In this document: piece after piece, positions 1 through 64,000 of the stretch | How positions within the stretch are numbered: the first letter of the stretch is position 1 | Layout of the letters: each line of letters begins with the position of its first letter | Assembly (NCBI GenBank): GCA_029237775.1 | Contig: JAQZBR010000003.1 | Location: 24,214-88,213 of the forward strand | Source of the DNA: Bacteroidota bacterium | GTDB taxonomy: Bacteria > Bacteroidota > Bacteroidia > 2-12-FULL-35-15 | Length of the DNA: 64,000 nt | Direction of reading: 5' to 3' | Notes under the pieces: model-generated | The model's database searches: none | The model's input: only the letters and a program-made list of their open reading frames with translations | What the model was told of the DNA's origin: nothing | Made by a program: the position numbers and the translations under genes

Positions 1-2305
1 CTGACGATGTGATGTAAGTGTTCCTATAGTCTTTTCCTGCCTCAATAAAGAAATTGCGGATACCCTGTGGTAACTGTTCTTTTATTTTTACACGGGTTTC
101 TCCATGGCGGTCCATAATATAAATTTTCCCCTGCTGATCGATCACACATAAATGATCTTTAGCGTTCGACTTGAAATATTGCAAGGGAAGAAATACTGTA
201 TTGGTTGTTGAAGGTTCTTTGAATCCGGTAACACTCTCACCGTTTGATTTAAAGCACAGGATCTTTTTGTTCTCACAGGCGATAAAAATTCTATAATCGC
301 GGTTGCCTTCATAATCAATTACAGAAAGTGCATTTGTCGCAGGGGATTTTAAGTTGATCGGGAAACCGTTCATTTCATTGCCGTTTCGGTCGTACATGTA
401 AATGGAAGACCGTGTATTAAAGATCATTTGCAGCTTGTTATTTTTTAAGACGTCCACCTGTATGACATCACTCATGATCCTTTCGCTAAGCTGTTTGGTC
501 CAGATGATCTTTCCTGTATTGCTTATGAAATATAATTTGTTCGCATTATCCTGGATCAGTACATCCTTTGATTTGTTGTTGTGATTGGTAAGGAGGAATG
601 GTTTCGGGCTTACCGTTGTATCAAGCTGTGTTTCCCACAATGTACCAGCTTCCTGCTTGTATTCCGGATTATATTTTAAATAAATATTACTGTAAAAAAG
701 CTCATCACTATTATAGCTGAACTGGATGCCCGCAGATTCAAACTTCTGAAAGATCGGAAGCTTGCTGTCGATGTCTTTTCGTATCTGATCTGTGACCGCG
801 CCTTTGTAGAGATTCGTTGATCTGGCGATCGCGGAATAAATGTAGATGCTGGCTTCTTCCGAGATGTTTTCAGCAAAGGCCTGATAATTCTTGTTGTTGG
901 AAAGCGTTTTATTTCCTTCGTAATTGGTTATAAACCTCTGAAGAGCAATGTCACTGTTACCGAAAACAATGTAATCAGCAATGGAAGTAAAATAGCCTCC
1001 ATTTACATTTTTAAATTGGGAGCCATACGTGTTTTTTAAGAGGCCGGGAATGTTTAGCCTGTCAATCACATGATTGCGGAAGGATGTAGTATCTGTCTTT
1101 TCATTGTTGTATAGATCGCAAGTATCAGATAAAGAATATAGAATATTCTGAGCATTAAGAATGTCGTTTGTCTGAAATACTGCGTAGGTGTTTTCGCTCT
1201 GATTGTCAGAACCAGGTTCCGTGATTACCAACGCCATTTCATTGCCCGGCCAGCTGAGCATTTCCGTTTCAAATGTGCTGTGATATTTGTGCTCCAGCGT
1301 ATCCTGGAAATTTTTCTTGCCGGACCATAGAGAGTTTGCTTTTAAATATTTTTCATGCTCTCGCTGAAAAGCTTCCATATTGCTGATCCCGAAGTACATC
1401 AAATAAGCTGTTTCGGATGGAATTATTTCAGTGACATCGATGTGCTGCGGTTTCTGTTCCCTGAAAATATTAAGATAGTTGGATGCAGAGTCGTCTGAAG
1501 AAGTAAAGCCATTTAGCATCAGGGCATTCGGTTTTAGCGTAATGTCCCATCCGGAATAATCTGCGAAATGCTTTAAAGAACTGAGATCGCTTTTGCTTTC
1601 TTTTCTGATCGATCCTGTAAACAATTCAGGCAACAATTTATAGTTAATGTAAAAATTAGCATCCACATTCTTTCCGGCTGCATCAAGAACTGTCTTGAAG
1701 CTTTTATTTCCCGATAAATTCGTTTTAGAATTTAATTGATGAACGGAAGCATGCATTAATTCTGCATTGCTGCTCATAATGAGGATACCTGAAGCGATGC
1801 AGAAATTCAAAACGGGTTTACCCGGAATTTTAATCGCTCCTGTTTTTTCATTTTCGAACTCGGAATAAATAATTTCCTTGCGATTTATTTTTTCAAGAAA
1901 TTGTTCGGCTTGACCTTTATAGGTGAGGTTAGGGAGACTATAAACAAATAGCAGGTCATATGAACCTTTCTCATTCAAATGAGCCGACATTAAAACGGAA
2001 TGATCTTCCAGCAACGGAAGGATCAAAGGGTCCGTGTTCAGAATCGAATCAATGAAGTTTGCTTGTTTATCAATATTAGCAACCGTGGCTGTTCCCAGCA
2101 GCTCCTCCCACATGATGTTTGTCTGTGATAGTTTCTTCCAGGTCTCGAACGATTTTTTACTTTCAACGATAAAAGCGGCATCAGTCGGTATTGCGGTGAT
2201 TCCGGGTGCGACAGGTGTTGCTACTTTTTTGGTATAAAAGAACCAATAAATACTTCCGGCAAGGAATAAAGAAATGAAGGCACCGAAAAATATTTTTTTT
2301 CGCAT
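1..2305 (-). CDS. Large membrane-anchored/periplasmic hypothetical protein (DUF3352-like); 3' end runs off the window
   Basis: Absent from the ORF track because there is no stop in the window. ATG at 2305 gives MRKKIFFGAFISLFLAGSIYWFFY (N-terminal TM). The same frame still reads as protein at the left edge (NFFIEAGKDYRNTYITSS). Only spot-checked for internal stops. Confidence 0.75.
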   Translation of the reverse strand, partial: MRKKIFFGAFISLFLAGSIYWFFYTKKVATPVAPGITAIPTDAAFIVESKKSFETWKKLSQTNIMWEELLGTATVANIDKQANFIDSILNTDPLILPLLEDHSVLMSAHLNEKGSYDLLFVYSLPNLTYKGQAEQFLEKINRKEIIYSEFENEKTGAIKIPGKPVLNFCIASGILIMSSNAELMHASVHQLNSKTNLSGNKSFKTVLDAAGKNVDANFYINYKLLPELFTGSIRKESKSDLSSLKHFADYSGWDITLKPNALMLNGFTSSDDSASNYLNIFREQKPQHIDVTEIIPSETAYLMYFGISNMEAFQREHEKYLKANSLWSGKKNFQDTLEHKYHSTFETEMLSWPGNEMALVITEPGSDNQSENTYAVFQTNDILNAQNILYSLSDTCDLYNNEKTDTTSFRNHVIDRLNIPGLLKNTYGSQFKNVNGGYFTSIADYIVFGNSDIALQRFITNYEGNKTLSNNKNYQAFAENISEEASIYIYSAIARSTNLYKGAVTDQIRKDIDSKLPIFQKFESAGIQFSYNSDELFYSNIYLKYNPEYKQEAGTLWETQLDTTVSPKPFLLTNHNNKSKDVLIQDNANKLYFISNTGKIIWTKQLSERIMSDVIQVDVLKNNKLQMIFNTRSSIYMYDRNGNEMNGFPINLKSPATNALSVIDYEGNRDYRIFIACENKKILCFKSNGESVTGFKEPSTTNTVFLPLQYFKSNAKDHLCVIDQQGKIYIMDRHGETRVKIKEQLPQGIRNFFIEAGKDYRNTYITSS

Positions 2306-2387
2306 TGAAGTTAAGTAAGCATTGTAAAATTAAGGAATAGAAGAGGGGATGCTAGTACCAGGAAAGGAACTTACTAACACAAAAAGG

Positions 2388-3002
2388 TTAATCCAGCTCA
2401 GGCTCGAGCTCAAGCGCCATTTGATCAGGTGAAAGGGTGAAGCTTCTTCTGTGATGCTCAGTGATCCCGAACTCCTGAATCGCCAGACGGTGACTTTTGG
2501 TTGCGTAGGCTTTGTTGTTCATCCAGTCGTAATGCGGAAATGAGTGGTGCAGCTCTTTCATATAATCATCACGGTAAGTCTTTGCGAGGATGGATGCAGC
2601 TGCAATGCTCATGTATTTGCCATCGCCTTCAATGATGCAATGATGAGGGATGTCTTTGTATTTGTTAAAACGGTTACCATCAATAAGAAGGCTTTCCGGA
2701 ATCACCAGGAGTTGATCAATGGCCCGATGCATTGCCAGAAAAGACGCGTTCAGGATGTTGATCTTATCGATCTCTTCAGCTGAAACTGAAGCCACAGCAT
2801 ATGCTATCGCATTTTCTTCAATGATGGGACGAAGAAATTGTCGCTGCGCTTCATTGAGCTTTTTGGAATCATTCAGCAATGCATGCTTGAATTTCTTTGG
2901 CAGGATCACAGCGGCCGCAAACACGGGGCCTGCAAGGCAGCCTCTGCCGGCTTCATCACAGCCTGCTTCGATCTTGATCTTATCCAAATACTTTTTTAAC
3001 AT
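2388..3002 (-). CDS. rnhB: Ribonuclease HII
   Basis: [22 protein letters not shown] and [13 protein letters not shown] motifs. Confidence 0.97.
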
Positions 3003-3100
3003 GAAATGCTTGTTCCTATTGCGAAAATACGATTTTAGAAAGATAGATCACTGAAGAAGTTTTCCACAGCAGCAAAGTTAATGGTGGAAAAGTTAAATGG

Positions 3101-3423
3101 AAAAGTGGGAAAGTTAAATGTTAAAGGGGGAAACGTTTAAAGGTTTCTGATACTAAGTTTAATTTAAGGAGTGAACAGGTTTACATGCGCAATATGATTT
3201 AAATTTCGCCAAACCTTAGCGTCTTAGCCTTTGTGGTAAAGATTTAAGTTAGAAGTTAATAGTTAAAGGTTAAAAGTTAAAAGTGGAGGAAGTTAAATTG
3301 TTAGAGGGAAAAAAGTTAAAAATTTCTGATATTGAATATTAATGTTAGGAGTGAACAGTATTAAATGTGCGATATGATTTAAATAGGCGAAAACCTTAGC
3401 GTCTTAGCGCCTTTGTGGTTAAA
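3101..3423. repeat. Degenerate intergenic direct duplication with a 180-bp period
   Basis: AGGAGTGAACAG at 3167 and 3347; AAACCTTAGCGTCTTAGC at 3211 and 3391. Confidence 0.85.
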
Positions 3424-3430
3424 TTTAAAG

Positions 3431-3545
3431 CTTAGTGTTCTTAGTGCCTTAGTGGTGAAAAACTGAGCATATCCTCTGCGATCCTCCGCGTAATCCTCCG
3501 CGACCTCTGCGGTTAAACCTTTCTTAGTGCCCTCCGTGGTGAAAA
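3431..3545. repeat. Cluster of short CTTAGTG/CTCYGCG...GGTKAAA-type intergenic repeats; related copies at about 4852-4880 and 4957-4986
   Basis: CTTAGTGTTCTTAGTGCCTTAGTGGTGAAAA; CCTCTGCGATCCTCCGCGTAATCCTCCGCGACCTCTGCGGTTAAA; CTTCGTGCCTTTGCGCTTTTGCGGTAAAA. Confidence 0.7.
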
Positions 3546-3546
3546 A

Positions 3547-4674
3547 CTATCCTTTTACCGTTTTTATTACACTCTCCCACAAAGCCTCAGCTGTCTTATC
3601 CCAACTGTAATTGAGCTTACGCAGCCTTCCTTTTTCAATCAGGTTTTTCCGTAATTCCGGTTGTGAATAGATTTTGAACATGCCTTCAGAGATCGAATCA
3701 ACAGAGAATGGATCAACTAATAGAGCTGCGTCACCTGCTACTTCAGGCATGGAAGTGACATTGCTTGTGATCACAGGTGTGTCACAATTCATTGCCTCGA
3801 GGATAGGAATCCCAAAGCCTTCAAAATAAGGAACGTAAGTGAGCGCCAGTGCAGAGCCTAGAACATTTTTCAGTTCTTTACTCGTTAGACGGCCGGTAAA
3901 CACCACATCCTTTTTGTATTTCATTCCGATGTATGTCCTTTTTATCGCTGAGGTCCAATAATACTTTTCCCCAACGATAACAAGTTTTACATCACTTTGC
4001 GATCTCGATTTGAACTCATCAAAAGCTTCAAATAAACGTGAAATGTTTTTACGTGGGTGCAATGCGCCAACGAAAAGAAAATACTCTTTTGATTCGCTGT
4101 ATTTAAGTCGGGTAGCTGCTTGTATTTCTGCATTAACAGGCGAATACATCGTATTGCAACCATTGTTCACAACGTCAATCTTAGCTGCGTCTATTCCGTA
4201 TGTTTTTACAATGTCCTTTTTGGAAAATTCGGAAACAGTGGCTATTCTGCTGGCCTTTCTGGCAAAACGGGGGAAGAAGTATTTATAATACTTTCTTACT
4301 GTGAATGAAACGTCATTGGGATAGTGCTCAAAATTAAGATCATGGATCACAGCGAGCTGCTTACATTTGCTGTTGAGCGATAAGTATCCATCAGGTGAAA
4401 TGAAAATATCCGGCTTTAATTTGTTAAGAACGCTGGCGACAGAAAACTCGAACCAAAGCCAGAAAAGAATGGGATGACGTGCTTGTGGTGAAAGGATCAA
4501 GGGCGTAACGTTATCTGCGAAAAGAAACTCCTCATCAAAATCCCGGTCGAACAAAAAGATAAAATGATGTTCAGGATGATTGTTGGTGATTCGCTTAAGT
4601 GTTTCATAGCTGAACCAGCCAATGCCTTCAAGCTTATTCTTTAATAAAAGTCGGGTGTTTACAACGATCTCCAT
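3547..4674 (-). CDS. Glycosyltransferase family 4 (GT-B)
   Basis: FEGFGIPILEAM EX7E motif; start taken at ATG 4674 (MEIVVNTRLL). Confidence 0.93.
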   Translation of the reverse strand: MEIVVNTRLLLKNKLEGIGWFSYETLKRITNNHPEHHFIFLFDRDFDEEFLFADNVTPLILSPQARHPILFWLWFEFSVASVLNKLKPDIFISPDGYLSLNSKCKQLAVIHDLNFEHYPNDVSFTVRKYYKYFFPRFARKASRIATVSEFSKKDIVKTYGIDAAKIDVVNNGCNTMYSPVNAEIQAATRLKYSESKEYFLFVGALHPRKNISRLFEAFDEFKSRSQSDVKLVIVGEKYYWTSAIKRTYIGMKYKKDVVFTGRLTSKELKNVLGSALALTYVPYFEGFGIPILEAMNCDTPVITSNVTSMPEVAGDAALLVDPFSVDSISEGMFKIYSQPELRKNLIEKGRLRKLNYSWDKTAEALWESVIKTVKG

Positions 4675-5027
4675 GTCTGTCCCGCGAAAATAAGGATTAT
4701 TCAAGAAGTCAAAAGAGAAAAAAGTCAAAATTCAAAAAGGATTATAGCAAGCTTAGTCATTAATCCTCGCAGACTTCGTCTGATGCAACCGTTGGGAAAT
4801 CACCTTTAGAAGTGAACAGTTCAATGTAATAAAATGAAAAACATTAAAAATCTTCGTGCCTTTGCGCTTTTGCGGTAAAAATCCTTCTGTATGTCCATAT
4901 ACAAAAGAACCTGATTCTATGCGATAAAGATTGGTACCGTCAATCTCAGTAAAGATCTTAATGTCCTTAGTGCCTAAGTGGTAAAAAAAGCGTGCAATTC
5001 CCATAAAAATTATACTTTTGCAGCCTG

Positions 5028-5762
5028 ATGAAAAATGCCGCGAAATACATTCTGCATAAATTATTAGGCTTTAAAAATTATCTTTTTGTTTTTTCCCTTT
5101 TTAAGATCTATACATTAAAACGTGATAAAAATGAAAAAGACTTTTTTCAGTTTCTCGGCCTGATCCCGGAAAATACGGCTGTGCTTGATATTGGCGCGAA
5201 TATCGGGATCATGACTGTTTATCTTGCAAAGATCAGAAATTGCGAAGTGTTCAGCTTCGAGCCTATGCCTAATAACATCAGTGCATTTAAACGGATTGTC
5301 GATCATTTCAAATTAAATAACGTAAGACTTTTTGAAATGGCTCTCGGTAATCATGAGGGCGAAGCGGAGATGGTAATGCCTGTAATCAGCTCTGTCAGAA
5401 TGCAGGGTCTCAGTCACGTAGTACATGAATCCATTCCCGAAAACAATGAAGGTGAACGCTTTAAGGTTCCTTTACGGATGCTTGACAAACTGCCCGAACT
5501 TATCTCCTGCAGCAAACGCATTAGTGCTATTAAAATCGATGTAGAAAATTTCGAGTTTTTTGTCCTGGATGGTGCAAAAACACTTATCTCTCGAAATAAA
5601 CCCGTTATATATGCGGAGTTATGGGATAATGATAACCGTTACAAGTGTTTTGACCTTCTTGAAAATCTTAATTATAACACTTATGTTGCTGTAAATGAGA
5701 AGCTTGTTTTGTTTGATCCTTCCACTCACATTAAACAGAATTTTATCTTTATACCTGCCTAA
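5028..5762 (+). CDS. FkbM family SAM-dependent methyltransferase
   Basis: VLDIGANIG, FSFEP and IKIDVE motifs; TACTTTTG box just upstream. Confidence 0.92.
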   Translation: MKNAAKYILHKLLGFKNYLFVFSLFKIYTLKRDKNEKDFFQFLGLIPENTAVLDIGANIGIMTVYLAKIRNCEVFSFEPMPNNISAFKRIVDHFKLNNVRLFEMALGNHEGEAEMVMPVISSVRMQGLSHVVHESIPENNEGERFKVPLRMLDKLPELISCSKRISAIKIDVENFEFFVLDGAKTLISRNKPVIYAELWDNDNRYKCFDLLENLNYNTYVAVNEKLVLFDPSTHIKQNFIFIPA

Positions 5763-5780
5763 AATCATTATTTTTACCCG

Positions 5781-7262
5781 ATGCAAAAGAAGTTTGTTGC
5801 CAATCTGGCTTTCCTGCTTGTCCTCAATCTGCTAATTAAGTCGGTTTACATTCTTGGTTTCGACAGGGCAGTTCAGAATGAAGTGGGCCCGGCAAGTTTC
5901 GGGATCTATTTTGCGATCTTCAATTTCTCGTTCATCCTTACCATCATCCTGGATTTCGGGATCACGAATTTCAACAATAAGAACATTGCCCAGAATAATC
6001 ACCTTCTCACCAAGCATTTTTCGGGGCTGTTTACATTAAAGCTCATCCTGGCGGTTATCTACATCATTGTTGTGGTGGTGACGGGCTTCCTGATCGGCTA
6101 CGATACCCGTTTAATGAAGCTTTTACTTGTGCAGGGCTTCAACATGTTCCTGCTTTTCTTCATTAATTACCTGCGCTCCAATCTGGCCGGACTCCATCTT
6201 TTCAAAACCGATGCGATCGTTTCCGTAATGGACCGCTCGATCATGATCGTGCTGTGTATCATCATGCTTAAATCGGGAATTTTAAAAGATCCTGACGGAG
6301 ACGGGATCATGTATTTTGTTTACGCGCAGACCTTTTCATACCTGATCAGCGCTGTCACAGCCTTTATCATTATTTTAAGTAAAACTCATTCGTTCAAATT
6401 TCAGTGGAACTTCCCTTTTTCCCTGATGATCCTCAAAAAAAGCCTCCCTTTCGCGATCCTTACGCTTTTAATGTCCTTCTATAACCGTATCGATTCAGTA
6501 ATGATCGAAAGGATCCTGCCAAACGGAGACGTGCAGTCGGGAATCTATGCCCAGGCGTTCAGGTTGCTGGATGCGACAAACATGATCGCCTTTTTAACTG
6601 CCGGGATGCTTCTTCCTGTATTTTCGAGAATGTTGAAGTATAAGGAATCGGTGGAGCCACTCGTGAAGCTTATCAGCACGTTATTACTGACCCCCGCAAT
6701 TGTCATTGGCGTTGGTTGTGTGTTTTACGGCAGGGAGCTGATGGAGATGTTGTATCCAAGACATCCGGAAGAGACCATGGCCGATTACCTGCTTCATCTC
6801 GATCAATCTTCAAATATATTCGGCTTGCTGATGCTAAGCTTTATTGCCGTTGCCACGACTTACATTTTCGGGACACTGTTAACAGCCAACGGTAACATGA
6901 AACAGCTGAATATCATGGCTGCTTTCGGAATGATACTGAATGTTACGCTTAACTACATCCTTATCAGCAGGCTTGAGGCTTTCGGCTCCGCTATATCCAG
7001 CATGATCACTCAGTTCCTCACAGCGGGGATCCAGGTATTCATCGCTCAGAAGATCTTCAAGTTCAAGGTGAATTACCGACTGATCAATACTTTTATCATG
7101 TATGCCGTAGGCGTTGTTGCCATCAATTACGGCAGCCATGAAATGCTTCACTTTCACTGGATCCTGAATTTTGTTATAATGGTTGTGTCCTGCGGGTTGT
7201 GGGCCTTCATAACCGGTATAATCAGCATTAAATCGATCTTCCGTTTGCTCAAATACGGCTAA
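5781..7262 (+). CDS. Oligosaccharide flippase (Wzx/MOP family)
   Basis: Polytopic membrane protein with ILDFGI, RIDSVMI and GIYAQAFRL motifs; glycan-cluster context. Confidence 0.88.
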   Translation: MQKKFVANLAFLLVLNLLIKSVYILGFDRAVQNEVGPASFGIYFAIFNFSFILTIILDFGITNFNNKNIAQNNHLLTKHFSGLFTLKLILAVIYIIVVVVTGFLIGYDTRLMKLLLVQGFNMFLLFFINYLRSNLAGLHLFKTDAIVSVMDRSIMIVLCIIMLKSGILKDPDGDGIMYFVYAQTFSYLISAVTAFIIILSKTHSFKFQWNFPFSLMILKKSLPFAILTLLMSFYNRIDSVMIERILPNGDVQSGIYAQAFRLLDATNMIAFLTAGMLLPVFSRMLKYKESVEPLVKLISTLLLTPAIVIGVGCVFYGRELMEMLYPRHPEETMADYLLHLDQSSNIFGLLMLSFIAVATTYIFGTLLTANGNMKQLNIMAAFGMILNVTLNYILISRLEAFGSAISSMITQFLTAGIQVFIAQKIFKFKVNYRLINTFIMYAVGVVAINYGSHEMLHFHWILNFVIMVVSCGLWAFITGIISIKSIFRLLKYG

Positions 7263-7407
7263 AACCTATTAATTGGGCCATATGGCAATTTTTTCTATTT
7301 TTGTCGTCCTGGTAATTTTATTAGAATCCCAGAATATGAAATCGGCATCAACAAAAGGAAAAATTAAATAATGGCCTTTACATATTACCATAAAATAAAT
7401 TAATAAT

Positions 7408-8424
7408 ATGAATAAAAGAGCTTCAACGCCAGATGACTTCAACTCATTGAACGTACTTTTCTTTGTCTATAAGTGGCGCAAGCAATTAGGGTTGGTGGGG
7501 ATCTCTGCTTTTATCATTTCCTGCATAATCGCATTAACCATTCAGGAAAAATATAAATCATCCGTTATCTTATTTCCGGCAACAACCAATTCCATATCCA
7601 AAGCCTTACTGACTGACAACAATAATTCAAATGAGGATGTTCTCCAGTTTGGTGAGGAGGAAGAAGCAGAGCAGATGCTACAGATCCTGAGTTCCGATGA
7701 GGTCCGTTCCCGGATCTGTGAAAAGTATCATCTGATGGAGCATTACGGAATCGATCCCGATGACCAGTATAAGAGAACAAAATTATACGATGAATTTCTT
7801 CAGAACATAAATTTTAAACGGACTGAATATATGTCGGTGAAGATCGAGGTGATGGACGAAAGTGCTGACACTGCCGCGCTCATCGCTAATGATATAGCTG
7901 CTTTACACGATTCTACGAAAACACGCATTCAGCATGAGCGTGCCAGGGAAGCTTTGAAGATCGTTGAGCGCGAATATCTGGCCAAGCAAAAGGAGATCCG
8001 TAAAATGGAGGACTCAATAAAGGTTTTGAACAGTTATGGCGTGTTTGATTATGAATCTCAGTCTGAAGTTACGAGTGAGCAATATGCTATCGCCATTTCA
8101 AAAAATGATCAGAGAGCGATCAAATCACTGGAAGAAAAGCTGGAAGTGATCGGAAAGTATGGAAGTGCTTATGTTTCTTTACGTGATGACCTTGTACTGC
8201 AGCGTAAACAAATGAATCTTCTCAAATCGAAATATGATGAGGCGAAAGTGGATGCTGAGCAGGTGCTTTCACAAAAGTTTGTTGTGAGCAACGCTTTTCC
8301 TGCGGAGAAAAAATCATATCCCATCCGTTGGCTGATCGTTGTGGTTTCCACACTTTCAGCTTTGCTGATCGCGGTTATTACCATTTTGCTTGTTGAGAAT
8401 ATCAAGCAGTTCCGTTTAAGATAA
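7408..8424 (+). CDS. Wzz-like polysaccharide co-polymerase / chain-length determinant
   Basis: Two terminal TMs, a coiled-coil middle and a Pro-rich AFPAEKKSYPIRW before TM2. Confidence 0.85.
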   Translation: MNKRASTPDDFNSLNVLFFVYKWRKQLGLVGISAFIISCIIALTIQEKYKSSVILFPATTNSISKALLTDNNNSNEDVLQFGEEEEAEQMLQILSSDEVRSRICEKYHLMEHYGIDPDDQYKRTKLYDEFLQNINFKRTEYMSVKIEVMDESADTAALIANDIAALHDSTKTRIQHERAREALKIVEREYLAKQKEIRKMEDSIKVLNSYGVFDYESQSEVTSEQYAIAISKNDQRAIKSLEEKLEVIGKYGSAYVSLRDDLVLQRKQMNLLKSKYDEAKVDAEQVLSQKFVVSNAFPAEKKSYPIRWLIVVVSTLSALLIAVITILLVENIKQFRLR

Positions 8425-8455
8425 TTTATCCGAATTTATAAAATCAAATTTTACA

Positions 8456-9412
8456 ATGGAAGAATACAGACAGAGTGCCTTTTATTACATAAGGCTTTTA
8501 GGGAAATGGAAGATTCACTTTTTATTGATCACCATTATTTCTGCTTTAGCGGCTGCGTTATTTTCGAGCTCATTTTTTATAAGACCAAGATATAAATCAA
8601 GTGCTACGGTTTATCCTGCTAACATTCTTCCATTCAGTGAAGAAAGTGCAACCGAACAGCTTCTGCAAATGCTTCAATCAGCTTATGTGCGTGACGAGGT
8701 GATCAGAAAGTTCGATCTTGCAAAACATTATAACATTGACACTGCCGCGAAAGAAGGACGTACAGCCTTATTGAATACATATCAGTCGTTTGTGTCGATC
8801 TCAAAAAACCAATACGAGTCGGTAGATATCGAGGTAACAGACACAGATCCTCAGATGGCGAGCGACATGGTCAGTACGATCGTTTTTGCCCTGAATAAGA
8901 AGATCAGTACGCTTCACAAGCAAAAGACAACTGAAGTAAGAGATGTTTTAGCAAAACAAATGAAATTGAAGAGCGACCAGCTGGATTCGCTCAACAAAGT
9001 GCTTCAGGAGCTTCGCGTAAAATATCATATTCTCGATTATAATATTCAGGTAAAAGAGGCATCCAAAGGTTATATGAAATCAGTTGCCGTTGGTAAAGGG
9101 TCAAAGGATATAGACGACCTATTGAGGAATCTTGAGGAAAAGGGTGGCGAATACTATAAAACGAAAACTATTTATGATGGTGTTTTGAACGCCTACACGC
9201 TTGTAAGAAACGATTTTGATAATACTTTTAAAGAGCTGAATAAGAATTTTACTTATACATACGTTGTATCTGATCCTACACCTTCTGATAAAAAGTCGTA
9301 TCCTGTGCGCTGGTTAATTGTCCTTATCTCTGTGGTAGCGGCTAATATGTTCTTATTCGCAATAGTGATCATCAACGACTACAAAAAACGTATTCAGGAC
9401 AACAGGCTGTGA
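8456..9412 (+). CDS. Second Wzz-like chain-length determinant
   Basis: Same architecture; PRYKSSA, EQLLQML and PSDKKSYPVRW motifs; paralog of the upstream gene. Confidence 0.85.
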   Translation: MEEYRQSAFYYIRLLGKWKIHFLLITIISALAAALFSSSFFIRPRYKSSATVYPANILPFSEESATEQLLQMLQSAYVRDEVIRKFDLAKHYNIDTAAKEGRTALLNTYQSFVSISKNQYESVDIEVTDTDPQMASDMVSTIVFALNKKISTLHKQKTTEVRDVLAKQMKLKSDQLDSLNKVLQELRVKYHILDYNIQVKEASKGYMKSVAVGKGSKDIDDLLRNLEEKGGEYYKTKTIYDGVLNAYTLVRNDFDNTFKELNKNFTYTYVVSDPTPSDKKSYPVRWLIVLISVVAANMFLFAIVIINDYKKRIQDNRL

Positions 9413-10869
9413 TCAAGGAGAAAAATTTAAAATGGGTTTACACTCTTGCAGTTGCGTTTATTCTGATAAACGCAGTTTGTACCTATTTTGAATTCTATTA
9501 TTTTAATCTTGTTCCCGCTGCGATCCTTATTCTTTTACTCGCAGCATTTTCTCTCGATAAGCTGATCCTTCTTGTCGTTTTTCTGACACCTTTTGCAATC
9601 AATCTTCAGGATCTGGAAGGAGGTCTCGGATTAAGCATTCCGACAGAGCCGATAATCTTCGGCATCATGCTCATCTTTCTTCTGAAGCAATTACATCAAC
9701 TGAGCTTTGATCCGGATGTGATTCGCCACCCGGTGACAATTGCTGTGGTGATGAACCTTACCTGGATCTTCATAACGTCAATTACCAGCGATCTTCCAAT
9801 CGTATCCTTTAAATTTCTGATCGCAAGATTATGGTTTGTGGTTGTGTTTTATTTCCTGGGAACAAGGCTGTTCAAAAAGTACAAGAACATCAAGATCTTC
9901 ATCTGGCTATATCTTATTCCTTTTTGCGTGATCATCATCTATACTCTTTACTCACATGCGCAGGTGAATTTTGACGAGCAGATCGCCAACTACATTATGT
10001 CGCCATTTTATAATGACCACACCGTTTATGGCGCTATGTTGGCCATGTTCCTTCCTGTACTTATCTTTTTTACGGTAAACAGGAAATATTCCGCAATTAT
10101 CCGTTTCACTGCCGTGCTGTTGCTTGTTGTTTATATTCTTGGCCTCATATTCTCCTATACCCGTGCCGCCTGGGTTAGCCTTGCGGTTGCGTTGATCGCG
10201 TTGATCCTTCTGCAGTTAAAAGTGAAGTTTAAATTTTTATTAATGGCCTTTGCTGCTGTCGCAACTCTGGCGTTTATCTATCAGACGGATATCGTTATGA
10301 AGCTTGAGAAGAATCGTCAGGATGCTTCACAGGATTTTGATAAGCACATCGAATCTATTTCCAATATCTCAACGGATGCATCCAACCTTGAGCGTATCAA
10401 CCGATGGAATGCGGCCTTAAGGATGTTTCATGAACGGCCTTTTTTCGGATGGGGTCCGGGCACATACAGCTTCGAATACGCTCCGTTCCAGCACGCGAAA
10501 GAAAAAACTATCATCAGCACAAATATGGGTGATAAAGGGAATGCGCACAGCGAATACATCGGGCCGCTTTGTGAGTCAGGTTTCCTTGGACTGCTGACCT
10601 TTCTTACAATTATCATCTGCGTGCTGTCCACCGCTTTCCGTTTGTATTATACACTGAAGGATTATGAAACGAGGATAATGGTTCTGTGCCTGCTTTTAGG
10701 ATTCATCACCTACATAACACATGGTGCATTAAATAATTTCCTCGATACAGATAAAGCGTCAGTTCCTTTCTGGGGATTTGTGGCAATGATCGTTGCGATA
10801 GATGTGTATCACCGGAATACTGAAATTCAGGAAGTGAAAGGGAATACAATTGCAGCTAGTGCATCCTGA
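9409..10869 (+). CDS. O-antigen ligase/polymerase family (Wzy_C) protein
   Basis: SYTRAAW, ERINRW, PFFGWGPG and NAHSEY motifs; many TMs. Confidence 0.9.
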   Translation: MIKEKNLKWVYTLAVAFILINAVCTYFEFYYFNLVPAAILILLLAAFSLDKLILLVVFLTPFAINLQDLEGGLGLSIPTEPIIFGIMLIFLLKQLHQLSFDPDVIRHPVTIAVVMNLTWIFITSITSDLPIVSFKFLIARLWFVVVFYFLGTRLFKKYKNIKIFIWLYLIPFCVIIIYTLYSHAQVNFDEQIANYIMSPFYNDHTVYGAMLAMFLPVLIFFTVNRKYSAIIRFTAVLLLVVYILGLIFSYTRAAWVSLAVALIALILLQLKVKFKFLLMAFAAVATLAFIYQTDIVMKLEKNRQDASQDFDKHIESISNISTDASNLERINRWNAALRMFHERPFFGWGPGTYSFEYAPFQHAKEKTIISTNMGDKGNAHSEYIGPLCESGFLGLLTFLTIIICVLSTAFRLYYTLKDYETRIMVLCLLLGFITYITHGALNNFLDTDKASVPFWGFVAMIVAIDVYHRNTEIQEVKGNTIAASAS

Positions 10870-12082
10870 GACTGAATAGGGCAATGTCGTCAATGTATGG
10901 TTTGCTTTGCTTATAGACGATAAGGGTTTCCATGATACGGGTATTCAGGGAGGTCATATCAAGATCCGCATTATCTTTAATAAGCTCTCTTAATTTTTCC
11001 ATTCCGAAATCGTCTCCCGCATCATTCTCAAGTTCTACAAGTCCATCGGTATAACAAACTATGCTTGTTCCGGGCGTGATGTTTACAATTCCTTCTTTAA
11101 TCTTCGTGATCTCATCAAACATTCCAAGTCCGGTACATCCTATTTTTAAAGGCGTAACCGAATTTCCTGTAGCCAATAACGGAGGATTGTGAGCAGCATT
11201 TACGTAAGTGAGGGTGCGGGTAACAAGGTTGTATTTAGCAATAAAAAGCGTAATGAATTTTTCTCCCTTTGCGCTTGCAAGAACTTTCCCGTTAAGTTCT
11301 TTAACAAGCTCTGCTAATGAAGTGGTATGGTTGAAAAGGATCCTCAGGTTTGCCTGGAAGTTCGACATCAGCAAAGCTGCAGCCACACCTTTTCCTGAAA
11401 CGTCAGCCACGCAAAATGCGCACTCGTTCTCATTCAGCCAGATAAAATCATAATAATCTCCTCCAACCTGCTGATGAGGCAAATAAAAGGCAGAAGCGTC
11501 TAGCTTGCTGTCGTTAGGAAGCTTACTCGGGAAAAGCATTGATTGCATTTCAGAGGCAAGCTCCAGCTCGCGTCTTAATGCAGCCTGGCGAATATTATCT
11601 TTCGCAAGCTTTTTGTTTTCGATCGCGACAACAATAATACTTGTAAGCGTTTGAACGAAAGGTAAATGTTTAATAGCAGGGCTTACTTCAACCTTATCTT
11701 CAAGATCTCCGATCAGAACATAAGCTAAAGGTTGAGATTTGTGAAACACAGGAACTACTATTTCAAAAGCTTTGTTCAGCTGTTTTTTTGAAAAGTTGAT
11801 GGTGCCAATTTCTTTGATAGGAAGGAGATCGCGTTCCACATCGATCTCATTGTATTCGGATCCTACACCGTATTTCAGAATGCATCTCCATCCACTGTTC
11901 TCATTGCTGAAAAGAACCAGCTTGCCTATGTTTAACTGATTTTCGAGAACGTCCTCAAATAATTGCAGCAATTGTTCAGTGGAGAAGTTATTGTTGATCG
12001 CTTTAGTGATCTCAAGTAAAGAATTAAGCTTAATGTCTTTAATCCTTTTTGATAAATTTTTATGTACCTGAGTTGAATCCAT
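10856..12082 (-). CDS. PP2C/SpoIIE (RsbU-like) serine phosphatase
   Basis: VGGDYYD, ADVSGKG, YTDGLVE and DDI motifs. Confidence 0.93.
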   Translation of the reverse strand: MDSTQVHKNLSKRIKDIKLNSLLEITKAINNNFSTEQLLQLFEDVLENQLNIGKLVLFSNENSGWRCILKYGVGSEYNEIDVERDLLPIKEIGTINFSKKQLNKAFEIVVPVFHKSQPLAYVLIGDLEDKVEVSPAIKHLPFVQTLTSIIVVAIENKKLAKDNIRQAALRRELELASEMQSMLFPSKLPNDSKLDASAFYLPHQQVGGDYYDFIWLNENECAFCVADVSGKGVAAALLMSNFQANLRILFNHTTSLAELVKELNGKVLASAKGEKFITLFIAKYNLVTRTLTYVNAAHNPPLLATGNSVTPLKIGCTGLGMFDEITKIKEGIVNITPGTSIVCYTDGLVELENDAGDDFGMEKLRELIKDNADLDMTSLNTRIMETLIVYKQSKPYIDDIALFSLRMH

Positions 12083-12198
12083 TAATTGCTGATCTTATGT
12101 ACAAATTTATCTGATTTTTATGCGCTTTAGCATTTTTTTTAGACCAAGCTTGCCTTAAAGTCGACATTGCGAATTTAGGGAAAGCCAGAGCCGATGCA

Positions 12199-13137
12199 TT
12201 ACTCTTTTTCGGTGATCTTTTTTATAAGGTCAGGCAGCATTTTTAATGCAGCTACTTCCTTCATCTTTCCTCGTGCTTCACCGGCCGGTGATCCGAAATA
12301 TGTTTTTCCCGGTGCAATGTCTTCACCCAGTCCGGCCTGCGCCAGCAACACCGAGCCTTTTCCAAGAGTAACATCACTGCGTACACCTGATTGTCCCCAT
12401 AATGTAACCCCATCTTCAATTTTTACCACACCGGCAACACCAACATGCGAAGCGAAAAGACACATTTTACCAACCTGGGTATCATGGCCTATCTGAACGT
12501 GATTATCGATCTTGGTTCCTGCCCCTATACGTGTTTCTCCGGATACTCCTTTATCGATAGTACACAATGCACCGATCTCCACATCGTCTTCAATTACAAC
12601 ACTTCCGCAGGAGATCATCTTGTCGAAATATTCAGGCCGTTTTTTATAGTAAAACGCATCAGCGCCTATAACAGTGCCGGCATGTATAACAACATTATTT
12701 CCAATATGGCAATCGTTATAAACCACCACGTGTGGGTGCAGGACGCAATTATCACCGACAGTTACATTGTTTCCAAGATAAACACCCGGCATTATTACCG
12801 TATTCAATCCGATTACAGCAGTATCGCTCACGTGCTTTCCGGAATAATTCACAGGATAAAAATGGCGGACAAGCTTATTGTAATCGCGAAAAGGATCATC
12901 GGAGATCAATAATGCTTTACCTTCCGGGCATTCTACCCGCTTATTGATAAGTATGGTAGTTGCTTTGGATTGTAAGGCCTTGTCGTAATATTTTGGATGA
13001 TCAACAAAAACAATATCTCCCGGTTCCACCATGTGGATTTCATTCATGCCAGTGATCACGTGATCAGGATTTCCTTCTGTTTCACACTGTATAAGTGCAG
13101 CTATGTTTTTTAGAGTATGCGCTGAAGGTAATTTCAT
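12199..13137 (-). CDS. LpxD-like N-acyltransferase (second copy)
   Basis: Hexapeptide repeats; IGALCTIDKG and KIDNHVQIGHD motifs; start taken at ATG 13137. Confidence 0.88.
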   Translation of the reverse strand: MKLPSAHTLKNIAALIQCETEGNPDHVITGMNEIHMVEPGDIVFVDHPKYYDKALQSKATTILINKRVECPEGKALLISDDPFRDYNKLVRHFYPVNYSGKHVSDTAVIGLNTVIMPGVYLGNNVTVGDNCVLHPHVVVYNDCHIGNNVVIHAGTVIGADAFYYKKRPEYFDKMISCGSVVIEDDVEIGALCTIDKGVSGETRIGAGTKIDNHVQIGHDTQVGKMCLFASHVGVAGVVKIEDGVTLWGQSGVRSDVTLGKGSVLLAQAGLGEDIAPGKTYFGSPAGEARGKMKEVAALKMLPDLIKKITEKE

Positions 13138-13238
13138 CTGTAAAAAGTAAAGGTTCTTGGTTCTCAAATATAACAATTTATTCTGTTTGTTGTGTAATGC
13201 AATCCCGCTCTGTACAGGGTTTTAGTGTTTGGAAGTTC

Positions 13239-13255
13239 AGGTATGGTTTTTTTAT
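13239..13255 (+). promoter_or_regulatory. GGYRY-N5-TT box (sigma54-like)
   Basis: AGGTATGGTTTTTTTAT; second G is 25 nt before ATG 13266. Confidence 0.45.
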
Positions 13256-13265
13256 TTCATCTTAT

Positions 13266-13937
13266 ATGAAAACAATAGATAAAAAGAAACAACGCGAGAA
13301 GGGCAAGAAAAAATTCCTTCATTACTTCAAGAAAGGTTATCCTGATCAGAAATATTACGCATGGGAGCGGGGATACAAGTGGGAAGCCCACTTGGCATGG
13401 GAGGAGCAATTAAATAAGAAAGAATTTAAAAGGCTGCTGGAGGAAAAGAACTACAGGGAAATTGCAAACCGTGCAGTTAAGATCGAAACAAAGACCAATT
13501 TGCTTTTTTCATTTGAGAAGATGGCTCTTCGTGACGGTGTGAAATCTGAAGCAGGCGCAAAAGCTTTCGCAGAAGGATTATACAATTACGTGTATGGAAA
13601 AGGGGATATGAAAAAGCGATTCGAAGCTTTTACAGAAGTTCTTGCTAATCTCCCTCGAAAGCAAACCCGCGTATTAACATGGCCTTTACAGACGGTCTTC
13701 GGGTTTATTGCAGATCCCGAACATCAGATCTTCATGAAGCCGAAGGTGACTAAAACTGCTGCAGAAAAATATGGCTATGAATTAAATTATACTTCAAGGC
13801 CAAATTGGGAGACCTATCAGAATTTAATAAATTTTGCGGAGCAGATTCATAAGGATACAAAGGAGTTGAATCCAAAGGACATGATCGATCTACAGTCTTT
13901 TATTTGGGTGATGGGTTCGGATGAATATCCTGACTAG
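13266..13937 (+). CDS. Hypothetical cytoplasmic protein
   Basis: 223-aa ORF from ATG 13266 with protein-like composition (WERGYKW, TWPLQT, DMIDLQSFIWV). Confidence 0.8.
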   Translation: MKTIDKKKQREKGKKKFLHYFKKGYPDQKYYAWERGYKWEAHLAWEEQLNKKEFKRLLEEKNYREIANRAVKIETKTNLLFSFEKMALRDGVKSEAGAKAFAEGLYNYVYGKGDMKKRFEAFTEVLANLPRKQTRVLTWPLQTVFGFIADPEHQIFMKPKVTKTAAEKYGYELNYTSRPNWETYQNLINFAEQIHKDTKELNPKDMIDLQSFIWVMGSDEYPD

Positions 13938-13993
13938 TGGAAAATTAAATTCAATTCCGAACGTACATCAAAACTTGAATCTGAAATTTCAAA

Positions 13994-14257
13994 TCATTTT
14001 TTCTTATACTTTATACTAAAGATAAGATTCAGGATGTTTATGATGAGGGAAAAAACATTCGTTCCTATAATTGCCCAATCATCTTTTATGATTCCATACC
14101 AGATCCATAAGCATAATCCGCTGAAAAGAATAAAAAGCATTGGCAACGAAATATCATCCGCCTTTTTTTCTTTGATGATCTTTATAAGTTGAGGCAGCAT
14201 GGAGACAGAGGTGCAAACACCAGCTGCAATTCCTATGATTGTGGGATTAATGGACAT
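13994..14257 (-). CDS. SemiSWEET / PQ-loop transporter
   Basis: 87 aa, three TMs; MLPQLIK PQ motif, DIS and LWIWYG. Confidence 0.92.
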   Translation of the reverse strand: MSINPTIIGIAAGVCTSVSMLPQLIKIIKEKKADDISLPMLFILFSGLCLWIWYGIIKDDWAIIGTNVFSLIINILNLIFSIKYKKK

Positions 14258-14267
14258 ATCTCGTGTG

Positions 14268-14284
14268 TTAAAAGAATCGTACCA
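14268..14284 (-). promoter_or_regulatory. GGYRY-N5-TT box (sigma54-like)
   Basis: Minus strand TGGTACGATTCTTTTAA; second G is 25 nt before ATG 14257. Confidence 0.5.
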
Positions 14285-14344
14285 CCGTAATCTTTTGCTT
14301 GACCGTCATCGTCAACTAAGTTGTTGAATGATAGTAAAATTATT

Positions 14345-14455
14345 CTTGCGAAGCAGCGCGTAAGGCCTGAAAGCGTACGGTGCCGTGTAGCCTTGCGGGA
14401 AGCGAGTATGCTTTCTTGAATTTTTGTTTCTTTTGTTTCAAGACAAAAGAAAAGA
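14345..14455. repeat. Probable dispersed non-coding repeat element
   Basis: GC-richer block ending in the hairpin TTTCTTTTGT-TTCAAG-ACAAAAGAAA (14427-14452). Resembles, from memory, Bacteroidota intergenic elements; single copy in this window. Confidence 0.45.
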
Positions 14456-14479
14456 ATCCTGAATAAATTTCCCAATTGA

Positions 14480-14496
14480 TGGCACATAAATTTCAT
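14480..14496 (+). promoter_or_regulatory. GGYRY-N5-TT box with a canonical TGGCAC -24 element
   Basis: TGGCACATAAATTTCAT. Confidence 0.55.
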
Positions 14497-14506
14497 GGAT
14501 ATCCGC

Positions 14507-14596
14507 AAGAGATATTCATACAGCCATATCGCCAGAGATGTGATACGGGCAAGGAAATACAAATCTCAAAAAGACTTCCTTTAGAAGTCTTTTTTT
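14507..14596 (+). ncRNA. Candidate ~90-nt small RNA or attenuated leader
   Basis: Lies between the sigma54-like box and an intrinsic terminator; internal hairpin CCATATCGC/GTGATACGG. Confidence 0.3.
14568..14596 (+). terminator. Intrinsic terminator
   Basis: AAAAAGACTTC-CTTTA-GAAGTCTTTTTTT. Confidence 0.75.
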
Positions 14597-14618
14597 ATGC
14601 AAAATAATTTATCGGATC

Positions 14619-15428
14619 ATGCTTGACAGTTTTTTAAAAACATTTAACCTTTCCCTGAATACACTTATTGCTTATATGCCTTCACTGATTGGCGGTTTAG
14701 CTTGCTTTGTGATTTCCATCTTTATTGCTAATTTTTTGTCAAAGATCTCAAACGGCTTTGCTCTTAAAAAGACAAAAGACGGCTTGATTGCGAGCTTTAT
14801 CGGTAAGATAGTCTGGTCGGTTATCTTTATTCTTGGGACTGTTTTAGCCTTGGGCATTCTCGGCCTCGGCACTATCTCCAATAAAATCCTTGCAGGTGCA
14901 GGAATAACCACGTTTATTGTCGGGTTTGCTTTAAAGGATATCGGGGAAAATTTTCTTTCGGGATTAATACTTGCTTTCAGCCGCCCGTATAAAGTCGGGA
15001 CTCTCATAGAATGCGAAGATGTGAAAGGTGTTGTAAGGAACATGACCCTTCGTCAGACGACCATTGAAGCCGATGACGGGAAGATTATTCTCGTTCCTAA
15101 TTCTATGATCATTAAAAATCCGTTGCTGCGTTATAAAACCGCGGATAATCTGCGTCAGGAATTTCATCTCAATATTGATCAGAAAAATTCAAGAGAGATA
15201 ATTGATCTGATAAAGACTACTGTGCATTCGTTTGACAATGTATTGCAAACACCGGAAAAGCCGGTTAAGGTAGTCGCAGGTTCTCTTAGCGGTGATAAGA
15301 TAAATGTGCAGGTGATATTTTGGTTCGACACAAAAAAATTTAAGGGCTCGTTCTCGGAAACTCGATCTGAGATCATGCTTACCGTAATTGAAAAACTCCG
15401 TGAAAGAGAATATACTTTCAGCGGCTAG
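14619..15428 (+). CDS. Small-conductance mechanosensitive channel (MscS family)
   Basis: GFALKDIGENFLSGL, RPYKVG and VPNS motifs. Confidence 0.92.
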   Translation: MLDSFLKTFNLSLNTLIAYMPSLIGGLACFVISIFIANFLSKISNGFALKKTKDGLIASFIGKIVWSVIFILGTVLALGILGLGTISNKILAGAGITTFIVGFALKDIGENFLSGLILAFSRPYKVGTLIECEDVKGVVRNMTLRQTTIEADDGKIILVPNSMIIKNPLLRYKTADNLRQEFHLNIDQKNSREIIDLIKTTVHSFDNVLQTPEKPVKVVAGSLSGDKINVQVIFWFDTKKFKGSFSETRSEIMLTVIEKLREREYTFSG

Positions 15429-15445
15429 TGGCATATAATTTACAT
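15429..15445 (+). promoter_or_regulatory. GGYRY-N5-TT box (sigma54-like)
   Basis: TGGCATATAATTTACAT upstream of the 15519-wrbA unit. Confidence 0.5.
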
Positions 15446-15518
15446 TCTTTATGATACCTTCTTTAAGCACGGTTAAAGGGTTTTAAAGAATTAATACTAA
15501 CAATTAATCTTATCGAAA

Positions 15519-15851
15519 ATGAAAGATCCGAAAAACACAAATGAAAATAATGATTCTGTAAATAAAGATCAGGATCCTGATAAAATAGATATGGTACCGG
15601 GTACTAGCGCTGATGTAACAAAAGAAGACCTGGAGGCACTTGGTCCGAGAGACCTGAGCATGGACATGGGTGATGATGAAGATCTGAAGCATCGTGTGCA
15701 TCCTGTGGATTTTGCAGGAAAAGACCTGGATGTTCCGGGATCTGAGCTTGATGATGCACAAGAGGCAAGAGGTTCCGAAGATGAAGAAAACAATCCATAC
15801 AGTATCGGTGGAGATAACCATGACAAGCTGGAGGAAACAAATAACATTTAG
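15519..15851 (+). CDS. Highly acidic, probably disordered small protein
   Basis: 110 aa, D/E/N-rich (DLDVPGSELDDAQEARGSEDEENNPYSIGGD); 9 nt upstream of wrbA. Confidence 0.8.
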   Translation: MKDPKNTNENNDSVNKDQDPDKIDMVPGTSADVTKEDLEALGPRDLSMDMGDDEDLKHRVHPVDFAGKDLDVPGSELDDAQEARGSEDEENNPYSIGGDNHDKLEETNNI

Positions 15852-15860
15852 ATTTAATTT

Positions 15861-16475
15861 ATGGAAAAGATAAAGCTTGCAGTGATCTATTATAGTTCAA
15901 CCGGAACAAACTATCAGCTTTCTAAGTGGGCTGCAGAAAGCGCAGAAAAGGAAGGCGCGGAAGTGAAGATATTAAAAGTGAAGGAGTTGGCACCGCAGGA
16001 AGCGATAGATTCTAATCCGTTGTGGAAGGCGAATATTGAAAAGACCAAGGATATTGCTGAGGTGAAGGTGGAGGATCTTGACTGGGCGGATGCGATTATT
16101 TTTTCGATGCCTACAAGATATGGTAACCTGCCTGCTCAGATGAAACAGTTCCTGGACTCAACCGGAGGCTTGTGGCAAAAAGGTAAGCTTACCAACAAGG
16201 TTGTCAGTGGAATGTCGAGTGCAATGAACTCCCATGGTGGACAGGAAATGACAATTCTTGCTTTATATACAACCATGTATCACTGGGGTGCAATTGTAGT
16301 AGCACCGGGTTACACTGACCCTGTGCTTTTTGCAGCAGGCGGTAACCCATATGGGACAAGCGTATCAGTTGATGCACAAGGCAAAATGAAGGAGGATGTG
16401 AAAGATGCAGTGATGCATCAGGCAAAGAGAGTTGTTAGTGTTGCAGCTATGCTAAAAAAAGGAAAATCTATATAG
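15861..16475 (+). CDS. wrbA: NAD(P)H:quinone oxidoreductase, WrbA type
   Basis: IYYSSTG, PTRYGN, HGGQE and GGNPYG flavodoxin-like motifs. Confidence 0.93.
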   Translation: MEKIKLAVIYYSSTGTNYQLSKWAAESAEKEGAEVKILKVKELAPQEAIDSNPLWKANIEKTKDIAEVKVEDLDWADAIIFSMPTRYGNLPAQMKQFLDSTGGLWQKGKLTNKVVSGMSSAMNSHGGQEMTILALYTTMYHWGAIVVAPGYTDPVLFAAGGNPYGTSVSVDAQGKMKEDVKDAVMHQAKRVVSVAAMLKKGKSI

Positions 16476-16528
16476 GCAAATGTCAGCAGTGACAATAGGC
16501 GATACTATTATGCTCTGGTACGAATAAT

Positions 16529-16556
16529 AAAAAAAGCCGCAAACGCGGCTTTTTTT
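16529..16556. terminator. Bidirectional intrinsic terminator
   Basis: AAAAAAAGCCGC-AAAC-GCGGCTTTTTTT between convergent genes. Confidence 0.9.
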
Positions 16557-16788
16557 ATTGAGCAGTATCCGTAACCGGATCTTTATCTTTTATTCCATCC
16601 GTCCTTGTATTGTCGGGAGGTGTGTCGATTGTCGAGTCAGCCGTAGCACTCGCAGCATGATTTTCCACTTTCGGATTATTACATCCTGCAAACAGGGCGA
16701 CAAATCCAATGATCATGATTGCCCACGACAACATCATTTTTAAAAGCAGGGTTTCCATAGTTTTGTTTTTTGGTTTCACTTCTTTCAT
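16555..16788 (-). CDS. Small putative lipoprotein
   Basis: Hydrophobic stretch ending in the lipobox FAGC, then a polar D/T-rich tail. Confidence 0.65.
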   Translation of the reverse strand: MKEVKPKNKTMETLLLKMMLSWAIMIIGFVALFAGCNNPKVENHAASATADSTIDTPPDNTRTDGIKDKDPVTDTAQ

Positions 16789-16809
16789 GGCTTATAAGGT
16801 ATTATACTT

Positions 16810-16826
16810 AGTCAAAGCTTATACCA
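16810..16826 (-). promoter_or_regulatory. GGYRY-N5-TT box (sigma54-like)
   Basis: Minus strand TGGTATAAGCTTTGACT. Confidence 0.55.
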
Positions 16827-16868
16827 CCCGAAAACTGAAATTTAAGTGGGGAAGCATTACCGCGAAAT

Positions 16869-17837
16869 TTACTTTTTTGACTTTTTCGTTTTGCTCTTTT
16901 TCGCTTTTGATTTTTTTGCGGCAGGTTTGTCTTTAAGTTTAGTTTTCCCTTTAACAATCACTGTTGTATGTCTTTCAGCTTTAATATCTTGTTTAGAAGG
17001 AAGGAATTCCCTTTCTTTCAATGCATAACCGTTACGTTTAGAAAGTATATGAACCCTTAGGTTTTCAATACACAATGGCACATCGGGCGCTGCGTATGCA
17101 ATATTTGTATGGCCTACATCCTTCCCATCAATTATTACCACCATTCCGGATCCTTTGCATTCAGCTCTGTTTCCTTTTTTAATTACAAGGGCGGTGTCTT
17201 CTCCGAGTCCGATCCCAATACAAGCCGGGTTCATTACTATTGATTGTGCAAGTCTTCCAAATCTTCCGCGCTTAATAAAATGGGTGTCAATAATACAGCC
17301 GTGTATAAACCCGAGTCCGGAGGAGAACTTTACTGTCTGACTCAGCATTGCTTCGTTGTTTTCTCCTTCATACAACATTAAGCCTGACATGGCCATCGCT
17401 CCCGCACTGGTGCCCGCTACAATAAAATCGGAATCATGCACGTATTTATGTTTTACGGCATCTATCACATCTGAACTCCCTAAAATTGTCGCAAGCCTGA
17501 ATTGATCTCCGCCACTGAAAAGTACAGAGTGCGCTTTATGGATGCGTTCTACATATTTAGGATAATCAGCCTCTTCATGATTGCTCATATTTATAAAGCC
17601 AACCTCTTTGAAGCCGATTTTCTTAAAGGCTTCCTTATACATCTCATTGACTTCTTTTGGAACTGAAGAAGCGGTGGTAATGATCTCAATTTTCTTTTTA
17701 TTTCTTTTTTTGTCTTTAGGCAGTAATTCGGATAGGATCTCAAACTCTTCATATTCTCTGTTCCTGGTCAAGGCTCTTCCGTCACCTTTATCTTCTGCTC
17801 CCCCTATCAGGATCAATGTTCCTTTTGGCACTTTCAT
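16869..17837 (-). CDS. cphB: Cyanophycinase (peptidase S51) with a Lys-rich C-terminal tail
   Basis: IGGAEDK, FSGGDQ, GTSAGA (Ser), IDTHFIKRGRFGRL (His) and GLGEDT (Glu); ATGA overlap with the upstream cphA paralog. Confidence 0.95.
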   Translation of the reverse strand: MKVPKGTLILIGGAEDKGDGRALTRNREYEEFEILSELLPKDKKRNKKKIEIITTASSVPKEVNEMYKEAFKKIGFKEVGFINMSNHEEADYPKYVERIHKAHSVLFSGGDQFRLATILGSSDVIDAVKHKYVHDSDFIVAGTSAGAMAMSGLMLYEGENNEAMLSQTVKFSSGLGFIHGCIIDTHFIKRGRFGRLAQSIVMNPACIGIGLGEDTALVIKKGNRAECKGSGMVVIIDGKDVGHTNIAYAAPDVPLCIENLRVHILSKRNGYALKEREFLPSKQDIKAERHTTVIVKGKTKLKDKPAAKKSKAKKSKTKKSKK

Positions 17838-20407
17838 ATATTAATAGTTTTATTTTGTTCCTTCTCCTGTTTCTCAGTTACAAAGCTTATGATTTCATGC
17901 ACTTTGTCGGCACAGGCAAGAATGACTGAACCTCTTTTTGCAGCAGCTATTGCATGCTCTATAGCCTTTTTTTCATCTGCGATTATCTCTACCTGCATCG
18001 AAGGACATTCTTCTTTTATACCTTCCATTAAAAGATTGGAATGCTCCTCAGCAGGACGGCCTCGTAAATCTTTATCGTAACGGATTATTATTTTGTCGAA
18101 CATCTGTGCGGCATATTTGCCAAGACAGCGTATGTCATCATCTCTACGGTCGCCTGTGGCCGCAATGATTCCTACCTTTTCAGAGGCTTCGGTTTTATCA
18201 AGGAATTTCTTTAATTCCATATAGCCGCTTTTATTGTGTGCATAGTCAATGATGAAATCGAAATCATTGAACTTAAATACATTTAATCTGCCGGGAGTTT
18301 TCTCAGGCGATGGGACGAATGACAACAATCCGTTTCGTACCGATTCCGGATCAAACTTGTTAATGATCATCACCGCAAGCGATGCTGCAAGAATATTCTG
18401 GATCATAAATTCAGCTTTACCGTCAAAGCTTAGAGGAATATTGGCGATTTTGTCGATTCGTGTTTTCCACTCACCGTTGTAAATTGTAAGATACTCCTCC
18501 TCAATAACTGCAGCAACTCCGCCATTCTCACAATGTGTCCTCACGCGTTCATTATTTTCATTCAGACTGAAGAGTGCGATCTTGCAGTTAGTGAATTGTT
18601 GCATATTATAGACGAGATCATCATCAGCATTCAGGATGGCATATCCGTCCTTCTTTGTAGCTTTCGCCACCACAAGCTTAACCTTAGAGAGTTCTTCAAG
18701 CGTTTCTATGTCTTTTGTTCCGAGGTGATCATCGGAAACATTTGTAACTATACTGATATCGCACTGGTCAAATCCCAATCCCGATCTTATAATTCCTCCC
18801 CTGGCACATTCAAGCACTGCCATGTCGATAGTTGGGTCGAAAAGCACGGTCTGCGCGCTAACGGATCCGGTGCAATCACCTTCTTCAATTAAATGATTAT
18901 TGATATAGATACCTTCTGTGGTAGTATATCCGACAGTATGGCCAGCCTCTTTAAGGATGTGTGCCGTCAGTCGTGTGGTAGTTGTCTTACCGTTAGTGCC
19001 TGTTACAGCAATTAACGGAATGCGCGTGTCATTATCAGGAAAAAGCATATCGATTATCGGCTTTGCGACATTGCGCGGAATCCCGATAGTGGGATTGGTA
19101 TGCATTCTGATTCCCGGCCCTGCATTCACTTCAATGATAGCTCCGGTCTTTTTCGTTAAAGGCTGGCTTACATCAGTTGTTAATATATCTATTCCACAAA
19201 TGTTAAGGTTGAAAAGCTTAGCGATATGTTCAGCCATAAAAACATTTTCGGGATGAACAATGTCTGTTACGTCTGTAGATGTCCCGCCTGCGCTGATGTT
19301 CGCTATTTCCTTTAAATATAGATTTTGGCCTTCATGCAAAACACTTTCAAGGGTAAGGGATTTGGAGGCAAGTATTTTCTTTGTTACATCATCCGCTTTG
19401 ATTAGTGCGAGCGGATGTTCCTGAGAGGAGCCGCGGTCAGGATGCTGGTTTTCTTTTTCAATAAGCTCAGCGATAGTAGACTTGCCATCACCTGTAACAT
19501 TGGCCGGAGTGCGTTTAGCGACTGCAACAAGTTTATAGTTGATCACCAGAAAACGATGATCGTCTCCTTTTATAAATTCTTCCACTATTACGGCACGTGA
19601 GATCTTTTGAGCGACCTCGAGGCCATGGATAGCCTTTTCGATCGAATTTATTTCCGTTGTTACGCCACGCCCGTGATTTCCATCAAGAGGTTTTGTAACA
19701 AGAGGGAATTGCATGTTCTTTATTTCTTCAAGTAATTCTTCTTTATCATAAACTATGACGCCTTTCGGCACGGGAAGCTTTGAATCTTCCAACATTTTCT
19801 TGGTTTCCTCTTTATCTCCGGCAAGTTCAATGCCGATACCACTGGTAGAGTCAACAAGTGCCGTCCTCATTTTCTTTTGCTTGCGGCCATATCCAAGCGT
19901 TATCAGAGAACCATTATCAAATCGTTTGTACGGAATATTTCGGCTGATCGCTTCGTTCAAAATGAATGAAGTGGTGGCTCCCATGTCTTCATCACTTCTT
20001 ATGTCCTCAAGCTCTTCAATGAATTTATGTATATCCGGAGATTGTTTCTGAACAAGGGATTCCACGATCTTCACGGCCGAGGCCGCTGCAAACTTGCCTG
20101 CATCTTCAAATTCGTAAGAAAATATGATGCGAAAAATTTCGGGTTGTCGTGTTGTTAATACCGCGCCATACTCCGCGTGCATTCCTGCTTTTCTTTGAAG
20201 TTCGAGAGCAATGGTTTTTACTGCTTCGGCAATTTCATTCGCTGTGGATAATGAAGGGTGTGCATCAGGGAATATCCGTAGCACTTCAGACTGTAATTCC
20301 GAAGCTTCTGCATTCCCGACATTTAATTTAAATACAATAAGTTTCGAATGCTGGTCAGCCCATTGATTGGGTCCGCGCATTACTTTCAATTCTATGATCT
20401 CAAACAT
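17834..20407 (-). CDS. cphA: Cyanophycin synthetase paralog with a degenerate N domain
   Basis: RGPNxW start; ATP-grasp motifs KPLDGNHGRG, DHRFLV and EVNAGPGIRMH; Mur-ligase motifs TGTNGKTTT, ECARGG, DHLG and DYAHN; no Cx19HxxEH. Confidence 0.9.
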   Translation of the reverse strand: MFEIIELKVMRGPNQWADQHSKLIVFKLNVGNAEASELQSEVLRIFPDAHPSLSTANEIAEAVKTIALELQRKAGMHAEYGAVLTTRQPEIFRIIFSYEFEDAGKFAAASAVKIVESLVQKQSPDIHKFIEELEDIRSDEDMGATTSFILNEAISRNIPYKRFDNGSLITLGYGRKQKKMRTALVDSTSGIGIELAGDKEETKKMLEDSKLPVPKGVIVYDKEELLEEIKNMQFPLVTKPLDGNHGRGVTTEINSIEKAIHGLEVAQKISRAVIVEEFIKGDDHRFLVINYKLVAVAKRTPANVTGDGKSTIAELIEKENQHPDRGSSQEHPLALIKADDVTKKILASKSLTLESVLHEGQNLYLKEIANISAGGTSTDVTDIVHPENVFMAEHIAKLFNLNICGIDILTTDVSQPLTKKTGAIIEVNAGPGIRMHTNPTIGIPRNVAKPIIDMLFPDNDTRIPLIAVTGTNGKTTTTRLTAHILKEAGHTVGYTTTEGIYINNHLIEEGDCTGSVSAQTVLFDPTIDMAVLECARGGIIRSGLGFDQCDISIVTNVSDDHLGTKDIETLEELSKVKLVVAKATKKDGYAILNADDDLVYNMQQFTNCKIALFSLNENNERVRTHCENGGVAAVIEEEYLTIYNGEWKTRIDKIANIPLSFDGKAEFMIQNILAASLAVMIINKFDPESVRNGLLSFVPSPEKTPGRLNVFKFNDFDFIIDYAHNKSGYMELKKFLDKTEASEKVGIIAATGDRRDDDIRCLGKYAAQMFDKIIIRYDKDLRGRPAEEHSNLLMEGIKEECPSMQVEIIADEKKAIEHAIAAAKRGSVILACADKVHEIISFVTEKQEKEQNKTINI

Positions 20408-20430
20408 AAATAACCCTCTTATTCGTTAGG

Positions 20431-20461
20431 AAAAAACGGGAGCAAATTTTGTTTGCTCCCG
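20431..20461 (-). terminator. Intrinsic terminator between the ferritin-like gene and the cphA paralog
   Basis: 10-bp stem CGGGAGCAAA/TTTGCTCCCG followed by six U on the minus strand. Confidence 0.75.
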
Positions 20462-20469
20462 GGAAAGAT

Positions 20470-21060
20470 TTACTTTTTCTTTGCAGCTTTTTTAGCCTTT
20501 TTCGGTGATTCTTCATCCTCCTCTTCAGAGGCTGCCTGCATATTAATGGTGGCTTCTGCCACTTCTGTTAGTTTTTCATCTGCAGCTTTCTCCTGATCTA
20601 ATATTTCTCCAAGCAACGTTGCAGCATCATTCAAACCCAAAGTTTTAGCAAATTGGCGAAGTGTTCCATAGCTGGCAATTTCATAATGCTCAACCTTCTG
20701 TCCCGCAGAAATGATTCCTGCGTCACGCATCGCTCCTGCATCTGCTTCTTTCATGATTTCTTCAGCTTCTTTTACCAGTCCGGCCATTGCTTCACATTTT
20801 TTTGCGGTTGCTTTTTTACCGATCACTTTGAATACCTGCTCAAGCTTTTCGATCTGGCCTTCCGTTTCTTCCAGGTGATTCTCCAGGGCTGTGATCAGAT
20901 CTTCATTTGTAGCTTTCTTGGCCATTTTAGGAAGAGCTTTTGTCAATGCTTTTTCAGCCCAATAGATATCTTTTAATTCGTCTTCGAATAATTTCATGAG
21001 TTTTGATTCTTCGATGCCATATTCTGCAGACGCTTTTTTGCTTGTTGATTTTGATTTCAT
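20470..21060 (-). CDS. YciE/YciF (DUF892) ferritin-like stress protein with Lys-rich termini
   Basis: LKDIYWAEK, HLEETEGQ, KCEAMAGL and QKVEHYEIASYGTL motifs. Confidence 0.93.
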   Translation of the reverse strand: MKSKSTSKKASAEYGIEESKLMKLFEDELKDIYWAEKALTKALPKMAKKATNEDLITALENHLEETEGQIEKLEQVFKVIGKKATAKKCEAMAGLVKEAEEIMKEADAGAMRDAGIISAGQKVEHYEIASYGTLRQFAKTLGLNDAATLLGEILDQEKAADEKLTEVAEATINMQAASEEEDEESPKKAKKAAKKK

Positions 21061-21091
21061 ATGAATGTTTTTAGGGTTTGTGCTTAGCTAT

Positions 21092-21108
21092 ATTAAAAGA
21101 ATATGCCT
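21092..21108 (-). promoter_or_regulatory. GGYRY-N5-TT box (sigma54-like)
   Basis: Minus strand AGGCATATTCTTTTAAT. Confidence 0.55.
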
Positions 21109-21230
21109 TTTCATTAAATGACAGCTAATTTCCGAACTGTGAAAAAAAATACACAAATAGCCTGTTTCACTCTTAATTTAATTAGCATGTTTCTTGACAG
21201 AAGTTTACTTACTTTTAGATCTTAAAATTT

Positions 21231-22178
21231 ATGACTAAGGAAATGAAAAGGCATGCGATAGCAATACACGGAGGAGCCGGTACCATCACAAGAAACATAT
21301 TAACAAACGATCTGGAGCTGGCCTACAGGGGAGCTTTACAGGAAGCTATTGAAATGGGAGACAGAATTCTTGCAAAGGGAGGAAACGCCCTCGAAGCTGT
21401 CACCGCCAGCGTAGCGCTAATGGAGGAAAATGAATTATTTAATGCAGGAAAAGGTTCAGTGTTTAATCATGAGGGGAAACACGAGATGGATGCAGCCGTT
21501 ATGGATGGTAAAACCTTAATGGCAGGTGCTGTTTCCGGTATTCGTAATTTGAAGCACCCTGTTTTATTGGCTAAAGCGATTATGGAGAAGTCAGACCATG
21601 TTCTATTGGCTAATTCAGGAGCTGCAGACTTCGCCAGGGAAATGAATCTTGAATTTGCTCCGGATGATTATTTTTTCGTTCAGCATCGTTACGAACAATT
21701 TTTGGCTGCCAGGGCTGAAGGGCATGTTGTTCTGGATCACACTCAGCCCGGAGACGAGAAGAAATTCGGAACCGTAGGTGCTGTAGCTTTGGATGTTCAT
21801 GGTAATATTGCTGCCGCGACCTCAACGGGTGGTATGACCAATAAAAAATGGGGGAGGGTAGGTGATTCACCTATCATTGGAGCCGGAACATACGCTAACA
21901 ATAATACCTGCGCTATTTCCTGTACCGGACACGGGGAATACTTTATCAGATCAGTAGTAGCGTACGATATTTCATGTCTTATGGAATACAAAGGACTCAG
22001 CCTCAAAGAAGCCTGTGACCTTGTAGTGATGAAAAAGCTTGTTGAAATTGGCGGAGAAGGCGGATTGATAGCGATAGATACTATGGGTAATATTGAAATG
22101 CCTTTTAATTCTGAAGGAATGTATCGCGCGGTGAAGCATTCAGAACAGGATTATTTTATCGGTATCTATAAGGACTAA
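21231..22178 (+). CDS. iaaA: Isoaspartyl peptidase/L-asparaginase (Ntn hydrolase)
   Basis: IHGGAG, FNAGKG, EMDA, G-TVGAVA Thr nucleophile, TSTGG, GRVGDSP and TGHGE motifs. Confidence 0.95.
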   Translation: MTKEMKRHAIAIHGGAGTITRNILTNDLELAYRGALQEAIEMGDRILAKGGNALEAVTASVALMEENELFNAGKGSVFNHEGKHEMDAAVMDGKTLMAGAVSGIRNLKHPVLLAKAIMEKSDHVLLANSGAADFAREMNLEFAPDDYFFVQHRYEQFLAARAEGHVVLDHTQPGDEKKFGTVGAVALDVHGNIAAATSTGGMTNKKWGRVGDSPIIGAGTYANNNTCAISCTGHGEYFIRSVVAYDISCLMEYKGLSLKEACDLVVMKKLVEIGGEGGLIAIDTMGNIEMPFNSEGMYRAVKHSEQDYFIGIYKD

Positions 22179-22198
22179 GCCTCAACTATATTCAAAAT

Positions 22199-22233
22199 AA
22201 AAACGCCTCTTCGGTTTTCGAAGAGGCGTTTTT
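22199..22233. terminator. Bidirectional intrinsic terminator
   Basis: AAAAACGCCTCTTCG-GTTTT-CGAAGAGGCGTTTTT. Confidence 0.9.
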
Positions 22234-22249
22234 GTATGTTTAGTATTTA

Positions 22250-24898
22250 TCAGGATACTTTTGATAAAGGGAAAAGCTGGTTTCCGGATTTCTCATTTTC
22301 TTCTTTTAATTGCTTAACAAATGCAATACTTTTCTTTACATCTTCTGTACAAAGGAAAATAAAGCTTCCGTTAACGGCATTCTGCATAGATGTTAATAAT
22401 GCTTCCTGTTCGTTTGGAACCACAATAACAGGAATTGAACTGTTCACACTGTTGATTCCTTCCATAAGCAAAGCGGTAAGCTCATCGCAGTTTCTTCCAC
22501 GCAGGTCATCATCGTGACGGATGATAATATTCGTAAACATTTGCGCGGCATAGTAGCCGATATTGCGGATATCTTCATTTCTTCTATCGCCAACTGCAGT
22601 GATAATGCCTGTTTTTACCGGTGCATTGATGCTGTCCACAAACTTCTTCAATTCAACAAAACCTCCTGCATTGTGAGCGTAATCAACCATTACATCAAAA
22701 TTGCTGAATTTGAAATTATTCATGCGGCCAGGAGTATGCTCCGGTGAAGGAACAAATGAAAGCAAGGCGGCACGGATATCTTCCAGTTTGAAATTGCTGG
22801 CCATTCCTGCAAGCGTTGCTGCCAGAATGTTTTTAATCATTGCAGTTGCTTTACCCTGGAACGACAATGGTACATTCTCAATTCTGCAAACTCTTGTCTG
22901 CCATTCACCTTTGGTGATTGTCAGGTATCCTTTTTCGATTGTAGCTGCCATTCCACCGCGTTTGCAGTGACGAATGATGCGCTCATTATTTTCTTCAATG
23001 CTGAAAAGTGCTATGTTACAGTCAATGTCATATCTCAGATCATAAACCAGATCATCGTCTGCATTTAAAATGCTGAAACCATCATCAAATGTGCTTCTTG
23101 CCACAACCGCTTTCACTTTTGCCATCTCTTCAACATCGTCAATGCCATTTAAGCCAAGATGATCTTCGGAAATGTTGGTGATGATGCTCACATTGCAATT
23201 GTCGAAACCTAATCCTGCTCTTAAAATTCCACCACGAGCACATTCAAGGACTGCAAAATCAACAGTAGGATCTGTTAGAATCGCTTCTGCACTAACAGGG
23301 CCAGTGCAATCGCCATAGTGAACTGCGTGACCGTTAATATAAATTCCATCAGTTGTTGTAAATCCTGTTCTGAATCCCGCCTGTTTAGCCATGTGAGCAA
23401 CAAGCCTTGTTGTTGTTGTTTTTCCATTGGTTCCTGTTACGGCAACAATCGGGATCCGTGAAGGCTTTCCTTCCGGATATAACATACTCATCACAGGTTC
23501 TGCAACGTTTCTTGCTAAGCCTTTCGCAGGATTAAGGTGCATACGGAATCCCGGACATGCATTCACTTCAACTATCCCTCCAATTTCGTTTGTGATAGGT
23601 TGGTCTATATCCTTTGCCACAACATCGATCCCACAAATATCAAGGTTCATTATACGTGCGATCCTCTCGGCCATTAAAACATTGGCAGGGTGGACAAGAT
23701 CAGTTACATCGCGGGATGTTCCACCTGTGCTGATATTCGCTGTGTCTTTTAATAAAAGGATCTGTCCCATCGGAAGAATAGTGCTGAGAGTAAATCCCTT
23801 ATCATTTAAAATATTATTCGTGGTCTCATCCACAACGATCTTTGTCATTACTTTCTCATGTCCGTCTCCCCGGTTCGGATCATTGTTGGTCTGCTCTATA
23901 AGTTCAGCTATAGTGGAGAGGCCATCTCCCATAACCATTGCGGGTGTGCGTTTTGCCACTGCAACCAGTTTGTAATTGATAACAAGGAAGCGATAATCAT
24001 AACCTTCTATAAACCGTTCAACGATCACACTTTCGGAAATGGTTTTTGCTATGTGAAACGCTGCGATTGCCTGTTCAATATTTCTGATATTGGTCGTAAT
24101 ACCTCTACCGTGGTTGCCGTCAATAGGTTTAATCACAACAGGGAAGCTCATTTCCTGAAGTACATCGCGAAGTTCTTCTTCATCGCTGATCACTTCTCCG
24201 GTAGGTACCGGGATATATGCTTTTTTAAGAATTTTTTTTGTTTCGTCTTTATCACCCGCCAGATCAACTCCGATTGAAGCTGTATCAGAGGTCATAGAGG
24301 CACGGATCTTTTTCTGGTGAACACCCTGTCCGAAAAGGATCATTGATCCGCTGTTAAGTCGTTTGTATGGAATATTCCGTTTTTTAGCTTCGTTGATGAT
24401 AGACTGCGTGCTCGGGCCAAATGCTTCACGCTTATGAATTCTTCTTAAGCGGTCAAGGTCTGCATCCAGATCGTATGGTGTGCCATTAGCTAATGCGTCA
24501 CAGATTCTGATCGCTGCTTCAGCTGCGTATACCCCGGCCTTTTCAATCTCGTAGGAAAAGATCACATGATAGATCCCCGATTGTCCTGCCGAACGTGTGC
24601 GGCCGTAGCCCACTTCCATACCTGCAAGGGTTTGAATTTCCAGTGCGATATGTTCAACAACATGTCCCATCCATGTTCCGCTTTTGATCCGTTCGAAGAA
24701 TCCTCCTTCGTGGCCTTCGGAGCATCTGTGTTCAAACATGCTTGGAAACATTTCTTTGAGACGTTCACCAAAACCGGGGATTTTATTTGTAGGGAGCTGT
24801 TCGTACTTGCCGATATCCAGCTTCATGATAATCACATGTTGGCGGTAATTGGACCAATAGTTGGGTCCACGCATAATACTGAGGTCGAGAATATTCAT
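22250..24898 (-). CDS. cphA: Cyanophycin synthetase CphA1, canonical
   Basis: RGPNYWS; intact C-x19-HVVEH and YGRTR; GPST, KPIDGNHGRG, ANISTGG, TGTNGKTTT and DYAHN motifs; start taken at ATG 24898. Confidence 0.96.
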   Translation of the reverse strand: MNILDLSIMRGPNYWSNYRQHVIIMKLDIGKYEQLPTNKIPGFGERLKEMFPSMFEHRCSEGHEGGFFERIKSGTWMGHVVEHIALEIQTLAGMEVGYGRTRSAGQSGIYHVIFSYEIEKAGVYAAEAAIRICDALANGTPYDLDADLDRLRRIHKREAFGPSTQSIINEAKKRNIPYKRLNSGSMILFGQGVHQKKIRASMTSDTASIGVDLAGDKDETKKILKKAYIPVPTGEVISDEEELRDVLQEMSFPVVIKPIDGNHGRGITTNIRNIEQAIAAFHIAKTISESVIVERFIEGYDYRFLVINYKLVAVAKRTPAMVMGDGLSTIAELIEQTNNDPNRGDGHEKVMTKIVVDETTNNILNDKGFTLSTILPMGQILLLKDTANISTGGTSRDVTDLVHPANVLMAERIARIMNLDICGIDVVAKDIDQPITNEIGGIVEVNACPGFRMHLNPAKGLARNVAEPVMSMLYPEGKPSRIPIVAVTGTNGKTTTTRLVAHMAKQAGFRTGFTTTDGIYINGHAVHYGDCTGPVSAEAILTDPTVDFAVLECARGGILRAGLGFDNCNVSIITNISEDHLGLNGIDDVEEMAKVKAVVARSTFDDGFSILNADDDLVYDLRYDIDCNIALFSIEENNERIIRHCKRGGMAATIEKGYLTITKGEWQTRVCRIENVPLSFQGKATAMIKNILAATLAGMASNFKLEDIRAALLSFVPSPEHTPGRMNNFKFSNFDVMVDYAHNAGGFVELKKFVDSINAPVKTGIITAVGDRRNEDIRNIGYYAAQMFTNIIIRHDDDLRGRNCDELTALLMEGINSVNSSIPVIVVPNEQEALLTSMQNAVNGSFIFLCTEDVKKSIAFVKQLKEENEKSGNQLFPLSKVS

Positions 24899-24925
24899 AA
24901 GGGCATTTTTAGTTTGACCTGTTTT

Positions 24926-24942
24926 CAAGAAAAACTATGCCA
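24926..24942 (-). promoter_or_regulatory. GGYRY-N5-TT box (sigma54-like)
   Basis: Minus strand TGGCATAGTTTTTCTTG. Confidence 0.55.
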
Positions 24943-25058
24943 TAAACAAACAGCCTGAGAATCAAGGCGGAGGACTGGAATTCAATAAAAAAGTGGGGAA
25001 AATATACCACCCTAACCGGATGGATAACGCGGGAAAACCCCTATTTATGGGGCAAAAC

Positions 25059-25090
25059 AAAAACGCTCCCGGATTACGGAAGCGTCTTCT
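25059..25090 (-). terminator. Terminator downstream of efp
   Basis: Imperfect stem ACGCTCCCG/CGGAAGCGT with a U-tract on the minus strand. Confidence 0.6.
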
Positions 25091-25109
25091 TTGCTAAATA
25101 AGGATGTTA

Positions 25110-25670
25110 TTATTTTACGCGTTCAACATAAGAGTTTGTGCGTGTGTCAATCTTAATTTTCTCCCCTTCGTTCACAAATAAAGGAACGTTTACAACAGCT
25201 CCTGTTTCAAGGGTCGCAGGTTTTAAAGTGTTAGTTGCGGTATCACCTTTAACACCAGGCTCTGCATATGTTATAGTAAGCTCCACAAATGTAGGTGCCT
25301 CAGCAAGAATTGGCTCATCTCCTTCAAAAGACACTTTTACTTCCATACCTTCTTTAAGGAATTTAATGCTATCTCCTAAAAGAAATGCCGGTAAATGGAT
25401 CTGCTCAAATGTGTCATTATCCATGAGCACGATAAACTCGCCTTCAGGATAAATGAACTGCATCTGTTTGTAATCAACGCGAACCACTTCGACAGCTTCT
25501 CCCGCCCTGAAACGGTTTTCCACGATCTTGCCGTTCTTTAAATTACGCATACGTGCCTGGTAGAAGGCGCGAAGGTTTCCCGGTGTGCGGTGCTGGTATT
25601 CTTCTATTCTGCAAAGCTCACCGTTAAAGCGGATCACTGAACCTACGTTGATATCTCCTGAATTTGCCAT
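25110..25670 (-). CDS. efp: Translation elongation factor P
   Basis: HRTPGNLRAF loop, EPGVKGDTA, KPATLETG and VPLFV motifs; start taken at ATG 25670. Confidence 0.96.
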   Translation of the reverse strand: MANSGDINVGSVIRFNGELCRIEEYQHRTPGNLRAFYQARMRNLKNGKIVENRFRAGEAVEVVRVDYKQMQFIYPEGEFIVLMDNDTFEQIHLPAFLLGDSIKFLKEGMEVKVSFEGDEPILAEAPTFVELTITYAEPGVKGDTATNTLKPATLETGAVVNVPLFVNEGEKIKIDTRTNSYVERVK

Positions 25671-25890
25671 TTGATGATATGTTTTTGTAAAAGAGTTTAG
25701 AAATTGGTCTGCAAAGATATGATTTATGGCTTTACCTGCAAATCGTGACTTAACTGTTTTCACAACGGAGAAACGGAGTGCAGGGAGAGGTAAGAGTGAG
25801 GCTGATCGACCTGGTGTTACATTCAAATCGCCTTAAAATAAAAAATCCCCTGCTTTCGCAGAGGACTTTCTATTAAATTGAAATATATAA

Positions 25891-26082
25891 CTAAGCTAGT
25901 TTTACATTTACTGCATTTAATCCTTTTTTACCTTCTTGTACTTCGTAAGTAACGGTATCATTTTCTCTGATTTCGTCAACCAGACCTGATACGTGTACAA
26001 AAATTTCTTTTCCTGTTTGTTCGTCTTTAACAAATCCAAAACCTTTTGTGTTGTTAAAGAACTTTACTGTTCCTGTGTTCAT
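25891..26082 (-). CDS. Cold-shock protein
   Basis: GTVKFFN, RNP1 KGFGFV and RNP2 IFVHVS; terminator-like hairpin at about 25840-25870. Confidence 0.95.
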   Translation of the reverse strand: MNTGTVKFFNNTKGFGFVKDEQTGKEIFVHVSGLVDEIRENDTVTYEVQEGKKGLNAVNVKLA

Positions 26083-26227
26083 TTTTTATTATGTATTAAA
26101 TTAATTTCAACAAAGATACGGTTAATATTTCTTAAAAACCGATTTAAAAGATAAATTATTTCTAATTGCCATATTATCAGTGCTTTCTGACTTTTAAAAA
26201 AATCCATTGGCTGATTCCAAGGAGCGT

Positions 26228-26452
26228 CTAAAGATCTACGATGTACCATTTACCTTCATCATTAATCGCATAGGTAAGCCCATCATTCATTTCATGGACC
26301 TCTCTGCCATGTTCCTTGCTGAAATAGCTTTTCTTCTCATAAATCCGGATCCCTCCGTTTTCTTTGGTTAGATAATGTACTAACGCGGTCATTGTTGGCT
26401 GAATGTCATGCAACCACTGATCGTCTCCTTCTTTTACAAATGCCTGGCTCAT
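26228..26452 (-). CDS. Small hypothetical protein (MSxAFVKE N-terminus)
   Basis: 74-aa ORF with protein-like composition and its own upstream GGYRY-N5-TT box. Confidence 0.7.
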   Translation of the reverse strand: MSQAFVKEGDDQWLHDIQPTMTALVHYLTKENGGIRIYEKKSYFSKEHGREVHEMNDGLTYAINDEGKWYIVDL

Positions 26453-26475
26453 AATAATTGCTTTTATATTATAAT

Positions 26476-26492
26476 TCTAAAATTATACGCCA
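26476..26492 (-). promoter_or_regulatory. GGYRY-N5-TT box (sigma54-like)
   Basis: Minus strand TGGCGTATAATTTTAGA. Confidence 0.5.
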
Positions 26493-26708
26493 TTGCATCT
26501 ATTATAATAATGTTCACAGGAAGCCACAAATTTCCCAATTCATTCACGATTCGTTCTCAATTCGCACTTAAATTCCCCAATTCCCCAGTTTTATTGAAAG
26601 CCGTTCGTATTTTTCCGAACATGTTTTCTGTCCATTCGGCATTCAGAATTACTTTTTTGAATCAATTAAATCTTCACTCGCCTTTTCTGACCTGCTTTTT
26701 AGCCCAAA

Positions 26709-26725
26709 AGGCATTGCATTTTCAA
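26709..26725 (+). promoter_or_regulatory. GGYRY-N5-TT box (sigma54-like)
   Basis: AGGCATTGCATTTTCAA upstream of ATG 26760. Confidence 0.45.
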
Positions 26726-26759
26726 TAGTGTAAGCAGAAACAATTTAAAAAACACCAAA

Positions 26760-27086
26760 ATGAAAAAATTCATATTTATAACATCATTGATACTAGGTTT
26801 ATCAGGATTCGTAACAGCACAAACAGCATCACACCTTGGAAGAGAAAAAGAATCAATGTTCAAAGGGAAAATAAAAGTGAGAAAGCAGGTTCACCATTTC
26901 GAAAAACAAAAAAGAGATAAAGCCATCGCTCATAATGGAACTTCGGTAAGAAGAGAGCAGGTAGAAAACAGCCGAAGAAAGGTTGATGGCAACGGTTTCG
27001 CAAGCACTAAATATTTTCCGTCAGATAAAAGAAAGAAAGCGAAAAAAGTGAGAAACAAAAACTTCAACACTTATACAATGAAGTAA
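26760..27086 (+). CDS. Small secreted, highly basic protein
   Basis: Sec signal MKKFIFITSLILGLSGFVTA-Q; K/R-rich mature part. Confidence 0.75.
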   Translation: MKKFIFITSLILGLSGFVTAQTASHLGREKESMFKGKIKVRKQVHHFEKQKRDKAIAHNGTSVRREQVENSRRKVDGNGFASTKYFPSDKRKKAKKVRNKNFNTYTMK

Positions 27087-27094
27087 TCTGAAGA

Positions 27095-27715
27095 TCATTT
27101 AAAATCTTCAACTTTAAGTTCTGTATTACAAAAAGTATATTCATACTCCTGCTGGTTGGAAGCCACAATGATCAGCCTTTGATGGCGATGGGCATTCACC
27201 AGTTCAGTGTACCAATCGATCCCTTTGCGGTCAAGATTGGATGCCGGTTCATCCAGCAGGAGGAGGGGTGTTTCAGCGAGTATAGCCAGAGCAAGTCTGA
27301 CGCGCTGTTTCATTCCTGAGGAATAATATTTCAATTGCTTGTTTCTGGATTTTTCGAGACCCGTGATCGAAATGATCTCCTGAGTAGTCAGCCCCTTCTG
27401 AAAAGGTTTGAACTGTGCCTGAAACTCGATGGATTCAGTAAGAGTAAATTCATCAAAGAGCTCAAGATAAGGTGCTGCATAACTTAATTTCTTATAGCTT
27501 TCTTCCTCCGCAATTTTATTAGCTCCTAAGGTATAATCAACTGTTCCTTCTGAAGCTAAAAGACTGCCTGCGATTACCTGCAGTAATGTAGATTTACCTG
27601 AGCCGTTCGATCCCAGCAATACATAGTTGTTGTCACTTGTAAATGAGTAATCCACCTTGCGGAAGATCCATTCGTAGTTGTAACGTTTGCCTATATTGTT
27701 AAGGGTGATCTGCAT
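27095..27715 (-). CDS. Stand-alone ABC ATP-binding protein
   Basis: GSNGSGKST, YSSGMKQR and LLLDEP motifs. Confidence 0.93.
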   Translation of the reverse strand: MQITLNNIGKRYNYEWIFRKVDYSFTSDNNYVLLGSNGSGKSTLLQVIAGSLLASEGTVDYTLGANKIAEEESYKKLSYAAPYLELFDEFTLTESIEFQAQFKPFQKGLTTQEIISITGLEKSRNKQLKYYSSGMKQRVRLALAILAETPLLLLDEPASNLDRKGIDWYTELVNAHRHQRLIIVASNQQEYEYTFCNTELKVEDFK

Positions 27716-27816
27716 TTAGTATATTTCCTGAGAAATTCCTCTCGTACTTCCGATAACTGTAGGGAAGGATTACATCTGAGTTTTATTCAATCTGGAATTT
27801 GAAATATATAATTCCT

Positions 27817-28590
27817 TTATGATATCCCTCTCATAATTCCATCTTTCGAATTACGGATGAAATTTAAGATCTGATCTTTTTCTTTCGAAGCAGGTGCTTC
27901 CTGTTCGATCACTGCCAAAGCATTAGAAACATTCAGTCCTTTCACATAAAGTGTACGGTAAATATCTTCGATCTGCAAAATGGTTTCATTGCTGAATCCT
28001 CTTCTGCGCAAGCCAACAGAGTTAACACCAACATATTGCAACGGTTCACGTGCTGCTTTTGTAAAAGGAGGAACATTCTTTCTTACGCCTGTCATTCCGG
28101 AAATAAATGAATGTGCGCCTATTCTTACAAATTGTCCTACTCCGGTGCCTCCTTCAATGATCACGTAATCTTCAATATCCACGTGTCCTGCAAGGTTTAC
28201 ACTGTTTGCAATGATGATGTTATCTCCTAAGATACAATCATGTGCAATGTGAACATATGCCATCAGCAGACAGTTATTTCCAATGGCAGTTTTCATTTTA
28301 TCTATGGTGCCACGGTTGATCGTAACACATTCACGGATGATTGTGTTATCACCGATCTCGACAACGGTGTCTTCGCCTTTGTACTTCAGATCCTGTGGAA
28401 TAGCTGAAATTACAGCCCCCGGGAAGATCTTACAATTTTTTCCGATTCGTGCTCCGGAAAATATAGTGACGTTCGGGCCGATCCATGTATCGTCACCTAT
28501 AGTTACATTTTCATAAACACTTGCGAATGGAGAGATGGTAACGTTCTTACCAATCTTTGCATCGGGATGTATATAGCTCAGGTTGCTCAT
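27817..28590 (-). CDS. lpxA: UDP-N-acetylglucosamine O-acyltransferase
   Basis: PQDLKY, IRECVTINRGT and HIAHDC motifs; hexapeptide repeats. Confidence 0.97.
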   Translation of the reverse strand: MSNLSYIHPDAKIGKNVTISPFASVYENVTIGDDTWIGPNVTIFSGARIGKNCKIFPGAVISAIPQDLKYKGEDTVVEIGDNTIIRECVTINRGTIDKMKTAIGNNCLLMAYVHIAHDCILGDNIIIANSVNLAGHVDIEDYVIIEGGTGVGQFVRIGAHSFISGMTGVRKNVPPFTKAAREPLQYVGVNSVGLRRRGFSNETILQIEDIYRTLYVKGLNVSNALAVIEQEAPASKEKDQILNFIRNSKDGIMRGIS

Positions 28591-30008
28591 ACAGTTACGG
28601 CCGCTTTGGCTTCTTTAGGTTGTTTATCTTTTACTATCTGGGCAAGCATTACAGCTTCGCAAACTTCTTTTCCATTGACATAAGCAACTCCTCGCATGTT
28701 CACTAAACCTCTGCGGATAGGGCTTTCAAGGGAAAGTTTAAAGACAACTGTATCACCCGGCAAAACTTTTTGTTTGAATTTAACACCGTCTATCTTCATG
28801 AAATAAGTGCTGTACAATTCAGGAGTATCCACCTGAGAAAGAGCGAAAATTCCACCTACCTGCGCCATTGCTTCGATCTGCATAACCCCCGGAAAAACAG
28901 GGTTGTCAGGGAAGTGGCCCTGGAAGAAAGGCTCGTTCATTGTAACATTTTTCACTCCAACGATTCCTTGTGCATCCATTTCCATGATCTTATCAACCAT
29001 TAGAAAAGGATAACGGTGAGGAAGCATTTTAGCAATATCGTTAATGTTGTAGATCGGTTCTTTATCCAGATCAAATTTCACGAGGCCTTTCTTTTTTGCT
29101 TTGATAAGCTCCTTGATCTTCTTTGCAAATGCAATGTTTCCGGCATGTCCCGGACGTGCAGCTAACACATGCATTTTCAACGGTGTTCCTACAAGTGCAA
29201 GGTCACCAACGATATCAAGAAGCTTATGACGTGCCGGCTCATTGAAATAATGAAGGTTAGTGTTATTCAAAACACCCTTCCCTTTTATCTCAACGTCTTC
29301 ACGATGGAAAACCTTTTGAAGGTGAGCGATCTGCTCTTTTGAAATTTCTTTATCGACAAGTACAATTGCGTTATTCAGATCACCGCCTTTGATCAGGTTA
29401 TGTGCAAGCAATGCTTCAAGCTCATGAAGGAACACAAATGTTCTGCACATCGCGATCTCGGATTTGAATTCACCGATATGGTACATAGACGCATGCTGTG
29501 TTCCAAGTACGTCAGAATTATAATCCACCATTACAGTTGCTCTGTATTCATCCTGAGGGACCGCAAGCATTTCCACTTTCTTGATAGGATCTTCGTAAGT
29601 AAGGTTTTCAGTAAGGACGAAATAGATACGCTCTGCATTTTGTTCAACAGCACCAGTCTCTTCAAGGATCTTTACAAATGGCATTGAGCTGCCATCCATG
29701 ATCGGCATTTCCGGTCCGTCCAGCTGAATCATCACGTTGTCGATTTCCAAACCTACAAGAGCTGCCAGAACATGTTCCGTAGTGTGGACTTTCGCTCCGT
29801 TTTGTTCCAGTGTTGTTCCACGTGATGTGTCAACAACATTGTCAACATCAGCATTGATGATCGGATTGCCCGGAAGATCCACGCGCTGGAATTTATAACC
29901 GTGATTTTCAGGTGCCGGGATAAAAGTTAAATTAACCTGCTTGCCTGTATGTAAACCAACTCCTGAAATGGATACGGCTGATTTTAAAGTTCTTTGCTTC
30001 ACACTCAT
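28587..30008 (-). CDS. lpxC: Bifunctional LpxC/FabZ
   Basis: GVGLHTG, TEHVLAA and RHKLLD (LpxC); LPHRYPF and FFQGHFP (FabZ). Confidence 0.97.
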   Translation of the reverse strand: MSVKQRTLKSAVSISGVGLHTGKQVNLTFIPAPENHGYKFQRVDLPGNPIINADVDNVVDTSRGTTLEQNGAKVHTTEHVLAALVGLEIDNVMIQLDGPEMPIMDGSSMPFVKILEETGAVEQNAERIYFVLTENLTYEDPIKKVEMLAVPQDEYRATVMVDYNSDVLGTQHASMYHIGEFKSEIAMCRTFVFLHELEALLAHNLIKGGDLNNAIVLVDKEISKEQIAHLQKVFHREDVEIKGKGVLNNTNLHYFNEPARHKLLDIVGDLALVGTPLKMHVLAARPGHAGNIAFAKKIKELIKAKKKGLVKFDLDKEPIYNINDIAKMLPHRYPFLMVDKIMEMDAQGIVGVKNVTMNEPFFQGHFPDNPVFPGVMQIEAMAQVGGIFALSQVDTPELYSTYFMKIDGVKFKQKVLPGDTVVFKLSLESPIRRGLVNMRGVAYVNGKEVCEAVMLAQIVKDKQPKEAKAAVTV

Positions 30009-31048
30009 TTTTCGATATTTTCTTTAATCAGTTTTTCTAAATCTTTTAATTTGCCATTGATCTCAGGTAAGTTTCTGAACATTACATAAGAGCGCTTATA
30101 ATCACCTATTCCAAATGCAGGTGAGCCTTGTACGATTTCATTTTGTTTGGTGATGTTGTTTCCGATTCCCGATTGCGCAGCAATCTTCACCCCGTCAGCA
30201 ATCGTAAGATGTCCGACAATCCCAACTTGTCCACCGATCATACAGTTTTTGCCGACCTTTGTGGAGCCTGCAACCCCCGATTGTGCAGCAATAACAGTGT
30301 TTTCACCGATCTCTACATTATGTCCGATCTGGATCAGATTGTCAAGTTTTACACCTTTGCGGATGATCGTTGAACCAAGAGTGGCCCTGTCAACAGTTGT
30401 GTTTGAGCCGATCTCCACATGGTCTTCAATGATCACGTTTCCGATCTGAGGAACTTTTTTATAGTTGTTCTCTGAATTGGGAGCGAAGCCAAAACCATCG
30501 CTGCCGATGATGACTCCCGAATGGAATGTGCAGTTTTTACCGATCACGCAATCCGTATAGATCTTCACACCTGCGAATACTGTTGTATTATCACCAATGG
30601 TTGTATTATCCGAAACAACAGCATTCGGATACACCTTCACATTATTTCCCAGCTTCACATTCTCACCGATATAGGCGAAAGCCCCAACGTAGCAATTTTC
30701 GCCAAGCTGAGCCGATTTAGCAATAAAGGAAGGTTGTTCGATGCCGGTTTTGTTATTCTTGATCTGATTGTAAGCTTCAAGCAAAACTGCAAAGCTTGCC
30801 CGCGGGTCCGCAACACGAACGAGCGTGCAGGTTTCTTTTACAGGTTTTTCAAGCACAAGGTCATTACCCACGATCACGATTGTCGCGTCTGTTACATACA
30901 GGTATGGTGCGTATTGGGGATTGCCGAGAAAAGAGATAGCGCCCGGAATTCCTTCTTCGATCTTTGCAAGCTTACTAACGCTTGCATTCGTATCTCCCTC
31001 GACTGTTCCACCCAATAATCCAGCTATTTGCTGCGCAGTGAATTTCAT
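30005..31048 (-). CDS. lpxD: UDP-3-O-(3-hydroxyacyl)glucosamine N-acyltransferase
   Basis: GSDGFGF, VPQIGNV and KLDNLIQIGHNV motifs. Confidence 0.96.
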   Translation of the reverse strand: MKFTAQQIAGLLGGTVEGDTNASVSKLAKIEEGIPGAISFLGNPQYAPYLYVTDATIVIVGNDLVLEKPVKETCTLVRVADPRASFAVLLEAYNQIKNNKTGIEQPSFIAKSAQLGENCYVGAFAYIGENVKLGNNVKVYPNAVVSDNTTIGDNTTVFAGVKIYTDCVIGKNCTFHSGVIIGSDGFGFAPNSENNYKKVPQIGNVIIEDHVEIGSNTTVDRATLGSTIIRKGVKLDNLIQIGHNVEIGENTVIAAQSGVAGSTKVGKNCMIGGQVGIVGHLTIADGVKIAAQSGIGNNITKQNEIVQGSPAFGIGDYKRSYVMFRNLPEINGKLKDLEKLIKENIEK

Positions 31049-31286
31049 TTATAAGATAATTGGTTAATTGGGTTAAAACTGATAAAATCAGAGATGTTCG
31101 GAACCTATGTTATTGTTCTTTATTCTATCCTGAATTTCAATGTTTCAAATTTATACAAATTATCGGATTGGGAGCCGTTTTGGAGGAATATTTGTCCACA
31201 ATTTAGCGTGGAGAAAACTTTGCCACTGGGGCATAAAATTGTGAAGCAAGTAGTGAAACATAAGATTGATTGTAAATACTGCGCGC

Positions 31287-31312
31287 AGATCCTGAAACAA
31301 GTTCAGGATGAC
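31287..31312. repeat. REP-like palindromic element
   Basis: AGATCCTGAAACAAGTTCAGGATGAC (stem ATCCTGAA/TTCAGGAT); intergenic. Confidence 0.7.
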
Positions 31313-31387
31313 CCCCGAAATTAAAATGATGGGTCAAAAGATATCTATCGGTTACCCGTCTCCGAACTCCCAACTCAGTTGTACCGA

Positions 31388-32617
31388 CTATTTCGGGTAA
31401 CACAAATAATACTTCTTCACTGTCTTTGCAAGCACATCCACATTCAGCTGATCAGATGCTTCGGTGATGTCTGTGATAGTTCCGTCTTTGGAAAGGATAT
31501 TGATCCGGATCTTATCGGCCCGGTAAGCATCGTTGGCAACAGTTCCGGTAAGGACAAAATATTCGGTTTCTTTATCACTCAGCTTATAACGTTTTTTGAT
31601 CTCTTTTTTAAGCGGTTGGATCCTGTCATCCTTAAAAGGCATTTTCTGAAGCTCTACCTTGAAAAGCTCTCTGTTTACCATCTGTCTGCAAAGCATCGAT
31701 AATACAAGGTCGGAGTGGTCAGCCCACACTTTTATCGAAGCCATGATATCATAATCATCCAGCTTTGCGAAGGTTTCCAGCAATGAACGATCGCTGATGA
31801 AATCAGCCTTTGTGTATTTGTTGTACAGGAAAGTCTTGAGCTGAGGTGTACAAAACAGCTCTACATTATTTTCCGCGAGATCCTTTGCGCGGGTGAGGAT
31901 ATTCACCAGTAAGTTTTCAGCGCTCAGAACAGTCTTATGTAAGTAAACCTGCCAGTACATGAGCCTTCTGGCGATGATGAATTTTTCAATGGAGTAGATC
32001 CCTTTCGCTTCGATAGCAAGTTCATCGTTCACTACATTCAGCATTTTAATGATCCTGTCGGAACTGATCACACCTTCTGAGACACCGGTGAAAAAGCTAT
32101 CGCGTTTGAGGTAATCAAGCCGGTCCATATCGAGCTGACTCGAAACCAGCTGGTGTAGAAACTTTTTCTTGTATTTATTCTGGAAAATCCTGATCGCAAG
32201 TGATAGCTCCCCGTTAAATTCTTCATTCAGGCGGCTCATCAAAAGCTCGGAGATGTCTTCATGGTTGATATTGCTAACGATGCTGTGTTCTAAAGCATGA
32301 GAAAAAGGACCATGTCCTATGTCGTGAAGGAGAATAGCTATGGTTACCCCTTTCGCCTCCTCTTCCGTGATGGTATGATTTTTTGAACGCAGCACTTCAA
32401 TTGCTTGTCCCATTAAATGCATAGCCCCCATCGCGTGATGAAATCGGGTGTGCAGGGCACCGGGATAAACGAGGTTTGTAAGTCCAAGCTGTTTGATTCT
32501 CCGGAGCCTTTGAAAGTAAGGATGATCAATGAGGTCGTAAATAATTTCGAAGGGTATGGATACGAACCCGTAGATCGGGTCGTTAAAGATCTTCAGCTTG
32601 TTGGAAAATTTATTCAT
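31388..32617 (-). CDS. HD-domain phosphohydrolase (SAMHD1/YdhJ-like)
   Basis: FQRLRRIKQLG, HTRFHH, LLHDIGHGPFSH and DMDRLDYLKRD motifs. Confidence 0.93.
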   Translation of the reverse strand: MNKFSNKLKIFNDPIYGFVSIPFEIIYDLIDHPYFQRLRRIKQLGLTNLVYPGALHTRFHHAMGAMHLMGQAIEVLRSKNHTITEEEAKGVTIAILLHDIGHGPFSHALEHSIVSNINHEDISELLMSRLNEEFNGELSLAIRIFQNKYKKKFLHQLVSSQLDMDRLDYLKRDSFFTGVSEGVISSDRIIKMLNVVNDELAIEAKGIYSIEKFIIARRLMYWQVYLHKTVLSAENLLVNILTRAKDLAENNVELFCTPQLKTFLYNKYTKADFISDRSLLETFAKLDDYDIMASIKVWADHSDLVLSMLCRQMVNRELFKVELQKMPFKDDRIQPLKKEIKKRYKLSDKETEYFVLTGTVANDAYRADKIRINILSKDGTITDITEASDQLNVDVLAKTVKKYYLCYPK

Positions 32618-32743
32618 TCCTGCAAATATAACAAACTGTTTAGATCTGGTTTTAATGCAAAAATAATGTCAAATAATTTTGTTTTTATATCGGTCAAACG
32701 TATTTAAAAGCTATAACTTTAGAAAAAAATTAAAGCAAATTTT

Positions 32744-34297
32744 ATGGAGAGAATTAATGTTTTATGGGCAGATGATGAGATTGATTTATTGAAACCGCAT
32801 ATTCTTTTTTTAAAGGATAAAGGTTATGATGTACATCCTGCTGCGAGTGGGGATGAAGCGTTAGAGATAGCAGATAAGAATGATTTTTCTGTAGTACTGC
32901 TGGATGAGAATATGCCCGGATTATCAGGCCTTGAAACATTGAATCGTTTAAAAGCAAAATATGCAGATCTTCCTGTGATCATGATAACAAAAAGTGAGGA
33001 AGAGCATTTGATGGAAGATGCTATTGGATCAAAGATCTCCGATTATCTGATCAAGCCGGTAAACCCGAATCAGATACTTCTTTCACTGAAAAAAACATTG
33101 GATAACCGCAGACTTATCTCTGAAAAGACCACCTCTAACTATCAGCAGGAATTTCGTCAGATCGGAATGACCATGGGGGACAGGCTTGGCTGGGCCGAAT
33201 GGCAGGAAGTTTATAAAAAGCTTGTTTACTGGGAACTGGAACTTGAAAAGAGCAAAGATGAAAGCATGTCTGAAATTTTGAAGATGCAGAAGTCGGAAGC
33301 CAACAAGCTCTACGGAAAATTCATTGAGAGTAATTACATCGGTTGGTTGAATGGTAAAAATGCAAATCCACCAATGTTCTCGCATACCATTTTTAAGCAA
33401 AAGGTTGTTCCTATGCTTGAGAAGGAAGAAGCAACATTCGTAGTGTTGATCGATAATCTCAGATACGATCAATGGAAGATGATCCAGCCGATCATTTCTG
33501 ATTATTTCAAAGTGGAGACAGAAGAGTTGTATTGCAGTATTTTACCAACAGCAACTCAATATGCGCGTAACGCATTTTTTGCCGGCCTGATGCCAAGTGA
33601 GATCGAAAAACGTTTTCCAAAATTATGGCTGAATGATGAAGAAGAAGGCGGAAAAAATATGCACGAAGAGGAGCTTCTCGCTGAGCAGTTGAAGCGTCTC
33701 GGGAAGGATGTGAAGATGAGTTATAATAAGATCACGAATCATGCTGCAGGAAAAAAGCTTTCCGAGAACATGAGCAACCTGATGCAGAACAAGCTGAACG
33801 TAATTGTTTATAATTTCGTGGATATGTTGAGTCATGCCCGCACCGAGATGGAAGTGATCCGTGAGCTTGCAGATGATGAAAGCGCCTATCGTTCAATAAC
33901 CGTATCATGGTTCGAACATTCTCCTTTGCATGAGATCATCAAGCAGATCGCTGCGAAAAAATGCAGAATGGTGATCACAACAGATCATGGAACGATAAAA
34001 GTTACGGAGCCATCCAAGGTGGTTGGAGATAAAAACGTGAATACCAATTTACGTTATAAGCAGGGTAAAAGCCTTGATTATGTGAAGAAGGATGTATTCG
34101 AGGTTCGCAATCCTGCAGATGCATTTCTGCCTAAGCAACACGTTAGTACAGCTTTTGTGTTTGCTAAAGAGGATATGTTCTTCGCATATCCGAACAATTA
34201 CAATTATTATGTGAGTTATTACCGGAATACGTTTCAGCACGGAGGAGTATCATTGGAAGAGATGGTGATTCCTTTTGTGACTTTGTCTGCAAAATAG
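32744..34297 (+). CDS. porX: PorX response regulator (receiver plus PglZ domain)
   Basis: WADDE...LLDENMPG receiver; IDNLRYDQW, TTDHG and FQHGG; located between the HD gene and tsaE. Confidence 0.93.
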   Translation: MERINVLWADDEIDLLKPHILFLKDKGYDVHPAASGDEALEIADKNDFSVVLLDENMPGLSGLETLNRLKAKYADLPVIMITKSEEEHLMEDAIGSKISDYLIKPVNPNQILLSLKKTLDNRRLISEKTTSNYQQEFRQIGMTMGDRLGWAEWQEVYKKLVYWELELEKSKDESMSEILKMQKSEANKLYGKFIESNYIGWLNGKNANPPMFSHTIFKQKVVPMLEKEEATFVVLIDNLRYDQWKMIQPIISDYFKVETEELYCSILPTATQYARNAFFAGLMPSEIEKRFPKLWLNDEEEGGKNMHEEELLAEQLKRLGKDVKMSYNKITNHAAGKKLSENMSNLMQNKLNVIVYNFVDMLSHARTEMEVIRELADDESAYRSITVSWFEHSPLHEIIKQIAAKKCRMVITTDHGTIKVTEPSKVVGDKNVNTNLRYKQGKSLDYVKKDVFEVRNPADAFLPKQHVSTAFVFAKEDMFFAYPNNYNYYVSYYRNTFQHGGVSLEEMVIPFVTLSAK

Positions 34298-34298
34298 A

Positions 34299-34655
34299 AT
34301 GAGAATTATTTTTTTTATTTTTTTATCATCAATGCCTTTTGTCATGTTCGCTCAGAAGCCTATATATAAGCGTTCTGATGGCGACCTGCTGACGGGAACC
34401 TGGAAGTGTTCAAGGTGCAAGGATACTACTGTTCAAACCATTAATTTCAGGGATACCGTCTTCACCAGGACTCGGATCTCTGAGGAAGGTATTCAATCTG
34501 ATACCTGCGCATACAGAGTAAGAAGGAATAAGCTGTTTATAGAGTGTGATAAGGGAAAGAAAACAACAAGATACCGGATCGTACTTATAGATATTCATAA
34601 CCTTGAACTGAAGCAGTGGAATCAGAAAAGTGAAGAGTTTAAAAAGTCTTTATAA
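34299..34655 (+). CDS. Small exported protein, lipocalin-like
   Basis: Signal peptide and LTGTWK motif; abuts porX and tsaE. Confidence 0.6.
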   Translation: MRIIFFIFLSSMPFVMFAQKPIYKRSDGDLLTGTWKCSRCKDTTVQTINFRDTVFTRTRISEEGIQSDTCAYRVRRNKLFIECDKGKKTTRYRIVLIDIHNLELKQWNQKSEEFKKSL

Positions 34656-35062
34656 TGTCGAAAATAGTTGTTAATGATATTTCAGAATTGCCTGCCGCAG
34701 TTAAAACAATTGTCAAGTCGTTTGAATGGGGCAGAGTCGTTGCTTTTTACGGAGAGATGGGAGCAGGGAAGACCACACTTATCAAAGCCCTTTGTTATGA
34801 AATGGGAGTTCGTGATAATGTGAGTAGTCCAACATTCTCAATTGTAAACGAATATCAATCACCCAAAGGCAAGATCTATCACTTTGATTTTTACCGGATC
34901 AAAAACGCGGATGAGGCTTATGATATGGGCTATGAAGAATATTTCTACTCAAAATCATTTTGTTTTATCGAGTGGCCTGAAAAGATAGCGAGTTTGATGC
35001 CTCTTGAATATGATAAGGTAACTATTATCAAAGATGGGGAAAAGAGGATCATTGAGTTTTAA
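34655..35062 (+). CDS. tsaE: t6A biosynthesis ATPase TsaE
   Basis: GEMGAGKTT, SSPTFSIVNEY, HFDFYR and IEWPE motifs. Confidence 0.96.
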   Translation: MSKIVVNDISELPAAVKTIVKSFEWGRVVAFYGEMGAGKTTLIKALCYEMGVRDNVSSPTFSIVNEYQSPKGKIYHFDFYRIKNADEAYDMGYEEYFYSKSFCFIEWPEKIASLMPLEYDKVTIIKDGEKRIIEF

Positions 35063-35084
35063 GAAATTATTCAAATTTCAAATC

Positions 35085-35162
35085 TCAATCAACCAATGAC
35101 TAATCCCTAATCCCTAATCCCTAATCCACCAATGACTAATTCCCAATCAACCAATCCCAATT
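35085..35162. repeat. 7-bp microsatellite-like intergenic repeats (CTAATCC)n
   Basis: CTAATCCCTAATCCCTAATCCCTAATCC plus degenerate ACCAAT units. Confidence 0.75.
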
Positions 35163-35297
35163 AACACCTACGCGGGAGTGAATTGGTATTCATATTATTC
35201 GTTATTCGTAGTTTCAACAGGCCTTCTTTAATAACTCCTTCTATCTTTTTCAAAACATTGCTTTAGATTCATTAGATTTGTTATTCAAATTTCTGAT

Positions 35298-36515
35298 ATG
35301 AAAACATCTAAGGAACTATTGGCTTCTCTTACTCAAACTGCATTAATGCCCCAGGAAGAAATGCTGGAGGTAGCGCGCAAAAAAGGTAAATTATTCATTG
35401 GAATTCCCAAGGAGCTTTCTTTTCAGGAAAACAGGGTTGCATTGGTTCCTGATGCAGTTGCATTGCTTGTGAATAACGGGCATAGGATAGTTGTAGAGAC
35501 CAATGCCGGTAAGATGGCTAATTTTCAGGATAATGACTACAGTGAAGCAGGAGCCCAGATCGTTTACAGCGCAGAAGATGTGTACAAAGCTGATATTATT
35601 TTAAAAGTTGCTCCGCCTTCTCCGCAGGAAATTATGATGATGCAGCAGAAGCAAACGCTTATTTCTGCATTACAGCTGACAGTTCAGCCCGAAGATTTTC
35701 TGAAACAATTAATGAATAAGAAGATCACCGCGATCGCTTTTGACTGGATAAAGGATCAGGATGGGATTTACAGTGTGATCAGATCGATGGGGGAGATTGC
35801 GGGCGGGACATCCATATTAATTGCTGCCGAGTATTTGAGTAATGTTAATAACGGACAAGGTGCTATTCTCGGTGGTATTTCCGGAATTTCTCCTACGGAA
35901 GTTGTGATCCTTGGAGCCGGGACTGTGGGTGAATTTGCAACGCGCGCTGCATTAGGTCTGGGAGCTTCCGTTAAAGTATTTGATAATTCTATTTATAAAT
36001 TAAGACGTTTACAGAGTGATATAGGGACGAGAATCTTCACATCTGTTATTCAGCCCCGTGTTCTTGCAAAGCATCTGCGTACTGCGGATGTTGTGATTGG
36101 TGCGATCCGCGCCCCGAACGGAAGAACTCCTTGTGTGGTAACTGAAGAAATGGTAAGCGAGATGAAAGTCGGCTCGGTGATCATTGACGTCAGCATCGAT
36201 CAGGGCGGCTGTTTTGAAACATCTGAAGTGACAAATCATTCTAAGCCTGTATTCCGCAAACACGGAGTGATTCATTATTGTGTTCCCAACATTGCATCTC
36301 GTGTTTCGCGCACTGCTTCGTATGCGCTTAGTACGATTTTCGCTCCGATCCTTTTGAACATCGGTGAAGAAGGTGGAGTAGAAAACATGTTGCGCAGAGA
36401 TGAAGGAGTACGTAACGGGATCTATGTTTATAATGGCGTGTTGACAAGTCAGGTCCTCGGAGAGATGTTCAAACTGCCGTATAAGGATATCAACTTATTC
36501 ATGGCTGGAATGTAA
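35298..36515 (+). CDS. ald: Alanine dehydrogenase family protein
   Basis: IGIPKE, ENRVAL, GAGTVG, DVSIDQGGCFETS and HYCVPN motifs. Confidence 0.9.
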   Translation: MKTSKELLASLTQTALMPQEEMLEVARKKGKLFIGIPKELSFQENRVALVPDAVALLVNNGHRIVVETNAGKMANFQDNDYSEAGAQIVYSAEDVYKADIILKVAPPSPQEIMMMQQKQTLISALQLTVQPEDFLKQLMNKKITAIAFDWIKDQDGIYSVIRSMGEIAGGTSILIAAEYLSNVNNGQGAILGGISGISPTEVVILGAGTVGEFATRAALGLGASVKVFDNSIYKLRRLQSDIGTRIFTSVIQPRVLAKHLRTADVVIGAIRAPNGRTPCVVTEEMVSEMKVGSVIIDVSIDQGGCFETSEVTNHSKPVFRKHGVIHYCVPNIASRVSRTASYALSTIFAPILLNIGEEGGVENMLRRDEGVRNGIYVYNGVLTSQVLGEMFKLPYKDINLFMAGM

Positions 36516-36696
36516 AACAATTGGAGAGTTGGAGAATTGTTGGTTTGGAGAATTTTGATAATTGCTGACAAGCACCCTTACGTTCTCACTACACACAGAC
36601 CATTAACTTTTAACCTTTCAAGTAATTTTCAATTGACCATTTCGCAGATAATTAATCCCTAATAACCAATTTCCTAATTAACCATTAAACTAAATC

Positions 36697-37116
36697 ATGG
36701 CTCTCCCTTCAAAAAACGCTGACCTTTACAGACGCTTACGATTTTATGGTTTTGGTTTTTTATTGGGCTGTCTGGTAGTAAGTATTCTTTTCAAAGGAAG
36801 AAGCTGTCAGATGCCGGGCTCTGCGAAATTAGAGGAGCTTAGTTATCAGCAACTGCAGTTAACAGTTCATGGTGAATGCAGAATGAAATGCAGAAATATT
36901 TCGGAAGCGGAAATCAAAGATGTTTTAAAGACAGGCAAGATCAATTACGATAAAAGTAATGTTCGGGATAAACCATGCGGGACGTATGCGGTGGAGGGCA
37001 AAACGGCTGACGGGCAAAATGTAAGGATCGTAATTGCAGATTGTGATACTATTTCAAAGGTGGTTACCGCGATAGATCTCAGTAGTGAAAAAGTTGCCTG
37101 CGATTGTAATGATTAG
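36697..37116 (+). CDS. DUF4258-like membrane-anchored protein
   Basis: N-terminal TM; HGECRMKCRNISEAEI motif. Confidence 0.7.
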   Translation: MALPSKNADLYRRLRFYGFGFLLGCLVVSILFKGRSCQMPGSAKLEELSYQQLQLTVHGECRMKCRNISEAEIKDVLKTGKINYDKSNVRDKPCGTYAVEGKTADGQNVRIVIADCDTISKVVTAIDLSSEKVACDCND

Positions 37117-37168
37117 TAAATGAAATTTCGTCCGGCATTCTTCTCTTTCCAGAAATTATTTCTCAGCA

Positions 37169-38335
37169 TCACTTTAATTTCCTTCTCTCTTTTTCCTTAA
37201 TGATGAGGCTTAATTCTCTTCCTGTTTGTCCTTTAACTGAAGTGTTTTCCTGGGCCCTGCGAATCAGATAAGGTAAAACTTCACGAACCGGCCCGTAAGG
37301 AACATATTTCGCAACATTATAACCAGCATTAGCAAGGTTAAAGCTGATATGATCACTCATTCCAAGAAGTTGCGAGAAATAAATATGTTTGTGGTTAAAA
37401 GGTATGTTTTTCTTATTCATTAGCTCCGCGAGCTTCATTGAACTATGTTCATTGTGTGTGCCTGCACAGATCGCGATCCTGTCGATATGCTCAATACAAA
37501 ACTCTACTGCCGCATCATAATCACGGTCCGAATTTTCTTTTGTATCCTGGATAGGTGAGGGGTAAGATCTCTCAAGTGCGCGTTTACGTTCTTTTTCCAT
37601 GTAGGCACCGCGGACAAGTTTAGCTCCTAAAAAATAGTTATTCTCTTTTGCTTTTTCGAAGGAATGACGCAGGTATGACAACCGATCTTTCCGGTACAAT
37701 TGGTAGGTGTTATAAACGATAGCTTTTTCTGTATTGAATAAAACCATCATCTGGTTTGCCAGATTGTCGATCGCTTCCTGGATCCAGCTTTCTTCAGCAT
37801 CAATAAAAACAGGAACCCCTGCTTCATTTGCCGCTTTGCAAATTGCACTCACTCTCAACTGAACTCTTCCGTATTCTTTCTGTTCTTCTGAATTCAATTG
37901 GTCCTTCGCGCTTACTTTTTCGAGTAATTCAAAGCGTGCTAATCCGGTGACTTTAAAAACGCTGAATGGAATGTGTTTATCATTCTTTGCTTTTTGAATA
38001 GTAGCAATAGTTTCTTCCCTGCATGCATCAAAATCTTTCTCGGTCTCTTTGCCTTCAACCGAATAATCCAGTATCGTTCCTATATTGAACTTTCCAAGCT
38101 CTGCAATTGCTCTGTCACATTCCTCGATTGTTTCTCCTCCGCAAAATTGTTTGAATATTGTTGCTTTTATCAGCCCTTTAATAGGAAGATGTGTCTTTAA
38201 TGCAAAAGTCGTCAGTGACTTACCTGCATTCACAAACGTGCTGTTCGAAACCATTTTAAAAAGCCAGTAAGATCTGTTAAGATCATTGTTTGACTTTCCT
38301 GAAAAAGCGACTTCTGTATTGTTAAATGAAAGCAT
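37169..38335 (-). CDS. Monofunctional proline dehydrogenase
   Basis: QFCGGE, IDAEE, KLVRGAY, QLLGM and YLIRRAQEN motifs; start taken at ATG 38335. Confidence 0.94.
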   Translation of the reverse strand: MLSFNNTEVAFSGKSNNDLNRSYWLFKMVSNSTFVNAGKSLTTFALKTHLPIKGLIKATIFKQFCGGETIEECDRAIAELGKFNIGTILDYSVEGKETEKDFDACREETIATIQKAKNDKHIPFSVFKVTGLARFELLEKVSAKDQLNSEEQKEYGRVQLRVSAICKAANEAGVPVFIDAEESWIQEAIDNLANQMMVLFNTEKAIVYNTYQLYRKDRLSYLRHSFEKAKENNYFLGAKLVRGAYMEKERKRALERSYPSPIQDTKENSDRDYDAAVEFCIEHIDRIAICAGTHNEHSSMKLAELMNKKNIPFNHKHIYFSQLLGMSDHISFNLANAGYNVAKYVPYGPVREVLPYLIRRAQENTSVKGQTGRELSLIIKEKERRKLK

Positions 38336-38379
38336 AGTTATTTTTAATTTCAAATCCAATATTTAATTTTTTCACCTTT

Positions 38380-38481
38380 CACTTCTCCACTTCTCCACTT
38401 CTCCACTTCTCCACTTCTCCACTTCTCCACTTCTCCAATTCTCCAATTCTCCAATTCTCCAATTCTCCAATTCTCCAATTC
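38380..38481. repeat. Compound 8-bp tandem repeat (CACTTCTC)x7 (CAATTCTC)x5 plus a partial unit
   Basis: Read directly; lies in the divergent proline dehydrogenase/aroB intergenic region. Confidence 0.95.
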
Positions 38482-38594
38482 AAAAGAGGCGGTAAAGATA
38501 AGGCCTTGAAATGACAAATAAAACCTAAATAATAAATCAATAAGGCTTGTAAAAACAATCAATTGCTTGGTTATATTTGTATTAACCAAGTTTT

Positions 38595-39680
38595 ATGACA
38601 GAAATCAGGTCAGCGGGATATTCCGTTTTCATCAATAAAGACATCGCGGCTGAGATCAACCGGTTTTTTGAATCGGCTGGCTCCCGCTATTCAAAGATCT
38701 TTATCCTTGTGGATGAAAATTCAATGAAACATTGTTATCCGCAGCTTGTGGAAAAGATTGAAGCATTTAAGGACGCTGAGCTGATCGAGATAGAAAGTGG
38801 TGAAGAAAATAAAACTCTTGAAGTTTGCGCGCAGATCTGGAAAACGCTCTCAGAGTTCGGTGCCGACAGAAAATCACTCTTTGTCAATTTAGGTGGAGGT
38901 GTCATTTGTGACATGGGCGGATTCATTGCATCCACATTTAAGCGCGGCATCTCTTTCATTAATATTCCCACAACTTTATTATCGCAGGTGGATGCTTCAG
39001 TTGGTGGTAAAACGGGTATCGATCTCGATCATCTTAAAAATGAGATCGGTGTGTTCAGTGCTCCTTCAGCTGTTTTCATTAATCCTGATTTTATTCATAC
39101 GCTCGATAAAAGACAGTTACTTTCCGGTTTTGCTGAAGTAATTAAACACGGGCTTATTGCAGATGTTCAATATTGGGACCTGATAAAACAGACAGACGCT
39201 TTGTATATTGATGATGCCGAAAAACTGATCGCTGCGTCAGTTCGTATAAAGAATAAGATTATTCTTGAAGATCCGAATGAAGCCAACTTACGAAAAATAT
39301 TAAATTTCGGACATACGATCGGACATGCAATTGAATCCTTCTTTCTGATGAATAACAAAACACTCCTTCATGGTGAGGCTATTGCTGTCGGGATGATCTG
39401 TGAGGCGTATATTTCTTCAAAAGAGTGCGGTTTGAGTGATGTTGCTTTATCTGAGATCACTTCTTACATTTTAGATTCATATAAAGCAGTCCCAATTAAG
39501 ACTACTGATCACGCAAAGCTCATAGAGCTGATGAAGCATGATAAAAAAAATGAAAACGACAGTATAATGTTCTCGCTGCTTTCCGGAATAGGAAAGTGTG
39601 AAATTAATTGTAAGGTCAATAATGATGTTATCCTCGAATCGTTAAAATATTATTCTGGGAAAACTAAAACTGTCAAGTAA
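38595..39680 (+). CDS. aroB: 3-dehydroquinate synthase
   Basis: GGGVICDMGGF, PTTLLSQVDASVGGKTG, LNFGHT and HGEA motifs. Confidence 0.97.
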   Translation: MTEIRSAGYSVFINKDIAAEINRFFESAGSRYSKIFILVDENSMKHCYPQLVEKIEAFKDAELIEIESGEENKTLEVCAQIWKTLSEFGADRKSLFVNLGGGVICDMGGFIASTFKRGISFINIPTTLLSQVDASVGGKTGIDLDHLKNEIGVFSAPSAVFINPDFIHTLDKRQLLSGFAEVIKHGLIADVQYWDLIKQTDALYIDDAEKLIAASVRIKNKIILEDPNEANLRKILNFGHTIGHAIESFFLMNNKTLLHGEAIAVGMICEAYISSKECGLSDVALSEITSYILDSYKAVPIKTTDHAKLIELMKHDKKNENDSIMFSLLSGIGKCEINCKVNNDVILESLKYYSGKTKTVK

Positions 39681-39681
39681 T

Positions 39682-40923
39682 ATGAATTATCGAATATCGC
39701 ATCCCGCAAAGAAAATAAGCGGTACAATCGAACTTACTGCATCAAAAAGTGAAAGTAATCGCGCATTGATTATTCAGGCTTTGTGTGAGGAAGAATTTGA
39801 GATCAAAAATCTCGCAAAGGCGCAGGACACACAAACCTTAGAGGATATACTTTACACGCCCGGAGCCAGGACAATTGATGTGGGGCCAGCGGGAACAGTT
39901 ATGCGTTTTTTAACAGCTTATTATTCATCACGGCCGGGAACACGTATATTGACCGGTTCGGATAGGATGAAAAAAAGGCCGATAGGTATTTTAGTAGAGG
40001 CGCTTCGTCAGTTAGGCGCTAATATAACTTATACAGAGAATGATGGTTTTCCTCCGATCAAAATTGAAGGAAGAACATTGAAGGGGGGAGAGATAGAAAT
40101 TGACGGAAGTGTAAGCAGTCAGTTTATTTCAGCATTGTTATTGATCTCTCCTGTATTTCAAAACGGCCTTGTAATTAAGTTCAAAGGCGAGGTAACCTCG
40201 AGGCCGTATATCAATATGACATTGAAAATGCTTGAGGAATTTCGTGTTTATGGTGTTTGGCATGATAACTCAATTTCAGTAAGCAAGCAGAATTATCATG
40301 TGAAAAGCGAATCTGATTATGCGTACAGTATAGAGGGAGACTGGAGTTCTGCTTCCTATTGGTATGCAATGGTTGCCTTAGCTCAGGAGGCTGACCTTAC
40401 AGTGAAGGGTTTGAAGAATCCAAGCTTGCAAGGAGATTCAATTGTTGCTGACGTGTTCTCTTTCTTCGGAGTGAAAACGGAATATATAACCGATGGAATC
40501 CGGTTAACTAAGATCAGGGTAAAAGATGAACATTTTGGATTCGATTTTTCTGATTGCCCGGATATTGCCCAAACAGTTGCGTTAACAGCTGCGGCTTTAC
40601 AGATCCCATGTTTCTTGAATGGTTTGCATACCCTTCGTATCAAGGAAACCGACAGAATTGTTGCTCTTCGGAATGAATTGAAAAAAATGAATGTGGAGGT
40701 TGAGATACTGAGTGATCAGTCAATTAAGATAATTCCTTCTGACCAATTAAAAGCTCCTGAGATCATTAATACGTATGAGGATCACCGCATGGCAATGGCT
40801 TTCGCAGCATTGGCCCTTAAATTAGATTCTGTAGTAATTGAGCAACCGGAAGTAGTGAAGAAGTCTTATCCTGCTTTCTGGAATGATTTAAAAAAACTTG
40901 GATTTCAAATTGAAGAAGTCTGA
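39682..40923 (+). CDS. aroA: EPSP synthase
   Basis: SKSESNR, SSQFISALL, LRIKETDR and DHRMAM motifs. Confidence 0.97.
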   Translation: MNYRISHPAKKISGTIELTASKSESNRALIIQALCEEEFEIKNLAKAQDTQTLEDILYTPGARTIDVGPAGTVMRFLTAYYSSRPGTRILTGSDRMKKRPIGILVEALRQLGANITYTENDGFPPIKIEGRTLKGGEIEIDGSVSSQFISALLLISPVFQNGLVIKFKGEVTSRPYINMTLKMLEEFRVYGVWHDNSISVSKQNYHVKSESDYAYSIEGDWSSASYWYAMVALAQEADLTVKGLKNPSLQGDSIVADVFSFFGVKTEYITDGIRLTKIRVKDEHFGFDFSDCPDIAQTVALTAAALQIPCFLNGLHTLRIKETDRIVALRNELKKMNVEVEILSDQSIKIIPSDQLKAPEIINTYEDHRMAMAFAALALKLDSVVIEQPEVVKKSYPAFWNDLKKLGFQIEEV

Positions 40924-41018
40924 GACCAGTCTGTTGTTATTCAGATTATAAGAGTCTTGAAATTCTATATATTTGGAAAGCTTTTTGAATTTTGACTTTG
41001 TTCTCTTTTGCCTTTTTA

Positions 41019-41840
41019 TTATTCTAAAAGCTTATCAAAGTGCTTCACGAACTCTTCGGGGTACAATCGGCTTGCCAGTATGTGACCTCCTTTGATCTCC
41101 CAGAATTCTTTTGGTGTTTTAGCCTTCTCGTATAGATCTTTTCCCATGAAGAACGGACACGTACCATCTTCCGTGCTGTGTATGATCAATTTCGGAACAG
41201 TAACATCATCAATATAGTCGATCGCTTCATATTTAGTTCTCACAAAAAGCCTTGCCACCCAAGGTGGCGCTCCATGTTCGCCACCAACAAACACTGCCAT
41301 CAACTCATGCCCTGAAAAAGCGCCTTCCACCACCAATGCATCTATCATTGAATTTTCTTTTGCAGCCACTACGCATGATAAATGTCCGCCCAATGATTGT
41401 CCAAACAAAATAAGCTTTGTGTTTTTTACATCTTCCCTCGCTTTAATGTATTTCAAGGCACAAAGACCGTCATCAAGAACTTTCTCCTGTGAGGGAGAAC
41501 CGGTTGAGTTACCGTATCCTTCATAATCAAATACCATTACCTGATAACCTGCCTGCACAAGAGGCTTAGCGAATTGATATTGATATGAAATATTTCCCCC
41601 GTTGCCGTGAAACTGCAAGACAGTTGCTTTTATCTTTTGAGTTTTAGGTTTTAGAAACCAGCCGTTTAGCGTATTGCCATTACCTGACTTAAAATTTATG
41701 ACTTCTACATTATAGATCGAAGTGTCAGGAGATTGTCCCAGCTCTTTTGTCGGAGCATAAAAAAAAGTAGAGGTACTGCAGGAAGCGAGAATGGTTATTG
41801 TAATTAAGAATATCAAGCACTCTTTAAACTTTCCTAGCAT
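41019..41840 (-). CDS. Alpha/beta hydrolase lipoprotein
   Basis: ILASC lipobox, FHGNGG and the GQSLG nucleophile elbow. Confidence 0.88.
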   Translation of the reverse strand: MLGKFKECLIFLITITILASCSTSTFFYAPTKELGQSPDTSIYNVEVINFKSGNGNTLNGWFLKPKTQKIKATVLQFHGNGGNISYQYQFAKPLVQAGYQVMVFDYEGYGNSTGSPSQEKVLDDGLCALKYIKAREDVKNTKLILFGQSLGGHLSCVVAAKENSMIDALVVEGAFSGHELMAVFVGGEHGAPPWVARLFVRTKYEAIDYIDDVTVPKLIIHSTEDGTCPFFMGKDLYEKAKTPKEFWEIKGGHILASRLYPEEFVKHFDKLLE

Positions 41841-41952
41841 TGCAAACACCGGTTAAATATCGATAGTATATCCGTAATCCAAATTTAGTATTATTTGTTT
41901 CGCCTGCTAACTTTTGTATATTTGTTTATAATATTAATTTAAAACAAAAATA

Positions 41953-42141
41953 ATGGCAACAGGCACAGTAAAGTTTTTTAATGTTTCTAAAGGATTTGGA
42001 TTCATTACAACTGATTCAGGACAGGAGTTATTTGTCCACGTTACAGGTTTAGTGGATCAGATCCGCGATGGCGATAAAGTAACATTTGATGAGCAGGAAG
42101 GTAAAAAAGGATTAAATGCTGTGAATGTAAAAAAAGCATAA
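41953..42141 (+). CDS. Cold-shock protein (second copy)
   Basis: KGFGFI and LFVHV motifs; TATATTTG box upstream. Confidence 0.95.
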   Translation: MATGTVKFFNVSKGFGFITTDSGQELFVHVTGLVDQIRDGDKVTFDEQEGKKGLNAVNVKKA

Positions 42142-42164
42142 TATTCATTTCGACTTTGAATAAG

Positions 42165-42191
42165 AACGCTTCCAACCGGAGGCGTTTTTTT
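42165..42191 (+). terminator. Intrinsic terminator
   Basis: AACGCTTCC-AACC-GGAGGCGTTTTTTT. Confidence 0.8.
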
Positions 42192-42786
42192 ATTTTGGTA
42201 TTCTCAGCCATCCATTTGGGGTCTTTTTCTTACCCACCGTAAACAGGCCCTCGTGTCTTTGTAAGGGAAACGTTTCTCTTGGAGTCATAAAAATATTCTG
42301 CTGGATAACTTCAATATCCTCTTCATTAACCTTAGTGACAATGGCAACATGTCCATACTTTCCTCCAAACACAAGTATGTCATTCACATTAGGAGCCTCG
42401 TTGCTGCCATTTGTAAATTGTAGAAGTCCTCGTTGTTTATTAAGCTCACCTGAAAGTATTTTTGGATCATAGAAATCTTTCGCATGTCCCATTCCATCAG
42501 GCATAGTAAAATGAAGATAATCGTGATAATATCTTTTAATGAACTCCACACATTGCCATTTTTTGCCATAATAAAATGAGCGATCCTTGTTGTAATGCTT
42601 ACCATGGCTTTTAGAGTAATTCATTCCGTTATTATAAACGATAATGCCATTTTCTGAATCAACCGAATCACCAACCGAGAATGAGCGTGAAAGTATATTA
42701 AGAGGATAGCGTTTGTTGAAGAACAGAAAGTAGACACCTAAAAGAATTGTTAAGAAAAGTAACAGTGAAAGAAGGGGTTTTTTCAT
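42190..42786 (-). CDS. CHAP-domain amidase
   Basis: N-terminal TM; WQCVEF (Cys), YGHVAIV (His) and QQN motifs. Confidence 0.9.
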   Translation of the reverse strand: MKKPLLSLLLFLTILLGVYFLFFNKRYPLNILSRSFSVGDSVDSENGIIVYNNGMNYSKSHGKHYNKDRSFYYGKKWQCVEFIKRYYHDYLHFTMPDGMGHAKDFYDPKILSGELNKQRGLLQFTNGSNEAPNVNDILVFGGKYGHVAIVTKVNEEDIEVIQQNIFMTPRETFPLQRHEGLFTVGKKKTPNGWLRIPK

Positions 42787-42863
42787 TCCGGAAATATATC
42801 GCTGATGTGCTATTTTTTACCAAACACAGATTCGTAATTCGTCTGATTCGCAATTCGTAGACG

Positions 42864-43853
42864 TTAGTCATCATGCCCTTTAACATCCCTCGTTTTTCCA
42901 TTCTTCCAAAGGTCTTCTTCTGCCTGTTGAACCTTCTTCAGAGAATCTGAGATCTCCTTGTTTTCAAAGCGGTTAAGATCCGGCTTGCCGGCATTGATCC
43001 AGGCAGTGTACCAAAGGCTTCCAATTGTGATGATAGCTGTGCGCATTCTTCTCTCAACCATACCTTCGATCATCTTGTCATAATCTTCTGTATACTCTTT
43101 GGAGTAAACTTTCATCAGCATTGTCCCACGGTTCTCAAAACTGTATTTTTTATCCGTGGGATATTTTGCATTCAGCTCAGCTTCGAATTTTAAAACAGAA
43201 TCGACTGCAGCGTGACTTGCTTTGATTGTTTGCCAGGCGAGGTCGATAGGCCTTTCAACGTATCTTGCTTTTCCTACAAAGTAATCATAGCCTTCTGATT
43301 TCAGTTCAGGGATACGTGACTCCCAAAAGCCATGAATTCCTTTCTGATTCGTCATCTGCCCGTTATAGTTTTCCGTGGTGTGCAAAGGAACGTGCGAATC
43401 AGCAATGTAATGGCCAAGATCAGCGGAATAGTGCAGGATCAGATCCATGTTCTCGTCTTTAAAGGCTTCTGTTAAACGATATACCATCTTTTCAATATGC
43501 CATGGTACAATTCCGTATGCCTTCAGTGTATCTTCCGAATATTTCTTCACTGCATTTTTCCAGAATTTAGGCACCGAATCAAATGCATATTCACCGTAGT
43601 GATCGATGTCAATGTAATGTCGAGGTGCTTCATCAGGATTTGCATATCTGCGTTTGTCGGGATCAACAGCGTGTTCGGTGATGTATTCGATATGCGATTT
43701 GTAAAATCCCATCATTTCAGAAGGCAAAGTAAAAACAGCCATCCTGTTGATTTTCTTATGCGCAAAAAATCCCCAGGAGTAGGCAGCATCTTTTCCCGGT
43801 TTAAAAATCAGGAAGCATGATAAAATGATTAATGCAATAAGAAATTTTTTCAT
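42864..43853 (-). CDS. Zn-dependent phospholipase C / S1-P1 nuclease family, secreted
   Basis: Signal peptide then WGFFAH; HYIDID, HYIADSHVPLH and HGFWES motifs. Confidence 0.88.
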   Translation of the reverse strand: MKKFLIALIILSCFLIFKPGKDAAYSWGFFAHKKINRMAVFTLPSEMMGFYKSHIEYITEHAVDPDKRRYANPDEAPRHYIDIDHYGEYAFDSVPKFWKNAVKKYSEDTLKAYGIVPWHIEKMVYRLTEAFKDENMDLILHYSADLGHYIADSHVPLHTTENYNGQMTNQKGIHGFWESRIPELKSEGYDYFVGKARYVERPIDLAWQTIKASHAAVDSVLKFEAELNAKYPTDKKYSFENRGTMLMKVYSKEYTEDYDKMIEGMVERRMRTAIITIGSLWYTAWINAGKPDLNRFENKEISDSLKKVQQAEEDLWKNGKTRDVKGHDD

Positions 43854-43924
43854 TGATATACAAGATGATCGAAAGACTGAATTTATCAGGATTTCACGGA
43901 AATCAAATTTACAAAAAAAGACGT

Positions 43925-44644
43925 TTAAGATAACCTGATGAGATGTTTTCCCTCAAGTACTGGGATCGCTTTCGTGAGGTCTGTTTGCATGCAGTATTTG
44001 ATATCGGCTTTCAGTCCCATGGCAGCAAGACGCTCCGCATGTGAGGAATTATGAAGAAAGCGGTAAGGGTTTTTCTTCGCTACGCTGTAAAGGGAAGCCA
44101 TAGCCAGGGCCGCATCCCCGGTTCTGAAATGTCCGGTTCCGACAAGTCTTTCAGTCACCGCACCCGCGAACAGACTGTCTTCAAGGTTAAATCTGTTTTT
44201 CCAACCGGAACAAAGAAGAAGCACATTTCGTTGTTGTGAAGCAAGCCATTCACAAAGCGCGCTGATATTTGTAAATGCGCCAACTACAATTTTATAAGAA
44301 TGCCTTGCAGCTTCTATGGCCTGTGTGCCGTTTGTGGTAGAGATCACCACAGTCTGCCCTTTTAAAGCTTCATTGATATATGAGTAAGGGGAATTACCGA
44401 AATCAAATCCTTCTATTGCAAAACCGTTACGCTCAGCTCCGACAATAAAACCCTGCTTTTTGTATTCAGTTGCTTCTTCAATGGTTGCGACCGGGATCAT
44501 TTTTTCAACCCCGTGTTCAAAGGCGGTGCAGATGGCTGAAGTAGCCCTCAGTACATCTATGACAACAACAATGTGATCATCTTTGTGATAAACCGGATAC
44601 AGTTGTGGCGACAGGCAAACATCAACAGTCAGTTTTTTTTCCAT
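43925..44644 (-). CDS. 2-phosphosulfolactate phosphatase (ComB) family protein
   Basis: VIDVLRATS, GNSP, TTNGT and EDSLFAG motifs. Confidence 0.9.
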   Translation of the reverse strand: MEKKLTVDVCLSPQLYPVYHKDDHIVVVIDVLRATSAICTAFEHGVEKMIPVATIEEATEYKKQGFIVGAERNGFAIEGFDFGNSPYSYINEALKGQTVVISTTNGTQAIEAARHSYKIVVGAFTNISALCEWLASQQRNVLLLCSGWKNRFNLEDSLFAGAVTERLVGTGHFRTGDAALAMASLYSVAKKNPYRFLHNSSHAERLAAMGLKADIKYCMQTDLTKAIPVLEGKHLIRLS

Positions 44645-44659
44645 AAAGCTTTGAATGTC

Positions 44660-45760
44660 TTAAGCTTTATAAAAAGGAAGTTTGACAACTTTTGCTTTGA
44701 TAGCTTTATCGCGGATCATGATGGAGATCTCAGTATCTGCTTTTGCAAATTCTGTTTTTACGTACCCCATTCCAATTCCTTTGTTCAGAGAAGGCGATTG
44801 AGTTCCGGATGTCACTTTACCGATAATGTTTCCTGATGTATCTGCAATTGTGTAATCGTGACGAGGAATTCCGCGTTCGATCATCTCGAATCCAACAAGC
44901 TTTTTCGAAACACCTTTTTCTTTTTGCTCAAGTATTGCAGATTTATTGGTGAAGTCTTTCGTGAATTTTGTGATCCATCCTAAACCAGCCTCAATAGGTG
45001 ATGTTGTGTCATCAATGTCGTTTCCATAGAGGCAGAATCCCATCTCCAATCGAAGTGTATCGCGGGCACCTAAGCCAATTGGTTTCATACCAAATTCAGC
45101 TCCGGCTGCAAAAATTGCGTCCCACATTTTTTCCGCTACTTCATTCGCGAAATAAATTTCAAATCCGCCTGCACCTGTATATCCTGTGTTTGATATTACA
45201 ACATTTGCTTCTCCGTTAAATGTTCCTTTCTTAAATGTGTAGTATTGGATCTCTGATAAATTAATGTCAGTTAGTTTTTGAAGCGCAAGAATCGCTTTTG
45301 GTCCCTGAACTGCAAGTAAAGAAACATCATCGGAAATGTTTTTCATCTCAACACCTTTTGTATTGAACTTGCTGATCCAGTTCCAGTCTTTTTCAATATT
45401 GGATGCATTTACAACAAGCATGTATTCTTTTTCATTGATACGGTAAACCAAAAGGTCGTCAACAATCCCTCCTTTGTCATTCGGCAAACATGAATACTGG
45501 ATCTTTCCATCAGTCAGCACTGCAGCGTCATTCGATGTTACACGCTGGATCAGATCCAAAGCACCATCACCTTTAAGAATAAACTCGCCCATATGGCTAA
45601 CGTCAAAAACTCCGACAGCGTTTCGCACGGTTAAATGCTCTTCATTTAGTCCGGTATAAGACACAGGCATATTATAGCCCGCGAATGGAACCATCTTCGC
45701 ACCAAGTGCCGTATGTTTTTTTTCTAATGCAACGCTTTTTAATTCTGTAGATGTTTCCAT
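44660..45760 (-). CDS. gcvT: Glycine cleavage system aminomethyltransferase T
   Basis: [18 protein letters not shown] and [13 protein letters not shown] motifs. Confidence 0.97.
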
Positions 45761-45850
45761 TTATATGTTTCTTTTACTGATTGTAGATGATTGACAGGCT
45801 TGGTTTTGGCCGCCCGAAGCATTTAGTTTTTGCAAAACAAATGTACGTTT

Positions 45851-46936
45851 TTATCTCTTTAGAATTTCATTAAAATGCCGGAGATAATTGTTTTTTTGTG
45901 AAGCAGTGGAATAGTTGTTTTCAACAGTATTTCTGCCTGCTGCACCGAGTTTCTTTCTGAGGTCAAAGGACTCGATCAGTAACGAAAGTTTTTCCACCCA
46001 ATCCTCATTTGTTTTCGCAAGAAATCCGTTCAGGCCATCTTGGATTATTTGAGTGTTCACTCCAACTGCCGACATAACAGTTGGTACTTCAACAGCCATA
46101 TATGAAAGGCCTTTCAATCCACATTTTCCTTTTACCCACTCATCATCCGGTAAAGGCATAATACCGATGTCAAAACTTTCAAGTGACGATACCTCTGTGT
46201 CACTTGACCATGGAATCCCTTTTATGTCAAGAGACTCGTTTAAATAAGTGGGATCCCCCATTACCTTAAAATAAACTTGATCACCATACTTCTTTTTAAT
46301 GGTATGAAGAAATGGAAGAGCCTGTTCAAAATGTTTGATCGTAGTGATACTTCCGCTCCAGCCGATACAGATCCTCTGGTTCTCTGCATAAGGTTTGATT
46401 CGCCTGAATTTATCAGTGTCGATAGTTGTCGGGACCAGTTTGACGTTGCTGTTAAACTTCTTTGCGTATTCTGCAAGGTAACTGTTACCGGCAAAAACAA
46501 GATCTGATACACGAAGGATCTCACCGGTTTTCTTTTCGCTTTTTAACCATGCCCACTTTTTGTTTGCTTTGGAAGTGTCGAGGAGCCATATGGAATCATC
46601 AAAGTCAAAAACCATTTTTGCTCCCGACTTGCTGAATCCTTTTTCAAAGTATGCAGAGCCGGTCATGAAAGCCTCCCTTTGAACAAATATTATATCATAG
46701 TTCGCAGCTCTTTTCACATCAGCCATTCGCCTACGAAAGCTTCGTAAAGTGATCATCGCTTTTTTCAGTAAATGTCCCGGTTTATAAAATAATGCATCAG
46801 CTTCTTCATCAATGATATAGGAAAGCTCGCAGGAGTAACCGTTTGCCTCCAGAAAGGAAAAGTATTGTTCGAACCGGTAGCGTTGGCTCGGAGAACGGTC
46901 AGGGCGATGTGCCGCTATAAATAAGATCTTTGGCAT
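45851..46936 (-). CDS. Glycosyltransferase family 4
   Basis: FDFDD, DIGIMPL and GKCGLK motifs; start taken at ATG 46936. Confidence 0.88.
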   Translation of the reverse strand: MPKILFIAAHRPDRSPSQRYRFEQYFSFLEANGYSCELSYIIDEEADALFYKPGHLLKKAMITLRSFRRRMADVKRAANYDIIFVQREAFMTGSAYFEKGFSKSGAKMVFDFDDSIWLLDTSKANKKWAWLKSEKKTGEILRVSDLVFAGNSYLAEYAKKFNSNVKLVPTTIDTDKFRRIKPYAENQRICIGWSGSITTIKHFEQALPFLHTIKKKYGDQVYFKVMGDPTYLNESLDIKGIPWSSDTEVSSLESFDIGIMPLPDDEWVKGKCGLKGLSYMAVEVPTVMSAVGVNTQIIQDGLNGFLAKTNEDWVEKLSLLIESFDLRKKLGAAGRNTVENNYSTASQKNNYLRHFNEILKR

Positions 46937-47008
46937 CCGGTGTTGCAAAGATAAAAACTAAGCCCATACAGGCGGCAATTTTTATATCTTTGAACTTTAA
47001 CTAGCCAC

Positions 47009-48889
47009 ATGAAATTATTAGATCTGTTGTTCCGGAAGAATATGCCCCGCTGGGTGATCCTGTTCATCGACATGTGCATCTGCTTTTTTTCATTATTACT
47101 CGCTTATCTCGTTCGCTTCAATTTCTCAATTCCTGCAGTGGAAGTGGAGGCGTTCCCTCTTGTTTTTTCTATTGTACTTGGAGTTCGTTTAACCGGTTTT
47201 CTGATCTTTAAAACCTTTCAGGGCATTGTAAAATATACAAGTTCAAAAGATTCGCAAAGGATTTTCACAATGCTTACAATGGGAACGTTTGTATTTGTGA
47301 TTGTCAATGTGATCTCTTATAAATTCATAAACGGAAAATTTCCTGTGCCTTTTTCGATCATCATTATCGAATATATGGCTACTGTTTTTCTGATGATCAG
47401 TCTGCGTGTAATGTTCAAAGCATTATACAGTGAGATCTCCAACCCAAATAAAGAAAAACGGAGCGTGATCATTTTCGGTGCAGGTGCATCCGGGATTATT
47501 ACAAAACGTACGCTGGACAGGGATGCAGGAACAAAGTACAAGGTACTTGGTTTTATTGATGACGACCCTAAAAAACAGGGTAAGAAGCTTGAAGGGGTAA
47601 CTATTTTCAACCTCGATAAGCTGGAACATTTGTTAAGCAATAATGATGTTTCCGCGTTGATCATTTCTGTTCAGGATATTCCTTCACAGCGCAAACAATC
47701 GATAGTGGACATATGTCTTAACCACGACACAAAGATCCTGAATGTGCCTCCTGTTACAGATTGGATCAACGGTGAACTTAGTTTCAGGCAGATCAAGAAA
47801 GTGAGGATAGAGGAGTTGCTTGAACGCGATGCTATTCAGCTTGATAAAGAAAATATAAGCAAACAGTTTCACGGTAAAACCATTCTGATCACCGGTGCAG
47901 CAGGCAGTATCGGAAGTGAGATTGTGAGGCAGGTGATAAAATTCCATCCAAAAAAAATTGTCCTTTTAGATCAGGCAGAATCTCCTTTGTACGACCTGGA
48001 GCTGGAGCTGCATGATAAATACAAAGCACAGGAGTATGATGTTGTGATGGGAGATATCAGGAACAAAGAAAGAATGGAAAATGTTTTTAAAACGTTTTTG
48101 CCTGAGATCGTTTTTCATGCTGCAGCTTATAAACACGTTCCTATGATGGAGAATAATCCTTCGGAGTCCGTTTTCACGAATGTGTTTGGTTCAAAGAATC
48201 TGGCGGATCTTTCTGTACAATATAAAGTGGAAAAGTTTGTGATGGTCAGCACAGATAAGGCTGTGAACCCAACCAATGTGATGGGCGCAAGCAAGCGCAT
48301 TGCCGAGATCTATACGCAATCGCTGGGGAAGACTTCAGGAACAAAATTTATCACTACCAGGTTTGGAAATGTATTAGGTTCTAATGGTTCGGTAATTCCT
48401 CGTTTCCGTCAGCAGATTGAAGCCGGTGGCCCGATCACCATTACTCATCCCGATATTACCCGTTTTTTTATGACCATTCCGGAGGCTTGCCAGCTCGTGC
48501 TTGAAGCTGGTGCAATGGGTAATGGCGGTGAGATCTTTATTTTCGATATGGGCAAGTCGGTGAAGATCATTGATCTTGCTAAAAAGATGGTGAAGCTTTC
48601 CGGGCTTGTATTAGACAAGGATATTAGTATAGTTTATACAGGATTGCGGCCGGGGGAAAAACTATACGAAGAGCTGCTCGCTAATGAAGAGAATACTATT
48701 CCCACGCATCACAAACAGATCATGATCGCGAAGGTGAAGGAGTATGATCTGGCGACCGTTTCTGCTGAAATCAATGAACTCATCAGTTTGTTTCATAACC
48801 AGGATAACAAAGCCATTGTAAAGAAAATGAAAGTGCTCGTCCCGGAATTCAAAAGCAAAAATTCTGTTTTTGAGGAATTAGATGTTTGA
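47009..48889 (+). CDS. Membrane-anchored nucleotide-sugar 4,6-dehydratase (CapD/PglF family)
   Basis: Four TMs; TGAAGSIGSE, HAAAYKHVP, STDKAVNP and RFGNVLGS motifs. Confidence 0.95.
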   Translation: MKLLDLLFRKNMPRWVILFIDMCICFFSLLLAYLVRFNFSIPAVEVEAFPLVFSIVLGVRLTGFLIFKTFQGIVKYTSSKDSQRIFTMLTMGTFVFVIVNVISYKFINGKFPVPFSIIIIEYMATVFLMISLRVMFKALYSEISNPNKEKRSVIIFGAGASGIITKRTLDRDAGTKYKVLGFIDDDPKKQGKKLEGVTIFNLDKLEHLLSNNDVSALIISVQDIPSQRKQSIVDICLNHDTKILNVPPVTDWINGELSFRQIKKVRIEELLERDAIQLDKENISKQFHGKTILITGAAGSIGSEIVRQVIKFHPKKIVLLDQAESPLYDLELELHDKYKAQEYDVVMGDIRNKERMENVFKTFLPEIVFHAAAYKHVPMMENNPSESVFTNVFGSKNLADLSVQYKVEKFVMVSTDKAVNPTNVMGASKRIAEIYTQSLGKTSGTKFITTRFGNVLGSNGSVIPRFRQQIEAGGPITITHPDITRFFMTIPEACQLVLEAGAMGNGGEIFIFDMGKSVKIIDLAKKMVKLSGLVLDKDISIVYTGLRPGEKLYEELLANEENTIPTHHKQIMIAKVKEYDLATVSAEINELISLFHNQDNKAIVKKMKVLVPEFKSKNSVFEELDV

Positions 48890-49016
48890 ATAGTCGGGAG
48901 AACGGAGTTGGTGGAATAGTTCAATTCAGTCATTATCTTTCAAACACAGATTCGTAGATTTATCTTTTATTCGTTATCCGTACAAATTAAATTTTCTTAA
49001 TCATTCGAGTTTAATA

Positions 49017-49430
49017 ATGAATCCATATAAACATAAAACCCAAATACAAATTCGCTTTAAGGATGTAGACCGTTTAGGTCACGTTAATAATGCAAACCAT
49101 ATCACATATTTTGAGCTTGCACGTGTAGAATATTTTAATGCTTTAATGGGCGATGTGAAGATTGACTGGGAAAGCGAAAGCCTGATTCTGGCGAAGATGG
49201 AAATGGAATACAAACAGCCTATTTTACTTGAAGATAAATTGTTTTGTTATACATGGGTTTCACGAATCGGGTCCAAAAGCTTTGATATGAGCTGCACAAT
49301 TGTCCGTGAGATCAATGGAGTGGAGGTAGAAGCTGCTAAAGGGTTAGCTGTGATCGTTTGTTTTAATTACAAAACAAATCAAACCATTACGGTTCCCGAT
49401 CATTGGAAGAAGAAGATGTTGGGGGAATAA
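49017..49430 (+). CDS. Acyl-CoA thioesterase (4HBT/YbgC family)
   Basis: RFKDVDRLGHVNNA and YFELAR motifs. Confidence 0.92.
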   Translation: MNPYKHKTQIQIRFKDVDRLGHVNNANHITYFELARVEYFNALMGDVKIDWESESLILAKMEMEYKQPILLEDKLFCYTWVSRIGSKSFDMSCTIVREINGVEVEAAKGLAVIVCFNYKTNQTITVPDHWKKKMLGE

Positions 49431-49433
49431 CTT

Positions 49434-50015
49434 TTATCCGTGTATCGTTTCTGATTTCCCGTAATTCCGGATAACTGAGGCTTCAAACTCGATCCACTCT
49501 TTCCAGCGTTTATCAACATCAATACCTTCACCGTATTTTCTGGCAAAACCAATAAATGTGGTGTAATGGCCCGCCTCGCTGATCATTAGTTCACGATAGA
49601 ATTTTGCAAGCTCTTCATCTTTTATGTTTTCTGAAAGCACACGGAAGCGTTCGCAGCTGCGGGCTTCTATCATTGCTGAGAATAAAAGCCTGTCAACCAG
49701 CGATTGAAGTCTGCTACCACCTTTATTCATGAATTTATACAATTCATTCACATAATGATCCTTGCGTTCCAGCCCAAGAACTTTTCCTCTTGATTTAATC
49801 AGGTTGTGAACCATTTCAAAATGTTCAAGTTCTTCCTTCGCAATTGATATAAGCGCGGTTACCAGTTCCGTATAATTTGGATTATTCACAACCATTGAAA
49901 GCGCATTGGTTGCAGCTTTTTGTTCACACCACGCATGGTCGGTAAGAATTTCTTCAATATTACTTTCTACAATATTTACCCAACGAGGGTCTGTGTCTAA
50001 CTTTAATCCTAACAT
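49434..50015 (-). CDS. miaE: tRNA-(ms2io6A) hydroxylase MiaE family
   Basis: DHAWCEQKAA, EELEHF, IEARSCERF and SEAGHY motifs. Confidence 0.92.
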   Translation of the reverse strand: MLGLKLDTDPRWVNIVESNIEEILTDHAWCEQKAATNALSMVVNNPNYTELVTALISIAKEELEHFEMVHNLIKSRGKVLGLERKDHYVNELYKFMNKGGSRLQSLVDRLLFSAMIEARSCERFRVLSENIKDEELAKFYRELMISEAGHYTTFIGFARKYGEGIDVDKRWKEWIEFEASVIRNYGKSETIHG

Positions 50016-50040
50016 TTGTACTAAATTTTTTTAAGTTTTA

Positions 50041-50076
50041 CCCCCGCTCCTTTGGAGAGAGGATTAAGGGGTGAGG
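50041..50076. repeat. Degenerate REP-like element (CCCC-CTCC...GGAGAG-GG...GGGGTGAGG type)
   Basis: CCCCCGCTCCTTTGGAGAGAGGATTAAGGGGTGAGG; intergenic. Confidence 0.5.
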
Positions 50077-50079
50077 TAT

Positions 50080-51303
50080 TTAATCCAAAAATTTTTTCAT
50101 CAGTGGCCCACTGATCATACTCGTTAACAATGCCATCACAACGAGTGCGACAAACATTTTCGAGTCGATCAATCCTGCTTCGAGTGCAAGGGTGCCTAGA
50201 ATGATTTCCATTGCTCCGCGGGCATTAAGTCCAAAGCCTACAGCCAGTGATTCGCGTTTTGAAAGGCCACCCAGGTAAGCACCAAGTGATGCTCCGAATA
50301 CTTTACAGATCATTGCAAGGAATAAAACAAGCGTAACAAGTGCCCAATCAAAATTCGCAATGAAGTTCACTTTTAATCCAATTGAGACAAAGAACAAAGG
50401 AGCAAACACATTTGTTACGAACTGGTGAATAATCTCTCTTTCCCTTTCCTGAAGATGTACGCTGTCGCCTAAAGCAATTCCCACAATGAATGCCCCGAGG
50501 ATCGCGTGAAGCCCGATGTATTCGGTAAAAGCAGCGCCAAGGAAACAAAACCCTAATGAGATGGAGAGGACTCCGCCCGGCCAGGAAAGATTTTTCTGGA
50601 TCCATGGTAAAACATGATTAATGATCCAGCGACCTACGATAAGCATGAATAAACCAAATCCGAGGATCATACCTATAGTGAACCAGATGTTTGTGATATC
50701 ACCTTCCTGTCCAAGTAAGCTTAAAACAAAAGAGAAGATCAACCATCCCGTTAGATCATCAAATATGGCAGCGGCAATAATTACCATTCCAACTTTTGTT
50801 TTGAAAAGATTCAGGTCCATCAGTATCCTTGTAATAACAGGGAGGGCGGAGACTGCCATAGCAATACCGAAAAACAAAGCATAAACTAATTTTCTGTCAG
50901 GAGTGTAATTAAAGAAATTCGGGAAGAACCATACAGCAGCAAAACCAAGCATAAATGGTATGACCATGCTGGTGAAGCTGGTATAAACGGCCGTTTTTCC
51001 CTGTTTTAGTATGATCTGTAGCTGGACTTCCATTCCCGCAACAAACAACAGCATGATCACAGCAAGATTCGTGATTCCATCCATTGCAATTTTAGCAGGG
51101 CCTACCTTAGGAAAAAAATAACTGAAGGTATCAGGTGAGATCGCTCCGAAAACAGTCGGGCCGAGGAGAATACCCAAAAGGATCTCACCCATGACGATCG
51201 GCATTTTGATCTTCTTGCCAAGCTCAGCAAAAATTCTCGCCAATATCAATACCGCGCCAATACTGGCAAGCAATATCATTAATTCGTTATGTCCTAACTT
51301 CAT
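50080..51303 (-). CDS. Cation/proton antiporter (CPA2/KefB-like)
   Basis: GEILLGILLGP, FDD, PLFFVSIG and RGAMEI motifs. Confidence 0.92.
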   Translation of the reverse strand: MKLGHNELMILLASIGAVLILARIFAELGKKIKMPIVMGEILLGILLGPTVFGAISPDTFSYFFPKVGPAKIAMDGITNLAVIMLLFVAGMEVQLQIILKQGKTAVYTSFTSMVIPFMLGFAAVWFFPNFFNYTPDRKLVYALFFGIAMAVSALPVITRILMDLNLFKTKVGMVIIAAAIFDDLTGWLIFSFVLSLLGQEGDITNIWFTIGMILGFGLFMLIVGRWIINHVLPWIQKNLSWPGGVLSISLGFCFLGAAFTEYIGLHAILGAFIVGIALGDSVHLQEREREIIHQFVTNVFAPLFFVSIGLKVNFIANFDWALVTLVLFLAMICKVFGASLGAYLGGLSKRESLAVGFGLNARGAMEIILGTLALEAGLIDSKMFVALVVMALLTSMISGPLMKKFLD

Positions 51304-51306
51304 CGG

Positions 51307-52191
51307 TTAATCGCCAGATACCCTGGAATGTACAATAAGCACATTGCATGGAAGGTCGGCAAGTATAAATTCAATATCGTGTGTAAATATTCTGTCAAAT
51401 ACATTCAGATGCGTATCAGGTGAATTGATCACCAGGAGGTCCGCATTACGGTCACTTGCGTATTTACTGATAGCATAACCAGGTTTTCCTCTCACGATCT
51501 TATCAGTAATTCTGATATCTCCTGCATCGCACTGATCAATGAGTGTATGTAAATTTTCAGTGAAGTCTTCTGTGATATTTTTCTTGATCTCTTTCTGTTC
51601 CGGTGCTGTGCTGTCATCTGCAATGGCCATTGCAAGTCCGGGCAAGTGCACTTCTGTTACGATAGTGACATCTTTGACGTTCAGGTTCCGAGCCAGATAC
51701 AGAGCGGTGTTTATTGTGTGAATAGTTTTAGGATTCTCTGCTCCATTCACTATCACTTTTTTAAATTTCTGAGGTTGTAAGGTTGGATTGGTAAGAAGCA
51801 ATACCGAACATTTCGCTCTGCGGCTTATATTTCGGGCAATTGAACCAATATAAAATTTCAAAAGATTCTCTTTTTCAAGAGCGCCTAAAACAAGAAGGTC
51901 TACAATGTTAAGTTTACATAAGCGTAAAATTGTGTCGACAGGATCTCCTTCCATCCAGATTACACGGGAATGCTTTGGATCTACGCCCGCTTTTGACATC
52001 ATATCGTCTAACTGCTGATCTTTCTCCAATGATTTTTCGCCAATGTGAAGTAATAATAGTGAGGATCCGCAAGCATCGGCAAGCCTTTTAGCTTCAAGTA
52101 AGATAGGTAAGCAGCTGGGTGAAAAGGAAATTGCAACGGCAATGGTTTCAAAAGGAAAAGGAGGACGCCTTTTTAATTTACTTAAGTCCAT
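51307..52191 (-). CDS. Tandem universal stress protein
   Basis: Two USP domains (VDLLVLG...GSIA...AKCSVL; ADLLVI...LPCNVLIV). Confidence 0.88.
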   Translation of the reverse strand: MDLSKLKRRPPFPFETIAVAISFSPSCLPILLEAKRLADACGSSLLLLHIGEKSLEKDQQLDDMMSKAGVDPKHSRVIWMEGDPVDTILRLCKLNIVDLLVLGALEKENLLKFYIGSIARNISRRAKCSVLLLTNPTLQPQKFKKVIVNGAENPKTIHTINTALYLARNLNVKDVTIVTEVHLPGLAMAIADDSTAPEQKEIKKNITEDFTENLHTLIDQCDAGDIRITDKIVRGKPGYAISKYASDRNADLLVINSPDTHLNVFDRIFTHDIEFILADLPCNVLIVHSRVSGD

Positions 52192-52316
52192 TATAAATCA
52201 TTTGTTTCTGAAGCAAATATAACAAATATGCCCTACCACCATAAAACTAAATAAGCTTTTACGAAGTTTATTCGGCCCTACAACGCTATTTTTTCGTACC
52301 TTGTGTGAAATCTTAA

Positions 52317-53063
52317 ATGTTATTTTCTTTCATGATCATTCTTGTTTTTTTTCTGTTGCATTGGTTCCTTTCTTTATTTGGTCAGACTTTCTTTCTTCAC
52401 CGATATTCTTCCCATAAACTAATAATAATGAACAAGTTCTGGGAACGGTTCTTCTACCTCTTTACATTTATCACTCAGGGTTCTTCATTTCTGAACCCGC
52501 GTGCTTACGCAATTTTGCACCGTATGCACCATGCCTACAGCGATACGGAGAAAGATCCTCATTCCCCTCATTTCTTTAAAGATGTCTTCGGAATGATGTG
52601 GCACACGAAAAAGATCTACTTTGATTTTGTGTCAAAAAACGTTGAGCCGGAAAAAGCTTTCAGAGGTAATTACCCTGTATGGCCTTTAATGGACAGAATT
52701 AGCGACATGTGGATCGTAAGGATCGGCTTTGGTGTTCTTTATTTTCTATTCTATTATTATTTCGCCACAGCATGGTGGCAGTTTCTTTTATTGCCAATTC
52801 ATTTTCTTATGGGACCGATACACGGAGCTGTGGTAAACTGGTGCGGACATAAATACGGATACTCTAATTTTGATAATGATGATCACAGCAAGAACACACT
52901 TCCAATGGACTTTTTAATGCTGGGTGAACTGTTTCAGAACAATCATCATAAGAGCCCAAACAGCATCAACTTTGCAAAGAAGTGGTACGAATTCGATCCA
53001 TCATACTCTGTAATTGTAGTTCTTAGCTGGATGCGGATCGTTAAGATCCGGAAAGATCTATAG
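52317..53063 (+). CDS. Delta-9-type acyl-CoA/fatty acid desaturase
   Basis: His boxes HRYSSH, HRMHH and QNNHH; true start may be 52332. Confidence 0.92.
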   Translation: MLFSFMIILVFFLLHWFLSLFGQTFFLHRYSSHKLIIMNKFWERFFYLFTFITQGSSFLNPRAYAILHRMHHAYSDTEKDPHSPHFFKDVFGMMWHTKKIYFDFVSKNVEPEKAFRGNYPVWPLMDRISDMWIVRIGFGVLYFLFYYYFATAWWQFLLLPIHFLMGPIHGAVVNWCGHKYGYSNFDNDDHSKNTLPMDFLMLGELFQNNHHKSPNSINFAKKWYEFDPSYSVIVVLSWMRIVKIRKDL

Positions 53064-53108
53064 ATCAATTTCCTGTTCTTTTAAAAGGTTATCTTTGATG
53101 CCTTTGTT

Positions 53109-54449
53109 ATGGGCATATTTTCCACTGATTATATAAAAAGTTACAAAGCGACTTTCTCTCTTGCATATCCTGTGGTGCTGAGTCAGCTTGGCCATATCAT
53201 GGTCGGTGTCGTGGATACTGCCATGGTCGGGCAAATCGGAACCATAGAGCAGGCGGCAGTAGCTCTTTCAAATAGTCTTTATACGCTTGTACTGGTTTTT
53301 GGATTAGGTGTTTCGTATGGTGTAACACCTTTGGTTGCCGCGGCTGACAGCGCTGGAAATACGAATCAGAACAGCGAATTGCTCAAGCATGGTATTGTGA
53401 TCAATACAGTCCTTGGAATTCTCCTTTTTATTTTACTTTTTTCTATTTCACCTGTATTGAACCTGTTCGATCAAAAACAGGAAGTGGTCGATCTCGCAAT
53501 TCCTTTCCTTAATGTAATGATGCTTGGAATGATTCCACTGTGCATCTTTTCCGGATTCAAACAATTCACCGAAGGGCTATCCTTCACCGGAATCGCTATG
53601 TTGATCACAATTGCGGCCAACCTTCTGAATATATTATTGAATTATCTGATGATCTTCGGCCATTGGGGATTTCCTGAGATGGGATTAATGGGTTCCTGCT
53701 GGGCAAGCTTTATTTCCCGGGTGATCATGGCCATCGCAATGTTCGCTTATGTTTATTACAATAAGGAATTCAGAAAATACAGATCAGGATTTTCATTAAA
53801 GAACATCTCCCGCGATCTGACGAAAAAAATTCTGAATATCGGAGTGCCTTCGGGGCTTCAATGGGTATTCGAAGTTGGGGCTTTTGCATTCGCGGTAGTT
53901 ATGATCGGCTGGATAAGCCCCAAAGCTCAGGCTGCGCATCAGGTGGCTCTCAGCATAGCTGCAACAACCTACATGATGGCAAGCGGACTTTCTGCAGCGG
54001 CCTCTGTGCGTGTAGGCAATCAGGCAGGATTGCATAACCGTGAAGGAGTTCGGATAGCTGGCTTCAGCGCTTTTCTGATGGTACTGGTTTTTATGGGAGT
54101 CTGCGCGATCTCTTTCATTCTCTTTAAAGACGATTTACCCATCATATTTAACAGGGATGTTGAAGTGATCTCGATTGCTTCTTCATTGATAGTAATCGCA
54201 GCGTTTTTCCAGCTAAGTGATGGAGTGCAGGTCGTTGGGCTTGGAGCCCTCAGAGGAGTTAAAGATGTTAAGCTTCCTACAATCATTACCCTTATTGCAT
54301 ATTGGGGAATAGGTTTACCAATGAGTTATTATCTAGCTTTTAAACTGAATCTTGGAGTTGAAGGTGTATGGTATGGCTTGTCCATTGGCCTGTTTATCGC
54401 AGCCGCATGTCTTTTTCTTCGCTTTAATTATATCTCAAAAAAGATCTAA
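53109..54449 (+). CDS. MATE family efflux transporter
   Basis: VDTAMVG, AAHQVAL, ASVRVG and FQLSDG motifs; polytopic membrane protein. Confidence 0.93.
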   Translation: MGIFSTDYIKSYKATFSLAYPVVLSQLGHIMVGVVDTAMVGQIGTIEQAAVALSNSLYTLVLVFGLGVSYGVTPLVAAADSAGNTNQNSELLKHGIVINTVLGILLFILLFSISPVLNLFDQKQEVVDLAIPFLNVMMLGMIPLCIFSGFKQFTEGLSFTGIAMLITIAANLLNILLNYLMIFGHWGFPEMGLMGSCWASFISRVIMAIAMFAYVYYNKEFRKYRSGFSLKNISRDLTKKILNIGVPSGLQWVFEVGAFAFAVVMIGWISPKAQAAHQVALSIAATTYMMASGLSAAASVRVGNQAGLHNREGVRIAGFSAFLMVLVFMGVCAISFILFKDDLPIIFNRDVEVISIASSLIVIAAFFQLSDGVQVVGLGALRGVKDVKLPTIITLIAYWGIGLPMSYYLAFKLNLGVEGVWYGLSIGLFIAAACLFLRFNYISKKI

Positions 54450-54495
54450 TGTACAGGGCTTGATTTTTTATGCATTTTATTTAATTAAATATATC

Positions 54496-56010
54496 ATGCA
54501 AATTCTTTCCGCAAAACAAATAAAGGCGTTAGATGATTTCACGATCATTAACGAACCGATAAGTTCGCTTGATCTGATGGAACGTGCTGCTTCAGCTTGC
54601 GCTATCAGATTTGCAGAAATATATTCTACCGCTCATCCGGTTCACGTTTTTTGCGGGAAAGGGAATAATGGTGGTGACGGGCTCGCTATCGCGCGGTTGC
54701 TTTCACAAATGAATTTTGAAGTTAAAATTTATATAATTCAATATTCGGAAAATGAATCGGAGGACTTTGCATTCAATAGGAAGAGAATCCCGGATAATAT
54801 TCCTGTTCTTGAGATAGACAATGTTTCTGAATTGGATGCTCTGACTCCCGAAAGCAATGCGGTTGTTATCGATGCCATATTAGGTACGGGTATAAGTCGA
54901 CCTGCTGAAGGATTATTGGCTGAGGTGATTTCAAAACTCAATCAATTTGACATTCCTGTCATCTCAATTGATCTTCCTTCCGGAATGTTGGCAGATGAGT
55001 TTAACGCTCGAACAGACCAAATGATTAACGCGAGCCATACATTTACTTTTCAGTTTCCAAAGCTTTCTTTTATGCTTCCGGAAAACGCAGATTGTGTGGG
55101 GAATTTAAGCGTTCTTGATATTAGTCTTTCAAAAGAGTTCAAAGCAGAGACTAATAACTTTTATATCAGCGGAGATTTCGCAAAGCAATTAGTTAAACGG
55201 AGAAGTAGAGCATCGCATAAAGGGACTTTTGGCCATGCACTTATTATTGCCGGAAGCTACGGGAAAATGGGTGCTTCTATACTTGCCGGTCGGGCAGCAT
55301 TAAGAAGTGGTTTAGGATTATTAACGATGCATGTCCCTGCATGTGGTTATGAAATAATGCAATCCTCAATTCCGGAAGCTATGTCTAATGTGGATTCGGA
55401 AAGCAAGTATTGGACTGACAATATCCGAATTGAGAAGTTTAACGCGATTGCTGTCGGCCCCGGATTGGGAACGGAAAAACAGACGCAGAATTCCCTGAAG
55501 CTTTTAATTCAGAATTCACATGTGCCTCTTGTTCTTGATGCAGATGCATTGAACATCATTTCTGAAAATAAAACCTGGCTTGCGTTTCTTCCCGCCAGGA
55601 GTGTTCTTACACCACATCCTAAAGAGTTTGAACGGATGACTGAGAAAGCATCTTCAGGGTTTGAAAGAATAAAACTTCAAAGAGCATTCTCAATAAAAAA
55701 CAAAGTATATGTTGTTTTGAAAGGAGTTCATACTTCAGTTAGTTGTCCGGACGGAACAATTTATTTTAACTCAACCGGTAATCCGGGAATGGCTAAAGGC
55801 GGAAGTGGCGATGCGCTTACTGGTGTTATTGTTTCGCTTCTGGCTCAGGGATACAATTCCAAAGAGGCAAGTATCCTTGGTGTTTATCTGCACGGACTGG
55901 CCGGTGATTTAGCTGCGATTGAATTATCAGAAGAGGGAATAATCCCTTCAGATCTTATCAGCAAACTACCGTCAGCATTTCGCCTCCTGAAAGAAACGGG
56001 CTTACATTAA
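54496..56010 (+). CDS. nnr: Bifunctional NAD(P)HX epimerase/dehydratase
   Basis: LMERA, GKGNNGGDG, HKGTFG, DADALN, TPHPKEF and GGSGDAL motifs; start taken at ATG 54496. Confidence 0.94.
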   Translation: MQILSAKQIKALDDFTIINEPISSLDLMERAASACAIRFAEIYSTAHPVHVFCGKGNNGGDGLAIARLLSQMNFEVKIYIIQYSENESEDFAFNRKRIPDNIPVLEIDNVSELDALTPESNAVVIDAILGTGISRPAEGLLAEVISKLNQFDIPVISIDLPSGMLADEFNARTDQMINASHTFTFQFPKLSFMLPENADCVGNLSVLDISLSKEFKAETNNFYISGDFAKQLVKRRSRASHKGTFGHALIIAGSYGKMGASILAGRAALRSGLGLLTMHVPACGYEIMQSSIPEAMSNVDSESKYWTDNIRIEKFNAIAVGPGLGTEKQTQNSLKLLIQNSHVPLVLDADALNIISENKTWLAFLPARSVLTPHPKEFERMTEKASSGFERIKLQRAFSIKNKVYVVLKGVHTSVSCPDGTIYFNSTGNPGMAKGGSGDALTGVIVSLLAQGYNSKEASILGVYLHGLAGDLAAIELSEEGIIPSDLISKLPSAFRLLKETGLH

Positions 56011-57915
56011 TTCACTCAGCTCAAGCCATCTGAGGCCTTTCTCATCAAGCTCAGAAATTATTTTTGAAATGCGCTGAGAATATTTAAGAACCTCTTCATG
56101 ATCGGTGATGCCGTTGTTCAGCTTTTCCGACAATGTTTGCTTTTCCTTTTCAAGTTCAGCGATATCTTTTTCCAGCTGTTCAAATTCAAATTTTTCCTTG
56201 AAGCTTGCTTTTTTCTTATTATTTGCTGCGGGCTCAGATGCTTTCTGCACCGGCTCAGGCATTATTTCTTCTTTTTCAATGATCGGAGAGATAAGCTCGG
56301 TTGGCTTGACCCGGTCTTCCTGCTCTTTTTTATCACGATATTCAGTGTAATTTCCTGGGAAATCTCTAACAACGCCTTCACCTTCGAAAACAAAAAGGTG
56401 ATCGACAAGCTTGTCCATGAAGTAACGATCGTGTGTAACGATCAAGACACAACCCTGAAAGTTTGTCAGGAAATCCTCAAGAACACTTAAGGTAACAATG
56501 TCAAGATCGTTGGTAGGCTCATCCAGAATAAGAAAATTCGGGTTCTTGATCAGAATGGTCATCAGGAACAAACGCCTCCTTTCACCACCGCTTAGTTTTG
56601 AAACAAAACCGTATTGCACATCGGGAGGGAAAAGAAATTTCGTCAACAAGCCGGAAGCGCTCAGCTTGGAGCCATCAGCAAGAGGGATGTATTCAGCTAT
56701 ATCTTTTACAATTTCGATCACTCGCTTATCTTCATTCAGCTTCATCCCTTCCTGTGAATAATAGCCGTAAACTATTGTTTCACCTGTGGAGATCGTTCCC
56801 GCATCAGGCTTTTCAAGTTCCATGATCATATTCAGGAAAGTTGATTTTCCTGCACCGTTCTTACCTACAACTCCGATCTTTTCACCTTTTTTAAATACAT
56901 AAGAAAAACCGTTGATGATCTTTGTCTGGCCAAAAGCCTTTTTAATATTCACCATTTCAAGGATCTTTCCTCCTATGCGGTTCATCTTCACACCAAGCTC
57001 CAGCTTCTCTTCTTTTTTTCCGCTGAATGCTTTGTCCTTTGTTACTTCAAACTGGTCAACACGATATTTTGCTTTTGTTCCTCGGGCTTTAGGCATTTTA
57101 CGTACCCATTCAAGTTCGCGAGTATAAAGGTTTTTAGCCTTATCGATCTCACTGCTTTCAATGGCTTCGCGCTCAGCTTTTTTCTCTATATAATATTGAA
57201 AGTTGCCTTTGTAGTTGTAAAGCTTGGTGTTATCAATTTCTATGATTTCAGTGCAGACACTGTCGAGAAAATACCTGTCGTGCGTCACTAATAATAATGT
57301 GAGATCCTTATTGATCAGATAGTTTTCAAGCCACTCGATCATTTCAACATCAAGGTGGTTTGTTGGCTCATCGAGTATCAGTAATTGGGGCTCATCAATA
57401 AGAACTTTCGCAAGCGCTACACGTTTTTTTTGTCCACCGGAAAGCACACCGATCTGCTTGTCAAGAAATTTGATCTTTAATCGCTGAAGAACTTCCTGAA
57501 CTTTCGCTTCTGTCTGCCAGGCATCGAGATCATTCATTCTTTCCGTTGCTCTTTCAAGTCGGTCAGATGTTTTATCATTCATTTCCTTTTCAAAATCCTC
57601 GAGAGCGAATTCATATTCACGAACTGCGTTAAGTGTCGGGTTAGTGGTGTTATAAATCGCTTCAACTACAGTATCTGCTTCATTAAAAACGGGATTCTGA
57701 TTCAGGTAAGTAACGGTGATATCTTTACGGAAAGTAACGCTTCCTTCATCAGCAATTTCTTTTCCCGTAATAATTTTAAGTAAGGTTGATTTGCCTGCAC
57801 CATTTTTTGCGATGAGTGCGATGCGCTGACCCTGGTTAAGGCCGAAGCTGATCTTGTCGAATAATTTTTTTGCACCGTAAGCTTTGGAGACAGCTTCTAC
57901 TGATAGATAGTTCAA
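56002..57915 (-). CDS. ABC-F family ATPase (Uup-like)
   Basis: Two ABC domains (LSGGQ/LSGGE, LDEPTN), no TMs, C-terminal coiled coil; TTG start. Confidence 0.94.
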   Translation of the reverse strand: MNYLSVEAVSKAYGAKKLFDKISFGLNQGQRIALIAKNGAGKSTLLKIITGKEIADEGSVTFRKDITVTYLNQNPVFNEADTVVEAIYNTTNPTLNAVREYEFALEDFEKEMNDKTSDRLERATERMNDLDAWQTEAKVQEVLQRLKIKFLDKQIGVLSGGQKKRVALAKVLIDEPQLLILDEPTNHLDVEMIEWLENYLINKDLTLLLVTHDRYFLDSVCTEIIEIDNTKLYNYKGNFQYYIEKKAEREAIESSEIDKAKNLYTRELEWVRKMPKARGTKAKYRVDQFEVTKDKAFSGKKEEKLELGVKMNRIGGKILEMVNIKKAFGQTKIINGFSYVFKKGEKIGVVGKNGAGKSTFLNMIMELEKPDAGTISTGETIVYGYYSQEGMKLNEDKRVIEIVKDIAEYIPLADGSKLSASGLLTKFLFPPDVQYGFVSKLSGGERRRLFLMTILIKNPNFLILDEPTNDLDIVTLSVLEDFLTNFQGCVLIVTHDRYFMDKLVDHLFVFEGEGVVRDFPGNYTEYRDKKEQEDRVKPTELISPIIEKEEIMPEPVQKASEPAANNKKKASFKEKFEFEQLEKDIAELEKEKQTLSEKLNNGITDHEEVLKYSQRISKIISELDEKGLRWLELSELM

Positions 57916-58022
57916 TTTGGTAAAATGGTTATTAGTTAATAGTTAATTGGGGGAACGACAATTCTTAATTAACCAATTCCTGATATCCCAATTCCCAAAC
58001 AGGGGCCGCAAAGATAGCGAAA

Positions 58023-58760
58023 TTATTGCTTCTCAGAACCTTCGGAGTTATGATCATCTTCTTTTTTAGGAACCAAAGTATAAGTTATAGTGACGGGAGT
58101 TTCACTAGTAGCATCAGATTGAAATTCCTGTGTTTCCTGTGTCCCGGTGACGTCTATAAGGGCGTTTTCTTCATCAGTCCCGAGATCATAAACTTTTACA
58201 GGCGGGCCTTCCTTTTTGAAATTATATGCTGTGATCAGTCCGGCCAGAGCTCCCAGCATATGTGATTCCCATGAAACTCCTTCCCTGATGGGAAGTATGC
58301 CCCACACCGTTCCTCCGTAGATGAATACAACGAATAAAGACAAAGCTAAAAGCCTTGTATCTTTTCTGAAAACGCCACTGAAAAAAAGAAATGCTATGAA
58401 TCCATATAAAATACCGCTTGCACCAATGTGGTATGAATTACGCGCTGCCGCCCATACCCATACACCCGTCATGAGATACACCCAAAAGAAGACCTGAAAT
58501 GCGATCGATCTGTAAAAATAAAAAATGATGGTTCCTAAAACCAGTAGAGGAACTGAATTGGAAAAGAGATGATCAAAATCAGAGTGTAGAAGCGGCATTG
58601 TCACTATACCAATGATTCCGTGAAGGCTTCGCGGATAAATGCCGTACCAGGAGAGATTTGTGTTGCTGATTATTTCAAAGATCTTGATTGCCCACAACAA
58701 ACAAACAAAAATCAGAGGATAGAAAATGCTTTGGAAGATCCTGGCCGTAATGTTTTGCAT
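58023..58760 (-). CDS. Rhomboid family intramembrane serine protease
   Basis: HLFSN, IGASG and SWESH motifs. Confidence 0.93.
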   Translation of the reverse strand: MQNITARIFQSIFYPLIFVCLLWAIKIFEIISNTNLSWYGIYPRSLHGIIGIVTMPLLHSDFDHLFSNSVPLLVLGTIIFYFYRSIAFQVFFWVYLMTGVWVWAAARNSYHIGASGILYGFIAFLFFSGVFRKDTRLLALSLFVVFIYGGTVWGILPIREGVSWESHMLGALAGLITAYNFKKEGPPVKVYDLGTDEENALIDVTGTQETQEFQSDATSETPVTITYTLVPKKEDDHNSEGSEKQ

Positions 58761-58783
58761 ATCTTAAAAATGAGCACTTGAGT

Positions 58784-58816
58784 GGTCAATGTTTATACCA
58801 AAAAACCTTTGTGCCA
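58784..58816 (-). promoter_or_regulatory. Two stacked GGYRY-N5-TT boxes upstream of the rhomboid gene
   Basis: Minus strand TGGCACAAAGGTTTT then TGGTATAAACATTGA. Confidence 0.45.
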
Positions 58817-58929
58817 GAAAGACACGCTCATTTGATGTTCTATTATTAGTGGCTATATTTGAAATACCATTCACTTTGTTGTTGGCTTATACTAAACGTT
58901 TTGGAATATAATTATTGCCTTGTATCATT

Positions 58930-59412
58930 ATGAAATATATAACGCTCTTTTGTCCAATATTGCTGTTGCTGTTAATTTCCTGTCACAAAAAGTCAATGGT
59001 GAAAGACAGGGTGGAGGAAAAAACCACTCAGGCCACTCTACAAAATACTGGAGTCGTTACAGAAAAAGATACAATTCCAAAAGCTATTCTGGATCCTGCA
59101 GCTGACATAGCTGACAGTGGCCGACCTTACCAGTTGGATAGTCTTTCATTAAATTCAGATACTTTATCGGTTTTTGTGAATTACAGCGGAGGGTGTGAAA
59201 AACACACTTTTCAGCTGATTTCCAATGGAATGTATGCCAAATCAATGCCGCCTCAGCTAAGCTTATGCTTAAAACATTCGGCAAATGACGATCATTGCCG
59301 GCAGCAAATTATGCAGGAATTGAAATTCGATGTTTCAGGACTCAGGTATAAGGGAAGCCATACCGTTATACTGAAGCTGAGTGATAAAAATATCAGATAT
59401 TCTGCCAAATAG
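58930..59412 (+). CDS. Lipoprotein, NigD C-terminal-like
   Basis: LLISC lipobox; YSGGCEKHTF...DDHC motif. Confidence 0.7.
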   Translation: MKYITLFCPILLLLLISCHKKSMVKDRVEEKTTQATLQNTGVVTEKDTIPKAILDPAADIADSGRPYQLDSLSLNSDTLSVFVNYSGGCEKHTFQLISNGMYAKSMPPQLSLCLKHSANDDHCRQQIMQELKFDVSGLRYKGSHTVILKLSDKNIRYSAK

Positions 59413-59466
59413 GTGGGTCTTGTTTATTGGTTTAATTAAATTTTATTTTTAGTTTTGGTAAACACG

Positions 59467-59991
59467 ATGAAAAAAGCTGCAGTATTTTTTTTGCTTGCCA
59501 TCTTCCTGTTCAACACAATGGGATATTTCATTTTGTTTAGAGTCCAGCAGCTTGAAATAAAAGCCGTGATGAAAAAAGAAATTAAAAACGGAACTATCGG
59601 AAATTCTGTTTGTGTGATTGTGATCGATAAAGCCTCTGCGGACGAGATCAATTGGGTGGAAAGTTCAGAGTTCGATTACAGAGGTGTTCGTTATGATATC
59701 CTTCATCAAAAAGGCAGCGCTAATTCAATAACCTATTACTGTATCCCCGATAAAAAAGAAACATTTTTACTGGGCCATTTAAATGTCCATATAAGGGATA
59801 ATGTTTCTGGCAATAAAGATCGCAAATCTCATTCGCAAAAAGTTGAAGACGTTGTTAAGATCTCAACTCATACCTCTACTCACATTGTTCCTGCAATAAT
59901 TCTTCTTCAGGACTCGGACTTCATTCCATTTATTTCCCACTATAAATTTGCTTTAATCAAAGCAAGTTTCCAGCCGCCCGAATTAGCATAG
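59467..59991 (+). CDS. Hypothetical membrane-anchored protein ending FQPPELA, upstream of a TonB receptor
   Basis: N-terminal hydrophobic segment, EFDYRGVRYDI, His-containing polar linker and a C-terminal PP. Confidence 0.75.
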   Translation: MKKAAVFFLLAIFLFNTMGYFILFRVQQLEIKAVMKKEIKNGTIGNSVCVIVIDKASADEINWVESSEFDYRGVRYDILHQKGSANSITYYCIPDKKETFLLGHLNVHIRDNVSGNKDRKSHSQKVEDVVKISTHTSTHIVPAIILLQDSDFIPFISHYKFALIKASFQPPELA

Positions 59992-60167
59992 CGCTTTTCT
60001 GATTACATCTGTTTTAATTTCTGTGACATCATGCTTCGCGTGATGATTTATTAGAAGATTGCACTCTATCGCGGGATATGATGCGATCGTCTTTTAATTG
60101 TTAAAACTTTGTAGCTGTTTAAGTGCTTACCGGAAAGCTTAGGGGATTAAGTTTAGAAATTCCTGGA

Positions 60168-60238
60168 GCAATTTGGTATAATGGCCACCGTGCCGGTCGG
60201 GGGACTGGCACGGTGAGTAGCCATTATGATCAAATTGC
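60168..60238 (+). other. Long GC-rich RNA hairpin in the TonB receptor leader
   Basis: GCAATTTG/CAAATTGC, ATAATGGC/GCCATTAT, CACCGTGCC/GGCACGGTG and GGTC/GACT around a GGGG loop. Confidence 0.8.
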
Positions 60239-60310
60239 AAATTATAATGATACTACAACTTTAAAAGTTCATGTCTTGTATCGGACCTATAATTTTAATT
60301 AACTAAAAAA

Positions 60311-62602
60311 ATGAGAACAAAACTATATTTAGCATTTGCTGTGCTCACCTGCAGTGTCAACGTTGGAATTGCACAGGAAAAGGACACTATAACCAGACTG
60401 ATCAATCTTAATGAAGTGATATTTTCAGCCAATAAGGCTGAAGAAAAGAAAATCGATGTGCCTTATTCTGTAGAAGTAATAAGCAGTAAAATAGTTGAAC
60501 TTGAAAATCCACAGACAGCTGCCGATATGTTGGCAAACACAGGACAAGTAATGGTCCAGAAAAGTCAGGCTGGAGGTGGAAGCCCAATAATCAGAGGTTT
60601 TGAGGCGAGCCGTGTTTTGATAGTTGTTGATGGTGTGCGCATGAACAATGCAATTTATCGTGCCGGACATTTGCAGGATGTAATCACAATTGATAATGCG
60701 ATGCTTGAGAGAACGGAAATTTTGTTTGGCCCTTCTTCGGTGATGTATGGAAGCGATGCGCTTGGTGGAGTAATGCACTTTTATACAAAAAAGCCGCTGT
60801 TTGGCGAAGATAAAATGAATCTGAAGGTAAATGCTGCTTTGCGTTATGCATCAGCAAATCAGGAAAAGACCGGACATGTGGATTTCAATCTGGGGTTTAA
60901 AAAGATCGCATCATTAACAAGCATAACATACAGCGATTTTGATGATCTGAGAACAGGCAACGGCCGAAATCCCAATCCCGATTTTGGTAAATGTTATTAC
61001 TATGTTGGACAGAACTGGAATGGAACTGCCGACAGCACAATCCGCAATAACGACCCGAATGTTCAGAAGCGAAGCGGTTACTCACAGATAGATCTGATGG
61101 AGAAATTGCTGTTTAAAGTAAACGACAAAACTGAAGTGGGATTGAACCTTCAGTACTCCACTTCGAGCAATATAAACAGATATGATCGCCTTACTGAGGC
61201 AGGAAGTGCAGGCAACCTCAAATTTGCTGAGTGGTATTATGGGCCACAAAACAGATTAATGGCTGCTCTGTATGCGAATATAAAAGGAGACAGTTCTTTT
61301 TTTGATAACATGAGAATTACGGCTGCCTACCAGATGATTCGACAGGAGAGAACCAGCAGAAGATTCAGCACTAATTATCTGAGTCCGACAAGCGGAAACA
61401 ACAAGAGAACATCTCAGATTGAAGATGTAGGTGTAATGTCGTTAAATGCGGATCTGAGAAAATCAATAAAAGAAAAGCATGAGTTGAGTTATGGGTTGGA
61501 GTTCGTAAATAATATTGTGAATTCAACAGCAACATCAACTCACATCAGAACCGGGGAACAGTTCACACCTGTGGCCACACGATATCCTAACGGTGGAAGC
61601 ACCATGATGAACATTGGTGCATACCTGACTCATAGCTGGGAGATCAACGAAAAAATGATCCTGAGTGAGGGTATACGTTACACTTACAATTCCTTAAGTG
61701 CAAAATTTGACACTGCAAAAACCGAATCTCCTTTTCAATTTCCGTTCACATCAGTAAAGCAAACCAACAGTGCATTAAATGGAAATTTAGGATTGGTTGT
61801 TATGCCTGAAAAGAATGTTCGTTTCAGTATTCTGGGATCTACCGGCTTTCGCGCCCCGAATGTGGATGACATGGCAAAAGTGTTTGAATCTTCCGGGAGT
61901 GTTATTATAGTGCCTAACGAGAAACTTAAGCCGGAATATGCTTATAATATTGAAGTTTCCTTATCCACCACAATAATGGACGATAAGTTAAAAGTTGAAG
62001 GCGGCTATTACTACACGTTGTTAGAGAATGCAATTGTTTTAAAGGATTCGAAATTTAATGGTGCGGATTCGGTAATGTTCAATGGAACATTGAGTCAGGT
62101 GCGCAGCTCTCAGAATGTGGATCAGGCATATATTCAGGGTGCCTGGGGAGCGGTTTATGCCGATTTCTCGGAACATGTTTCTTTTAAGTCAACACTTAAT
62201 TATACTTTGGGCGAATATCGTCAGCATATTCCAACGGCCAATGATCCCGGACATGATACTATTATGGCTTTAGATCATATTGCCCCTATGTTTGGTCAAA
62301 CTTCACTATTTTTTCATTACAATAAATTTGAAGCAGAGGTGTATGCACGTTACAGTGCAGCTAAGCTTGCTAAAGATTACAGTTTAGGGAAAGAAGATAA
62401 TGAGCTTTATTCGGCAGATCCGGTAAAAGGCTATATGCCCGGATGGAGCACTTTAAACATCAAAACTGCTTATAAGATTACCAAGAATTTCAGTGTTAAC
62501 CTGGGAGTTGAAAACCTTTTCAACAAACATTACAGGGTTTTTGCTTCAGGGGTAAGCTCTCCCGGAAGGAATATCGTGGTGGCTTTAAGGGCTAAGTTCT
62601 GA
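60311..62602 (+). CDS. TonB-dependent outer-membrane receptor (heme/metal-receptor-like)
   Basis: Signal peptide; plug SPIIRG...VDGVRMNN...GPSSVMYGSDALGG; GFRAPN; ENLFNKHY; C-terminal F. Confidence 0.94.
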   Translation: MRTKLYLAFAVLTCSVNVGIAQEKDTITRLINLNEVIFSANKAEEKKIDVPYSVEVISSKIVELENPQTAADMLANTGQVMVQKSQAGGGSPIIRGFEASRVLIVVDGVRMNNAIYRAGHLQDVITIDNAMLERTEILFGPSSVMYGSDALGGVMHFYTKKPLFGEDKMNLKVNAALRYASANQEKTGHVDFNLGFKKIASLTSITYSDFDDLRTGNGRNPNPDFGKCYYYVGQNWNGTADSTIRNNDPNVQKRSGYSQIDLMEKLLFKVNDKTEVGLNLQYSTSSNINRYDRLTEAGSAGNLKFAEWYYGPQNRLMAALYANIKGDSSFFDNMRITAAYQMIRQERTSRRFSTNYLSPTSGNNKRTSQIEDVGVMSLNADLRKSIKEKHELSYGLEFVNNIVNSTATSTHIRTGEQFTPVATRYPNGGSTMMNIGAYLTHSWEINEKMILSEGIRYTYNSLSAKFDTAKTESPFQFPFTSVKQTNSALNGNLGLVVMPEKNVRFSILGSTGFRAPNVDDMAKVFESSGSVIIVPNEKLKPEYAYNIEVSLSTTIMDDKLKVEGGYYYTLLENAIVLKDSKFNGADSVMFNGTLSQVRSSQNVDQAYIQGAWGAVYADFSEHVSFKSTLNYTLGEYRQHIPTANDPGHDTIMALDHIAPMFGQTSLFFHYNKFEAEVYARYSAAKLAKDYSLGKEDNELYSADPVKGYMPGWSTLNIKTAYKITKNFSVNLGVENLFNKHYRVFASGVSSPGRNIVVALRAKF

Positions 62603-62621
62603 TAAAATGAAGAAAAAGCAC

Positions 62622-62653
62622 AAGGCTTCCGGAATTATCCGGAAGCTTTTTTT
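62622..62653 (+). terminator. Intrinsic terminator
   Basis: AAGGCTTCCGGA-ATTA-TCCGGAAGCTTTTTTT. Confidence 0.88.
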
Positions 62654-62735
62654 GTTAAGAAGAGTTAAGTTTGAAAAAAAATTGCTTTCGAATCATAAAT
62701 TTTTTACTTTTGAAAAGCAAAATTGTAGTAGAAAG

Positions 62736-62999
62736 ATGAAAAGGTTTACGAAAATTCTATTTCTTTTCTTATTGGCGCTGATCTTCAACAGCACTAAATC
62801 CTTTGCTGCTCCTGTTAAAGGGACGGGGACGGATACCGATACTTCAATGAGCTTAAAAAGCAATATTGCTATTTTTAAAATGATGACATCACCGGCTGCA
62901 CCTGTACCACAGGGAAAAAGCTTAAAAAAAGCTGGAAGCGTTGCCCGGACTTCAAATTCTCATACTACTGTCCCAATTAAGTCTGTTCCAGAGGCTTAA
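62736..62999 (+). CDS. Small secreted hypothetical protein
   Basis: From ATG 62736, MKRFTKILFLFLLALIFNSTKSFA is a signal peptide; TACTTTTG box upstream. Confidence 0.55.
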   Translation: MKRFTKILFLFLLALIFNSTKSFAAPVKGTGTDTDTSMSLKSNIAIFKMMTSPAAPVPQGKSLKKAGSVARTSNSHTTVPIKSVPEA

Positions 63000-63086
63000 G
63001 TTTAACTTTCTGATTATTTAATATAATGGCTTTAATGTTTTAACGAGGAATTAATATTCCTTTGAGTTCTTTGCATTAAAACATTT

Positions 63087-63296
63087 ATGATAGAACTAAG
63101 CAAAAAAGAGGAAGTTATCATTCACTATAAAAATGGGAAAAAGCGATTGGGAATTATCCTTGAAGAATTGAAAGAGAAAGGAGTTTACATCTTCCTTCCA
63201 TCATCGTCCATACATAACCAACAGAGATATGATCATGACATGCTGGAGCTTGTTCCATCAATGCTTATCGAATCCATAGAAGGAGATCTCAGATGA
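63087..63296 (+). CDS. Small hypothetical protein
   Basis: 69-aa ORF converging on the DjlA-like gene. Confidence 0.55.
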   Translation: MIELSKKEEVIIHYKNGKKRLGIILEELKEKGVYIFLPSSSIHNQQRYDHDMLELVPSMLIESIEGDLR

Positions 63297-63300
63297 CAGA

Positions 63301-64000
63301 TCAAAAGCCCCGTTGTTTTTTAATGTTTTCATAAGCTTCCTGCACTTTTTGGAATTTTTCCTTAGCTGCATGCTGAACTTCTTCACCTAGTGCAGCTACC
63401 TTGTCGGGATGAAACTTAACCGCCATTTTACGGTAAGCTTTTTTGATTTCTTCTTCAGTGGCGGTGGCTTCTATTTCAAGGATCTTATAATCACTGTTTA
63501 CATCTTTGAAATACATCGCTTTCAGAGAACCAAAGTCAGCCTCGCTTATTCCGAGATATCCGGAGATAGCAGCCACGGTTTCAAGCTCGGCAGGGTGGAC
63601 ATGACCGTCCGCCTTCGAGATCCCAAACAGGTAATGGATCAATTGAAGGCGTTCTGCATGTGGCATGTACTGCTTTATTTGCAAACAAACATCACGTAAA
63701 GGGATCTCCTGTTTAAGGATTTCCTTTAACATCATGATTTGTTCCTGAGCCTGTCGTTCACCAAACTGACGAACCAGAAATGTTTTGATATAATCGAGTT
63801 CACTTTTTAAGGTGCGCCCGTCACTTTTCATCACAGCTGCCGAAAGAACAAGTAAGCTCACTGCAAAATCACCTGCGTGAGCAGCTCCTGAGCTTCTTCT
63901 GTAACCACCTGCCCCGTCAGCGGTCTGCACGGAAATATTTGCTGCATCGAACATAGAGCCAAGCGCGAATCCTAAAACTGCGCCAAGGGGTCCACCAAAA
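63301..64000 (-). CDS. DjlA-like co-chaperone (TerB-like plus DnaJ domain); 5' end lies outside the window
   Basis: GGPLGAVLGFALGS at the window edge, VMKSDG, and J-domain YRKMAVKFHPDK. Confidence 0.92.
   Translation of the reverse strand, partial: FGGPLGAVLGFALGSMFDAANISVQTADGAGGYRRSSGAAHAGDFAVSLLVLSAAVMKSDGRTLKSELDYIKTFLVRQFGERQAQEQIMMLKEILKQEIPLRDVCLQIKQYMPHAERLQLIHYLFGISKADGHVHPAELETVAAISGYLGISEADFGSLKAMYFKDVNSDYKILEIEATATEEEIKKAYRKMAVKFHPDKVAALGEEVQHAAKEKFQKVQEAYENIKKQRGF

Follow-up and report, generated by a model that had tools for sequence, protein, structure and literature searches.

A sigma-54-type promoter class with an altered -12 element before stress and cyanophycin genes in a Bacteroidota genome with a second RpoN

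General stress regulons are those of RpoS in the Gammaproteobacteria, SigB in the Bacillota and EcfG in the Alphaproteobacteria, and YciF, WrbA, Dps, Usp, YtxH, OsmY/OmpA-like lipoproteins, MscS and Ku belong to them. All three are sigma-70-family factors that work without the need for an ATP-driven activator. For the Bacteroidota, a sigma-54 regulon is described in Flavobacterium psychrophilum, with the motif SM4 on heat-shock and envelope-stress genes (PMC9723704); this organism has one sigma-54 and three PF00158 proteins, and chaperone genes of B. thetaiotaomicron fall within the same Bacteroidota sigma-54 stress regulon (PMC9723704; PMC12316311). PM2 of Bacteroides thetaiotaomicron is described as a near-palindromic motif with elements at -10 and -30 (PMC7366714). 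Farther afield, Cereibacter (Rhodobacter) sphaeroides is stated to carry four non-interchangeable RpoN paralogues, each with its own bEBP, and promoter choice there depends on a base of the -12 region, at position -11 (PMC11999139, citing Poggio 2002, 2006).

A sequence-only reading of the window (the whole 64,000-nucleotide stretch, from the genome coded G000) had proposed that nine GGYRY-N5-TT boxes form one shared sigma-54-like motif. All nine were found at their coordinates and on their strands, each 5' of and facing an ORF, and the four TAnnTTTG boxes it placed before housekeeping genes (5013, 35273, 41918 and 46984) were found to within 1 nt. The pattern as flagged showed no enrichment when checked, as the window holds 56 matches, whereas dinucleotide shuffles average 58.9 (sd 8.5) and 61 of 100 of them yield at least 56. 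Across 2610 upstream regions of the genome it had only a 1.5-fold orientation bias and no preference for N5 (forward/reverse 262/174 at N5, 260/181 at N4 and 222/172 at N6), and the GGTAT variants counted as part of the motif were not enriched by themselves (GGTAT-N5-TTT, 21 forward vs 23 reverse). Local clustering of the boxes is nevertheless real: with the analysis's own gene calls, a box stands in 7 of 11 successive upstream regions at the locus vs 249 of 2610 genome-wide, and this stretch is the genome's single highest window, with seven attained in 46 of 2000 label permutations.

A sharpened form of the pattern, cTGGCAT-N5-TTTTA, here called class S, is a genuine promoter class. In the same 2610 regions, GGCAT-Nn-TTT gave 63 forward and 23 reverse matches at n=4 and 57 and 27 at n=5, compared with only 9-19 forward and 8-11 reverse at n=7-13. 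Intergenic DNA makes up 9.3% of the genome and holds 111 of the 378 GGCAT-N4/5-TTT matches (29%); 84 of these 111 face a gene within 250 nt, and the distance from GG to the start peaks at 30-60 nt. A refined matrix returned 66 matches above a score of 16, namely 51 promoter-oriented, 3 other intergenic and 12 coding, and 86, 9 and 58 above 14. Matrices trained on half of the contigs gave, in the same order and above 14, 39/4/34 and 34/6/23 on the other half. The GGCAT-N4/5-TTT sub-motif is strongly non-random, and class S is taken as real because it depends on spacing, faces genes at a preferred distance, survives held-out contigs and is conserved before orthologues.

Its geometry is T-GG-CA-Y followed by TT exactly 8 nt past the GG, with TT at +10/+11 in 99% of sites. 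A sigma-54 start site is expected around +25 to +28 of the box, and there A makes up 53-74%. T stands in place of the canonical -12 G and A in place of the C (+12: T 69%, A 23%, G 5%; +13: A 59%, C 23%), and the exact TGGCAC-N5-TTGC occurred nowhere in the 2610 upstream regions. The earlier description of a sigma-54-like box that lacks the -12 GC was thus borne out in its -24 element and spacing, but the -12 recognition it called relaxed is instead a defined TTT(T/A)A. The housekeeping TAnnTTTG box is depleted before class S genes (10/78 vs 655/2026; Fisher p=1.6e-4). A search for an enhancer-like site found no k-mer shared among the 166-nt stretches that precede 85 boxes; one NtrC-type activator serving about 100 promoters normally requires an upstream binding site at each.

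The locus is the densest class S cluster in the genome, and most of the flagged boxes are members of this sigma-54-style class, although as one shared motif the nine held only in part: five score well on the refined matrix (12.8-17.3), three are weak and 16825 falls in another class. The strongest, GGCATATTCTTTTA (21094..21107, minus strand; score 17.3), lies 47 nt before the start of a YciF/DUF892 gene (20470-21060, minus; Pfam DUF892), with no TAnnTTTG within 200 nt upstream. This box is conserved amid diverged flanks before the syntenic orthologues in the relatives G017 (18.2) and G004 (16.3), a second G004 copy and a paralogue on contig C5 of G000. The gene heads a putative yciF-cphA-cyanophycinase operon (16869..21060, minus), in which the first cyanophycin synthetase gene (17834-20407, minus) follows after 62 nt and the cyanophycinase gene (16869-17837, minus) after a 4-nt overlap, both named from their translations and not from a Pfam scan. 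No box scoring above 0 precedes either of these two genes, and the 21107 box is likely the promoter of the operon. On the plus strand, GGCATATAATTTAC (15430..15443; 14.6; orthologues 17.9 in G017 and 15.4 in G004) stands 89 nt before a gene pair (15519..16475, plus) in which an acidic 110-aa protein without a Pfam match is followed, after 9 nt, by a WrbA-type flavodoxin-like FMN reductase (15861-16475; Pfam FMN_red/Flavodoxin). The second cyanophycin synthetase paralogue (22250..24898, minus), so named because its translation, which had no Pfam scan, closely resembles the first, has GGCATAGTTTTTCT (24928..24941, minus; 13.0) 43 nt before its ATG (24898); the 15-nt box GGCATAGTTTTTCTT is identical in G017 and G004, at -48 and -51. 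An MscS-type channel gene follows GGCACATAAATTTC (14481..14494, plus; 12.8) by 138 nt, and its orthologues also have a box at variable distance (13.7 at -128 in G004, 11.0 at -43 in G017).

Other sites are less clear. The S-like box GGTATGGTTTTTTT (13240..13253, plus; 14.2) lies 26 nt upstream of an ATG (13266) from which a 223-aa product without a Pfam family would be read, and this start is uncertain, as the gene caller favours 13197, which would make the box intragenic. The moderate S-like box GGCATTGCATTTTC (26710..26723, plus; 10.6) stands 50 nt before the gene of a basic 108-aa protein (26760-27086) with only a weak lipoprotein-signal match in Pfam; neither of these two boxes has an orthologue within the G017 and G004 loci compared. 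Taken alone, two weak boxes are doubtful as promoters and may be of chance origin: GGTACGATTCTTTT (14270..14283, minus; 8.9), 26 nt before a PQ-loop/SemiSWEET-like gene (13994-14257; Pfam PQ-loop), where GGTAY plus a T-run recurs at -26 to -31 in G000, G017 (12.6) and G004 (5.5), and GGCGTATAATTTTA (26478..26491, minus; 8.2), 39 nt before a 74-aa gene (26228-26452), where GGCRTA is retained at -32 to -49 in G017 (8.2) and G004 (6.7). The list of nine had also overlooked a conserved AGCAT variant, AGCATGTTTCTTGA (21184..21197, plus), 47 nt before an isoaspartyl peptidase/asparaginase gene (Pfam Asparaginase_2); AGCAY plus a T-run is present at -43 to -48 in G000, G017 and G004 (7.8, 11.8 and 12.1). 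Beyond the flagged range, GGTATGATTTTT (32372..32385, plus; 15.5) is class S-like and is followed, at 66 nt, by a gene for 89 aa (32438-32707).

The ninth box belongs to a second class, class H (TGGYA-N6-TTGA), which shares its geometry with class S and precedes lemA, a rhomboid gene and, throughout the taxonomic class to which G000 belongs, dnaK, grpE, lon and htpG. The ninth box reads TGGTAT-N5-TTGAC, scores only 6.1 as class S and fits GGYA-N6-TTGA (TGGTATAAGCTTTGAC, 16811..16826, minus; 37 nt before a 77-aa gene at 16555-16788), and its TGGTAT-N5-TTG is retained in G017 (-40) and G004 (-33). The rhomboid-family gene (58023-58760; Pfam Rhomboid) has its class H box GGTATAAACATTGA (58786..58799, minus) at 39 nt, and of 29 grpE loci from different families 27 have the box. 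Classes S and H may form a continuum, since the YciF homologues of G023, which has the second sigma-54 described below, and G028, which lacks it, have TTGA-type boxes.

Genome-wide, class S boxes mark about 85-130 genes of G000 with stress and dormancy content, including YciF, a Dps-like ferritin, Usp, DUF4142, WrbA, MscS, Ku, RNase R and PhoH, and both cyanophycin synthetases are counted among them. A Pfam scan of the genes that come first after the 40 top-scoring boxes, the window genes and the neighbourhood of the activator EBP3 (below) returned YciF, ferritin/Dps-like, tandem Usp, DUF4142 twice, OmpA/Gly-zipper, RNase R and PhoH-PIN, as well as an M48 peptidase, SDRs, a Ku operon, several receiver-only regulators and one ECF sigma. 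Several of the scanned families have no stress link, and 12 of the 40 products of the best boxes have no Pfam family. This gene content agrees with the suggestion that the box would link RpoS/SigB-like stress genes with nitrogen storage as cyanophycin.

G000 carries two full-length sigma-54 genes, each encoding AID, CBD and DBD domains. The extra paralogue, RpoN2, lies at C6:176825-178270, after a YtxH/holin-like operon that is itself behind a class S box, and a third, NtrC-type activator, EBP3, lies at C6:150047-151516. EBP3 combines a receiver, an AAA+ domain whose loop reads GSFTGA and an HTH of the Fis type, and its neighbour is a hybrid PAS histidine kinase with which it is probably co-transcribed. 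Two bEBPs are present in G003 and G019, which lack RpoN2, and an extra type of about 490-525 aa is found in G000, G004, G017 and G002, on the rpoN2 contig and 8-29 kb away from the gene. In the public MAG locus L086 the third-type activator adjoins rpoN2, giving an overall distance of 0.5-29 kb, and in one MAG a class S box stands 50 nt before rpoN2 itself. Fixed differences separate 20 RpoN1 from 19 RpoN2 sequences; they fall in Region I, the HTH helix that reads -12 (STISRVANSKY vs STvSRITSNKh) and the RpoN box (ARRTIAKYR vs ARRTVVKYR). The second RpoN has conserved changes in its DNA-reading helices, but the residue basis of a G-to-T switch is not evident, since RpoN2 retains the HTH-helix Arg that reads the -13 G in enterobacterial sigma-54.

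Orthologues of RpoN2 (at least 65% identity) occur in 5 of 41 relatives and in 5 of 301 sampled genomes of the class. Upstream of ferritin orthologues, the highest class S score is at least 13.5 in 3 of 4 genomes with RpoN2 and in none of 19 without it (maximum 9.3), and before DUF4142 genes it is at least 12 in 8 of 11 rows with RpoN2 vs none of 5 without. Above a score of 12, G000 has 134 promoter-oriented matches, while 263 kb of G002 hold 5 and 400 kb of G017 hold 4; there are none in 400 kb of G003 or 283 kb of G019, congeners with RpoN1 and a class H grpE box. Sixteen public MAG loci with RpoN2 (55-90% identity) hold 30 matches above 13 in 193 kb, 28 with an ORF downstream, and 13 of the loci have at least one. 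In G002 (RpoN2 65% identical) the ferritin, DUF4142 and YciF genes are not preceded by the box, despite its five matches elsewhere, G168 (another family, 54% identical) has no convincing box in 99 kb, and whole-genome counts of the exact pattern, which have low power, did not separate genomes with and without RpoN2. Among the relatives examined, class S appears to occur only together with the extra sigma-54 gene and its linked activator; the genomes with clear boxes (G000, G004 and G017) are close kin, so this co-occurrence may rest on one or two evolutionary events.

The reading we favour, and hold to be probable, is that RpoN2 and its activator drive a general-stress and nitrogen-storage regulon through class S promoters in which the -12 G is replaced by T. 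RNA polymerase bearing RpoN2 would bind the boxes as a closed complex that EBP3, as the linked NtrC-type response regulator, would open, and a phosphorelay would switch on some 85-130 genes that serve stress protection, dormancy and nitrogen storage, since EBP3 appears to be co-transcribed with the kinase. The ancestral RpoN1 would retain the class H promoters of heat-shock and quality-control genes. We infer the sigma, the activator dependence and the signal from sequence; the core proposal, a sigma-54-type box read by an RpoN variant, is supported computationally by the geometry, the stress gene content, the depletion of TAnnTTTG, the second RpoN and the way in which box class tracks the paralogue. 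It is possible, though rather unlikely, that RpoN1 or both sigma-54s read class S and that RpoN2 and the third activator were merely co-inherited as the regulon expanded. The identical geometry of the two classes, their overlap at +12, where class S sites have G in 5% and A in 23%, the TTGA-type boxes before two YciF homologues, the kinship of the genomes with the clearest boxes and the few boxes in the G002 and G168 genes or stretches examined would all suit such an arrangement. Against it are the 683 kb of G003 and G019 without a promoter-oriented match despite RpoN1 and a class H grpE box, the 19 ferritin loci, all lacking the box, of genomes without RpoN2, the clustering of boxes next to rpoN2 in MAGs whose RpoN2 identity is as low as 55%, and the conserved differences between the DNA-reading helices.

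That the box is no sigma-54 site at all, being read by a sigma-70-family or ECF sigma with an extended single element or by a regulator fixed before the real promoter, is improbable. A -35/-10 promoter pair requires 16-18 nt between its elements, while T-GG-CA-Y and TT at +10/+11 have exact sigma-54 spacing; most class S genes lack TAnnTTTG, on which such a regulator would have to act; and what accompanies the box is a sigma-54 paralogue together with a sigma-54 activator, with no other factor identified. In its favour are the missing -12 GC, the failure to find an enhancer-like site, the ECF sigmas of the genome, one of them behind a box, and the precedent of PM2, a stationary-phase and oxidative-stress motif described with no assigned sigma, though its -10 and -30 layout differs (PMC7366714). 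Chance, acting on a short AT-rich pattern in intergenic DNA that is itself rich in AT, would explain why the loose pattern stays at shuffle expectation in the window and shows no spacing preference, why 3 of the 9 boxes score below 9 and why GGTAT-N5-TTT is balanced between strands; as an account of all nine this is very improbable, because the refined motif keeps to a particular spacing, orientation and position, boxes before orthologues persist amid diverged flanks, and G003 and G019 are more AT-rich yet have no promoter-oriented matches. For five to six strong boxes chance is contradicted.

Set beside the described systems, class S resembles the Bacteroidota sigma-54 stress regulon in placing a -24/-12 promoter on stress genes with few activators (PMC9723704; PMC12316311), and class H precedes dnaK, grpE and lon as in F. 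psychrophilum (PMC9723704), a likeness drawn from the genes and not from the SM4 logo. Unlike that heat-shock regulon, class S has T for G at -12, precedes general-stress, dormancy and cyanophycin genes, and is present only where there is a second sigma-54. PM2 is likewise a non-housekeeping motif before stress genes in Bacteroidota, but class S has a -24/-12 layout. The pairing of a paralogous sigma-54 with a cognate activator and discrimination in the -12 region, proposed here, recalls C. sphaeroides; that alphaproteobacterium uses its paralogues for nif, flagella and a CtrA repressor at promoters that retain GC, whereas the discriminating base proposed here, from sequence alone, is the -12 G itself, at about 100 stress promoters. 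With the canonical TGGCAC-N5-TTGC(W), class S shares T-GG-CA-Y at -24, a TT exactly 8 nt past the GG and a compact arrangement in two blocks, but it lacks the -12 GC, the second defining element. Its gene content overlaps with that of the RpoS, SigB and EcfG regulons, but unlike in those, the candidate regulator here is a sigma-54 paralogue with an NtrC-type activator.

The nine boxes of the form GGYRY-N5-TT picked out in the sequence-only reading, with their GG at window positions 13240, 14283, 14481, 15430, 16825, 21107, 24941, 26491 and 26710, are all present, and each lies upstream of an open reading frame and is oriented towards it. Enrichment of this pattern in the window was not borne out, as 56 matches were found against 58.9 expected from dinucleotide shuffles. 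The locus itself is dense in boxes, with one in 7 of 11 consecutive upstream regions against 249 of 2610 genome-wide, which is the highest density of any such run in the genome and one reached in 46 of 2000 permutations. The genome-wide motif search that had been proposed as a check was run on 2610 upstream regions, derived with our own gene caller from the 4.08-Mb genome (3290 genes), and it divided the claim. The loose pattern had a 1.5-fold orientation bias that was equal at spacers of N4, N5 and N6, and as defined it is too loose to carry meaning; a sharpened GGCAT form was supported by spacing, by orientation and on held-out contigs. When the pattern was split, the signal sat in GGCAT and not in GGTAT: GGTAT-N5-TTT occurred 21 times forward and 23 times in reverse in these regions, without orientation bias, and GGCAT-Nn-TTT gave forward/reverse counts of 63/23 at n=4 and 57/27 at n=5, compared with 9-19/8-11 at n=7-13. 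GGCAT-N4/5-TTT matches the genome at 378 places. Intergenic DNA, which makes up 9.3% of the genome, holds 111 of them, and 84 of these point to a gene no more than 250 nt away, with the GG mostly 30-60 nt before the start codon.

Iterative refinement gave a matrix with the consensus cTGGCAT-N5-TTTTA, referred to here as class S. Counted from the GG at 0, the matrix has GG at 97-99%, C at 84%, A at 97% and T/C at 97% over positions 0-4, preceded by T (68%) at -1, and TT at 99% at +10/+11, followed by T (69%), A (23%) or G (5%) at +12 and by A (59%) or C (23%) at +13. Genome-wide, scores above 16 were reached at 51 promoter-oriented, 3 other intergenic and 12 coding sites, scores above 14 at 86, 9 and 58, and scores above 12 at 134, 21 and 170, respectively. 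Because the matrix had been trained on the same regions that it scored, it was retrained on half of the contigs and the other half was scored, and above 14 the two held-out halves gave 39/4/34 and 34/6/23 sites in the same order. Boxes scoring above 14 precede 85 genes, whose called starts lie at a median of 58 nt from the GG, and an A-rich patch (53-74%) at +25 to +28 of the boxes is the one indirect sign of transcription starting about 12 nt past the -12 block. The Bacteroidota housekeeping box TAnnTTTG is itself enriched in this genome (840 forward against 451 reverse), is rarer before class S genes than before others (10 of 78 against 655 of 2026, counted over some 120 nt upstream of the start codon) and was not found before the boxed genes of the locus. 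The idea that class S is a shifted form of this housekeeping box was rejected, as the boxes lack TA at +6/+7 and have G in just 5% at +13. Among the high-scoring or conserved boxes, some have AGCA in place of an initial GGCA (C6:206651 and C3:502776 in the genome; 21184 in the window), a start that is unexpected in a sigma-54 -24 element.

The likeness to sigma-54 promoters that had been seen in the nine boxes, a -24 element and spacing with the -12 GC replaced, stands for class S: T-GG-CA-Y is followed by TT 8 nt after the GG, the enrichment of GGCAT-Nn-TTT is confined to n=4-5, and the low G at +12 and C at +13 leave no GC in the -12 element. The exact consensus TGGCAC-N5-TTGC has no match in the upstream regions of the genome studied, which encodes both sigma-54 (two PF04552 genes) and activators (three strong PF00158 genes). 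A second class of box, TGGYA-N6-TTGA, which keeps the -12 G and is called class H here, precedes dnaK, grpE, lon, htpG, lemA, a rhomboid gene and others, and the groES box reads TGGTAC-N5-ATGA. Before grpE, TGGCA-N6-TTG is found in 27 of 29 loci from several families, both with the second sigma-54, RpoN2 (5 of 5), and without it (22 of 24). These genes agree with those described for Flavobacterium psychrophilum, which has one sigma-54 and three activators, and where the portion of the report consulted places a motif with 'typical -24/-12 elements' before groES, lon, dnaK and grpE (PMC9723704). In a cross-phylum survey, chaperone genes are likewise described, in the part consulted, as enriched among the predicted sigma-54 targets of Bacteroidota (PMC12316311). 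Because of this twofold agreement, class H is taken to be the ordinary sigma-54 regulon of the phylum. Class S differs from it chiefly in having T for G at +12, and since the YciF homologues of two relatives, G023 and G028, bear TTGA-type boxes, the two classes may not be sharply separate.

Two observations concern the chaperone loci. In 19 of 29 grpE loci (L203-L232), TGTC-N4/5-TGTC lies 26-27 nt upstream of the box GG, within ATGTCAAAATGTCTTATTATCTTTG in the genome studied (C6:110817-110843), and is a candidate binding site for a heat-shock activator. Two widely conserved sigma-54 activator genes (C3:127617-128858 and C6:116547-117713) are situated near chaperone genes, one of them 2.4 kb upstream of groES and the other, which encodes a receiver domain and gave no GAFTGA-type match by regular expression, about 5 kb downstream of grpE.

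The nine boxes were considered singly by class S score and by conservation in the syntenic loci of two relatives, G017 and G004. The box at 21107, before yciF-cphA-cyanophycinase, scores 17.3 and is kept (18.2 in G017, 16.3 in G004), as is that at 15430, before the gene for an acidic protein and wrbA (14.6; 17.9 and 15.4). The box at 24941, before the second cyanophycin synthetase gene, scores 13.0 and is the same 15-mer in all three genomes; at 14481, before the MscS gene (12.8), both orthologues are boxed at a varying distance. The box at 16825 (6.1) is of the class H type and is kept in all three genomes. Those at 14283 (8.9) and 26491 (8.2) are weak, with the position of a GGTAY and a GGCRTA core kept, respectively, and those at 13240 (14.2, with an uncertain start codon) and 26710 (10.6) have no orthologue in the fetched G017 and G004 loci. 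With their GG 26 nt before the ATG, the boxes at 13240 and 14283 may give rise to leaderless transcripts. The YciF box occurs again before the second G004 copy and before a paralogue on contig C5 of the genome studied, with diverging flanks; within the block, the EF-P gene and a 63-aa gene are unboxed in all three genomes. The original list was also incomplete, having passed over a box at 32372 and, in front of the isoaspartyl peptidase gene, a conserved variant with AGCAY. The 63-aa gene (window 25891-26082, minus strand) has TAnnTTTG at -36 and no sigma-54-type box, and its DNA matches several other places per relative at 73-77% identity, which makes it a member of a multi-copy small-gene family; its product may be cold-shock-like. 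Between the PQ-loop and MscS genes (14337-14460) lie some 110 nt with many matches in relatives at 70-95% identity, at least 9 of them in G017, at least 14 in G002 and at least 6 in G004, and this stretch has the look of a short repeat dispersed through the genomes or of a miniature mobile element.

The first gene behind each of the 40 best boxes was annotated with Pfam, together with the window genes and some neighbours. Protection and storage are represented by YciF/DUF892, ferritin/Dps-like, tandem Usp and two DUF4142 proteins, the envelope by OmpA with a glycine zipper, OmpA-TPR, a TMEM220-like protein and an M48 peptidase, and nucleic-acid handling by RNase R, PhoH-PIN, a bifunctional nuclease with a UVR motif and an operon for an SDR, an unknown protein and Ku. 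Enzymes include short-chain dehydrogenases, an esterase and a fatty-acid hydroxylase; the signalling proteins include three receiver-only regulators, a LytTR regulator, a MASE1-PAS kinase, a SpoIIAA-like protein and an ECF sigma factor. Further products belong to families that are not connected with stress, such as TPR, MORN and RCC1-repeat proteins, two proteins with type IX secretion tails, an acyl carrier protein, a cupin, an arginine-deiminase-like and a phosphoglucose-isomerase-like protein, and 12 of the 40 products have no Pfam family. The suggestion that stress genes and nitrogen storage share one kind of box was supported, the members in the window being MscS, the acidic protein with WrbA, YciF with cyanophycin synthetase and cyanophycinase, and the second cyanophycin synthetase. 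The set overlaps with the RpoS and SigB regulons as these are generally known. The Ku operon (C6:152975-155049) has a box scoring 14.5 and follows directly on an activator-kinase gene pair discussed below, which would place end-joining repair in the putative class S regulon. At the left of the locus, a gene at window 10856-12082 (minus strand), named from its translation, reads like a GAF-plus-PP2C (SpoIIE-type) phosphatase, and together with the boxed SpoIIAA-like gene (C3:361263-361664) hints at a partner-switching module.

Sigma-54 is encoded in the genome by two complete genes, with the AID, CBD and DBD of both above the Pfam cut-offs. RpoN2 (C6:176825-178270) is 36% identical to RpoN1 (C3), scores 31.6 bits for PF00309, 160.7 for PF04963 and 165.8 for PF04552, all above cut-off, and can be aligned over its full length with solved chains of enterobacterial sigma-54 (E=5e-61). 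Orthologues of RpoN1 were found in 38 of 41 relatives, at 49-92% identity, and those of RpoN2 (at least 65% identity) in 5 of 41. Among 301 genomes drawn across the class, RpoN2 was present in 5 (E<=1e-110), four of this genus and one, G168, of another family, and a scan of species-representative genomes gave 16 MAG loci with RpoN2 at 55-90% identity. An alignment of 20 RpoN1 and 19 RpoN2 sequences revealed conserved paralogue-specific differences in Region I, in the -12-reading helix-turn-helix (STISRVANSKY in RpoN1, STvSRITSNKh in RpoN2) and in the RpoN box (ARRTIAKYR and ARRTVVKYR). A weak point is that the helix-turn-helix Arg that we take to be the reader of the -13 G is present in RpoN2 too.

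Class S boxes and RpoN2 tend to occur together. In the 200 nt upstream of the ferritin gene, the best class S score is 18.7 in the genome studied, 13.5 in G004, 19.3 in G017 and -3.8 in G002, and is at most 9.3 in all 19 genomes without RpoN2; the RpoN2-bearing G023 was left out here, its contig starting at the gene. Because TAnnTTTG is retained before ferritin in 21 of 22 loci, the class S box would seem to be an added upstream promoter. At this gene (C12:68398-68995; loci L110-L133), the extra box lies about 25-30 nt further upstream in the genome studied, G004 and G017, a dual-promoter arrangement, and a GAAAAGCTTTTTC palindrome is found at the same place in several loci without RpoN2. For DUF4142, scores of at least 12 were seen in 8 of 11 rows with RpoN2, and all 5 rows without it scored at most 5.1. 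When one pipeline was used to count matrix hits above 12 in DNA of five genomes, the RpoN2-less G003 (400 kb) and G019 (283 kb) had no promoter-oriented hits, with 33 of 34 and 28 of 29 hits coding, and the RpoN2-bearing G002 (263 kb) and G017 (400 kb) had 5 of 6 and 4 of 4 intergenic hits promoter-oriented, alongside the 134 in the 4.08 Mb of the genome studied. In 193 kb flanking rpoN2 at the 16 MAG loci, 30 hits above 13 were found, 28 of them with an ORF no more than 300 nt downstream, and 13 of the 16 loci had at least one. In the genome studied, rpoN2 is preceded by a YtxH-like, a holin-X-like and an unknown gene, all behind a class S box (12.6), with eight more intergenic boxes above 11 in the surrounding 20 kb, and one MAG has a box directly before rpoN2, at a distance of 50 nt.

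This association has to be set against shared descent. The RpoN2-bearing genomes with the clearest boxes are close kin, and the co-occurrence therefore represents few independent events; moreover, G002 and G168, which have RpoN2-like genes, had few boxes or none in the DNA that was covered, with no clear box in the small sample of 99 kb around the gene in G168. An exact pattern, YTGGCAY-N4-TTTT, compared with an N8 control over 41 whole genomes, had low power (36/14 in the genome studied, 24/22 in G004, 29/27 in G017) and was dropped, being near-even in two genomes that demonstrably bear boxes. A loose regular expression set the genome studied apart from controls and was noisy in 260-400-kb samples, and the matrix was used instead. 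Within the one genus, the G+C content of the sampled stretches ranges from 31.7% (G003), 34.9% (G019) and 37.0% (G002) to 40.2% (genome studied) and 47.6% (G017), and genome sizes range from 2.5 to 5.5 Mb, with RpoN2-bearing members among the larger ones.

A linked activator accompanies RpoN2. The genome studied has three strong PF00158 genes and two congeners without RpoN2 have two each; G004, G017 and G002 have the same two types and a third, whose open frames span 512-525 aa and lie 8-29 kb from rpoN2 on its contig, and in MAG locus L086 some 0.5 kb separates rpoN2 from a gene of the third type behind it (73% identity). In the genome studied this activator, EBP3 (C6:150047-151516), is of the NtrC type, with a PF00072 receiver, a PF00158 AAA+ domain (221 bits) with the loop GSFTGA and a PF02954 Fis-type HTH. 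The EBP3 gene ends in overlap with the start of a hybrid kinase gene (REC-PAS-HisKA-HATPase), and a divergent PAS kinase gene lies alongside. No common 6-8-mer was found at -170 to -4 of 85 boxes, where the top words resemble upstream terminators or have low counts, and this is a weak point for control through the activator. Together with the A/T-rich -12 region, it may also indicate that the activator acts without promoter-specific enhancers, a bolder corollary of the reading that follows.

Class S is well supported as a feature of the DNA and plausible as a mechanism. The reading to which we would give slightly less than an even chance is that RpoN2 and its NtrC-type partner form a sigma-54-based general stress response, in which the reading of the -12 element by a duplicated sigma-54 would have shifted from G to T and about 100 promoters of dormancy, protection and cyanophycin genes would be controlled through one two-component activator, in a role like that of RpoS, SigB or EcfG in one uncultured lineage of Bacteroidia. 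To our knowledge, there is no established general-stress sigma factor in Bacteroidota, where sigma-54 has so far been linked to chaperone and envelope genes. A full-text literature search found no description of a second sigma-54 in Bacteroidota, of a -12 element without G, or of a general-stress-type sigma-54 regulon that includes cyanophycin metabolism. If the reading is right, the lineage would hold two naturally occurring sigma-54 paralogues with promoters set apart mainly by a single base, a clean system in which to study the recognition of the -12 element and the way in which it sets activator dependence. It would also provide, for an uncultured group, a catalogue of genes for stress and dormancy, of which many have no family, and would tie entry into stress by regulation to cyanophycin, a reserve of nitrogen and carbon. 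Predictions of sigma-54 regulons that start from the TTGC consensus would overlook class S promoters entirely. More than one rpoN is present in around 5% of the organisms surveyed, according to the part of PMC12316311 consulted, and a known counterpart is Cereibacter sphaeroides, for which the consulted portion of PMC11999139 describes specialised sigma-54 paralogues with cognate activators, told apart by a base in the -12 region.

Follow-up and report, generated by a model that had tools for sequence, protein, structure and literature searches.

Why does a Bacteroidota bacterium encode two full-length cyanophycin synthetases in one short block, together with the enzymes that degrade the polymer? 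We addressed this question for the block at positions 16869–24898 of the window, a 64,000-nucleotide stretch of contig JAQZBR010000003.1. The in vivo primer source of the primer-dependent cyanophycin synthetases is an outstanding question, and a conserved natural pair, one synthetase making primers and the other needing them, would offer a direct test of it. Such a pair could possibly also guide the design of production strains, in which, according to the published data consulted, primer supply limits yield. A recurrent neighbour of the DUF892 family is a lead to a possible new player in cyanophycin biology. If the two synthetases are independent isoenzymes, the locus belongs to an unexceptional family of paralogues from a soil lineage not yet in culture.

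Layout and gene content of the locus

The cyanophycin genes lie in an accessory insertion that also carries an unidentified ORF, an MscS-type channel gene and an FMN reductase gene (Table 1). Two congeners (G019 and G042) have an lpxD–efp gap of 96–225 bp with none of the insertion genes inside, and two others (G004 and G017) have the insertion at the same site. The block had been described as a stress region, which the surroundings do not bear out: it is flanked by housekeeping genes (SpoIIE-like phosphatase, lpxD, efp, ABC ATPase, lpxA and lpxC-fabZ), and only the insertion adds MscS and the FMN reductase. A distant metagenome contig (L056) likewise has an MscS gene between its two cphA genes. 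The FMN reductase gene adjoins the block in G004 and G017 and was undetected in five other congeners when the window protein was used as the query.

Table 1. Features of the insertion and its borders in window coordinates.
Feature	Position	Strand	Evidence or remark
lpxD	12199–13176		borders insertion
Accessory insertion, ~11.9 kb	13177–25109	.	between lpxD and efp
MscS-type mechanosensitive channel	14619–15428	+	PF00924, 65.6 bits; inside insertion
NADPH-dependent FMN reductase	15861–16475	+	PF03358, 74.5 bits; inside insertion
cphB, cyanophycinase, 322 aa	16869–17837	-	TIGR02069, 217.1 bits (cut-off 126.6)
cphA' (second cphA, P0002, type III), 857 aa	17834–20407	-	TIGR02068, 1029.3 bits (cut-off 850)
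GC hairpin plus T-run, terminator-like	20437–20461	-	in 62-bp DUF892–cphA' spacer
DUF892 (YciE/YciF-type ferritin-like), 196 aa	20470–21060	-	PF05974, 198.5 bits (gathering score 23.7)
iaaA-like Ntn-hydrolase (isoaspartyl peptidase/asparaginase family), 315 aa	21231–22178	+	PF01112 (Asparaginase_2), 376.9 bits
Bidirectional terminator-like hairpin, 18-bp stem	22197–22235	.	between convergent iaaA and cphA
Canonical cphA (P0005, type II), 882 aa from ATG	22250–24898	-	TIGR02068, 1209.4 bits (cut-off 850)
efp	25110–~25700		borders insertion, opposite end from lpxD

Open reading frames and profile matches confirmed all five genes of the block, as they had been placed in the preliminary description. 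The cphB product has a peptidase S51 domain (PF03575, 68.3 bits) and a Lys-rich C-terminal tail. The ATGA stop/start overlap reported for the second cphA and cphB is present in the sequence at 17834–17837, and cphB is translationally coupled to cphA'. The DUF892 match spans positions 2–159 of the 159-position profile; in the literature consulted, Salmonella YciF is the only protein of this kind known to bind iron and to act as a ferroxidase. The Ntn-hydrolase gene is filed as IaaA-like only, because its product scores below the cut-off of the beta-aspartyl-peptidase equivalog NF007589 (393.4 vs 567 bits). The open reading frame of the canonical cphA opens at a TTG at 24928.

Both synthetases retain the G and M active sites

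The two window synthetases share 454 of 873 aligned residues (52% identity), and both exceed the TIGR02068 cyanophycin-synthetase equivalog cut-off. Each has the N domain, ATP-grasp G domain and Mur-ligase M domain (PF18921, ATP-grasp, PF08245 and PF02875). The earlier observation that both copies keep their P-loops is correct, with KP.DGNHGRG in the ATP-grasp domain and GTNGKTTT in the Mur domain of each. We compared the catalytic residues in Te/Su numbering, taking the G-domain list from PMC9427784 and PMC9262961. H267, R309, N394, G456 and R458 of the G domain are all present in both proteins, as are K499 and T500 of the M-domain P-loop, E558 and the D585/H586 pair. Residue 215 is a glutamate in cphA' and an aspartate in the other three paralogues of the genome. 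Judged by these residues, both copies are complete N-G-M cyanophycin synthetases 1 whose sites for adding Asp (G) and Arg (M) are intact.

The N domains differ

The real asymmetry at the sequence level, which was overlooked in the preliminary description, is the loss of the Cx19HxxEH zinc-peptidase motif in the second copy and its retention in the neighbour. The canonical protein carries the full motif (CSEGHEGGFFERIKSGTWMGHVVEH). In the cphA' product the C59 region is deleted, H79 is replaced by E, E82 by K and H83 by T, and the match to PF18921 is limited to profile positions 53–115. This difference holds in the wider families. None of the 48 members of the cphA' clade keeps C59, H79 or E82, and all four motif residues are found in 75 of 75 members of the sister-type clade of the canonical protein. 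The same 48 motif-less members all keep R309, N394, G456, R458, K499, T500, E558 and H586; D585 is kept in 47 and H267 in 43. The AF2 model of the cphA' product is confident (pLDDT 92.6) and superimposes on TeCphA1 (7wae_A) with a TM score of 0.94 over 878 columns.

The motif has a known consequence. Cx19HxxEH confers primer independence and is present in 83% of nr70 CphA1s, and mutants of the motif turn primer-dependent (Sharon 2022, PMC9262961). Supplying in trans either a motif-bearing enzyme or just the N domain of one rescued a motif-less CphA1, and remnant strands or other small molecules were proposed as in vivo primers (PMC9262961). By its sequence, the canonical cphA product is predicted to be primer-independent. 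From the published biochemistry, we infer that the cphA' product is primer-dependent and would start chains inefficiently on its own. With this N-site asymmetry, the division of labour suggested earlier gains a concrete, testable form.

Evolution of cphA'

The cphA' frame is open at full length in five species. Between the window gene and its four orthologues, synonymous sites are saturated (pS 0.79–0.84) and dN is 0.14–0.18. Identity among orthologues is 0.53 in the N domain, 0.87 in the G domain and 0.77 in the M domain for cphA', and 0.81, 0.88 and 0.79, respectively, for the canonical cphA. On this pattern of divergence, cphA' is maintained by selection, with constraint relaxed in the N domain only.

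That the second copy might be a recent, decaying or inactive duplicate is hardly credible and is refuted as far as sequence can tell. The short and fast-evolving N domain would fit such decay; the full-length frames, the saturated synonymous sites with low dN and the confident model do not. The G and M domains are conserved as well as in the canonical cphA, and cphA' belongs to a deep clade of 48–52 members.

The type II (canonical) and type III (cphA') clades both fall within a 137-member clade with support of 0.999. Their sister relation has support of 0.973 in one tree and 0.26 in an extended tree, both built on a sample biased towards relatives of cphA'. On these trees, the motif loss of cphA' arose within a Bacteroidota clade.

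We also considered that the polymer made by the cphA' product is a different one, in its side-chain amino acid or in a chain length set by the active sites. Lys incorporation does vary among CphA enzymes (PMC8050183), but every G and M catalytic residue checked is conserved. Over the whole alignment, only four clade-fixed differences set the motif-less clade apart from the 133 motif-bearing sequences compared; they are conservative (S/T, A/T, A/G and T/A), and all of them lie in the G domain, the M domain having none. We see no sign in the alignment of a new substrate for cphA', and a different polymer seems very improbable.

Pairing in other genomes

The genome holds more synthetases than the two described earlier. 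Both window copies are indeed full-length, and the genome total is four full-length cphA genes, two motif-bearing and two motif-less. The four cphA and four cphB paralogues are scattered over four contigs. The second motif-less cphA is on contig C5 and has no adjacent motif-bearing gene. Only two DUF892 genes occur in the genome, each in a motif-less cphA locus, and DUF892 recurrently adjoins motif-less cphA genes elsewhere.

The four congeners compared (G004, G017 and the MAG contigs L043 and L045) all have the five genes in the order of the window block. Since the same five genes occur in the same order in all four, their clustering is not due to chance. Within the genus, every genome with type III (five of five) also carries type II, ~4.4 kb away; of the 20 genomes with type II, 15 lack type III. 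Further out, a 9.3-kb part of contig L056 has, in a rearranged order, DUF892, cphB, iaaA, a motif-bearing cphA and a motif-less cphA (its product 55% identical to that of cphA'). In G151, ~6.6 kb separates a motif-bearing cphA from a member of the cphA' clade that is truncated and also lacks the M-domain P-loop. Seven further candidate pairs have both genes on contigs of identical size. Single-protein neighbourhood searches gave three loci from genome contigs and two from metagenome contigs; because few loci were recovered, the context of the deeper motif-less subclade consists of one contig and the contig-size matches.

Other combinations were also seen. Type IV (motif-less) and type I (motif-bearing) cphA genes occur together in each of two genomes (G099 and G193). 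The idea that a motif-less cphA is never alone in Bacteroidia is ruled out by G165 and G391, members of one genus, each with a single cphA that is motif-less. The class-wide Bacteroidia survey scored two candidates per genome and is thus unfit for copy numbers.

Transcription units and regulatory signals

The block likely comprises three transcription units, one with only cphA, one with only iaaA and one in which DUF892 precedes cphA'-cphB. The two window synthetase genes, convergent around iaaA, belong to different units. The hairpin in the DUF892–cphA' spacer may be a terminator or an attenuator. It is conserved, with compensatory change, in all five aligned orthologue spacers of the genus and is not evident in L056.

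No regulator or promoter was identified for the block. A search for sequencing runs that contain this DNA gave two soil-metagenome DNA runs (word shares 0.34 and 0.28) and none of RNA. A sigma-70 consensus scan gave fewer promoter-like sites than in shuffled sequences (13 vs a mean of 21). The −7 box of Bacteroidota promoters is TAnnTTTG; a search for this pattern in the intergenic regions of the module found none except one overlapping the cphA' start codon. Rfam gave two sub-threshold matches, Thr_leader (on the terminator hairpin) and ctRNA, both probably by chance. Stress co-expression of the block genes would be a guess, prompted only by the neighbours DUF892, MscS and FMN reductase.

Proposed mechanism and alternatives

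The region is best explained as a conserved cyanophycin build-and-break module. The motif-bearing CphA would start chains, and the zinc endo-cyanophycinase site of the canonical copy would cut nascent polymer into primers. These would be provided in trans to the motif-less CphA, which would only lengthen chains and leave its own product uncut. Degradation back to Asp and Arg would then fall to CphB and the IaaA-like enzyme. This split, with primers seeded by the motif-bearing enzyme and the motif-less one confined to elongation, seems to us evenly poised between right and wrong. The lone motif-less cphA genes in two Bacteroidia genomes and the four paralogues in this genome argue against an obligate dependency. 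The finding that TmCphA1 is functional in vivo without a partner (Sharon 2022, PMC9262961) argues against a need for one. Adjacency would be unnecessary for any effect in trans, because the motif-less cphA on C5 has no motif-bearing neighbour. The placement of the two window synthetases in separate units and the low support for the sister relation in the extended tree also count against the proposal.

The two synthetases could instead be independent isoenzymes that make the same polymer under different conditions with no mutual dependence, the N-site loss being tolerated with remnant polymer as primer. For example, cphA'-cphB might be induced with DUF892 under starvation, desiccation or osmotic stress. 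We regard this as possible but doubtful. It agrees with the separate transcription units and the terminator-like hairpins between them, with the scatter of cphA and cphB paralogues over the genome, with the existence of genomes whose single cphA is motif-less, and with the insertion that DUF892 shares with MscS and the FMN reductase; the remnant strands proposed by Sharon 2022 (PMC9262961) would serve as primers. It leaves unexplained, however, why every type III gene with sufficient flank, L056 included, has a motif-bearing type II gene no more than ~6.6 kb away, and the absence of an identified regulator or promoter does not favor it. The preliminary description had also proposed a heteromeric synthetase. 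In that case, the paralogues would form mixed dimers or tetramers, with the active N site in one protomer working for the G and M sites of its partner. CphA1s are oligomeric, the window paralogues are 52% identical, and engineered SuCphA1 heterodimers with the N site and the G/M sites on different protomers were active (Sharon 2022, PMC9262961). The genes are probably not co-transcribed, however, and type II mostly occurs without type III in the genus. Moreover, the published rescue in trans was achieved with free proteins, so a complex is not required. We consider a heteromer quite improbable.

Beyond the seeding and elongation proposed here, a bolder reading is that Bacteroidia repeatedly evolved two-enzyme cyanophycin synthesis, with a primer-seeding CphA1 and an elongation-only accessory CphA1, and that DUF892, almost always adjacent, is an unrecognised component, for example a granule-associated or regulatory one. 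We think this unlikely.

Comparison with known systems

The canonical window synthetase resembles SuCphA1 (Synechocystis sp. UTEX2470) and TeCphA1 (Trichodesmium) in its three domains, its full Cx19HxxEH motif and all of its G and M catalytic residues, and it scores 897.5 bits to SuCphA1 (7lg5). It differs from both in being from Bacteroidota, in being one of four paralogues and in being fixed beside a motif-less partner. The cphA' product is like TmCphA1 (Tatumella morbirosei) and the Acinetobacter baylyi CphA1, with the four motif residues absent and the G and M sites kept. Because it shows the same motif loss with the G and M sites retained, it should work like them. It is nevertheless no relative of these enzymes, as it scores 750.7 bits to SuCphA1 vs 559.9 (Tm) and 549.4 (Ab). 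The Tm and Ab CphA1 enzymes are probably single-copy and stand-alone, whereas cphA' is co-inherited with a motif-bearing neighbour.

The second copy falls in no characterised clade; among solved structures, it is closest to cyanobacterial CphA1s (41% identity). It had previously been set apart from betaproteobacterial pairs, and the one pair compared here, that of Ralstonia wenshanensis p56D2, agrees. This pair likewise has a longer motif-bearing cphA (886 aa) adjoining a shorter motif-less one (855 aa). The Ralstonia copies each deviate at one catalytic position of the G domain (R458L upstream and H267Q downstream), whereas the window copies are intact. They lie outside a 153-member clade (support 0.98) that contains all four paralogues of the window's genome, and the annotation of the 14.6 kb read around them includes none of cphB, iaaA and DUF892. 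The names CphA3/3', used earlier for such pairs, were not found for cyanophycin enzymes in the literature searched.

A survey by Sharon and Schmeing (2023) found CphA1 encoded in 86 Bacteroidota RefSeq genomes, and cphA1, cyanophycinase and iaaA clustered in 49 of the 153 genomes that have the three. DUF892, motif status and copy number go unmentioned in its main text; the last two may be given genome by genome in the supplements of Sharon 2022 and of this survey.

The cyanobacterial CphA2, like cphA', is a second synthetase beside the main cyanophycin machinery. CphA2 is without the M-domain P-loop and Mlid (PMC9427784) and has ~630–640 residues, whereas the 857-residue cphA' product has a full M domain that includes GTNGKTTT and the DH pair. 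The TM score of its model is 0.56 to CphA2 (7ta5), far below that to TeCphA1, which upholds the earlier distinction of the second copy from CphA2. Truncated CphA2-like paralogues occur in other Bacteroidia.

Architecture and genomic setting of the five-gene block

All five open reading frames of the block were found where the preliminary description had placed them, and the ATGA overlap between cphA′ and cphB is present in the sequence. Both synthetases, P0002 (the product of cphA′, type III) and P0005 (the canonical enzyme, type II), are full-length, as had been proposed, and score above the TIGR02068 equivalog cut-off. They are 52% identical (454/873 in a pairwise alignment). cphB and both cphA genes pass their equivalog models. 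The iaaA gene is assigned to the Asparaginase_2 family only; its score of 393.4 bits is below the NCBI beta-aspartyl-peptidase cut-off of 567, and we therefore call it IaaA-like.

The block had been assigned to a stress region. This is wrong for the flanks, because the flanking genes are housekeeping genes. In the window's own genome (G000) and in G004 and G017, approximately 11.9 kb is inserted between lpxD and efp, which are 96–225 bp apart in the congeners G019 and G042. Besides the five-gene block, the insertion contains MscS, an FMN reductase and an unknown ORF. It joins the cyanophycin genes to three of stress flavour (DUF892, MscS and the FMN reductase). No promoter was found at the module and no regulator within the insertion, and a search of sequencing runs returned none from RNA. 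The hairpin in the DUF892–cphA′ spacer recurs, with a compensatory change, in each of the five aligned spacers from orthologues in the genus.

Coordinates of the features (window positions unless a contig or locus is named)
Feature	Position	Strand	Remarks
ORFs at left end of insertion	13095-14562		280-aa ORF without Pfam match; two short ORFs on the minus strand (87 aa, 109 aa)
cphB (cyanophycinase)	16869-17837	-	TIGR02069, 217.1 bits (cut-off 126.6)
CphB C-terminus	16869-16960		Lys-rich tail, ~30 residues, KxK-type repeats
cphA′ (P0002, type III)	17834-20407	-	857 aa; TIGR02068, 1029.3 bits (cut-off 850)
GC hairpin with T-run	20461-20437		in 62-bp DUF892–cphA′ spacer
DUF892	20470-21060	-	full domain, 198.5 bits; between both synthetase genes
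DUF892 termini	20470-20520, 21020-21060		N-terminus Lys-rich; C-terminus acidic, then Lys-rich
iaaA-like	21231-22178	+	Asparaginase_2, 376.9 bits
Strong bidirectional hairpin	22197-22235		between convergent iaaA and cphA
Canonical cphA (P0005, type II)	22250-24898 (from ATG)	-	TIGR02068, 1209.4 bits (cut-off 850)
Type I cphA locus (P0006), G000	C7:15990-19609 (L001)		872 aa; motif present; divergent from own cphB
Type IV cphA locus (P0007), G000	C5:335052-340270 (mostly L004)		DUF892 (+), then cphB, cphA, iaaA (-)
Fourth cphB homologue, G000	C4:978-1850		stand-alone
Truncated CphA2-like cphA, G085	L068 1276-3531		same contig as motif-bearing cphA–cphB
Truncated CphA2-like cphA, G252	L075 1465-3621		same contig as motif-bearing cphA–cphB
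Truncated CphA2-like cphA, G151	L061 14482-16830		same contig as motif-bearing cphA–cphB
Truncated CphA2-like cphA, G381	L076 1498-3138		separate contig
153-aa ORF, G151	L061 4725-5186		28 bp upstream of motif-bearing cphA
cphA locus, G220	L065 1462-4863		DUF892 208 bp upstream of motif-bearing cphA; cphB downstream

The second synthetase lacks the primer-making site

The N domain of P0002 is about 25 residues shorter than that of P0005. The Pfam N-domain model covers profile positions 2–114 in P0005 (160.7 bits) and the second half alone, positions 53–115, in P0002 (42.7 bits). The missing stretch corresponds to the region of the cryptic zinc endo-cyanophycinase site demonstrated by Sharon et al. 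2022 (PMC9262961). Its motif, Cx19HxxEH (C59, H79, E82 and H83 in SuCphA1), is complete in P0005, and none of the four residues is present in P0002. According to that paper, the site cleaves nascent cyanophycin into primers, hence the enzyme is primer-independent. The motif is complete in 83% of nr70 CphA1s, and motif-less CphA1s (~17%) are already known. Mutants of the SuCphA1 site become primer-dependent, as is TmCphA1, which has no motif. Primer-free activity of TmCphA1 is restored in trans by a motif-bearing enzyme whose G and M sites are dead, and likewise by the isolated N domain of a motif-bearing enzyme (PMC9262961).

The catalytic residues given in the same paper and in Miyakawa et al. 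2022 (PMC9427784) were checked in the G domain (H267, R309, N394, G456, R458) and the M domain (K499, T500, T522, E558, D585, H586). All are present in both enzymes. The AlphaFold2 model of P0002 (mean pLDDT 92.6) superposes along its whole length on TeCphA1 (7wae_A; TM 0.94, 878 columns) and fits SuCphA1 with a TM of 0.91, whereas the fit to CphA2 is far worse (TM 0.56–0.58). Since the catalytic residues are kept, the model matches CphA1s and the motif is gone, P0002 is a complete CphA1 that lacks the primer-making site alone. Given this absence and the published biochemistry of motif-less CphA1s, P0002 would be primer-dependent.

In genome G000, four cphA genes score above the equivalog cut-off; the genome also has four cphB, two iaaA-like and exactly two DUF892 genes (E≤1e-5). 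Type I, the copy found in most congeners, has the motif and a neighbouring cphB. Type IV is motif-less, and its neighbours are iaaA, cphB and the second DUF892. The G-domain P-loop of P0007 (type IV, 873 aa) reads LNGHQGKC versus LDGNHGRG, that is, Gln at catalytic H267, a replacement shared with the motif-less Ralstonia cphA′.

Phylogeny and conservation of the pair

The best 120 of 7959 relatives from a word-index search, together with the four G000 paralogues, gave 123 synthetase-length sequences, 76 with the motif and 47 without. To these we added every full-length sequence among the best 150 representatives from an exhaustive search, which gave a tree of 223 full-length sequences (FastTree LG+gamma, midpoint-rooted), a sample biased towards relatives of P0002. 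P0002 falls in a motif-less clade (n=48, support 0.999) and P0005 in the neighbouring motif-bearing clade (n=75, 0.873), joined by a node with a support of 0.973. With 21 further genome sequences, the clades have 52 (support 1.0) and 82 members (0.874), and support for the node that joins them falls to 0.26; both lie within a 137-member clade (0.999) that excludes the other two G000 paralogues.

C59, H79 and E82 are each present in 0/48 motif-less and 75/75 motif-bearing clade members. R309, N394, G456, R458, K499, T500, E558 and H586 are invariant in both clades (48/48 and 75/75). D585 is kept in 47/48 and H267 in 43/48 motif-less members (Gln in five), and each in 75/75 motif-bearing ones. 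Over the whole alignment, only four fixed and conservative differences separate the 48 motif-less from 133 motif-bearing sequences; all lie in the G domain (P0002 145–334) and none in the M domain, which argues at the sequence level against a new substrate for the motif-less clade.

Between G000 and four orthologues, synonymous sites of cphA′ are saturated (pS 0.79–0.84) at a dN of 0.14–0.18; the dN of canonical cphA is ~0.13. Mean identities to G000 for cphA′ and canonical cphA, respectively, are 0.53 and 0.81 in the N domain, 0.87 and 0.88 in the G domain, and 0.77 and 0.79 in the M domain. By these comparisons, relaxation in cphA′ is confined to the N domain, and cphA′ is an old, maintained gene. 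A recent decaying duplicate is ruled out at the sequence level by the pS and dN values and the deep 48-member clade.

The window's family is one genus of 68 genomes (67 without G053). Type III (≥76% identity to P0002) occurs in five of them (G000, G004, G017, G046, G051), in each case with type II (53–55% identity to P0002) on the same contig at a distance of about 4.4 kb. Of the 20 genomes with type II (19 without G053), 15 have no type III. The five-gene order is identical in G004 and G017, and on 'Bacteroidetes bacterium' MAG contigs L043 and L045, which may overlap genomes already counted. The clade's other main branch is represented on metagenome contig L056 by a motif-less enzyme 55% identical to P0002. 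The gene order there is response regulator, DUF892, motif-less cphA, MscS, motif-bearing type II cphA, cphB and convergent iaaA; the motif-less gene lies 57 bp past DUF892, and DUF892 to iaaA spans 9.3 kb. In G151, from another family, a motif-bearing cphA–cphB and a truncated member of the motif-less clade are ~6.6 kb apart; the truncated gene is accompanied by a cphB of its own and also lacks the M-domain P-loop. Among the best 120 of 7959 relatives, seven motif-less proteins match a motif-bearing one in exact longest-contig size. The motif-bearing/motif-less pair is co-inherited over long times.

Association with DUF892

Both DUF892 genes of G000 sit at motif-less cphA loci. Among 68 distinct cphA ORFs with a length of 700 aa or more at the loci examined, which are not independent of one another, DUF892 lies within 1.5 kb of 9/12 motif-less genes with an M-domain P-loop and of 5/49 motif-bearing genes. 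Two of the three motif-less exceptions have almost no flanking sequence, and four of the five motif-bearing cases are in-block partners. For motif-bearing genes without a motif-less neighbour the count is 1/45 (G220, with Gln at H267 in the P-loop KPIDGNQGKG). The adjacency occurs in at least five lineages: types III and IV of the window's genus, L056, G193 and G085, where DUF892 precedes a CphA2-like gene by 21 bp. Among the best-listed relatives, 14 contigs with a motif-less cphA equal the contig of a close DUF892 homologue in exact size. DUF892 is not confined to cphA loci; 7 of 45 hits in the genus adjoin cphA (8 of 48 with G053), and none was found within 20 kb of the G151 pair.

Possible division of labour

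We see about an even chance that the motif-bearing synthetase begins chains and sets primers free, with the motif-less one confined to elongation. Degrading enzymes are encoded beside the pair.

Several arrangements speak against an obligate dependency. The single cphA of G165 (L066) and of G391 (L074), both of one genus, encodes an 879-aa enzyme without the N-site motif and with the G and M motifs kept, so some motif-less enzymes of Bacteroidia stand alone. Two of the five two-copy genomes examined outside the window's genus (G390, G324) have both copies motif-bearing, the motif-less gene on C5 has no adjoining motif-bearing gene, and a trans role would be open to any of the motif-bearing enzymes of G000. 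The chief alternative, that the two synthetases are independent isoenzymes under different regulation, is possible but would be our second choice; heteromers of the two appear improbable.

Comparison with known systems

Clusters of cphA1, cphB and iaaA are already known (Sharon and Schmeing 2023), and the block is a real, conserved variant of this system that offers a specific and cheap experimental test. No description of a Bacteroidota motif-bearing/motif-less pair, or of a link between cyanophycin and DUF892 or YciF, was found in our literature search (subscription papers and supplements lay outside it), nor did the search find the label CphA3/3′ for cyanophycin enzymes. The one betaproteobacterial pair read, from Ralstonia wenshanensis p56D2, has the same asymmetry (motif-bearing, 886 aa, beside motif-less, 855 aa). 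However, its copies each deviate at a G-domain catalytic residue (R458L; H267Q), whereas the window copies are intact, and it does not group within the clade to which the window genes belong.

Other Bacteroidia families have truncated cphA paralogues of 546–782 aa, which we call CphA2-like because they have neither the N-site motif nor a Mur P-loop. The 153-aa stand-alone ORF of G151, 31% identical to a cphA N-terminal region, may be a free N-domain-like protein.

Follow-up and report, generated by a model that had tools for sequence, protein, structure and literature searches.

A cyanophycin synthetase paralog without the primer-generating site, kept beside a canonical CphA1 in Bacteroidota and probably a primer-dependent isozyme

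Two cphA genes lie about 4 kb apart in the 64,000-nucleotide stretch of Bacteroidota DNA analysed here (the window), together with the neighbours listed in Table 1. The product of the shorter gene, hereafter the short paralog, is 52% identical to its canonical neighbour by BLASTP, and all 23 gap positions of that alignment fall within the N-terminal ~60 residues. For the canonical gene, the open reading frame as called spans 22250..24928 on the minus strand, with the likely start further in. The start of cphB overlaps the stop of the short cphA by 4 nt (ATGA), and the hairpin on the other side leaves only ~30 nt upstream of the short cphA ATG. Judged from the terminator-like hairpins and the opposite-strand gene between them, the two cphA genes are in separate transcription units. 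A scan of genome contigs for related loci found three, and the gene order EF-P, canonical cphA, iaaA, DUF892, short cphA, cphB was the same in all three of these MAG loci. By Pfam, the neighbouring CphB and IaaA are ordinary members of their families.

Table 1. Features of the two-synthetase locus, with positions in the window
Feature	Coordinates	Strand	Remarks
cphB-type cyanophycinase (S51)	16869..17837	-	Pfam Peptidase_S51; same neighbour in loci L007-L009
Short cphA paralog ('short' CphA1, 857 aa)	17834..20407	-	ORF and translation; without Cx19HxxEH site
M (Mur-ligase-like) domain with lid, residues 469-857	17834..19003	-	Pfam Mur_ligase_M, Mur_ligase_C; no clade-specific change
G (ATP-grasp) domain, residues 143-468	19004..19981	-	Opens with GATT; all catalytic residues and 11 clade-specific substitutions
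Gomega large loop KEIANISAGG, residues 366-375	19283..19312	-	Asp binders N and S kept; T to A after Ser
Gomega segment RGSSQEHPLALI, residues 325-336	19400..19435	-	Conserved His moved two positions; T to A
N domain, shortened, residues 1-142	19982..20407	-	From alignments
Terminator-like hairpin with T-run	20437..20461	-	Between DUF892 gene and short cphA
DUF892 (YciE/YciF-like) gene	20470..21060	-	Pfam 198.5 bits; synteny in 3/3 related loci
iaaA-type isoaspartyl peptidase (Asparaginase_2)	21231..22178	+	Pfam 376.9 bits; synteny
Bidirectional terminator-like hairpin	22197..22235	.	Between iaaA and canonical cphA1
Canonical cphA1	22250..24898	-	Complete C59-x19-H79xxE82H83 site; likely start is the ATG giving MNILDL

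The short paralog has the three-domain architecture of CphA1, with an N domain followed by an ATP-grasp (G) domain and a Mur-ligase-like (M) domain with its lid. Pfam found PF18921 Cyanophycin_syn (partial), RimK/ATP-grasp (PF08443/PF02222), PF08245 Mur_ligase_M and PF02875 Mur_ligase_C, the last two complete and with the P-loop GTNGKTTT. The N-domain model scored 160.7 bits on the canonical protein over profile positions 2-114, as against 42.7 bits over positions 53-115 on the short paralog; PF18921 itself had no match in any of 14 control genomes. An AF2 model of the short paralog (pLDDT 88.7) aligned by Foldseek to TeCphA1 (7wae_A) with a TMq of 0.93 over 878 columns, compared with 0.55-0.57 for CphA2. 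Its N-domain helices 58-73, 101-119 and 126-139 were modelled with block pLDDT values of mostly 89-96, the first of them (AEAVKTIALELQRKAG) being the former active-site helix.

In the canonical neighbour, counted from the MNILDL start, C59, H79, E82 and H83 coincide with SuCphA1 numbering, and H57, S60, F67, R70, E87, R100, T101 and Y110 are also present. All four metal-site residues are absent from the short paralog, in which residues 65-70 (the GGFFxR loop) are deleted, so that the combination marking primer-independent CphA1, namely Cx19HxxEH with supporting H57, F67 and R70, is not found in it. An earlier note on this DNA had described the metal site as replaced by a shorter segment free of ligands, and we found this exactly as written (CSEGHEGGFFERIKSGTWMGHVVEH vs ANEIAEAVKTIALE). 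The other motif pairs that it listed were likewise present in the two proteins: YGRTR/YGAVL, GPST/GATT, RGDGHEKVMTKI/RGSSQEHPLALI, ANISTGG/ANISAGG, TTDG/TTEG and RLRRIHKRE/ELEDIRSDED. As to whether these substitutions are conserved among orthologs, the loss of GGFFxR, the change of S163 to T and those in the Gomega segment and large loop held up, while two others proved not to be features of the class. At the TTDG site canonical rows had D in 52 and E in 24, and short rows E in 34 and D in 12; the helix before GPST had a mean charge of -0.37 (-4 to +3) in canonical rows and -1.61 (-7 to +4) in short ones, and it is acidic in SuCphA1 and TeCphA1 as well. By these alignments TTDG/TTEG and the charge flip of the helix are ordinary variation.

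The same loss of the site was seen in 46 of the 123 homologs of our set, and these 46 form a single clade, reaching down to 53% identity, when the tree is computed from G and M sequences only. Because so many homologs share the loss as one clade, it is, as far as alignment and tree can tell, no local accident, and the short paralog is an old, well-conserved sister enzyme of the normal cyanophycin synthetase. Comparing the 46 clade members with 76 canonical rows, we found GGFFxR deleted and S163 changed to T in all 46. The Gomega His, present in 76/76 canonical rows, was missing from 45/46, with a new His two residues downstream in 46/46; T352 was changed to A in 44/46 and the large-loop T to A in 43/46. 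All four solved CphA1 structures retain GH..LT in the Gomega segment. Clade-diagnostic sites numbered 33 in the N domain, 11 in G and none in M, and against the 11 G-domain substitutions three control clades showed 0-2. There is more to this clade than the missing N site, since these 11 conserved changes are shared neither by TmCphA1 or AbCphA1 nor by another motif-less paralog of the same genome. The set of 11, including the CphA2-like large loop ANISAGG, appears to be undescribed.

Among G000 and 24 relatives of its genus, three of the 25 genomes carried the short type, and all three had a canonical copy next to it; in a class-wide sample of 401 genomes including G000, with two candidates scored per genome and the unpublished G190 and G113 counted as non-holders, it was found at >60% identity only in G000 and G004. 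Twenty further top hits in that sample comprised 18 canonical proteins, one cut by a contig end and one of another motif-less type, the genome of which also has a canonical copy. Co-occurrence with the canonical copy was read from DNA in the close subclade, that is in the window and the three related loci (one of which, L007, is the record of protein cluster P0009), and seven further short/canonical protein pairs presumably share a genome too. When metagenomes were scanned with P0033, a member of the deep half of the clade, all hits were distant (42-56% identity). A literature search of main texts returned no report of a Bacteroidota locus in which CphA1 paralogs with and without the motif are neighbours, and their conserved pairing in one locus appears not to have been described.

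Both synthetase active sites of the short paralog are, by the sequence comparisons, under strong purifying selection. The protein of the window has every G-domain residue considered (K220, K261, H267, R309, R323, N394, S396, D431, E450 and R458 in Su/Te numbering; roles from PMC9427784) and M-domain K499, T500, T522, E558, D585 and H586 (roles from PMC9427784 and PMC9262961). Throughout the clade, K220, K261, R309, R323, N394, D431, E450, R458, K499, T500, E558 and H586 are kept in 46/46 members, S396 and D585 in 45/46 and H267 in 42/46. Over eight genome-paired orthologs (28 pairs), identities within the short and the canonical type were 0.846 vs 0.860 for G, 0.818 vs 0.819 for M and 0.537 vs 0.829 for N; the N domain of the short type thus diverges 2.7 times faster than that of the canonical type, with G and M as slow as in the latter. 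The earlier note had called for a dN/dS comparison of orthologs; dS was saturated in most pairs, and in the sole pair with usable dS (L007 vs L009) omega of the short copy was 0.049 in G, 0.040 in M and 0.157 in N, which indicates strong constraint on the two synthetase domains. The reading frame was intact in the window and in the three related loci read.

A characterized enzyme with the same features is TmCphA1 of Tatumella morbirosei (7LGN, the T. morbirosei structure also matched by Foldseek), which has the full N-G-M architecture, no Cx19HxxEH residue and intact G and M sites. Residues 4-120 of the short paralog align to 3-123 of its N domain, an almost gap-free alignment because the shortened loop has nearly the same length, and the TmCphA1-type combination of absent motif, intact G and M sites and 7lgn-like N layout recurs, by sequence and model, in the short paralog. 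According to PMC9262961, TmCphA1 has none of the four motif residues and depends on a primer, and SuCphA1 or its N domain alone rescues it in trans in vitro. The same study gives the motif as complete in 83% of nr70 CphA1, and since motif-less enzymes make up ~17-20% of the family, the kind as such is not new. The two enzymes differ in that they share only ~34-37% identity, come from different phyla and that the short paralog is kept beside a motif-bearing CphA1; moreover, five residues retained by TmCphA1 (S166, A203, H353, T358 and T397) are all altered in the short clade. Canonical CphA1, as in SuCphA1 (7LG5), TeCphA1 (7WAE) and the neighbouring gene, shares with the short type the three-domain fold (TMq 0.91-0.93) and the G and M catalytic residues, but has the N metallopeptidase site and differs at the 33 N and 11 G clade-specific positions. 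Tandem cphA/cphA' loci in Betaproteobacteria and others also hold two cphA paralogs but, as described in PMC10687191, have one catalytically degenerate partner and no cphB nearby, whereas the present locus includes cphB and iaaA, and G and M are retained in both of its paralogs.

We consider it probable, by analogy with the one characterized enzyme TmCphA1, that the short paralog is an active CphA1 isozyme which elongates efficiently only when supplied with chain ends, being primed in trans or by leftover chains. Asp would be added at the G domain and Arg at the M domain, the metallopeptidase site, which turns nascent polymer into primers by cleavage, having been lost; with that site gone, the short enzyme probably only lengthens chains begun by something else, and alone it should behave like TmCphA1, elongating efficiently only if given chain ends. 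The most likely sources of such ends in the cell are the canonical CphA1 encoded 4 kb away, which retains its N site, and chains left over from incomplete degradation. With the two genes in separate transcription units, primer making and elongation could be balanced against each other through expression, an option that a single three-site enzyme does not have. Of the earlier proposals, a primer-dependent elongase relying on the other CphA agrees best with the lost ligands and loop, the constrained G and M domains and the TmCphA1-like N domain. The further suggestion that CphB products might serve as primers found no support, as the beta-Asp-Arg dipeptide is no primer for TmCphA1, for which the minimal primer is (beta-Asp-Arg)-Asp (PMC9262961). 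The genome carries four cphA, three cyanophycinase-like and two iaaA genes, and its two further cphA genes could equally supply or use primers.

The note had also raised an altered dipeptide specificity, an idea to which the resemblance of the large loop to its CphA2 counterpart lends weak support. CphA2 is the beta-Asp-Arg dipeptide polymerase of cyanobacteria. If the G domain of the short paralog took beta-Asp-Arg too, as CphA2 does, a dual-mode enzyme could re-polymerize the products of the co-transcribed cyanophycinase, whose gene overlaps its own by 4 nt; we regard this as unlikely. Its loop KEIANISAGG has the states of solved CphA2 (RKVANISAGG in Gc, RKVANLSSGG in St) and not of the four solved CphA1 (TAN[IL]STGG), although only two CphA2 sequences entered that comparison, a hydrophobic residue precedes AN in only 12/46 clade members and S occurs at the loop position in 18/76 canonical Bacteroidota rows as well. 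A 61-aa region around the loop matched GcCphA2 (7ta5) best at 46.3 bits, with SuCphA1 at 36.7, and the same region of the canonical copy ranked CphA1 first (47.3 bits at the top, SuCphA1 42.8, GcCphA2 37.6); a 35-aa query of the PDB gave no match. The clade also has T at the positions of StCphA2 T163 and T202, which touch polymer, but GcCphA2 has S at the first of these. Like the short paralog, CphA2 has no HxxEH motif in its N domain (PMC9262961, Fig. 2 legend), and GcCphA2 (7TA5) shares the ANISAGG loop as StCphA2 (8FXH) does the two T residues; the M domain of CphA2, however, is truncated and inactive, without P-loop or lid, in proteins of ~630-650 aa, while that of the 857-aa short paralog is complete and under the same degree of constraint as its canonical counterpart, which an enzyme polymerizing dipeptides alone would not need. 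Overall, the short paralog resembles CphA1 in fold and sequence, and a region-restricted protein search for CphA2 returned 19 proteins, all of 842-891 aa and none of CphA2 length.

An improbable extension of this alternative would make the clade a natural CphA1/CphA2 hybrid, a primer-dependent elongase taking cyanophycinase-released beta-Asp-Arg as well as free Asp. The remodelled Gomega loop and polymer-contact residues would then admit the dipeptide, with the intact M domain covering the Asp route. If such an enzyme were real, Bacteroidota would have a recycling synthetase with an origin separate from that of cyanobacterial CphA2, and it would indicate which residues determine dipeptide specificity.

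Alternatively, the short paralog could, instead of standing alone, work only as a subunit of mixed tetramers with canonical CphA1, which we hold to be quite unlikely. CphA1 enzymes are tetramers of G-G dimers in which a residue binding the terminal Arg comes from the partner protomer (PMC9427784), and the two cphA genes are conserved neighbours; the genes are, however, in different transcription units, the paralogs are only 52% identical and the short copy, complete in every active site, should need no partner for catalysis.

Very unlikely, in our judgement, is a changed amino-acid specificity, by which another backbone or side-chain residue (Glu, Lys, ornithine etc.) would be used to make a second kind of polymer. 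The excess of clade-specific G-domain substitutions over the control clades is compatible with this, as is their placement next to substrate contacts, with T397A by S396, T/S three residues after R458 and L/M two after D431. Yet the residues that hold Asp in TeCphA1, R323, N394 and R458 (PMC9427784), are kept throughout the clade and the pocket residue S396 in 45/46, no clade-specific site falls in the M domain, which attaches the side-chain amino acid, and the adjacent CphB and IaaA are ordinary. We thus saw no sign in the sequences of altered Asp or Arg specificity, as the earlier note had thought possible. That the short copy is a decaying or non-catalytic duplicate is hardly tenable, for the fast divergence of its N domain is set against the low omega values (0.157 even in N, from one usable pair), catalytic residues invariant over a clade reaching 53% identity and an intact frame.

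With the primer-dependent isozyme as the preferred reading, one locus that holds a synthetase with and one without the primer-cutting site is a natural experiment, which lets one ask whether the expression levels of the two synthetases tune chain number and length. Cyanophycin is a nitrogen store of industrial interest, and primer dependence limits its heterologous yields (PMC9262961). For mutational work on polymer affinity and on the selection of Asp versus beta-Asp-Arg, the clade offers a list of 11 conserved changes in the G domain, several beside substrate or polymer contacts. The number of cphA, cyanophycinase-like and iaaA genes in the genome suggests that cyanophycin turnover is unusually important to this soil bacterium. 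The sequencing runs listed, none of them RNA, included two soil DNA runs with partial shares.

Counted from its MNILDL start, the canonical cphA1 product carries C59, H79, E82 and H83, exactly as in SuCphA1 numbering, and its translation further reads H57, S60, F67, R70, E87, R100, T101 and Y110. The short paralog, 52% identical to it in BLASTP with every gap within the first ~60 residues, has none of the four Cx19HxxEH ligands and has lost the GGFFxR loop, which confirmed the claim of an earlier note that the metal site had been lost. The Pfam N-domain model gave 42.7 bits on the paralog, covering only its second half, versus 160.7 bits on the canonical copy. Each of the motif pairs quoted in that note was found in the sequences; as class features, however, the listed substitutions did not hold for TTDG to TTEG, canonical rows having D in 52 cases and E in 24. 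Nor did a proposed basic-to-acidic flip of the helix before GPST stand, as the acidic form was confined to a close subclade and the charge ranges overlapped with those of canonical enzymes. That helix is acidic also in the reference enzymes SuCphA1 and TeCphA1, so that the basic helix of the canonical neighbour is equally the odd one.

A search of a 5.8-billion-protein collection listed 120 homologs, which together with the canonical neighbour and two other copies from the same genome gave a set of 123 rows. HxxEH was missing at the aligned columns in 47 of these, of which 46 formed a single clade (SH-like support 99) in a FastTree analysis using only columns of the ATP-grasp (G) and Mur-ligase-like (M) domains, with the N domain excluded; the 47th, another paralog of the same genome, was placed outside it. 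Rates in G and M were normal in the short clade, making long-branch attraction an unlikely cause of the grouping. The motif loss in the window is a property of a lineage and no accident, with most clade members coming from metagenomes. Defining a diagnostic site as one residue in at least 90% of other rows and in at most 20% of the clade, we found 33 such sites in N, 11 in G and none in M, while three canonical clades analyzed as controls (21, 18 and 28 rows) had 2–3 each, none of them in N.

The window protein contains all of the G residues K220, K261, H267, R309, R323, N394, S396, D431, E450 and R458 and the M residues K499, T500, T522, E558, D585 and H586, with roles as described in passages of PMC9427784 (Gcore/Gomega, catalytic residues, Mlid) and PMC9262961, and the named catalytic and substrate-binding residues were retained in 42–46 of the 46 clade members. 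Its AlphaFold2 model, made from a 50-row alignment, had a mean pLDDT of 88.7, a pTM of 0.83 and a well-folded N domain, with Foldseek TMq values of 0.93 to TeCphA1 and 0.75 to TmCphA1. On every feature examined the predicted product is a CphA1, lacking the N-site motif of the primer-independent subclass. CphA2 identity was rejected based upon a TMq of 0.55–0.57 and the presence of all M residues.

Constraint was assessed using short and canonical copies from eight genomes, with the window pair being direct and the other seven pairings inferred from contigs of identical length. Over 28 genome pairs, mean identities of short versus canonical copies were 0.846 versus 0.860 in G, 0.818 versus 0.819 in M and 0.537 versus 0.829 in N. 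Nei-Gojobori dS was saturated in most pairs and omega is thus given solely for L007 versus L009, two related MAG loci, being 0.157/0.049/0.040 (N/G/M) for the short copy and 0.069/0.061/0.048 for the canonical. These values indicate that the synthetase parts of the short copy are constrained like those of the canonical enzyme. Its N domain is relaxed yet still under selection, as expected if catalysis was lost but a structural or tethering role kept.

Residues 4–120 of the paralog N domain aligned to residues 3–123 of the primer-dependent TmCphA1 (7lgn) with small gaps only, whereas against Su/TeCphA1 it aligned as two pieces flanking the missing loop. According to passages of PMC9262961, TmCphA1 has none of the four motif residues and yields no polymer without primer, synthesis being restored in trans by SuCphA1 with dead G and M or by its isolated N domain; the complete motif occurs in 83% of nr70 CphA1, motif-less enzymes probably draw on leftover chains in vivo, and beta-Asp-Arg dipeptide is no primer, the minimum being (beta-Asp-Arg)-Asp. 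Given these reported results and the likeness to TmCphA1, the earlier proposal of a primer-dependent elongase is reasonable, but not its suggestion of priming by the dipeptide product of CphB. By analogy, the short enzyme would most likely lengthen chains in a primer-dependent manner, with primers arriving in trans from the neighbouring canonical enzyme or as remnant chains. Motif-less CphA1 is an already known kind, among which the conserved pairing and G-domain signature mark the short clade as a distinct variant.

Loss of the N site does not appear to account for the 11 G-domain changes, as judged from their absence in TmCphA1, AbCphA1, Su/TeCphA1 and the other motif-less paralog of the same genome. 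They include, in Su numbering, S166T and A203T (both 46/46); in Gomega, the subdomain with the large loop, loss of H353 (45/46), a new His at 355 (46/46) and T358A (44/46); T397A (43/46) in the position that follows the Ser of the Asp pocket; V433L/M two residues past the Mg ligand D431; and T/S (46/46) three residues past R458. The StCphA2 residues matching 166 and 203, T163 and T202, contact dipeptides 2 and 3 of bound polymer, as stated in a part of PMC10273328. When the window protein's large loop, KEIANISAGG, was compared with the PDB, GcCphA2 (RKVANISAGG) was the top match at 46.3 bits versus 36.7 for SuCphA1; the corresponding region of the canonical copy had CphA1 in first place. With two CphA2 sequences and two positions compared, one of them seen in just 12 of the 46 members, this resemblance is a lead and not a finding.

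ORF reading and Pfam revealed a compact cyanophycin locus whose genes, iaaA excepted, all lie on the minus strand, with the short cphA stop overlapping the cphB start (ATGA).

Cyanophycin genes and related features in the window and elsewhere in the same genome
Feature	Position	Strand	Remark
EF-P	25110-25826	-	Cyanophycin locus member
Canonical cphA1	22250-24898	-	Counted from MNILDL start
Terminator-like hairpin	22197-22235
iaaA-type isoaspartyl peptidase	21231-22178	+	Opposite to other locus genes
DUF892 gene	20470-21060	-	YciE/YciF-like, ferritin-like
Terminator-like hairpin	20437-20461
Short cphA paralog	17834-20407	-	857 aa
cphB-type S51 cyanophycinase	16869-17837	-
L003 (contig C7), canonical cphA	1501-4119	-	Full-length
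L003 (contig C7), cyanophycinase	4257-5180	+	Divergent from cphA
L004 (contig C5)	440-5038		iaaA-cphA-cphB row

Because of the terminator-like hairpins, the canonical and the short cphA probably form separate transcription units. The hairpin between the DUF892 gene and the short cphA (within 20408-20469) is strong (10 pairs and a T-run) and ends ~30 nt upstream of the short cphA ATG, leaving little promoter space, and the DUF892 gene may hence contribute read-through or attenuation. The DUF892 gene was kept in all four loci (window, L007, L008 and L009), and its product is Lys-rich at both ends. The cyanophycinase likewise ends in a Lys-rich tail of ~27 K/S/T/A residues (16869-16950, minus strand), tblastn matches to orthologs covering residues 2–291 only. 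The listed EF-P ORF begins at a TTG that precedes its conserved portion by ~50 codons; ortholog matches begin at residue 51–53, suggesting that the true start is probably an internal ATG.

The six-gene order was identical in 3/3 related MAG loci. Within the genus sample (the window's genome, G000, and 24 relatives), cphA was found in 23 of 25 genomes, mostly as a single canonical copy of the contig C7 type, with the short type in G000, G004 and G017, each time adjoining a canonical copy. Among 401 evenly drawn genomes of the class, including the unpublished G190 and G113, and with two candidates scored in each, the short type was detected only in G000 and G004. The window's genome (4.08 Mb) holds four full-length cphA, of which two have the motif and two lack it, along with three cyanophycinase-like S51 peptidase genes and two iaaA. 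In the product of the full-length, motif-less cphA of L004 the N domain is quite different and H267 is replaced by Q. The Bacteroidia genome G056 (L058 on C264; L042 on C5) encodes, besides a canonical enzyme, a third kind of motif-less CphA, 48% identical to the short paralog, which indicates that the motif was lost more than once in Bacteroidia.
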